23,345 nt of DNA from Octopus sinensis (GCF_006345805.1 NW_021836621.1:1-23345); one strand, 5' to 3'. Positions 1 through 23,345 are shown, counted from the first letter of the stretch. Notes: generated from the sequence alone by a model not told the origin. Numbers and translations: made by a program.

Positions 1-30
1 TAAAATTTTAATAAATAGTCAAAAAAACCG

Positions 31-73
31 CCACTACAATCGTTTCTTGTCTTGATCGACAATCTTCAGGTGG
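31..73 (-). ncRNA. Minimal type-I hammerhead ribozyme (PLE type)
   Basis: Minus strand reads CCAC-CUGAAGA-UUGUC-gaucaa-GACAA-GAAA-C-gauu-G-UA-GUGG: stem I CCAC/GUGG, core CUGANGA and GAAA, 5-bp stem II, 2-bp stem III with near-palindromic loop, GUA cleavage triplet (cut between 35 and 34). Confidence 0.82.
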
Positions 74-133
74 ACTTCCAATAATTCAGTGTCAAATTGA
101 CACTGAATTATTGGAAGTCCACCTGAAGATTGT
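59..133. repeat. Perfect 37-bp inverted repeat with 1-nt spacer
   Basis: 59-95 ACAATCTTCAGGTGGACTTCCAATAATTCAGTGTCAA is the exact reverse complement of 97-133. Confidence 0.97.
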
Positions 134-3100
134 GACACTTTCTCGAAACACCAACACACTCACATTCTCATCTAACTTAATTAGTTTACTGTTCCGGTCC
201 CTAATGTCACTATAATCATAATGAACAGGTTCCTCGAATGCAGGAATGGAAAAAGGGACCATTGCTGTCCTATATGGAAGTCTCCTCACTGATATTTTAT
301 CAATTCCTGAATTATTAATCTCTGCTATGTAATTACCACATCTCACCTTTAATCTATCTTTACCAATTATTTCACCTGATTTACCTCTTCTTTTTCTTCC
401 CCCATCTCCATCTCCTTCTCTGTATTCCAATTTATTAATTAATTCATTACTGAATATTTCCTTGTTCGTTTCAGATGTAATGGAAGGGAAACGAAGACCA
501 GAATCAAGATTTGATAACAACACAGATTCCAGAATGTTCACTTGGTCCCCATCAATCTTTATGCAATGACATTCAATCAATTCATTATGTACACACCAGT
601 AAATACCCGCCACTTTTCTCCATATTATACCATAAGGGATGAGACTCGACCAAACTTGAGATGCCTGCAAATCTTCTCCATTCAGTTGAAATATTTCTTT
701 CCTTTTAGGAACCGTGGCCATTATGCGTGATTCTTGTGTAAAACACACACCACCAACTAAACTTCCAGCATCTCTATGACATAGCAACTCCCCATCTCTA
801 TCAAATATTTTAAAATTTCCATTATTGGCTTTTTCACACACAACTGTCTTTCCTTCCTCAGAGACATCAAAATCTTTCACTTGAACAGGACATTCGTCTG
901 TTTGTAAACGAGCAACCGGGAAGCTGTCTCGATTCACCATAAACAACCCTTCAACATACAATTCATTCTTTCTCCATCCCGCTGTGGGGCTTCCAACAAA
1001 CCTTGGTCCTTTACATTCTATATTGCAGAATTCTACTTTATCTTTATAAATTCTTTGATTTAAAAATATTCTCTTGTATTCCCCTTTTTGGGTCCAACAC
1101 AAAATGTTTTTATATCTAAACAGACCCAAATATTTCTTCCACTCACCATAAATGTACAAAAAACTGTCATCAGTTGTCATCTTGCTTGCAACAAAATAAT
1201 CAAAATCGATGTAGTGTCTGATTGGATGTAAATATTGACCATCACTGTTGAAGAAAATTATGAATCTTTCATTTAAGACAATGATGACATCTTCAGCAGT
1301 AACCTTAATATCATGGATGACATCAAAATAATTTCCATCTTCTGTTCTCTCTATTAATGGTTCAGGTATGTCTATTTGTTTTATTTCCTTCGCACTCGAA
1401 TGTATTTCATCAATATCAACAAAATACAAATGACATGCATCTCCCAAATTACTACAAACCAGTTGATTATTTGATAAAGAAGCCACACAATGATATTTTC
1501 TTCTTGTTTGGTAAATTACCAACGACAATGGAAATTCCACTTTTAATGTCAACAGTTCGGATTCAGCATAAAAACAATCCAAATTTATAATGACCAGTGT
1601 GTTTGACTGCCATCGACACATTTTATTACATGTATAAAAATTCACTTTGATTGAATCCAAAAGGTGACCATCAAATGTGAATATCTTGATGTTTCCATTC
1701 TCCCAGTCAAATCCTGCAATCAAGTTATTTTCAGTAATTAACAAATGATTAATTACCACTGGTTCTTTGTCTCCCAAATGTTTAGGGAGACGAATATGTC
1801 TGGCTTTATCAGAAACTGTCAGGTCCTGTAGATATAAAGTGGAAGACAACATTTCACTGAGAGAAATGTTTCTGGGAAATACATCCACCAGGTCGATGTA
1901 ATAATTAAGTTGATTATTAGTAACGAGATCATTGACCAACAAATTCTGATCGTTTATGGCAAACATACGGCTTCTGTCTATCAGATAAACAGATGTTTGG
2001 TCAATAGATCCACCTTGGAGACTGAGGGGACGTTTCACTTGGGACATTAAAACACTGGGGACCATCTGACGACCGACATGACCACCACCACCTATTCTAG
2101 TGTTGTACTGGAAAGCTTTTTCCTTAGTAACAATTAATAGCTTTTCTGTTTTTGTGTCTATTGATAATGATTTCACAAACACAGGGATATTAATTGTCTT
2201 AATTACTTCAACTTGATTATAATAATTGATGGCTAAAATATCTAAATGTGATGGTTTATCACAATAACAAACAATTTCACCTTCACCCATCTTACACACC
2301 TGTACATAAGGCTGCCTTAATGATACACTTCTCACTGTCTTTGATAGGTTTCCGATGACCCTTAATTGTTTCTGTAGGGGTAATGTGACCCCTATATGAT
2401 TTGAATCCCATCGATATATATCTGTGGCTGTAGACGGCAGAGATAATCTGGACACAATGTCTCCTTCTTCAGAAATGTACAACAAGTAATCATGCTTGAT
2501 GTCAGACACCACCAACTGTCCATTGGACAGATTACATATTTCGCCAATGACAAGTTTTTGGTCTTTCTCCTTTTCTTTGAGTCGTAGATTTAGATTTCTG
2601 ATGTAAGGATTTTTTGTGTGTAAACGACAGCCAGACAACCGGCCTTGATACTTGTAAAGAAGAACCCTGTTGAGTTGAGCGTCCGGGACATAAAGAGTTC
2701 CTTGGAAAACAGCAATGTGAGGGTGAACAGGGAAAGGCAGTTCCCACTGCCATTTCATTTCTCCATATTGATCGTAACATCTGAGAATAGAGTGTCTCTT
2801 GAAGAGGACATAGAAATAAACATTATCAGAGTAGATGTGATGAGGGTAGCCATAGAATGGAAGGTATTTTTGAAAAAGTTCTTCACCACATGTGGAATAA
2901 AATACCATTTTATTTTCGTTTCCATCTACGACTACAAAATTAATTGGAGTTGCAGCAATGCTGACATTATAATGTCCCAGAGAAATTCTTTCTGCAATGT
3001 CAACTTTATCTTTGTTGATCAATAGGATATGGATCTCGCTTTTGTTTTCAGTGGTGGTCACAGCCAGACACTTATTTGATACAATATGACATATTTTCAT

Positions 3101-4324
3101 GTAATCAGTATGGACTTTCATTAAAGGGCCTTTTCTTAGTTCAGGACAGGTGATATACTGAAATCCTTTCATTTCACAATAAAATACCAGGAATCTGTTT
3201 GCGTTTATTCTACAACAGAAAGAAGGAAGCTCAAAGAAAACTGAATTATTTTGGTTAATTATTTCCCCGTTATCAGTGAATAATTTAGCTTTCTTGTTTT
3301 TGTAAATTATTAATATAGAAGATGTAGACATAGGTAGAATATTAGTAATGTTGTAGCAATCCTCAATATCAATATAGTCTTTTAAACTGGGGGTATGTAG
3401 CTGGTGGTTGTATGACAGTTTGGGCCAAAAGTCTTTATTCATTTGAATACCATGTGGTTTGCCGCAATAATCTGTTACCAAAATGGTATCTTTACCAACA
3501 GAAATAGAGCGGCATTTCCTGCCAATGTCCCTCCTTGTTACACCACCTTTAGCTGAAATCCTATAAATTATTTGTCCCTGGAGGACATAGAAATAATTTT
3601 GGTACAGAGAGATTTTACTTGGGAGGTGCAGAGAATGGGTCTCTACCTCCCATAACTGTTGACCATCCAGTTTGTAACAGATTACTCTGTTGATGCTGGC
3701 GAATGTAATTACAAGTATATTCTGGACCCCTACAGCAATATCTGTAGGTGTTTCTTTGGTAATAAATTGATAGTTTATGGTATTATCCTCCCAATCAAAT
3801 TGGTAAACTGTTTCACCAAACATTTCTACACCTATAAGTGTAGAATCTTCCAAGTAACTCACCATATATAACCCCAACTTTATCCTTTTGATCTTAAAGG
3901 TTTTGGTGCTGATAATAAGAATCATTTCTTGGAAGGGGAGGGTTGCCAGAACCATGTCTTCACTGATTCTGGTGAAACTGGTCACAGAAGATGGACAATG
4001 GACATCAATTCTGTCACTGTCTCTTGTTACTAAACTTATTATCTTGCAATGGTGGGAATATGTCATCACTCCCTCCTCTATGATGACAATATTTGATATT
4101 ATTGGGATTTCTTCAAATTCTTCTCCAGATTCCTCAATGTTTGCTTCTCTGGTCACAACTGGCTGAAGAGGCCGAAATTTTGTGGTTACTTTTGGTGGTT
4201 CAATGGTCTTGTGGTTGTATGGGTTACAGGTGACATAAATGTCAAAGAGTCTTTGTTGAAACCAATCAAAGTTTTGGTGAACAAAATCATTATTTTGTCT
4301 TGCAATTTCCAGAAATCTTGGCAT
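92..4324 (-). CDS. Copy A: multi-NHL-like beta-propeller protein (1410 aa ORF), 3'-truncated and preceded by an in-frame nonsense codon; possibly a pseudogene
   Basis: 4.2 kb stop-free ORF in AT-rich DNA. Repeated NHL-like blades, e.g. IGEICNLSNGQLVVSDIKHDYLLYISEEG, HIAVFQGTLYVPDAQLNRVLLY, VKDFDVSEEGKTVVCEKANNGNFKIFDRDGELL. A paralog lies at 13495-16818. Confidence 0.85.
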   Translation of the reverse strand: MPRFLEIARQNNDFVHQNFDWFQQRLFDIYVTCNPYNHKTIEPPKVTTKFRPLQPVVTREANIEESGEEFEEIPIISNIVIIEEGVMTYSHHCKIISLVTRDSDRIDVHCPSSVTSFTRISEDMVLATLPFQEMILIISTKTFKIKRIKLGLYMVSYLEDSTLIGVEMFGETVYQFDWEDNTINYQFITKETPTDIAVGVQNILVITFASINRVICYKLDGQQLWEVETHSLHLPSKISLYQNYFYVLQGQIIYRISAKGGVTRRDIGRKCRSISVGKDTILVTDYCGKPHGIQMNKDFWPKLSYNHQLHTPSLKDYIDIEDCYNITNILPMSTSSILIIYKNKKAKLFTDNGEIINQNNSVFFELPSFCCRINANRFLVFYCEMKGFQYITCPELRKGPLMKVHTDYMKICHIVSNKCLAVTTTENKSEIHILLINKDKVDIAERISLGHYNVSIAATPINFVVVDGNENKMVFYSTCGEELFQKYLPFYGYPHHIYSDNVYFYVLFKRHSILRCYDQYGEMKWQWELPFPVHPHIAVFQGTLYVPDAQLNRVLLYKYQGRLSGCRLHTKNPYIRNLNLRLKEKEKDQKLVIGEICNLSNGQLVVSDIKHDYLLYISEEGDIVSRLSLPSTATDIYRWDSNHIGVTLPLQKQLRVIGNLSKTVRSVSLRQPYVQVCKMGEGEIVCYCDKPSHLDILAINYYNQVEVIKTINIPVFVKSLSIDTKTEKLLIVTKEKAFQYNTRIGGGGHVGRQMVPSVLMSQVKRPLSLQGGSIDQTSVYLIDRSRMFAINDQNLLVNDLVTNNQLNYYIDLVDVFPRNISLSEMLSSTLYLQDLTVSDKARHIRLPKHLGDKEPVVINHLLITENNLIAGFDWENGNIKIFTFDGHLLDSIKVNFYTCNKMCRWQSNTLVIINLDCFYAESELLTLKVEFPLSLVIYQTRRKYHCVASLSNNQLVCSNLGDACHLYFVDIDEIHSSAKEIKQIDIPEPLIERTEDGNYFDVIHDIKVTAEDVIIVLNERFIIFFNSDGQYLHPIRHYIDFDYFVASKMTTDDSFLYIYGEWKKYLGLFRYKNILCWTQKGEYKRIFLNQRIYKDKVEFCNIECKGPRFVGSPTAGWRKNELYVEGLFMVNRDSFPVARLQTDECPVQVKDFDVSEEGKTVVCEKANNGNFKIFDRDGELLCHRDAGSLVGGVCFTQESRIMATVPKRKEIFQLNGEDLQASQVWSSLIPYGIIWRKVAGIYWCVHNELIECHCIKIDGDQVNILESVLLSNLDSGLRFPSITSETNKEIFSNELINKLEYREGDGDGGRKRRGKSGEIIGKDRLKVRCGNYIAEINNSGIDKISVRRLPYRTAMVPFSIPAFEEPVHYDYSDIRDRNSKLIKLDENVSVLVFRESVTIFRWTSNNSVSI

Positions 4325-4348
4325 TTTACGTTTGATATTACGTAAAAT

Positions 4349-4663
4349 TCAAGATCCATTTAAACCCAGAGAGTGCATGTGATTACATTTATCCTTTACA
4401 TAATCTATAAATGTATTGATGTGGTCTGTTTTGATTAGTGTTCGGTAACATGTCACAATATGAAGGAAACTTGGTAACATGGACTTTTCCTGTTCTTTAG
4501 ATTTCTTTGTGTCTTTTCTTTCCTGTTCTTCTGTTTTCTTTGTGTTTTGTGTATGTAATATTTGGGGAAGAATTGGTGTAGTTTCCTTATAAATTGCTGT
4601 TGTATCACAGACTGTGGCAGGATTGAGAGCCAACATTTTGTTTTCTTCATTAATCTTCTCCAT
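4349..4663 (-). pseudogene. N-terminal part of copy A, in frame with the 1410-aa ORF but separated by one TGA
   Basis: Reads ...LGLNGS*ILRNIKRK-MPRFLE in a single frame. ATG context is cataaaATGG with in-frame stops upstream. Copy B has the homologous segment with CGA at this codon. Confidence 0.78.
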
Positions 4664-4776
4664 TTTATGAATATAGAATTATTATCTTTTTCTGTTGAAT
4701 ATATTCTTTTCTGTGGATTTTGTTTTCTTCCTTTTGTATGTATGTATAACAACAATATTAGTAATAATAATAATAA

Positions 4777-5575
4777 ATCTAATCGAAAAAGCTCATCGAT
4801 TCTGTACCAACACGCCTAACAGGAACACGGGGGATCAATCAATAACATAGAGATTAAGATATTGTCCACACATAGAACAGATGCAACAATTAGACAAATT
4901 ACAGAAGCTACACATATAATAGAAAATAAACCTAGCCTGAATAGAAAACTAGAATGGAGCAATAGCGCACACCACAACATATGACAATAGTGGATCCCGA
5001 AAACATAATAAATACACAGATAAATAAACAAATAGAAATGAATAACTATATATATATATATCTATGTATATATGTATGTATATGTATATATATATATATT
5101 TTTTTTTTCGATTAGATTTTTTTTTTTTCGATTAGATTTATTATTATTATTACTAATATTGTTGTTATACATACATACAAGCATATGTAATGATAATAAT
5201 GGGTGGATGTAAACACATGAACAAAATTAGAACAAAAGCAACAACAACAAAAACAAAATGCAAATTACAAGAATGTATATAACCAGAAGATACAAATATT
5301 ACAGGCATCCCCCCCACACACACACTAAATAAACATAGACGCACATAGAGATATAAGCATGCGCAAATGAAGACATACAATAGAAATACAAAATGGCTGA
5401 CGTTAGTAAGGAGAGACACAAGTAAGTGAGAAGAAAACAAAGGACCACTGATGCGGTCACAGGAGTGTGACGAAAGAACTTTGGCCGAAATAAGATTAAG
5501 ATTAATGTAAAAAATAAATATCACTGAAGCAAAATAACACCAAATACATAGTGCGTGTGTTTTTATTGGCTAAAC
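4777..5575 (+). mobile_element. Penelope-like element remnant: GIY-YIG endonuclease C-terminus plus pLTR-like tail
   Basis: The frame through 4788-4984 reads KSSSILYQHA*QEHGGSINNIEIKILSTHRTDATIRQITEATHIIENKPSLNRKLEW. This fits the PLE GIY-YIG end pattern (H..+.H...+KIL...R.+.EA..I....P.LN...E). A hammerhead-like motif (5442-5486) and AATAAA follow. The 3' boundary is approximate. Confidence 0.75.
5442..5486 (+). ncRNA. Variant or degenerate hammerhead-like motif
   Basis: GG(A)CCA-CUGAUGCG-GUCAC-aggagu-GUGAC-GAAA-GAACUU-UGGCC. Stems I and II are present, but the core reads CUGAUGCG instead of CUGAUGA. It lies downstream of the PLE endonuclease remnant. Confidence 0.5.
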
Positions 5576-5600
5576 TGGCAAAATGACCATTCCGAAATAT

Positions 5601-5603
<3 letters not shown>

Positions 5604-5640
<37 letters not shown>
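5604..5640. repeat. (TA)n microsatellite
   Basis: Direct reading. Many similar tracts occur, e.g. about 9350-9388, 9488-9528 and 11840-11935. Confidence 0.95.
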
Positions 5641-5645
<5 letters not shown>

Positions 5646-5684
5646 TACATATATACACAAACACACACTCATATATTCAGGATG

Positions 5685-5818
5685 GACTTCTTTCTGTTTC
5701 TGTCTACCAAAGCCACTCACAAAGCTTTGGTTATAGTAGATGACACTTGCTTAAGGTGCCACACGGTGGGACTGAACCTGGAACCATGTAGTTGGGAAGC
5801 AAGCCTCTTATCACAAAG
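5685..5818 (-). mobile_element. tRNA-derived-type SINE, module 1
   Basis: Reverse complement has GGTTCAGTCCCAC...GGCACCTTAAGCAAGTGTC...GGTAGACAGAAAC, matching copies at 7301, 9167 and 10342. Confidence 0.8.
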
Positions 5819-5821
5819 ACA

Positions 5822-6161
5822 CTCCTGTTGTTATTTGGATTTGATTTTCACTTCCTCCCTCTTAAGATCTCAAAATCCATTTTGAAATAATTCCAGTTGT
5901 TTCCAACTGATAAAGCATTCATTTACATTTACTCAACAACTCAAGGGTTTTGTTTACACATTGGTCCCCAAAATGCAAGTATTCACATCCCCACCACCAC
6001 CGCCACCACAAAAAAAAACCCCACTCTCATCATCATCATCATCTTATTCATTAGTTTCAGCTGTCATTTATTAAAAATATAATGCTTTGTGTATTGTTTT
6101 TGTTTTCCTGTACACCACCTCATTCTTTCCTCTCTCTCTCACTTTCTCTCTCTTTTTCTCT

Positions 6162-6203
<42 letters not shown>

Positions 6204-6600
6204 AAATAATCCCTCTGAAATCATTTGATCCTTGTTGTTCTTTTGATTTCGTTTCCCCTCCCTCCCTCTCAACATCTAACAATCTGCTTTTGTGTCACAA
6301 TGGCTAAGCTGCCTTTAGACAAAAATAAATATAATTGAAACCTCTTTGCAAACTGATAACACATTCATTTACAGATTCAGGGTCATCTCAAGGGTTTTGT
6401 TTTTAAAACCCTTAGAAACTGGTTTTTCTAATGAATATGCATTGTTCAGCATAATTTTCACTTTCTTCAGTCTGGATGCAAATACTTACACCAACACCAC
6501 CACCACCACAACAACAACAGCATTATCATCTTCATCATCATCACCATCACAATCATTGTGTTATTTTGAATTTATTAAAAATAAATTTATTTATTCTATT
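5822..6600. repeat. Degenerate tandem duplication of a roughly 400-bp unit
   Basis: Same ordered motifs (TTGAAA..AACTGATAA..CATTCATTTACA..CTCAAGGGTTTTGTTT..ATGCAA..(CAC)n..(CAT)n..ATTTATTAAAAATA) at about 5880-6080 and 6335-6590. Confidence 0.7.
6128..6200. repeat. (CT)n microsatellite
   Basis: Direct reading. Confidence 0.95.
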
Positions 6601-6944
6601 TTTTTCCGTTCACTGATTAAAAAGGTGACACAGCACCTTTGGGTGTTTTCTTTTTTCCTATCAGAATACAATCTTGGATGTTTTCATATATTCATAAGTT
6701 CGATTAGAGGTGGATTTCGCCTTAGTTAAGGGATGGCACCATTCAAGAAGTTACTGGTTAAATACCTAATATGTTTAGGGAAAATGATAGGTTTACATAT
6801 AAACCATGGTTTATAATCATTCAAATGAAGACAAGAGAATGGAGATGTACCCTTTAATACAATTTATTATAAGCAAAATCTAATACATACACACACACAC
6901 ATACATACATACACACACACACACATGCAAACACACAAACACAC

Positions 6945-7130
6945 ACGATGATGGAGCTCTGAACTCTAAACGGTGTTTTCATTCTTTCTTGATGTATTTT
7001 GTCTTATTCCTTTCCGTTGAAGAGCGTAGGCTCGAAACATGAAGCACTTTTACTAGTTTTCCGAGTATCAAACTAATACACTTGCTTGTTGATCATACAC
7101 CCGGTTTTGTCTTTTGTTTTTCTATAAAAA
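6945..7130 (+). mobile_element. Short repeat with a hammerhead-like TTGAAGAGCGTAGGCTCGAAAC motif; possible PLE pLTR relic
   Basis: A GAGC/GCTC hairpin is flanked by (U)UGAAGA and GAAAC at 7017-7038. Stems I and III are not convincing. Confidence 0.35.
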
Positions 7131-7300
7131 TATATATATTTATATATGTAGACATATATATATAATATATATATATATATATAGATACATAGATAGATAG
7201 ACAGATTGATATATATATATGTAGATAGACACAGATAGATAGATATATGTATGTATATCTATATAGACTGATGTTTGCTTATATATACATATAGACACTA

Positions 7301-7450
7301 GTGTAGCTGTGTGATAAGAAGCCTGCGTCCCAACTACATGGTCCCAGGTTCAGTCCCACTGAGAGGCGCTTTGGGCAAGTGTCTTATTTTGTAGCCTTAG
7401 TCCAACCAGATCCCTGTGAGTGGATATGGTAGACGGAAACTGAAAGAAAC
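7301..7450 (+). mobile_element. tRNA-derived-type SINE, module 1
   Basis: GTGATAAGAAGCCTGCGTCCCAACTACATGGTCCCAGGTTCAGTCCCACTG...GGTAGACGGAAACTGAAAGAA, with a B-box-like GGTTCAGTCC. Confidence 0.82.
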
Positions 7451-7459
7451 TTGTATATA

Positions 7460-8447
7460 CAGTGGGGTGTGGAAATAAATATTTGCAGAGAAACACCCCC
7501 ACACCATGATGTTGCCACCTCCAAACTTTACGGTAGGAATTGTGTTTTTCGGCGAATAGGTGGTACTATCTTTCCTCCGAACATGGCTACGCGAATTTCG
7601 TCCAAACAATTCAATTTTCGACTCATCTGTCCATAGAACATTTTCCCAGAATGTATCAGATTTATCTTTATGTTCATAAACAAATTTTAAACGGGCATCT
7701 CTATGCCTTTTAGTCAACAGTGGATTTTTTCTAGGAGAGCATGATTTCAGTTCATTCCTATGAAGTTCATTGCTGATTGTTCTTAGTGTAACACTAGTCT
7801 CTGAAGCTAACAAGTCTTCTTGCAACTCCTTTCTGGTGATCATTGAGTTTTTTCCAATTCTTCACTTCATTTTTCTTAAAGATCTATGGGAAATCTTGCA
7901 TGGTGCACCGGATCTTATTCTGTTTTCAACAGTTCCCGATTTTTTTATATTTGAATAAATGAAAATATGGTAGAAAGTGGAATACAAAGGGTCTCTGATA
8001 TTTTCCTGTAACTTTTACCTCTTTTCCACCGTTCAATAATTAAGTTTTTCACTGAATTTGTGAGTTCTTTACTTTTTGCCATTATTACGATACTACTTTA
8101 TATTGTCTCAATGTTGAATGAAGAAGCTAGTGTTTTCACACTTAGAAATGACAACTGATAAGATTATTGGAACAAACGAGAAAGTTCTAGTAAAAATAAA
8201 ATTATTTTAACCGTATTTTGTGGCATAGAAAATTATAAATTTATTTTGTACGAATACTTTTTTCACCCCTAAATATTTATAATTGTATATAAACTCCTTA
8301 GTTACTATAATTTATTAGTTTCTTTTGCATATTCTTAGTTTATGCAAGTGAATGCAAATATAGTATTGGTATATCCCATTTATGTTCATTAGAAATTAAA
8401 TAAATAAAGAATTATGACGTTTACGAATATTTATTTCCCCACCACTG
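7460..8447 (-). mobile_element. Tc1-family DNA transposon, internally deleted IR/DR-type derivative (988 bp)
   Basis: TA flanks at 7458-59 and 8448-49. Terminal inverted repeats CAGTGGGGTGTGGAAATAAATATT and CAGTGGTGGGGAAATAAATATT. Inner direct repeat at about 8249-8269. Transposase remnant from ATG 8081: GKSYRKISETL, RSGAP, VLWTDESKIELFG, TVKFGGGNIMVWGCFSA, then cut. Confidence 0.92.
7484..8081 (-). pseudogene. Tc1 transposase pseudogene (paired-like HTH and first D of DD34E; C-terminal half deleted)
   Basis: ORF 7397-7843 plus an upstream frameshifted, stop-containing N-terminus. It ends at the TIR after WGCFSA. Confidence 0.9.
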
Positions 8448-8460
8448 TATGTATATATTT

Positions 8461-8666
8461 GTTTGTCTGTGGTTGTCCACACCATTGCTTGACAACCGAT
8501 GTTGGTGTGTTTACATCCCTGTAACTTTGTGGTTCGGCAACAGTAACTGACAGAATGAGTACAAGGCTTACAATGAATAAGTCCTGGGGATGATATGCCT
8601 GACTGAAGGTGGTGCTCCAACATGGCCACTGTCAAGTGACTAAAACAAATAAAAGACTAAAAGAAT
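8461..8666 (+). mobile_element. SINE-like repeat, module 2
   Basis: GCTTGACAACCGATGTTGGTGTGTTTACATCCCTGTAACTT...GGTGCTCCAACATGGCC...GACTAAAACAAATAAAAGA. Related copies at 8885, 10131 and about 12272. Confidence 0.8.
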
Positions 8667-8671
8667 ATCCA

Positions 8672-8681
8672 TACACACACA

Positions 8682-8738
<57 letters not shown>

Positions 8739-8804
8739 TATGTAGTATTGACCTCTAGTGTAAAGGTCACGGCCATGCAGGATCACCACAGTATCATCAT
8801 ATTC

Positions 8805-8862
<58 letters not shown>
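8672..8862. repeat. (CA)n and (TCTA)n microsatellites
   Basis: Direct reading: (CA)n at 8672-8730 and (TCTA)n at about 8804-8862. Confidence 0.95.
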
Positions 8863-8884
8863 CATCTGTATAGATATATAAACA

Positions 8885-9306
8885 CTCTTTTATTCTTTTA
8901 CTTGTTTCAGCAATGGGACTGTGGTCATGCTGGAGCAATGCCTTCAAGGGCTTTAGCCGAACAAATCGACTCCAGGGCTTACTCTTTGAAAGCTTAGTAC
9001 ATATTCTGGCAGTCTTTTTTATTGAATGAAATTACAGGGATGTAAACACACCACCATCGGTTGTCAAGTTATGGCGAGGGTGGGAGTTAGGCAGACCGAC
9101 AGACAGGCACACCTACACGCACATGAATCTATATATATATATCTATATATATATATATTTATGTCTGATGGGCTCACTTCAGTTTCCATCTGACAAGGTC
9201 CACTTACAAGGCCCGAGGTCAAAATGGAAGAGAATTGCCCTAGGTGCCATGCAGTAGGACTGAACACAGAACCCTGTGGTTGGAAAGCAAACTTCTTACC
9301 ACACAG
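8885..9306 (-). mobile_element. Bipartite SINE-like element (module 2 at 8885-9080, TA linker, module 1 at 9167-9306)
   Basis: Reverse-complement similarity to 8461-8666 and 7301-7450, in the same order. Confidence 0.78.
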
Positions 9307-9345
9307 GAACAGCTGTACCTATACATTTGTGGAGCACACAAACAC

Positions 9346-9394
<49 letters not shown>

Positions 9395-9396
<2 letters not shown>

Positions 9397-9484
9397 TATA
9401 ATGTGTTTATTATGATAGTTTGACTTTAATAGTCCCTTGTAGTGTGAAGCATTTATGTATGGTAAAGCCCTGATATATAAACAC

Positions 9485-9531
<47 letters not shown>

Positions 9532-9709
9532 AATGTATGTTGTATTGTTAGAATGGTGGGTATATATATATATATATATACATATAATGTTATTATTATT
9601 GTAGTTTGACTTTAATAATCCCTCGTAGTGTGAAGCATTTATGTATGGTAATGCCCTGATATATAAACAATATATATGTAAATGTATGTTGTATAGTTAG
9701 AATGATGGG
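9395..9709. repeat. Direct tandem duplication (9395-9560 and 9581-9709)
   Basis: Both units share CATATAATG..TAGTTTGACTTTAATA..GTAGTGTGAAGCATTTATGTATGGTAA.GCCCTGATATATAAACA..GTAAATGTATGTTGTAT.GTTAGAATG.TGGG. Confidence 0.92.
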
Positions 9710-9928
9710 TATATATATATATATATCAGCAGTTATTAGTTTACTTCACTCGTCTTTCGTCCATATCAAGTTTTACCTTTTTTTTTCACGTCCAAATTAA
9801 TTATAATTCCTAATTATGACTTAATTGTGACATATCTCATATCACTTAAAATTATTTAATTTTTAAAAATGCTGACAATGTCTGTTTTATTGCAAATAAA
9901 TTATTTAGACAGATTTTTTAGGCTCGGA

Positions 9929-9976
9929 TTTCCCGCCTTTTATTTTACTTGATTCAAATTGTTGTTGCTAGGCAAC
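9929..9976. promoter_or_regulatory. E2F-like site (TTTCCCGC, 9929-9936) and palindromic RFX X-box (GTTGCTAGGCAAC, 9964-9976)
   Basis: Motif matches in a short, non-repetitive-looking, higher-GC stretch. No functional data. Confidence 0.35.
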
Positions 9977-10130
9977 GGACAGACACACTAGAACGGGAAA
10001 ATGCTGAGACTCCAGACTGGGCAGTTTGTGTGATGCCAGACCAGAAATATCCTCAGATGTCCTTAAGCAGGTGGATTTCATTCCTCCCGTTGCCATTTCT
10101 CTATGTGGATCATAAGGTATTCTTTTTTTT

Positions 10131-10443
10131 TTCTTTTACCTGTTTCAGTCAGTTGACTGCGGCCATGCTGGAGCACAACCTCTAGACGAACACACTGACC
10201 TCGGATTTAATCCTAATACTTATTGTATCGGTGACTTTTGCCGAATCGCTAAGTTATGGGAGCATAAACACACTAACATCCATTGTCAAGCGATGTTCGG
10301 GGCCAAACGCAAACATACACACACACATATATATACAACGCGCTTCTTTCAGTTTCCATCTACCAAATCCACTCGGAAGGCTTTGGTCGGCCCCAGGCTA
10401 TAGTAGAAAACACTTACCCAAGGTGCCACGCAGTGGGACTGAA
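10131..10443 (-). mobile_element. Bipartite SINE-like element (module 2 at 10131-10305, CA/TA linker, truncated module 1 at 10342-10443)
   Basis: Same modules and order as 8885-9306. Confidence 0.78.
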
Positions 10444-10986
10444 TGTTTATGTGTGTGCAAGAAGGCTGTGTATAATAATGTATAATTATATGTATATGTC
10501 TGCAGGTGTATATATATATCTGAGTTTATATATAAATATGCATGCATATATAATATTCTACTTTCCTGTGTATATAATTTTGTGTTATATATTTATGTCT
10601 ATATAATGTATCGTCAATCCTATACAATAGAGTCGGAAATTATCCAATGCATTAAATATTCTAATATCTTGTGACATTTCTTTTTTAAACTTAATCATAT
10701 AGAATGTATAATTCATATACAAACATATATATATATATATATATACAAACACATTTCTACACAATTTTATATACATTCACTTTTATAAATATTTCGGCAT
10801 AAGAACAGAATTATGTCCCACTGACTTTGGGGTATAACTACAGATGTATACCCCATCGACTTTGTTTCCTCATAACTTCCAGGAAAATGGATACTTTTAA
10901 CAACACTTCCATGACATTTTTCCCCCTTCACAGCTTTCATGAAAATGGGTATTTTCAATGAAATTTTATAGAAATACCTTTCAAAT

Positions 10987-11070
10987 CAGGGGTTCTCAAC
11001 CATTTCTTTATCTATGGACCCCTTTAACTACTATTTTACTCAGACGGACCCCATTGAATCCATACAATGT
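10987..11070 (+). mobile_element. Possible hAT (Charlie-like) terminus
   Basis: CAGGGGTTCTCAACC followed by GGACCCC repeats. No matching opposite end was found. Confidence 0.35.
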
Positions 11071-11841
11071 TTAAAACTAATGGTGACCCCGAGGTGATAA
11101 TTGTAACGGTCTGATATTGAATTTGCAAACAATATTATGATATTTTGGAGTCATACATATTTAATATTTATAAATATTTAACGGAAAGTTGTAAAATGTG
11201 TAAGATGAACAATGCATGAAGTTTTAAGAAAGTATTTATTTACAGTTATGTTACAATACCTTGCCTCGAAGGGCAGGTTTTGGTACATCCAAAGGCATGC
11301 GAAAGTTACATGCGGTAGAATGTTTGAGTTTGGGTTCTCTTCATTGTTTAGTAGTCATTGTGGAGACAGATAGAATGATGTTGTAAGAGAACAGAATTCG
11401 AGTTAGTGAGAGAGAGAGAGAGAGAGTGTGGGATGTTGTCTGAAGTTGCTTTCTCCCTCTGAGCAAGGTTGGTCAGCCAGACCTCGTTGAGTCGTCAGCG
11501 ATTGGTGACTAACTGATTTTTGCTTGGGATGTTCTTGCTTTTATAACTATCCAGAGGATAGATATATCATTGAGAACAATAGATTTAGTTTGTGGTCTTG
11601 TTATCTATTCTAGCTTTTGGTGAAGTAGAAGAGGTTAGAAAGGGTCAAGTGTTGAAGACATTATTTCGGCCTAGCTAAAGGCATCTGGAAAATGTAAAAA
11701 CTGCTGTAGGAGAAAAACCATTGTTCCACCGTGGGAAAAGTTCTGTAGCAGCATTAATTTAATTTTGGCTATGGTGGATCGAATCCACTTCATACATGCA
11801 AGATTCACTACATACATACATACATACATACATACATACAA

Positions 11842-11929
<88 letters not shown>

Positions 11930-12566
11930 ATATATTAAAAAATAAAACATATGCATATATATATACATATATGTACGCACCTACCTCTACATGTATATAT
12001 ACATGCATATATGAGTACAGGACACCGAAAAAACGTCAAACAAAATGAGAAACGAAAACATAGACACAAACCAAAGGAACTGGACATTTTTCTTAAACAA
12101 CAAAAAAAATAGAGTACAGGACAAATAACACAAGGAAAAAAACCCCTTTTTCAGTCGCCATGGTTTCATCTACACTACGTTTTGAAGATACAGACACACA
12201 CACATATACGCACACGTGTATATACACATTTTACTGAAACTGCAAAATTATCCCAGAACTCTAACACAGTCTTTTTTTACTTGTTTCAGTGAATTGAATG
12301 TGGCCATGCTAGAGCACCTCATTATATATATTGTAAAGGGAGTTCATATTTATGTTTATAGCCTTATTTCTATACATACATTCCTAAATATGTGCATATA
12401 TATATAAACACATGTACATATACTATATATAAATATACACACACACACACAAATAGAGTGTGTTGAGGAATGTTACAACACTAATTGTTAGTGTGTAGAA
12501 TGCAATGTATGCAATGCAGGTTCGATTCCAGGCGAAGCCATTTACAATAATAATAATAATAAAATA

Positions 12567-12713
12567 AAGAAGAAGAAGAAGAAGACGAAGGAGGAGGAGG
12601 AGGAAGCGGAAGAAGAAGAAGAAGAAGAAGAAGAAGAAGAAGAAGAAGAAGGAGAGGAGGAAGCGGAAGAAGAAGAAGAAGAAGAAGAAGAAGAAGAGAG
12701 AAGAAGAAGAAGA
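12567..12713 (+). repeat. (GAA)n/(GGA)n polypurine tract
   Basis: About 147 bp, almost pure purine, with two copies of GAGGAGGAAGCGGAAGAAG. It begins about 27 nt past the copy B stop. Confidence 0.95.
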
Positions 12714-12739
12714 TTGAATTTTAATATTTCTGGAAATAT

Positions 12740-15700
12740 TTATTTGTCAAAATAAAAGAAAGCAAAAGATTGACGTCCAGGAATAATTCCAAAAACCATC
12801 AAAGAATTGTCTGAAACATCCAAACCAAGAACTTCAAAGACTTCATTATCATCCTCTCTGAGGAGTAAATATTTTGGATTATATTCATAAATCAGGATTT
12901 CATTATTTTCAGTTATTTCCTCTTCAATATGTTGAGGTATTTCATAAATATTGTTTCTTCTATCTGTTATATAAACACATTCACCAATTATGGTTAAATG
13001 ACGTCTTGGAATATAATATTGCAGATTAGAAGTTATAGTGGCTTTTGTTCCTATCCTCCTCACCAAAGACTTTTCCTGAACCATTCCACAACACAAAAAA
13101 TCTTCCACCATACAGGCTTGTCCTCTTCCTTCATCTCCCTCCTCACAACAACAACATCACCAAAAGATGTGACTCCCACACCATCCACCCCTTCATCTCC
13201 CGCAAACCTTCCTTTTCTCTTCATCTTCCCATGACACACTTCATCTTTACATTTCCCATCTTTGATATCAACCACATCCACATAATAAGGGTCAAAGATG
13301 TTGGGGTCTTTGCAATAATAGTAATCCTTGTTGTTCTCCCATATTCTTTGGTATTTCTTGTCTCTCTCTTCTTGAGTTATGTCTCTAATATAATGACCAC
13401 CACACACGAGTTGATTGTCGTTATTTATAAATTCTGTTGTAGTATTTCTCAGTTCTGATTGTTTTTAAATGACGGAGATCCCTGTCGAAGACCCTCATTT
13501 CTCTCCCAAGGCGACAATGAAACATTCCTCTGTCCACCGACATATGTCCAGTGGTGGTCGTTGTTGTTGTTCATGTTGAAGTATGTCCACTGTTGTTGTT
13601 GTTGTTGTTCTGATTAATGTGACACTTTCTCGAAATATCAACACACTCACATTCTCATCTAACTTAATTAGTTTACTGTTCCGGTCCCTAATGTCCCTCA
13701 AATCATAATCAACAGGTTCCTCGAATGCAGGAATGGAAAAAGGGACCATTGCTGTCCTATATGGAAGTCTCCTCAGTGATATTTCATCAATTCCTGAATT
13801 ATTAATCTCCGCTATGTAATTACCACATCTCACCTTTAATCTACCTTTACCAATTATTTCACCTGATTTACCTCTTCTTCTTCCTCCTCCATCTCCATCT
13901 CCTCCTCTGTATTCCAATTTATTAATTGATTCATTACTGAATATTTCCTTGTTCGTTTCAGATGTAATGGAAGGGAAACGAAGACCAGAATCAAGATTTA
14001 ATGACGACACAGATTCCAGAATGTTCACTTGGTCCCCATCAATCTTTATGCAATGACATTCAATCAATTCATTATGTACACACCAGTAAATACCCGCCAC
14101 TTTTCTCCATATTACACCATAAGGGATGAGACTCGGCCAAACTTGAGATGTCTGCAAATCTTCTCCATTCAGTTGAAATATTTCTTTCCTTTTCGGAACC
14201 GTGGCCATTATGTGTGATTCTTGTGTAAAACACACACCACCAACTAAACTTGCAACATTTCTGTGACATAGCAACTGGCCGTCTTCATTGAATATTTTAA
14301 CATTTCCATTATTGGCTTTTTCACACACAACTGTCTTTCCTTCCTCAGAGACATCGAAATCTTTTACTTGAACAGGAAATTTGTCTGTTTGTAAACGAGC
14401 AACCGGGAAGCTGTCTCGATTCACCATAAACAACCCTTCAACATACAATTCATTCTCTCTCCATCCCGCTGTGGGGCTTCCAACAAATCTTGGTCCTTTA
14501 CAGTCTATACTGCAGAATTCTACTTCATCTTTATAAATTCTTTTATTTAAAAATATTCCCTTGTATTCCCCCTTGTGGGTCAAACACAAAGTGTTTTTAT
14601 AGCTAAATGAATGCAAATATTTCTTCCACTCACCATAAATGTACAAAAAACTGTCATCAGTTGTCATCTTGTTATCAACAAAATAATCAAAATCGATGTA
14701 GTGTCTGATTGGATGTAAATATTGACCATCACTGTTGAAGAAAATGATGAATCTTTCGTTTAAGACAATGATGACATCTTCATCAGTAACTTTAATATGC
14801 TTGATTTCATCAGAATAATTTCCATCTTCTCTTCTCAATATTAATGGTTCAGGTATCTTTATTTGTTTTATTTCCTTCACACTCGAATGTATTTCATCAA
14901 TATCAACAAAATACAAATGACATGCATCTCCCAAATTACTACAAACCAGTTGATTATTTGATAAAGAAGCCACACAATGATATTTTCTTCTTGTTTGGTA
15001 AATTACCAACGACAATGGAAATTCCACTTTTAATGTCAACAGTTCGGATTCAGCATAAAAACAATCCAAATTTATAATGACCAGTGTGTTTGACTGCCAT
15101 CGACACATTTTAATATGTTCATAAACATTCACTTTGATTGAATCCAGAAGGTGACCATCAAATGTGAATATCTTAATGTTTCCATTCTCCATGTCCCATC
15201 CTGCAATCAAGTTATTTTCAGTAATTAACATATGATTAATTACCACTGGTTCTTTGTCTCCCAAATGTTTAGGGAGAGGAATATGTCTGGCTTTATCAGA
15301 AACTGTCAGGTCCTGTAGATATAAAGTGGAAGACAACATTTCACTGAGAGAAATGTTTCTGGGAAATACATCCACCAGGTCGATGTAATAATTAAGTTGA
15401 TTATTAGTAACGAGATCATTAACCACCAAATTATGATCAGTTATAGCAAACATACGGCTTCTGTCTATCAGATAAACAGACGTTTGGTCAATAGATCCAC
15501 CTTGCAGACTGAGGGGATGTTTCACTTGGGACATTAAAACACTGGGGACCATCTGACGACCACCATGACCACCACCACCTATTCTAGTGTTGTACTGAAA
15601 AGCTTTTCCCCTAGTAACAATTAATAGCTTTTCTGTTTTCTTGTCTATTGATAATGATTTCACAAAAACAGGGATATTAATTGTCTTAATTACTGCAACT

Positions 15701-18137
15701 TGATTATAATAATTGATGGCCAAAATGTCTAAATGTGATGGTTTATCACAATAACAAACAATTTCACCTTCACCCATCTTACACACCCGTACATAAGGCT
15801 GCCTTAATGATACACTTCTCAGTGCCTTTGATAGGTTTCCGATGACCCTTAATTGTTTCTGTAGGGGTAATGTGACCCCTATATGATTAGAATCCCATCG
15901 ACATATATCTGTGGCTGTAGACGGCAGAGATAATCTGGACACAATTTCTCCTTCATTAGATATGTATAACAAGCAATCATGGTTGATGTCAGACACCACC
16001 AACTGTCCATTGGACAGATTACATATTTCGCCAATGACAAGTTTTTGGTCTTTCTCCTTTTCTTTGAGTCGTAGATTTAGATTTCTGATGTAAGGATTTT
16101 TCGTGTGTAAACAACAGCCAGACGACTGGTCATGATTCTTGTAAAGAAGAACCCTGTTGAGTTGAGTGTCCGGGACATAAAGAGTTCCTTGGAAAACAGC
16201 AATGTGAGGGTGAACAGGGAAAGGCAGTTCCCACTGCCATTTCATTTCTCCATATAGATCGTAACATCTGAGAATAGAGTGTCTCCTGAAGAGGACATAG
16301 AAATAAACATTATCAGAGTAGATGTGATGAGGGTAGCCATAGAATGGAAGGTATTTTTGAAAAAGTTCTTCACCACATGTGGAATAAAATACCATTTTAT
16401 TTTCGTTTCCATCTACGACTACAAAATTAATTGGAGTTGCAGCAATGCTGACATTATGATGTCTCAGAGATATTCTTTCTGCAATGTCAACTTTATCTTC
16501 ATTGATCAAGAGGATATGGACCTCGCTTTTGTTTTCAGTGGTGGTCACAGCTAAACACTTATTTGATACAATATGACATATTTTCATGTAACCAGTTTTC
16601 ACCTTTATTAAAGGGCCTTTTCTTAGTTCAGGACAGGTGATATACTGAAACCCTTTCATTTCACAATAAAAGACCAGGAATCTGTTTGCATTTATTCTAC
16701 AAAGTGCAGAAGGTGAAGAATTAAAAGTTATATAATTTTGGCTATTTTTTCCCTCAATATCAGAGAGTAATATAGCTTTCTTATTCCCGTAGAGTATTAA
16801 TATGAAAGATGTTGACATAGAAGAATATTTTTGACATTATAGAAATCCTCAATATATATATGGTTGATCAGACTGGGTGTACATAGCTGGTTGCTGTAAG
16901 ACGACTTGAACCAAAAATCTTTAGTTGTCCCTATATTATGCAGAACCCCAAAATAATCAGTCAAGAAAATAGTATCTGAGCAAACGCAAAAATACCGACA
17001 TTTCATTCCAATTTCCCTCTTTGACACACCACCCTTACCTGAAATCCGATAAATAATATGTCCCTGGAGGACATAAAAATGGTTTTGGTACACAGTGATG
17101 CTGGTTGGGAGATCCAGAGAATGGGTCTCTACCTCAAATATCTGCTGGCCATCCACATCATAACAGGTAACTCTGTTAATATTAGCAAATGCTATTAACA
17201 GGTTACCTTGTGGACCAACAGCAATATCTGCAGGTATCTCTTTGCCAATAAATGAGTGATAATTCTATTATCTTCCCAATCAATGAGGATATGGTTTTAC
17301 CAAACAGTTCTACACCTATAAGCGTAGAATGTTCCAAATAAGAAACCAAGATTAATCCTAGCTGAATTCTTTTGATTTTAAAACTTAAAGGGTTGATAAT
17401 AAGAATCATTTTTTTGAAGGGGAGGGTGGCCAGGACTGTATCTTCACTGATTCTGGTAAAATCAGTAACAGAAGATGAGCAACGAACATCGTTTCTGTTG
17501 CCGTCTCTTGTTACACAACATATTGTCATGCAGGGGTGGGAATATGTTACAATTCCCCCTTGTATGACAACAATATTGGATATGGGGTTGCTTAAGTCTT
17601 CACCAGATTCTTCAATCTTTGCTTCTCTAGTCACAACTGGCTGAAGAGGCCGAAATTTTGTGGTTACTTTTGGTGGTTCAATGGTCTTGTGGTTGTATGG
17701 GTTACAGGTGACATAATGTCAAAGAGTCTTTGTTGAAACCAATCAAGGTTTTGGTGAACAAAATCATAATTTTGTTTTGCAAATTCCAGAAATCTTGGCA
17801 TTTTACGTTTGACATTACGTAAAATTCGAGATCCATTAAAACCAGAGAGTTCATGTGATTACATTTATTTTTTACATAATCTATAAACGTTTTGATGTGG
17901 TCTGTTTTGATTAGTGTTCGGTAACATGTCACAATATGAAGGAAACTTGGTAACATGGACTTTTCCTGTTCTCAGATTTCTTTGTGTCTTTTCTTTCCTG
18001 TTCTTCTGTTTTCTTTGTGTTTTGTGTATGTAAATTTGGGGAAGAATTGGTGTAGTTTCCTTATGAATTGGCGTTGTATCACAGACTGTGGCAGGATTGA
18101 GAGCCAACATTTTTTTTTCTTCATTAATCTTCTCCAT
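12740..18137 (-). pseudogene. Copy B: full-length multi-NHL-like propeller gene (about 1801 aa if ten frameshifts are repaired); pseudogene or assembly-damaged gene
   Basis: ORFs 17865-18137, 17702-17956, 17203-17634, 16797-17156 and 13495-16818 are colinear with copy A. ORFs 13060-13407 and 12740-13111 continue the propeller-like sequence. Frame bookkeeping fits nine -1 shifts and one +1 (or -2) shift. Confidence 0.8.
13495..16818 (-). CDS. Longest intact segment of copy B (1107 aa), NHL-like propellers
   Basis: About 91 differences in about 1025 aligned residues versus copy A (manual count). Confidence 0.85.
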   Translation of the reverse strand: MSTSFILILYGNKKAILLSDIEGKNSQNYITFNSSPSALCRINANRFLVFYCEMKGFQYITCPELRKGPLIKVKTGYMKICHIVSNKCLAVTTTENKSEVHILLINEDKVDIAERISLRHHNVSIAATPINFVVVDGNENKMVFYSTCGEELFQKYLPFYGYPHHIYSDNVYFYVLFRRHSILRCYDLYGEMKWQWELPFPVHPHIAVFQGTLYVPDTQLNRVLLYKNHDQSSGCCLHTKNPYIRNLNLRLKEKEKDQKLVIGEICNLSNGQLVVSDINHDCLLYISNEGEIVSRLSLPSTATDICRWDSNHIGVTLPLQKQLRVIGNLSKALRSVSLRQPYVRVCKMGEGEIVCYCDKPSHLDILAINYYNQVAVIKTINIPVFVKSLSIDKKTEKLLIVTRGKAFQYNTRIGGGGHGGRQMVPSVLMSQVKHPLSLQGGSIDQTSVYLIDRSRMFAITDHNLVVNDLVTNNQLNYYIDLVDVFPRNISLSEMLSSTLYLQDLTVSDKARHIPLPKHLGDKEPVVINHMLITENNLIAGWDMENGNIKIFTFDGHLLDSIKVNVYEHIKMCRWQSNTLVIINLDCFYAESELLTLKVEFPLSLVIYQTRRKYHCVASLSNNQLVCSNLGDACHLYFVDIDEIHSSVKEIKQIKIPEPLILRREDGNYSDEIKHIKVTDEDVIIVLNERFIIFFNSDGQYLHPIRHYIDFDYFVDNKMTTDDSFLYIYGEWKKYLHSFSYKNTLCLTHKGEYKGIFLNKRIYKDEVEFCSIDCKGPRFVGSPTAGWRENELYVEGLFMVNRDSFPVARLQTDKFPVQVKDFDVSEEGKTVVCEKANNGNVKIFNEDGQLLCHRNVASLVGGVCFTQESHIMATVPKRKEIFQLNGEDLQTSQVWPSLIPYGVIWRKVAGIYWCVHNELIECHCIKIDGDQVNILESVSSLNLDSGLRFPSITSETNKEIFSNESINKLEYRGGDGDGGGRRRGKSGEIIGKGRLKVRCGNYIAEINNSGIDEISLRRLPYRTAMVPFSIPAFEEPVDYDLRDIRDRNSKLIKLDENVSVLIFRESVTLIRTTTTTTVDILQHEQQQRPPLDICRWTEECFIVALGEK

Positions 18138-18572
18138 TTTATGAATATAGAATTATTATCTTTTTCTGTTAAATATATTATTTTCTGTGGATTTTGTTTT
18201 CTTCCTTTCGAATACAATTTATCTCTTCAAAATTCACTAATTTTTAAAGCAAAGCTGAAATAAAATGAAAACTTTATTAGTTTTGTGAAAAGCTTTTGAT
18301 AAAATAATATTTACTCGATTCATTCAAAGAATTTCAAGGAAAACGCATATTTCATTAAATATATTAACCAAATTGTTTATTTGACAGTGAAGTTAAACAT
18401 TTAAACTGTTTTCAATGGAATAATCATTAGAAATAAAACTTGAAAATATAAATACACCATTATCTTTATTGACTGAATATAAGTGATGGTGGAAAGTTTT
18501 GTAGTAAGAAGGATATAAATATTTTGTTGAGGTTATTTCTACAGATATTATCGGTAGAAATTATAACCAGGA

Positions 18573-18713
18573 CTGATTTCCTGCTACAAGATTTCATATC
18601 GAAATGTCAGACGGAAACAAATAATGAGATCAAAGAGAAAAACATCTGTTGTTTGTTCTCATTGTTTGTTTACATCTGACATCTCGATAGGAAACGTTTT
18701 AGCAAAAAATCAG
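18573..18713. repeat. Imperfect 62-bp inverted repeat (MITE-like hairpin)
   Basis: 18573-18634 versus the reverse complement of 18652-18713: about 51/62 matches, 17-nt spacer. Confidence 0.85.
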
Positions 18714-19206
18714 AGCCAACTATAATTTTTATGGAATATCAATAGAATAATGTGAAAAACACTGCTAACAAAGTAGAATGTGGTGTTGACTTCTAAAACG
18801 ATTTAATATATTTTCCAGGAATTTATGGTTGCATAATGATATACGACGTCCCTACAAATCAGGAATATAAGTATTATTAATAATTATATGCACTGGAAAT
18901 CATGTGACAGTCATGGTTGGCTTGGTTTCATCATATTTACCTGGATTCACAGATACCAATAAAGCTGGAGATGAAACTGTTCTTAACCTGACAAATGCTG
19001 TAAACCTCTCGACATTTCAATATAATCCACACAATTATCATACACAACATTGATTAACTCGGAAAGCTTATCCAAAGATGGGCTTTCATATAATCACACT
19101 GATAGACAGTATGTTGAGAGGATCGTTATTATTTGTTGCTGATTGAGATAATGAAGATTGGTTAATGAATAAGCCCAATTAATGAAAAGTAGGTTCATCT
19201 TAATTA

Positions 19207-20867
19207 TCTCTTATTATAAAAGGCAGATTTTATCTGCCTCCCTTTGTATCTTATAGAAATCTACAATATAGGATTTCTTCAATTACAATTTACCTAGCAT
19301 TTTTAAGAGTAGAATGCATCGGGTAATGCCAGGTCCGGTTTTTAAAATTTAAACTCCAATTAAGCAAAATTTACAGAAAACTCACATTCTGGTGTGTATG
19401 TCAAATGCTTTTCTTATGTGGTTTACACCACACGCACACGCACACACACAGTGTGCAACGAATAAAATGAAAGTAAATAGCGACAGAGTGATTTGAGGAA
19501 GACTAAACTGAAAGTATTTAAACCACTACTCAAAAAATAAAAAAAAAACACAGCAAACAGAAACAAATAAATACATAACGATTTACTCCTCACACAATTT
19601 CTTCAATTAGAGTTTACCTAAGATTTTTCAAAGTACTCCATTCGGTCATGCCATAATATATTTCTTTCAATTTCCCCCAATTAAGACAAAATTCGAGAAA
19701 ACTCAATATTTTAACATTTCACTCCGAAAGCATTGATGTACATGTGTGCGTGCGTGAGTGTGTGTGTGTGTGTGTGTGTGTTTGATGGGTTGTGCGACAC
19801 AGAAAGTGTGGTGTGTAAGTGAAGTGCTTTTGTTAGTGTGTGTAAAGAGACAGACAGAGTGAAAGACAGAAATAACTGAACTTTTTTTATTCACTTTTTG
19901 TAGTGAGTGACTGAGAGAGAAAAGAGAGAGAGAGGTTATGTATGTATATATGTATGTATGGCTTCAGTGACACACACACAAAAAAAACACATGCCTACGT
20001 ACACCTAAAGCACGCACACACACACAAGCGGAGCGCGAACTTCAAAATTTGTGGTAGTATTAATTTGCGAGCGTACTTCTAAGCGCGCGTAATTGAAAGT
20101 TTTCACTATGATATCATCACGTGCGAAAAAATTCGAAGGGTTTTGAACAATTGAGATACAGATGTCACGCCTGTATTGAAACCATTGCTAAGCTGCCGTA
20201 ATTGCTTAATTAAGACTTTGTTTAAATTGAAAGGGGCAAATATGTGACGAGGTTGAAAAAAAATACCCCAGAAAAAAAATGTACTGCTGGTATTTATATA
20301 ATTCACTACTATTTTGCTACAATGTCATGAAAAAGAAAAAATTTAGGTATGTAAATCGAATTCGCCACCCCCTTTTCCCCGTTCGCGTTTGTGTAAAAAA
20401 AATTATCATTTAAGTTTTAAAATTATTTACTTTGTTCAAAAAATATTAATATTAATTAATTTTCAAGAATTATTTAATTTTATTCTGTAAAATAGTAATT
20501 AATTCATTTATCTGTAAATCCGCGAGGTTGTTACTCAGGCACCTAGAATGGTAACCTTCAACTAACACTATCTCCTCCGAGACCCTGCGGCGCAAGTTGA
20601 CCAAAATTGAGAGTATGGTAGAAGAAGGGTTGCTCTTCCTTCCGTAGAACATAAAATTCAAATCGGACCATCTTAACACCAAAAATTATTTACATCAAAA
20701 GATGCTTTTTTCTATGAAAATCCCTATTTTTTACGATTTTTTCACTGCTGTGTCGCCACTTTTCGGTGTATTTCGACCAGAAAAATGTTCACACAAATTT
20801 TACTACTTTTCAAAATTACAATTCCAGCGGGTCGAACAAACCCGAGCAACGCCGGCGATACTGCTAG
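19207..20867 (+). mobile_element. Probable non-autonomous Helitron (1661 bp)
   Basis: 5' A|TCTCTTATTATAAAA. 3' GC-rich hairpin CCCGAGCAACGCCGG about 10 nt before CTAG|T. Internal microsatellites, a CpG-rich core and no ORF. Confidence 0.62.
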
Positions 20868-21099
20868 TCTTTAATATAAGGGACAATGTTTGGGTAGCAA
20901 TGAAAAGATGTATTTGTATGAAAAAGGGGTTTGGCAGGTGAAGTGTGCTTTGTTTTGTGTTAGGTGAGGAGTTATAACTTGGTGTAGTTTATTATGAAGT
21001 ATTGGGGGTTTAATGAAGTGGATTAGGAAATATTGGTGGGGGTGTTTAATGACATTCTGGTGACTCATCATCATCAGAATGATCCTCCACACCCTCCTT

Positions 21100-21175
21100 G
21101 GTCTATGAAATAATCTGTTACTCTATTGACCCCAGGAGGAATGAAAAGTAAAAGTGACCTTCTTCAGGATGTCAG
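21100..21175 (-). mobile_element. Degraded SINE-like fragment (family shared with 23068-23175)
   Basis: Reverse complement GTCACTTTTACTTTTCATTCCTCCTGGGGTCAATAG resembles GTCAACTTTGACTTTTATTATGCAGGGGTCAATAA at about 23134-23168. Confidence 0.5.
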
Positions 21176-21320
21176 CTCTTTGAATATTCATGGACTAAAC
21201 AACAACATATTTTTGGGGAAATGCTGGATAAGGCTATATATGATAGAATGAATATGTATAATATATACACAAAAAAATATGCTCATATGTATATTTATAC
21301 ATCCATACATCTGTATGTAT

Positions 21321-21497
21321 GATCATCATTTTACCCCCACTTTCCATGCTGGAATGATTTGGATGGTTCAGACAATATCTTGCCTGAAGTTACATTTTCT
21401 GGTTTTCTTTCTACAGCTGGATGCTCTTCCTGACACCAACCACTGCACAATGGCACTGGGTGCATCTTATGGCACCGTCACTAGAGACGATCACCAT
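21321..21497 (-). mobile_element. Retroposon 3' end with short (GAT)n tail, degraded
   Basis: Similar to 22102-22326 (TTTCCATGCT..GGATGGTTC..TTTCTACAG.TGGATGC.CTTCCT.AC.CCAACCACT). Confidence 0.65.
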
Positions 21498-22101
21498 GTC
21501 CTTGACAAAACTAAAGGTTCCCCTCAATCTCTGGGTTTGACATATACCTTGGATGGGTGAGAGATCTAGGGTAATAAATATATGAAAAGGAGTGGCTGAG
21601 TGTTGGGGAGAGACCCAGTAGGTCCAGTAACATCCCTAGTTTCATTGGAAGAATGGTGAAGAGAAGAGATTTTCTGCCAATCTTTGTCACAGCAGTAAGA
21701 TAGTAGAGTAAAAAGAAGAAGAGAGAGTGATTGAGAGATGAAAGATAGAGGTAGGGGTGATAGGGGCGTGGCAGTAGAGACACAGGTGACAGTGACATGG
21801 GAGATATGAAGGATGTGTGATGTTGGAAGTGAATGATAAGTTATGTGTATTAGAGGGGTGAGTGATAGGGGTGTGGTAAATATGAGAGGGTAGCGAAAGG
21901 GCTGAAGGTGTTGACTATATATATACAGGTGCAAATGGGAAAAATAGAACTTGACATATAAGTATATGTGTATTGTATTTTTTATTATTATTGAGCAGAA
22001 CGAACAGAGTGACTCAAGATCTGAGAGTTTCATGTGTTGACACTCATCAATCTGGTTCTTTGGAGGTCTGGGAATATACCTCCCAAAAACTAGTGTGATA
22101 A

Positions 22102-22326
22102 ATCATCATCATCATCATCATCACCGTTTAATGTCCGTTTTCCATGCTAGCATGGGTTGGATGGTTCGACTGGGGTCTCGGAAGCCAGGAGGCTGCGCCA
22201 GGCTCCAGTCTGATCTGGCAGTGTTTCTACAGGTGGATGCCCTTCCTAACGCCAACCACTCCATGTGTGTAGTGTGTGCTTTTTACGTGCCAGGGGAGGC
22301 TGGCAGCAGCCACGATCGGTTGGACC
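22102..22326 (-). mobile_element. Retroposon (LINE/SINE) 3' end with (GAT)n tail
   Basis: An (ATC)n run at 22102-22122 is followed by a conserved body shared with 21321-21497. Confidence 0.72.
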
Positions 22327-22340
22327 TTTTTACTTTGTTA

Positions 22341-22396
<56 letters not shown>

Positions 22397-23067
22397 TTAT
22401 GTATACATACACATACACATACATAAACGCACATGTGCAATTATATGAATATACCTTCATATACCCATGTATAAATATTTGTGTATGTACATATGTATGT
22501 TTATAGAAATGAATTAATAAATGACAAAAGAACAAGAGTTACGTAGACACCTTCATTAGCTTCTAGCTGTTTCTGCTACAGGAAGCAGTGAACTCGAGCT
22601 GAGTGTGTGTGCGTGTAGGTGTCTGCACAATTGTTTATGTTTGCAATCTGTTTTAAATTGCTCCAAGCAGAAACATCTGTCAACCAATCACCCCCACCTT
22701 GGAAGACATGGGAAATAAGAACTTTTGTTCTTGCAAAATGGTTTTGGGTGAGCAATAGGAAGGCTGTTTGTCCGTTAAAGAATGCTACAATAATATATTC
22801 ATCAAACCCATGCTAGCATACAAAATCAGATGTACAATCAAACATAAGTAAACCCATGTTTATACATTCATATACTCTTACGAAGACATAAACACGCACA
22901 CACACACACGTGGTGTGTGTGTGTGTGTGTGTATTTGGTGTTAAGAAGATTATATTTAAGCAATCTTGTTTGCTTCAAGATATAAAATAGAAATGAAATC
23001 ACCAGAACAATTCCATTTATATACAAAGTTTAATATTGAAATAAAAAAATCAGTTTAAAACATTTCA

Positions 23068-23175
23068 ATTAGTAGAGTCGCTAGAATGGTATTAGTACTG
23101 ACACTTTGTGTTCTGGGTTCAAATTCTGGCATGGTCAACTTTGACTTTTATTATGCAGGGGTCAATAACTTAAAT
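23068..23175 (+). mobile_element. tRNA-derived-type SINE fragment
   Basis: B-box-like GGGTTCAAATTC followed by GTCAACTTTGACTTT...GGGGTCAATAA. Confidence 0.55.
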
Positions 23176-23345
23176 ACTAGTTTGAGGTGGTAGAATTAAA
23201 TACTGGACACGATGCCTTCCAGTAGGTAATGTGGTTCTTTATGAACTGAGTTCAAATCCCATTGTGGCCACCCTATGTTGCAGACTAAATCTATCACCTA
23301 ATTTCACACCAAAAGCTGGCCCCTGAGCTGCTTTTAGAAGAGGAT

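What the first reader, a model, noticed from the sequence alone, without database searches (positions are those of the whole stretch)
92..18137. Tandem pair of giant intronless multi-propeller genes: candidate lineage-expanded receptor family
Seen: two copies about 13.5 kb apart, each one uninterrupted reading unit of 4.5-5.4 kb with NHL-like blades through almost the whole length (roughly five to six propellers by eye) and no RING or B-box. Established: NHL proteins such as TRIM2/3/71 and Brat carry one propeller, which often binds RNA or protein ligands. Inference: a string of divergent propellers on one exon, duplicated in tandem and diversifying, fits an uncharacterised innate-immune or ligand-sensing family.
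Basis: partly seen in the sequence, partly recalled or inferred. Interest (0 to 1): 0.75.

Follow-up and report, generated by a model that had tools for sequence, protein, structure and literature searches.

The report
Octopus six-propeller NHL-derived gene pair
The window holds two neighbouring, damaged copies of an octopus-only gene family whose giant proteins are chains of six beta-propellers descended from the single NHL propeller of TRIM-NHL proteins. The family is real, expanded and fast-evolving, but its function is untested.

Summary
The two copies are real. Both lie on the minus strand about 13.5 kb apart and share 90.9% DNA identity over 4.6 kb. Each is collinear with single-exon Octopus vulgaris genes of about 1,800 aa.

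Neither copy is an uninterrupted reading unit:
- Copy 1 has a CGA>TGA nonsense codon at codon 105. A 75-bp perfect palindrome replaces its D5-D6 linker.
- Copy 2 has about 10-12 frameshifting indels, all at its two ends. Its central 1,107-aa ORF is intact.

"NHL-like" is supported by remote homology, not by Pfam. The Pfam NHL model never hits. A family profile does find a cuttlefish RING/B-box/NHL protein at E 5.8e-10 among 1.8 billion proteins, and hhalign gives 99% probability for domain 4. AlphaFold models are all-beta with four-strand blades, and Foldseek returns tandem-propeller proteins.

No RING, B-box, signal peptide or transmembrane segment was found.

The family was found only in octopods (three Octopus species and Argonauta). 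O. vulgaris has at least 29 gene models on one 29-Mb chromosome, most of them partial. Evolution shows mosaic gene conversion and dN/dS of 0.5-0.7 overall. In the closest intact pair, D4+D6 give about 2.5 (p=0.002).

An immune or receptor role remains inference only.

The parts
123..4663 (-). Copy 1 of the family gene. It corresponds to P0001 codons 1-~1511 in one frame and is 93.9-94.6% DNA-identical to O. vulgaris paralogues.
4349..4351 (-). Premature TGA in copy 1 at family codon 105. P0001 has CGA here, so this is a CpG transition.
92..4324 (-). Longest ORF of copy 1 (1,410 aa). It runs from the internal Met at family codon 114 to a stop inside the palindrome.
59..133 (.). Perfect palindrome (37-nt arms, 1-nt spacer). 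It replaces the poly-Thr/Gln linker between D5 and D6 of copy 1 and carries the stop at 92-94.
4109..4663 (-). Copy 1 N-terminal region: a variable charged head, a ~90-aa helical module, and the conserved KHKTIExPK..KFRPL..EESGED linker motif. The module is family-specific.
3389..4108 (-). Copy 1 propeller-like domain D1 (pLDDT about 80-88).
2564..3388 (-). Copy 1 propeller-like domain D2.
1814..2563 (-). Copy 1 propeller-like domain D3. hhalign to the cephalopod NHL set gives 96.5%.
944..1813 (-). Copy 1 domain D4, the most NHL-like. The homologous region of P0001 was modelled with 24 strands (six 4-strand blades). HMMER E 5.8e-10 and hhalign 99.1% to the cuttlefish TRIM-NHL propeller.
293..943 (-). 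Copy 1 domain D5. It is beta-rich but modelled at low confidence. One blade resembles WD40 repeats.
12743..18137 (-). Copy 2, with full-length homology to P0001 codons 1-1801. It reads in five frame segments and has about 10-12 frameshifting indels, all confined to 18034-16822 and 13510-13077.
13495..16818 (-). Intact central ORF of copy 2 (1,107 aa). It spans the start of D2 through about the first 95 codons of D6.
16875..17588 (-). Copy 2 D1 segment of a deeply divergent 'allotype'. dS is about 0.85 to copy 1 and P0001, against <=0.11 in the neighbouring domains. This is a gene-conversion or recombination mosaic.
12743..13779 (-). Copy 2 domain D6, the C-terminal propeller, broken by three frameshifts.
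4734..5180 (.). 447-bp MITE-like element with perfect 57-bp terminal inverted repeats. It starts exactly where copy 1/copy 2 homology ends, 70 bp upstream of the copy 1 ATG.

Best explanation
WHAT IT IS. The window holds two adjacent paralogues from a tandem, birth-and-death array of an octopod-restricted gene family.

Intact members (about 1,660-1,900 aa, one coding exon) encode soluble proteins that are probably cytosolic. Each has a family-specific helical N-terminal module followed by six consecutive beta-propeller domains (D1-D6). These domains arose by serial duplication of the six-bladed NHL propeller of a molluscan TRIM-NHL (RING/B-box/coiled-coil/NHL) ancestor, with loss of the RING and B-box.

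Both copies in this window are damaged. Copy 1 has a nonsense codon at codon 105 and a palindromic replacement of the D5-D6 linker. Copy 2 has about 10-12 frameshifts at its ends around an intact 1,107-aa core. They are most likely pseudogenes or truncated derivatives. They may still serve as gene-conversion partners for intact neighbours.

LIKELY MECHANISM OF INTACT MEMBERS (inferred, not shown). They would act as a multivalent intracellular binding scaffold:
- Each propeller offers a ligand-binding face, as the NHL propellers of Brat, LIN-41/TRIM71 and TRIM2/3 do for RNA or proteins.
- D1-D3 are the conserved part.
- D4 and D6 are the rapidly changing specificity modules.
- The N-terminal helices would mediate self-association.
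- With no RING there is no intrinsic E3 ligase activity, so the output would be sequestration or recruitment of other factors.

The array-wide diversification pattern fits recognition of fast-evolving targets such as viruses, transposons or other conflict partners.

The confidence figure is a blend: about 0.85 for the structural and evolutionary description, and about 0.3 for the functional mechanism.
For: SHOWN
- Duplication and collinearity with single-exon genes.
- Lesions in both copies.
- All-beta four-strand blade pattern: model 1 has pLDDT 69, model 2 has pLDDT 62, and D1, D2, D4 and D6 lie mostly at 70-90.
- Foldseek probability 1.0 with E 1e-19 to 1e-13 against tandem-propeller proteins, including IFT-A, EML, LRP2/LRP4, UTPs, DDB1 and Apaf-1.
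- Best non-family hit of the family profile among 1.84 billion proteins is P0076 (Acanthosepion pharaonis), E 5.8e-10 over 229 profile positions.
- P0076 carries RING, B-box and NHL above Pfam cut-offs. It matches TRIM28/TRIM2/TRIM3 at the N-terminus and the TRIM2/3/71, Brat and Thin NHL structures at the C-terminus.
- hhalign to the cephalopod NHL set: D4 99.1%, D6 97.5%, D3 96.5%, D1 87.7%, D5 74%, D2 66%. Against a WD40 control the values are 1.6, 3.6, 1.0 and 38% for D4, D6, D3 and D1.
- Inter-domain homology: D3-D6 94.6%, D4-D6 94.4%, D4-D5 84.6%.
- No RING, B-box, NACHT or transposase domain.
- No transmembrane-grade hydrophobic segment, and a charged N-terminus.
- Octopod-only distribution.
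- At least 29 O. vulgaris models on OX597841.1, found from 6.5 to 22.7 Mb. About 8 are full length and the rest partial.
- Per-domain dS varies 10- to 30-fold within single gene pairs, which indicates gene conversion.
- dN/dS of 0.53-0.74 overall, and about 2.5 in D4+D6 of the closest intact pair, p=0.0019.
- The frameshifts of copy 2 avoid the central 1,100 codons. By my arithmetic on the positions, the chance of this is about 1e-4.
Against: - The Pfam NHL model does not recognise any domain. PDB sequence hits to TRIM71 and Thin NHL are only at E about 1-2.
- Model confidence is moderate. D5 and the linkers are below pLDDT 50. I could not inspect coordinates, so ring closure and blade number per domain are inferred from strand counts.
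- hhalign also scores the NHL set against WD40 at 96.5%, so hhalign probabilities between propellers are not fully specific.
- There is no expression, localisation or ligand evidence of any kind.
- The high dN/dS could partly reflect relaxed constraint in a decaying family rather than positive selection. The >1 signal comes from one gene pair.
- The frameshifts in copy 2 could in principle be assembly errors.
Confidence: 0.6

Rival explanations
1. One reading: both copies are intact, expressed genes for a diversified innate-immune or ligand-sensing receptor.
For: - Long open frames of 1,410 and 1,107 aa.
- Lineage-specific tandem expansion.
- Elevated dN/dS concentrated in D4 and D6.
- Ancestry from TRIM-type proteins, a class often used in antiviral defence (general knowledge).
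Against: - Copy 1 has a premature TGA at codon 105, and its ORF ends in a palindrome before D6.
- Copy 2 has about 10-12 frameshifts.
- No signal peptide or transmembrane segment, so it is not a surface receptor.
- No signalling domain such as death, TIR, NACHT or RING.
- No expression data.
Confidence: 0.12
2. The repeated 5.4-kb unit is cargo of, or is itself, a mobile or selfish element rather than a host gene family.
For: - Dozens of copies, many broken.
- No introns in the coding region.
- Copy 1 homology is bounded on one side by a MITE-like element with 57-bp terminal inverted repeats and on the other by a perfect palindrome.
- A Tc1/mariner remnant lies between the copies.
Against: - No transposase, reverse transcriptase, integrase or helicase domain in the unit.
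- Copies are concentrated on one small chromosome rather than dispersed.
- Flank homology extends to different lengths in different paralogues (up to about 1 kb upstream and patches 3-5 kb away), as expected for segmental duplication.
- A divergent member (P0056/P0091/P0092) is conserved at >=90% identity across three species at one locus each.
- D1-D3 are under purifying selection, with omega 0.14-0.5.
Confidence: 0.05
3. Intact members are structural or assembly scaffolds (cytoskeletal, ciliary, sperm, or another octopod-specific tissue) or reproductive proteins. Their rapid evolution would then reflect sexual conflict or relaxed constraint, not pathogen sensing.
For: - Foldseek's best matches are tandem-propeller scaffolds of cilia, axonemes and ribosome assembly, including IFT-A, EML-type microtubule inner proteins, UTPs and DDB1.
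- No enzymatic or signalling domain.
- High omega is also typical of reproductive proteins (general knowledge).
Against: - Those Foldseek matches have about 9% identity and TM 0.2-0.3, which is generic propeller-chain similarity.
- Sequence homology points to NHL, not WD40.
- Housekeeping scaffolds are normally single-copy and conserved beyond one order.
Confidence: 0.13
4. The disruptions are assembly or sequencing errors, and both copies are in fact intact full-length genes.
For: - Most lesions in copy 2 are single-base deletions.
- A perfect palindrome can be an assembly artefact.
- The central 1,107 codons are clean.
Against: - The deletions are not in long homopolymers (contexts).
- The stop in copy 1 is a substitution, not an indel.
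- Annotated O. vulgaris paralogues from a different assembly show the same kinds of breaks. Examples are 1,260+242 aa and 1,228+275 aa split models, and a reverse-strand copy in four frame pieces.
Confidence: 0.1

Closest known systems
TRIM-NHL proteins (TRIM2, TRIM3, TRIM71/LIN-41, Brat, Thin) and their molluscan relatives, for example the Acanthosepion pharaonis RING/B-box/NHL protein P0076
   Same: - The propeller domains are homologous to the NHL propeller of these proteins: HMMER E 5.8e-10, hhalign 99.1% for D4 and 96-97% for D3 and D6, 26% identity over 209 columns.
- The D4 model has six 4-strand blades.
- The protein is probably cytosolic.
   Different: - Six propellers in series instead of one.
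- No RING, B-box or filamin domain, and no detectable homology of the N-terminus to the TRIM coiled-coil.
- The Pfam NHL model fails on every domain.
- Octopod-only, multi-copy and fast-evolving, rather than conserved developmental regulators.
Expanded B-box/propeller proteins of bivalves and other molluscs, for example Potamilus streckersoni P0079. B-box orthogroups are reported as expanded in bivalves in PMC8382680.
   Same: - Lineage-specific expansion of TRIM-derived proteins in molluscs.
- D3, D1, D5, D6 and D4 match the propeller of this group at hhalign 93-98%.
   Different: Those proteins keep the B-box, have one propeller, and are about 470 aa long. The octopod family has lost the zinc-binding modules and multiplied the propeller.
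LDL-receptor-related proteins (LRP2, LRP4, LRP5/6) with multiple YWTD six-bladed propellers
   Same: Chains of several six-bladed propellers on one polypeptide. They are among the top Foldseek matches, at E about 5e-16.
   Different: LRPs are secreted or membrane proteins with EGF and LDL-A modules between the propellers. Here there is no signal peptide, transmembrane segment or EGF module, and no sequence homology.
Tandem WD40 propeller scaffolds (IFT-A subunits, EML, UTP/WDR proteins, DDB1, Apaf-1)
   Same: Multi-propeller architecture. These are the best Foldseek E-values. One D5 blade resembles WD40 repeats.
   Different: No Pfam WD40 hit. hhalign of D2, D3, D4 and D6 to a WD40 set gives at most 4% (D1 38%). 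Identity in the Foldseek alignments is about 9%.
Rapidly diversifying tandem arrays of intracellular sensors (vertebrate TRIM5/TRIM22 clusters, fish finTRIMs, plant and animal NLR arrays). This is an analogy only.
   Same: Tandem birth-and-death array with many pseudogenes, gene-conversion mosaics, and dN/dS>1 localised to putative recognition modules.
   Different: A different recognition fold: an NHL propeller chain rather than SPRY or LRR. There is no effector domain, and no functional or expression evidence here.

Membership tests
NHL repeat / NHL six-bladed propeller (Pfam PF01436) | Recognised by the curated NHL profile at or above its gathering score | tested here: not met
   No NHL hit for the window ORFs, for 17 family members, or for seven single-domain pieces, even at E<=10.
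NHL repeat / NHL six-bladed propeller (Pfam PF01436) | Significant sequence homology to bona fide NHL propellers | tested here: met
   - The family profile hits the cuttlefish TRIM-NHL protein P0076 at E 5.8e-10, P0078 (NHL) at 3.9e-7 and P0080 at 1.5e-5, in a library of 1.84 billion proteins.
- P0076 itself matches the TRIM2/3/71, Brat and Thin NHL structures.
- hhalign: D4 99.1%, D6 97.5%, D3 96.5%. D1, D5 and D2 are weaker at 88, 74 and 66%.
NHL repeat / NHL six-bladed propeller (Pfam PF01436) | Six blades of four antiparallel strands closing a ring | tested here: inconclusive
   The D4 model has 24 strands in 284 residues at pLDDT 70-90. D2 has about 23 strands, D1 about 21 and D6 about 28. 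Coordinates could not be inspected, so ring closure and exact blade number are not verified.
TRIM / tripartite-motif proteins | N-terminal RING finger | tested here: not met
   No RING-type profile hit in any member.
TRIM / tripartite-motif proteins | B-box zinc finger | tested here: not met
   No B-box hit. hhalign of the N-terminal region to the RING/B-box/coiled-coil part of P0076-like proteins gives 0.3%.
TRIM / tripartite-motif proteins | Coiled-coil dimerisation region | tested here: inconclusive
   Helices are predicted at family residues about 115-146, and there is a ~90-aa helical-looking conserved module. No homology to TRIM coiled-coils was found, and the module is seen only in this family.
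WD40 repeat proteins | WD40 profile hits / GH-WD repeat signature | tested here: not met
   - No PF00400 hit above cut-off. There is a single-member ANAPC4_WD40 hit at E 0.004 and sub-threshold WDR90 hits.
- hhalign to a WD40 set gives at most 4% for D2, D3, D4 and D6, 38% for D1, and 95% for D5.
LRP-type YWTD multi-propeller receptors | Signal peptide, EGF/LDL-A modules between propellers, transmembrane anchor | tested here: not met
   No such Pfam domains. The highest 19-residue Kyte-Doolittle mean in P0001 is 1.52, and it lies within a beta-strand region. The N-terminus is charged.
NLR/STAND innate-immune sensors | NACHT/NB-ARC P-loop NTPase plus repeat sensor domain | tested here: not met
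   No NTPase domain in any member. The nSTAND-WD40 proteins among the weak hits match only one blade.
Transposable element | Element-encoded transposase/RT/integrase, defined termini, dispersed insertion | tested here: not met
   - No such domain in the unit.
- Copies cluster on one chromosome.
- Flank homology is of variable extent.
- Target-site duplications were not examined.

The most novel reading that the evidence does not exclude
Octopods evolved a germline-encoded repertoire of intracellular recognition proteins by multiplying the NHL propeller of a TRIM-NHL ancestor into a six-propeller chain. D4 and D6 act as hypervariable specificity modules. Diversity is generated across a chromosome-scale tandem array by gene conversion, in which partly decayed copies such as the two in this window serve as sequence donors. 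This would be functionally analogous to TRIM5/finTRIM or NLR arrays but built on a different fold.
Probability: 0.15. Interest if true: 0.8.

Novelty: new variant of a known kind. Interest (0 to 1): 0.5.

Why it matters
NHL propellers are known as single C-terminal RNA- or protein-binding modules of TRIM-NHL regulators. A chain of six on one polypeptide, stripped of the ubiquitin-ligase part, is an architecture I could not find described.

The family has been amplified to dozens of copies on one small octopod chromosome. It shows domain-level gene-conversion mosaics and an excess of amino-acid change in two specific propellers.

If expression and ligand binding are demonstrated, the family would join protocadherins, C2H2 zinc fingers and chemotactile receptors among the lineage-specific expansions of octopus genomes. 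It could also give a handle on cephalopod intracellular immunity, which is poorly known.

For these particular two copies the result is more modest. They look like decaying array members.

Tried and rejected
- Pfam on the window ORFs, on 17 members and on single-domain pieces. This gave no NHL, WD40, RING or B-box. The only hits were sub-threshold: DUF4934, WDR90 propeller and Mala_s_1.
- PDB sequence search. The single ORF gave nothing. The family profile gave only E about 1-2 hits to TRIM71 and Thin NHL, which are not significant on their own.
- The word-indexed profile search found only Octopus proteins. The exhaustive HMMER search was needed to reach the cuttlefish TRIM-NHL.
- N-terminal module. 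hhalign to TRIM N-termini was negative. A database search with an N-terminal profile returned only family fragments.
- Transposon hypothesis. It was rejected for lack of any mobility domain and because of the clustered distribution. The Tc1/mariner remnant at 7397-7843 is an unrelated intergenic insertion.
- Upstream coding exon. The apparent multi-exon models P0010 and P0014 turned out to have at most 2-7 codons in a 5' leader exon, with the remaining coding sequence collinear.
- Rfam scan of the window found nothing.
- I tried to place the window exactly in O. vulgaris. Seven loci match at 85-95% only, so the window is a different array member or comes from a closely related genome.
- Literature searches by LOC identifiers and by topic found no description of the family.
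- My first reading of the copy 1 stop position (4325-4327) was wrong. The stop is at 4349-4351 and the next ATG is at 4322-4324.
Full report
**Observation**

The window is AT-rich eukaryotic DNA, about 35% GC. A self-comparison shows one long direct repeat. Positions 123-4734 match 13610-18208 at 90.9% identity over 4,617 columns, an offset of about 13.48 kb. Everything else that repeats is microsatellite or short dispersed repeat.

Both repeat copies are coding on the minus strand. The only large ORFs in the window are 92..4324 (1,410 aa) and 13495..16818 (1,107 aa).

**Relatives, and what 'intronless' means here**

A protein search found 53 relatives. All are uncharacterised proteins of Octopus vulgaris, O. 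bimaculoides and O. sinensis. Full-length members are 1,660-1,900 aa, and the best match is 88-92% identical.

P0001 (1,801 aa) aligns to copy 1 over residues 1-1545 in one frame (4663->29). It aligns to copy 2 over residues 1-1801 in five frame segments (18137->12743).

In the O. vulgaris chromosome assembly, P0001, P0004 and the distant member P0056 are each encoded by one exon of exactly protein length. The gene models of P0010 and P0014 span 11-23 kb, but only 2-7 codons come from a 5' leader exon. 'One coding exon' is therefore correct for the family.

**The two window copies are not intact**

*Copy 1*
- It carries TGA at 4349-4351 where P0001 has CGA, at codon 105. The 1,410-aa ORF starts at the next Met, codon 114.
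- At its 3' end, homology to the family stops at about position 123-133.
- There a perfect palindrome (arms 59-95 and 97-133) replaces the poly-Thr/Gln linker between the fifth and sixth domains. The palindrome contains the terminating stop at 92-94.
- This palindrome is absent from seven O. vulgaris loci.
- Upstream, homology with copy 2 ends 70 bp before the ATG. That is exactly at the edge of a 447-bp element with perfect 57-bp inverted termini (4734-5180). The same element also occurs near another family member in O. vulgaris.

*Copy 2*
- It has about 10-12 indels that are not multiples of three, nine of them single-base deletions.
- All lie in 18034-16822 or 13510-13077. None lies in the 1,100 codons between.
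- By my arithmetic from these positions, a uniform distribution would give this pattern with probability about 1e-4.
- Either the centre was recently overwritten by gene conversion from an intact neighbour, or a truncated product is maintained.
- Similar split or broken models are common among annotated O. vulgaris copies. This argues against simple sequencing error.

**Fold**

AlphaFold2 was run on two segments, each with a 24-sequence family alignment:

| Model | Segment | Mean pLDDT | Result |
|---|---|---|---|
| 1 | Copy 1 ORF, residues 1-760 | 69 | Almost entirely beta, in runs of four strands |
| 2 | P0001 residues 856-1801 | 62 | Almost entirely beta, in runs of four strands |

- The well-modelled blocks lie mostly at pLDDT 70-90. 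They correspond to D1, D2, part of D3, D4 and D6.
- D5 and the linkers are poorly modelled.
- D4 has 24 strands in 284 residues, which is six four-strand blades.
- Foldseek against the PDB returns tandem-propeller proteins at probability 1.0: IFT-A subunits, EML-type axonemal proteins, LRP2/LRP4, UTP/WDR proteins, DDB1 and Apaf-1. E-values are 1e-19 to 1e-13, but identity is about 9% and TM-scores are 0.2-0.3.
- This confirms a propeller chain. It does not say which kind of propeller.

**Is it NHL?**

Pfam's NHL model never hits. This was tested on the window ORFs, on 17 members, and on seven single-domain pieces at E<=10.

Remote homology does point to NHL:
- A profile of family residues 186-1385 was searched exhaustively against 1.84 billion representative proteins. 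The best non-family matches were P0076 (E 5.8e-10, profile 772-1000 against residues 396-623), P0078 (3.9e-7) and P0080 (1.5e-5).
- P0076 is a 656-aa protein of the cuttlefish Acanthosepion pharaonis. It has RING, B-box and NHL above Pfam cut-offs.
- P0076 has clear similarity to TRIM28/TRIM2/TRIM3 at its N-terminus, and to the solved NHL propellers of TRIM2, TRIM3, TRIM71, Brat and Thin at its C-terminus.

Profile-profile comparison against a small alignment of these cephalopod NHL domains, with a bacterial WD40 control:

| Domain | hhalign to NHL set | hhalign to WD40 control |
|---|---|---|
| D4 | 99.1% (E 1.5e-18, 233 columns) | 1.6% |
| D6 | 97.5% | 3.6% |
| D3 | 96.5% | 1.0% |
| D1 | 87.7% | 38% |
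| D5 | 74% | 95% |
| D2 | 66% | 0.1% |

- Domains also match one another: D3-D6 94.6%, D4-D6 94.4%, D4-D5 84.6%.
- A caveat is that the NHL set itself scores 96.5% against WD40. hhalign probabilities between propellers are therefore not fully specific, and D5 is ambiguous.

My reading is that all six domains descend from an NHL-type propeller by serial duplication. They have diverged beyond the reach of the Pfam repeat model.

**What is absent**

- No RING, B-box, filamin, NACHT, death-fold, TIR or any enzymatic or mobility domain.
- The first ~185 residues are a variable charged head, a ~90-residue helical module, and a conserved linear motif (KHKTIExPK..KFRPL..EESGED) leading into D1.
- This module has no detectable relative outside the family.
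- There is no signal peptide-like N-terminus. No 19-residue window has transmembrane-grade hydrophobicity; the P0001 maximum is 1.52, inside a beta strand.
- The protein is therefore most likely cytosolic.

**Distribution and array structure**

- Every family-level hit comes from the three Octopus species or from Argonauta hians (1,913 and 1,925 aa).
- The cuttlefish and bivalve hits are single-propeller TRIM-like proteins. The six-propeller architecture therefore appears to be octopod-specific, within the limits of the databases.
- In O. vulgaris at least 29 clusters of gene models lie on one 29.19-Mb chromosome record (OX597841.1). Sampled positions run from 6.5 to 22.7 Mb.
- Only about eight of these are full length.
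- Neighbours can be head-to-tail or head-to-head, and broken copies sit next to intact ones.
- A distant member (P0056, P0091, P0092; 31% identical to P0001) is conserved at >=90% identity in all three Octopus species. It lies on the largest chromosomes and is also single-exon. It is a candidate for the ancestral, non-amplified gene.

**Mode of evolution**

Among four intact O. vulgaris genes, dN/dS is 0.53-0.74 overall. The per-domain picture is very uneven:
- D1 has omega 0.14-0.28.
- D2, D3 and D5 have omega 0.34-0.88, mostly around 0.5.
- D4 and D6 have omega 0.46-0.83 between distant paralogues.
- In the closest pair (P0001/P0004), D4 reaches 2.3 and D6 reaches 2.9.
- Pooled, D4+D6 have 107 nonsynonymous against 10.8 synonymous differences, Fisher p=0.0019.

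Synonymous divergence within a single gene pair varies up to 30-fold between domains. For example, P0001/P0004 has D1 at 0.74 and D6 at 0.021.

D1 occurs as two deep types that are shuffled among otherwise similar genes. Copy 1 groups with P0001. Copy 2 groups with P0004, P0010 and P0014. This is the signature of gene conversion or unequal recombination within the array.

The window copies show omega 0.7-1.4 in D4-D6 against P0001. For likely pseudogenes this is uninformative.

**Interpretation**

*Shown*
- Two damaged tandem members of an octopod-restricted family.
- The family is single-exon and encodes six-propeller proteins of NHL descent.
- It evolves by birth-and-death and gene conversion.
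- Excess amino-acid change is concentrated in D4 and D6.

*Inferred*
- Intact members act as cytosolic multivalent binders. Each propeller would offer a ligand face, as in Brat, LIN-41 and TRIM2/3 (general knowledge).
- The N-terminal helices would mediate self-association.
- There would be no intrinsic E3 ligase activity.
- The evolutionary pattern resembles that of intracellular restriction or sensor arrays. It is equally compatible with reproductive or other conflict-driven roles, and in part with relaxed constraint.
- I found no expression data and no literature on the family.

**Verdict**

The functional label (immune or ligand-sensing receptor) is untested, and a membrane or secreted receptor is unlikely.

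I rate it a new variant of a known kind, of moderate interest. The family deserves expression and selection analysis. The two copies here are probably decaying array members.

Noticed in passing
window 59-133: Perfect palindrome (two 37-nt arms, 1-nt spacer) sitting exactly where the poly-Thr/Gln linker of copy 1 should be. It is absent from seven O. vulgaris paralogous loci. It could be a hairpin-mediated rearrangement scar, a tiny foldback insertion or an assembly artefact.
   Followed up: partly
window 4734-5180: 447-bp AT-rich element with perfect 57-bp terminal inverted repeats, beginning exactly where copy 1/copy 2 homology ends. A 95% copy lies upstream of another family member in O. 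vulgaris (L007 5694-6140). It looks MITE-like.
   Followed up: partly
window 7397-7843 (-): ORF fragment with a Tc1/mariner-type transposase HTH domain (HTH_Tnp_Tc3_2, E 3.5e-15) in the spacer between the two copies.
   Followed up: no
window 12567-12713; also 5605-5655, 6130-6201, 7130-7265, 8673-8732, 8805-8867, 9473-9528, 11812-11972: Dense microsatellites in the spacer, including (AAG)48 immediately 3' of copy 2 and long (AT)n, (CT)n, (AC)n and (TCTA)n tracts.
   Followed up: no
window 16875-17588 versus 3389-4108: The first propeller (D1) exists as two deeply diverged types (dS about 0.75-0.85). These are shuffled among paralogues that are otherwise 90-95% identical. Copy 1 carries the P0001 type and copy 2 the P0004/P0010/P0014 type.
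   Followed up: partly
window 20868-21237 and 22449-22905: Non-coding blocks 2.7-4.8 kb upstream of copy 2 are 90-96% identical to sequence upstream of O. vulgaris paralogues (L005 8545-8917, L002 5385-5829). They also match sequence just inside the annotated 5' leader region of P0010 (L006 10213-10585). This may be a shared promoter or 5' UTR exon.
   Followed up: no
L004 3001-7989 (O. vulgaris OX597815.1) and proteins P0056/P0091/P0092: A divergent, single-exon family member (31% identical to P0001) is conserved at >=90% identity across three Octopus species, outside the amplified chromosome. It is a candidate ancestral copy.
   Followed up: partly
proteins P0003 and P0016 (O. vulgaris OX597841.1): Two annotated family models are fused to C2H2 zinc fingers or to a DUF4371 transposase-like domain. 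These are probably annotation chimeras with neighbouring genes or transposons rather than real architectures.
   Followed up: no
L002 14538-15266 and L003 13806-14633: In several O. vulgaris copies the last propeller (D6) is annotated as a separate small gene just after a truncated main ORF. The D5-D6 linker, a low-complexity Thr/Gln tract, is therefore a recurrent breakpoint, as it is in both window copies.
   Followed up: partly
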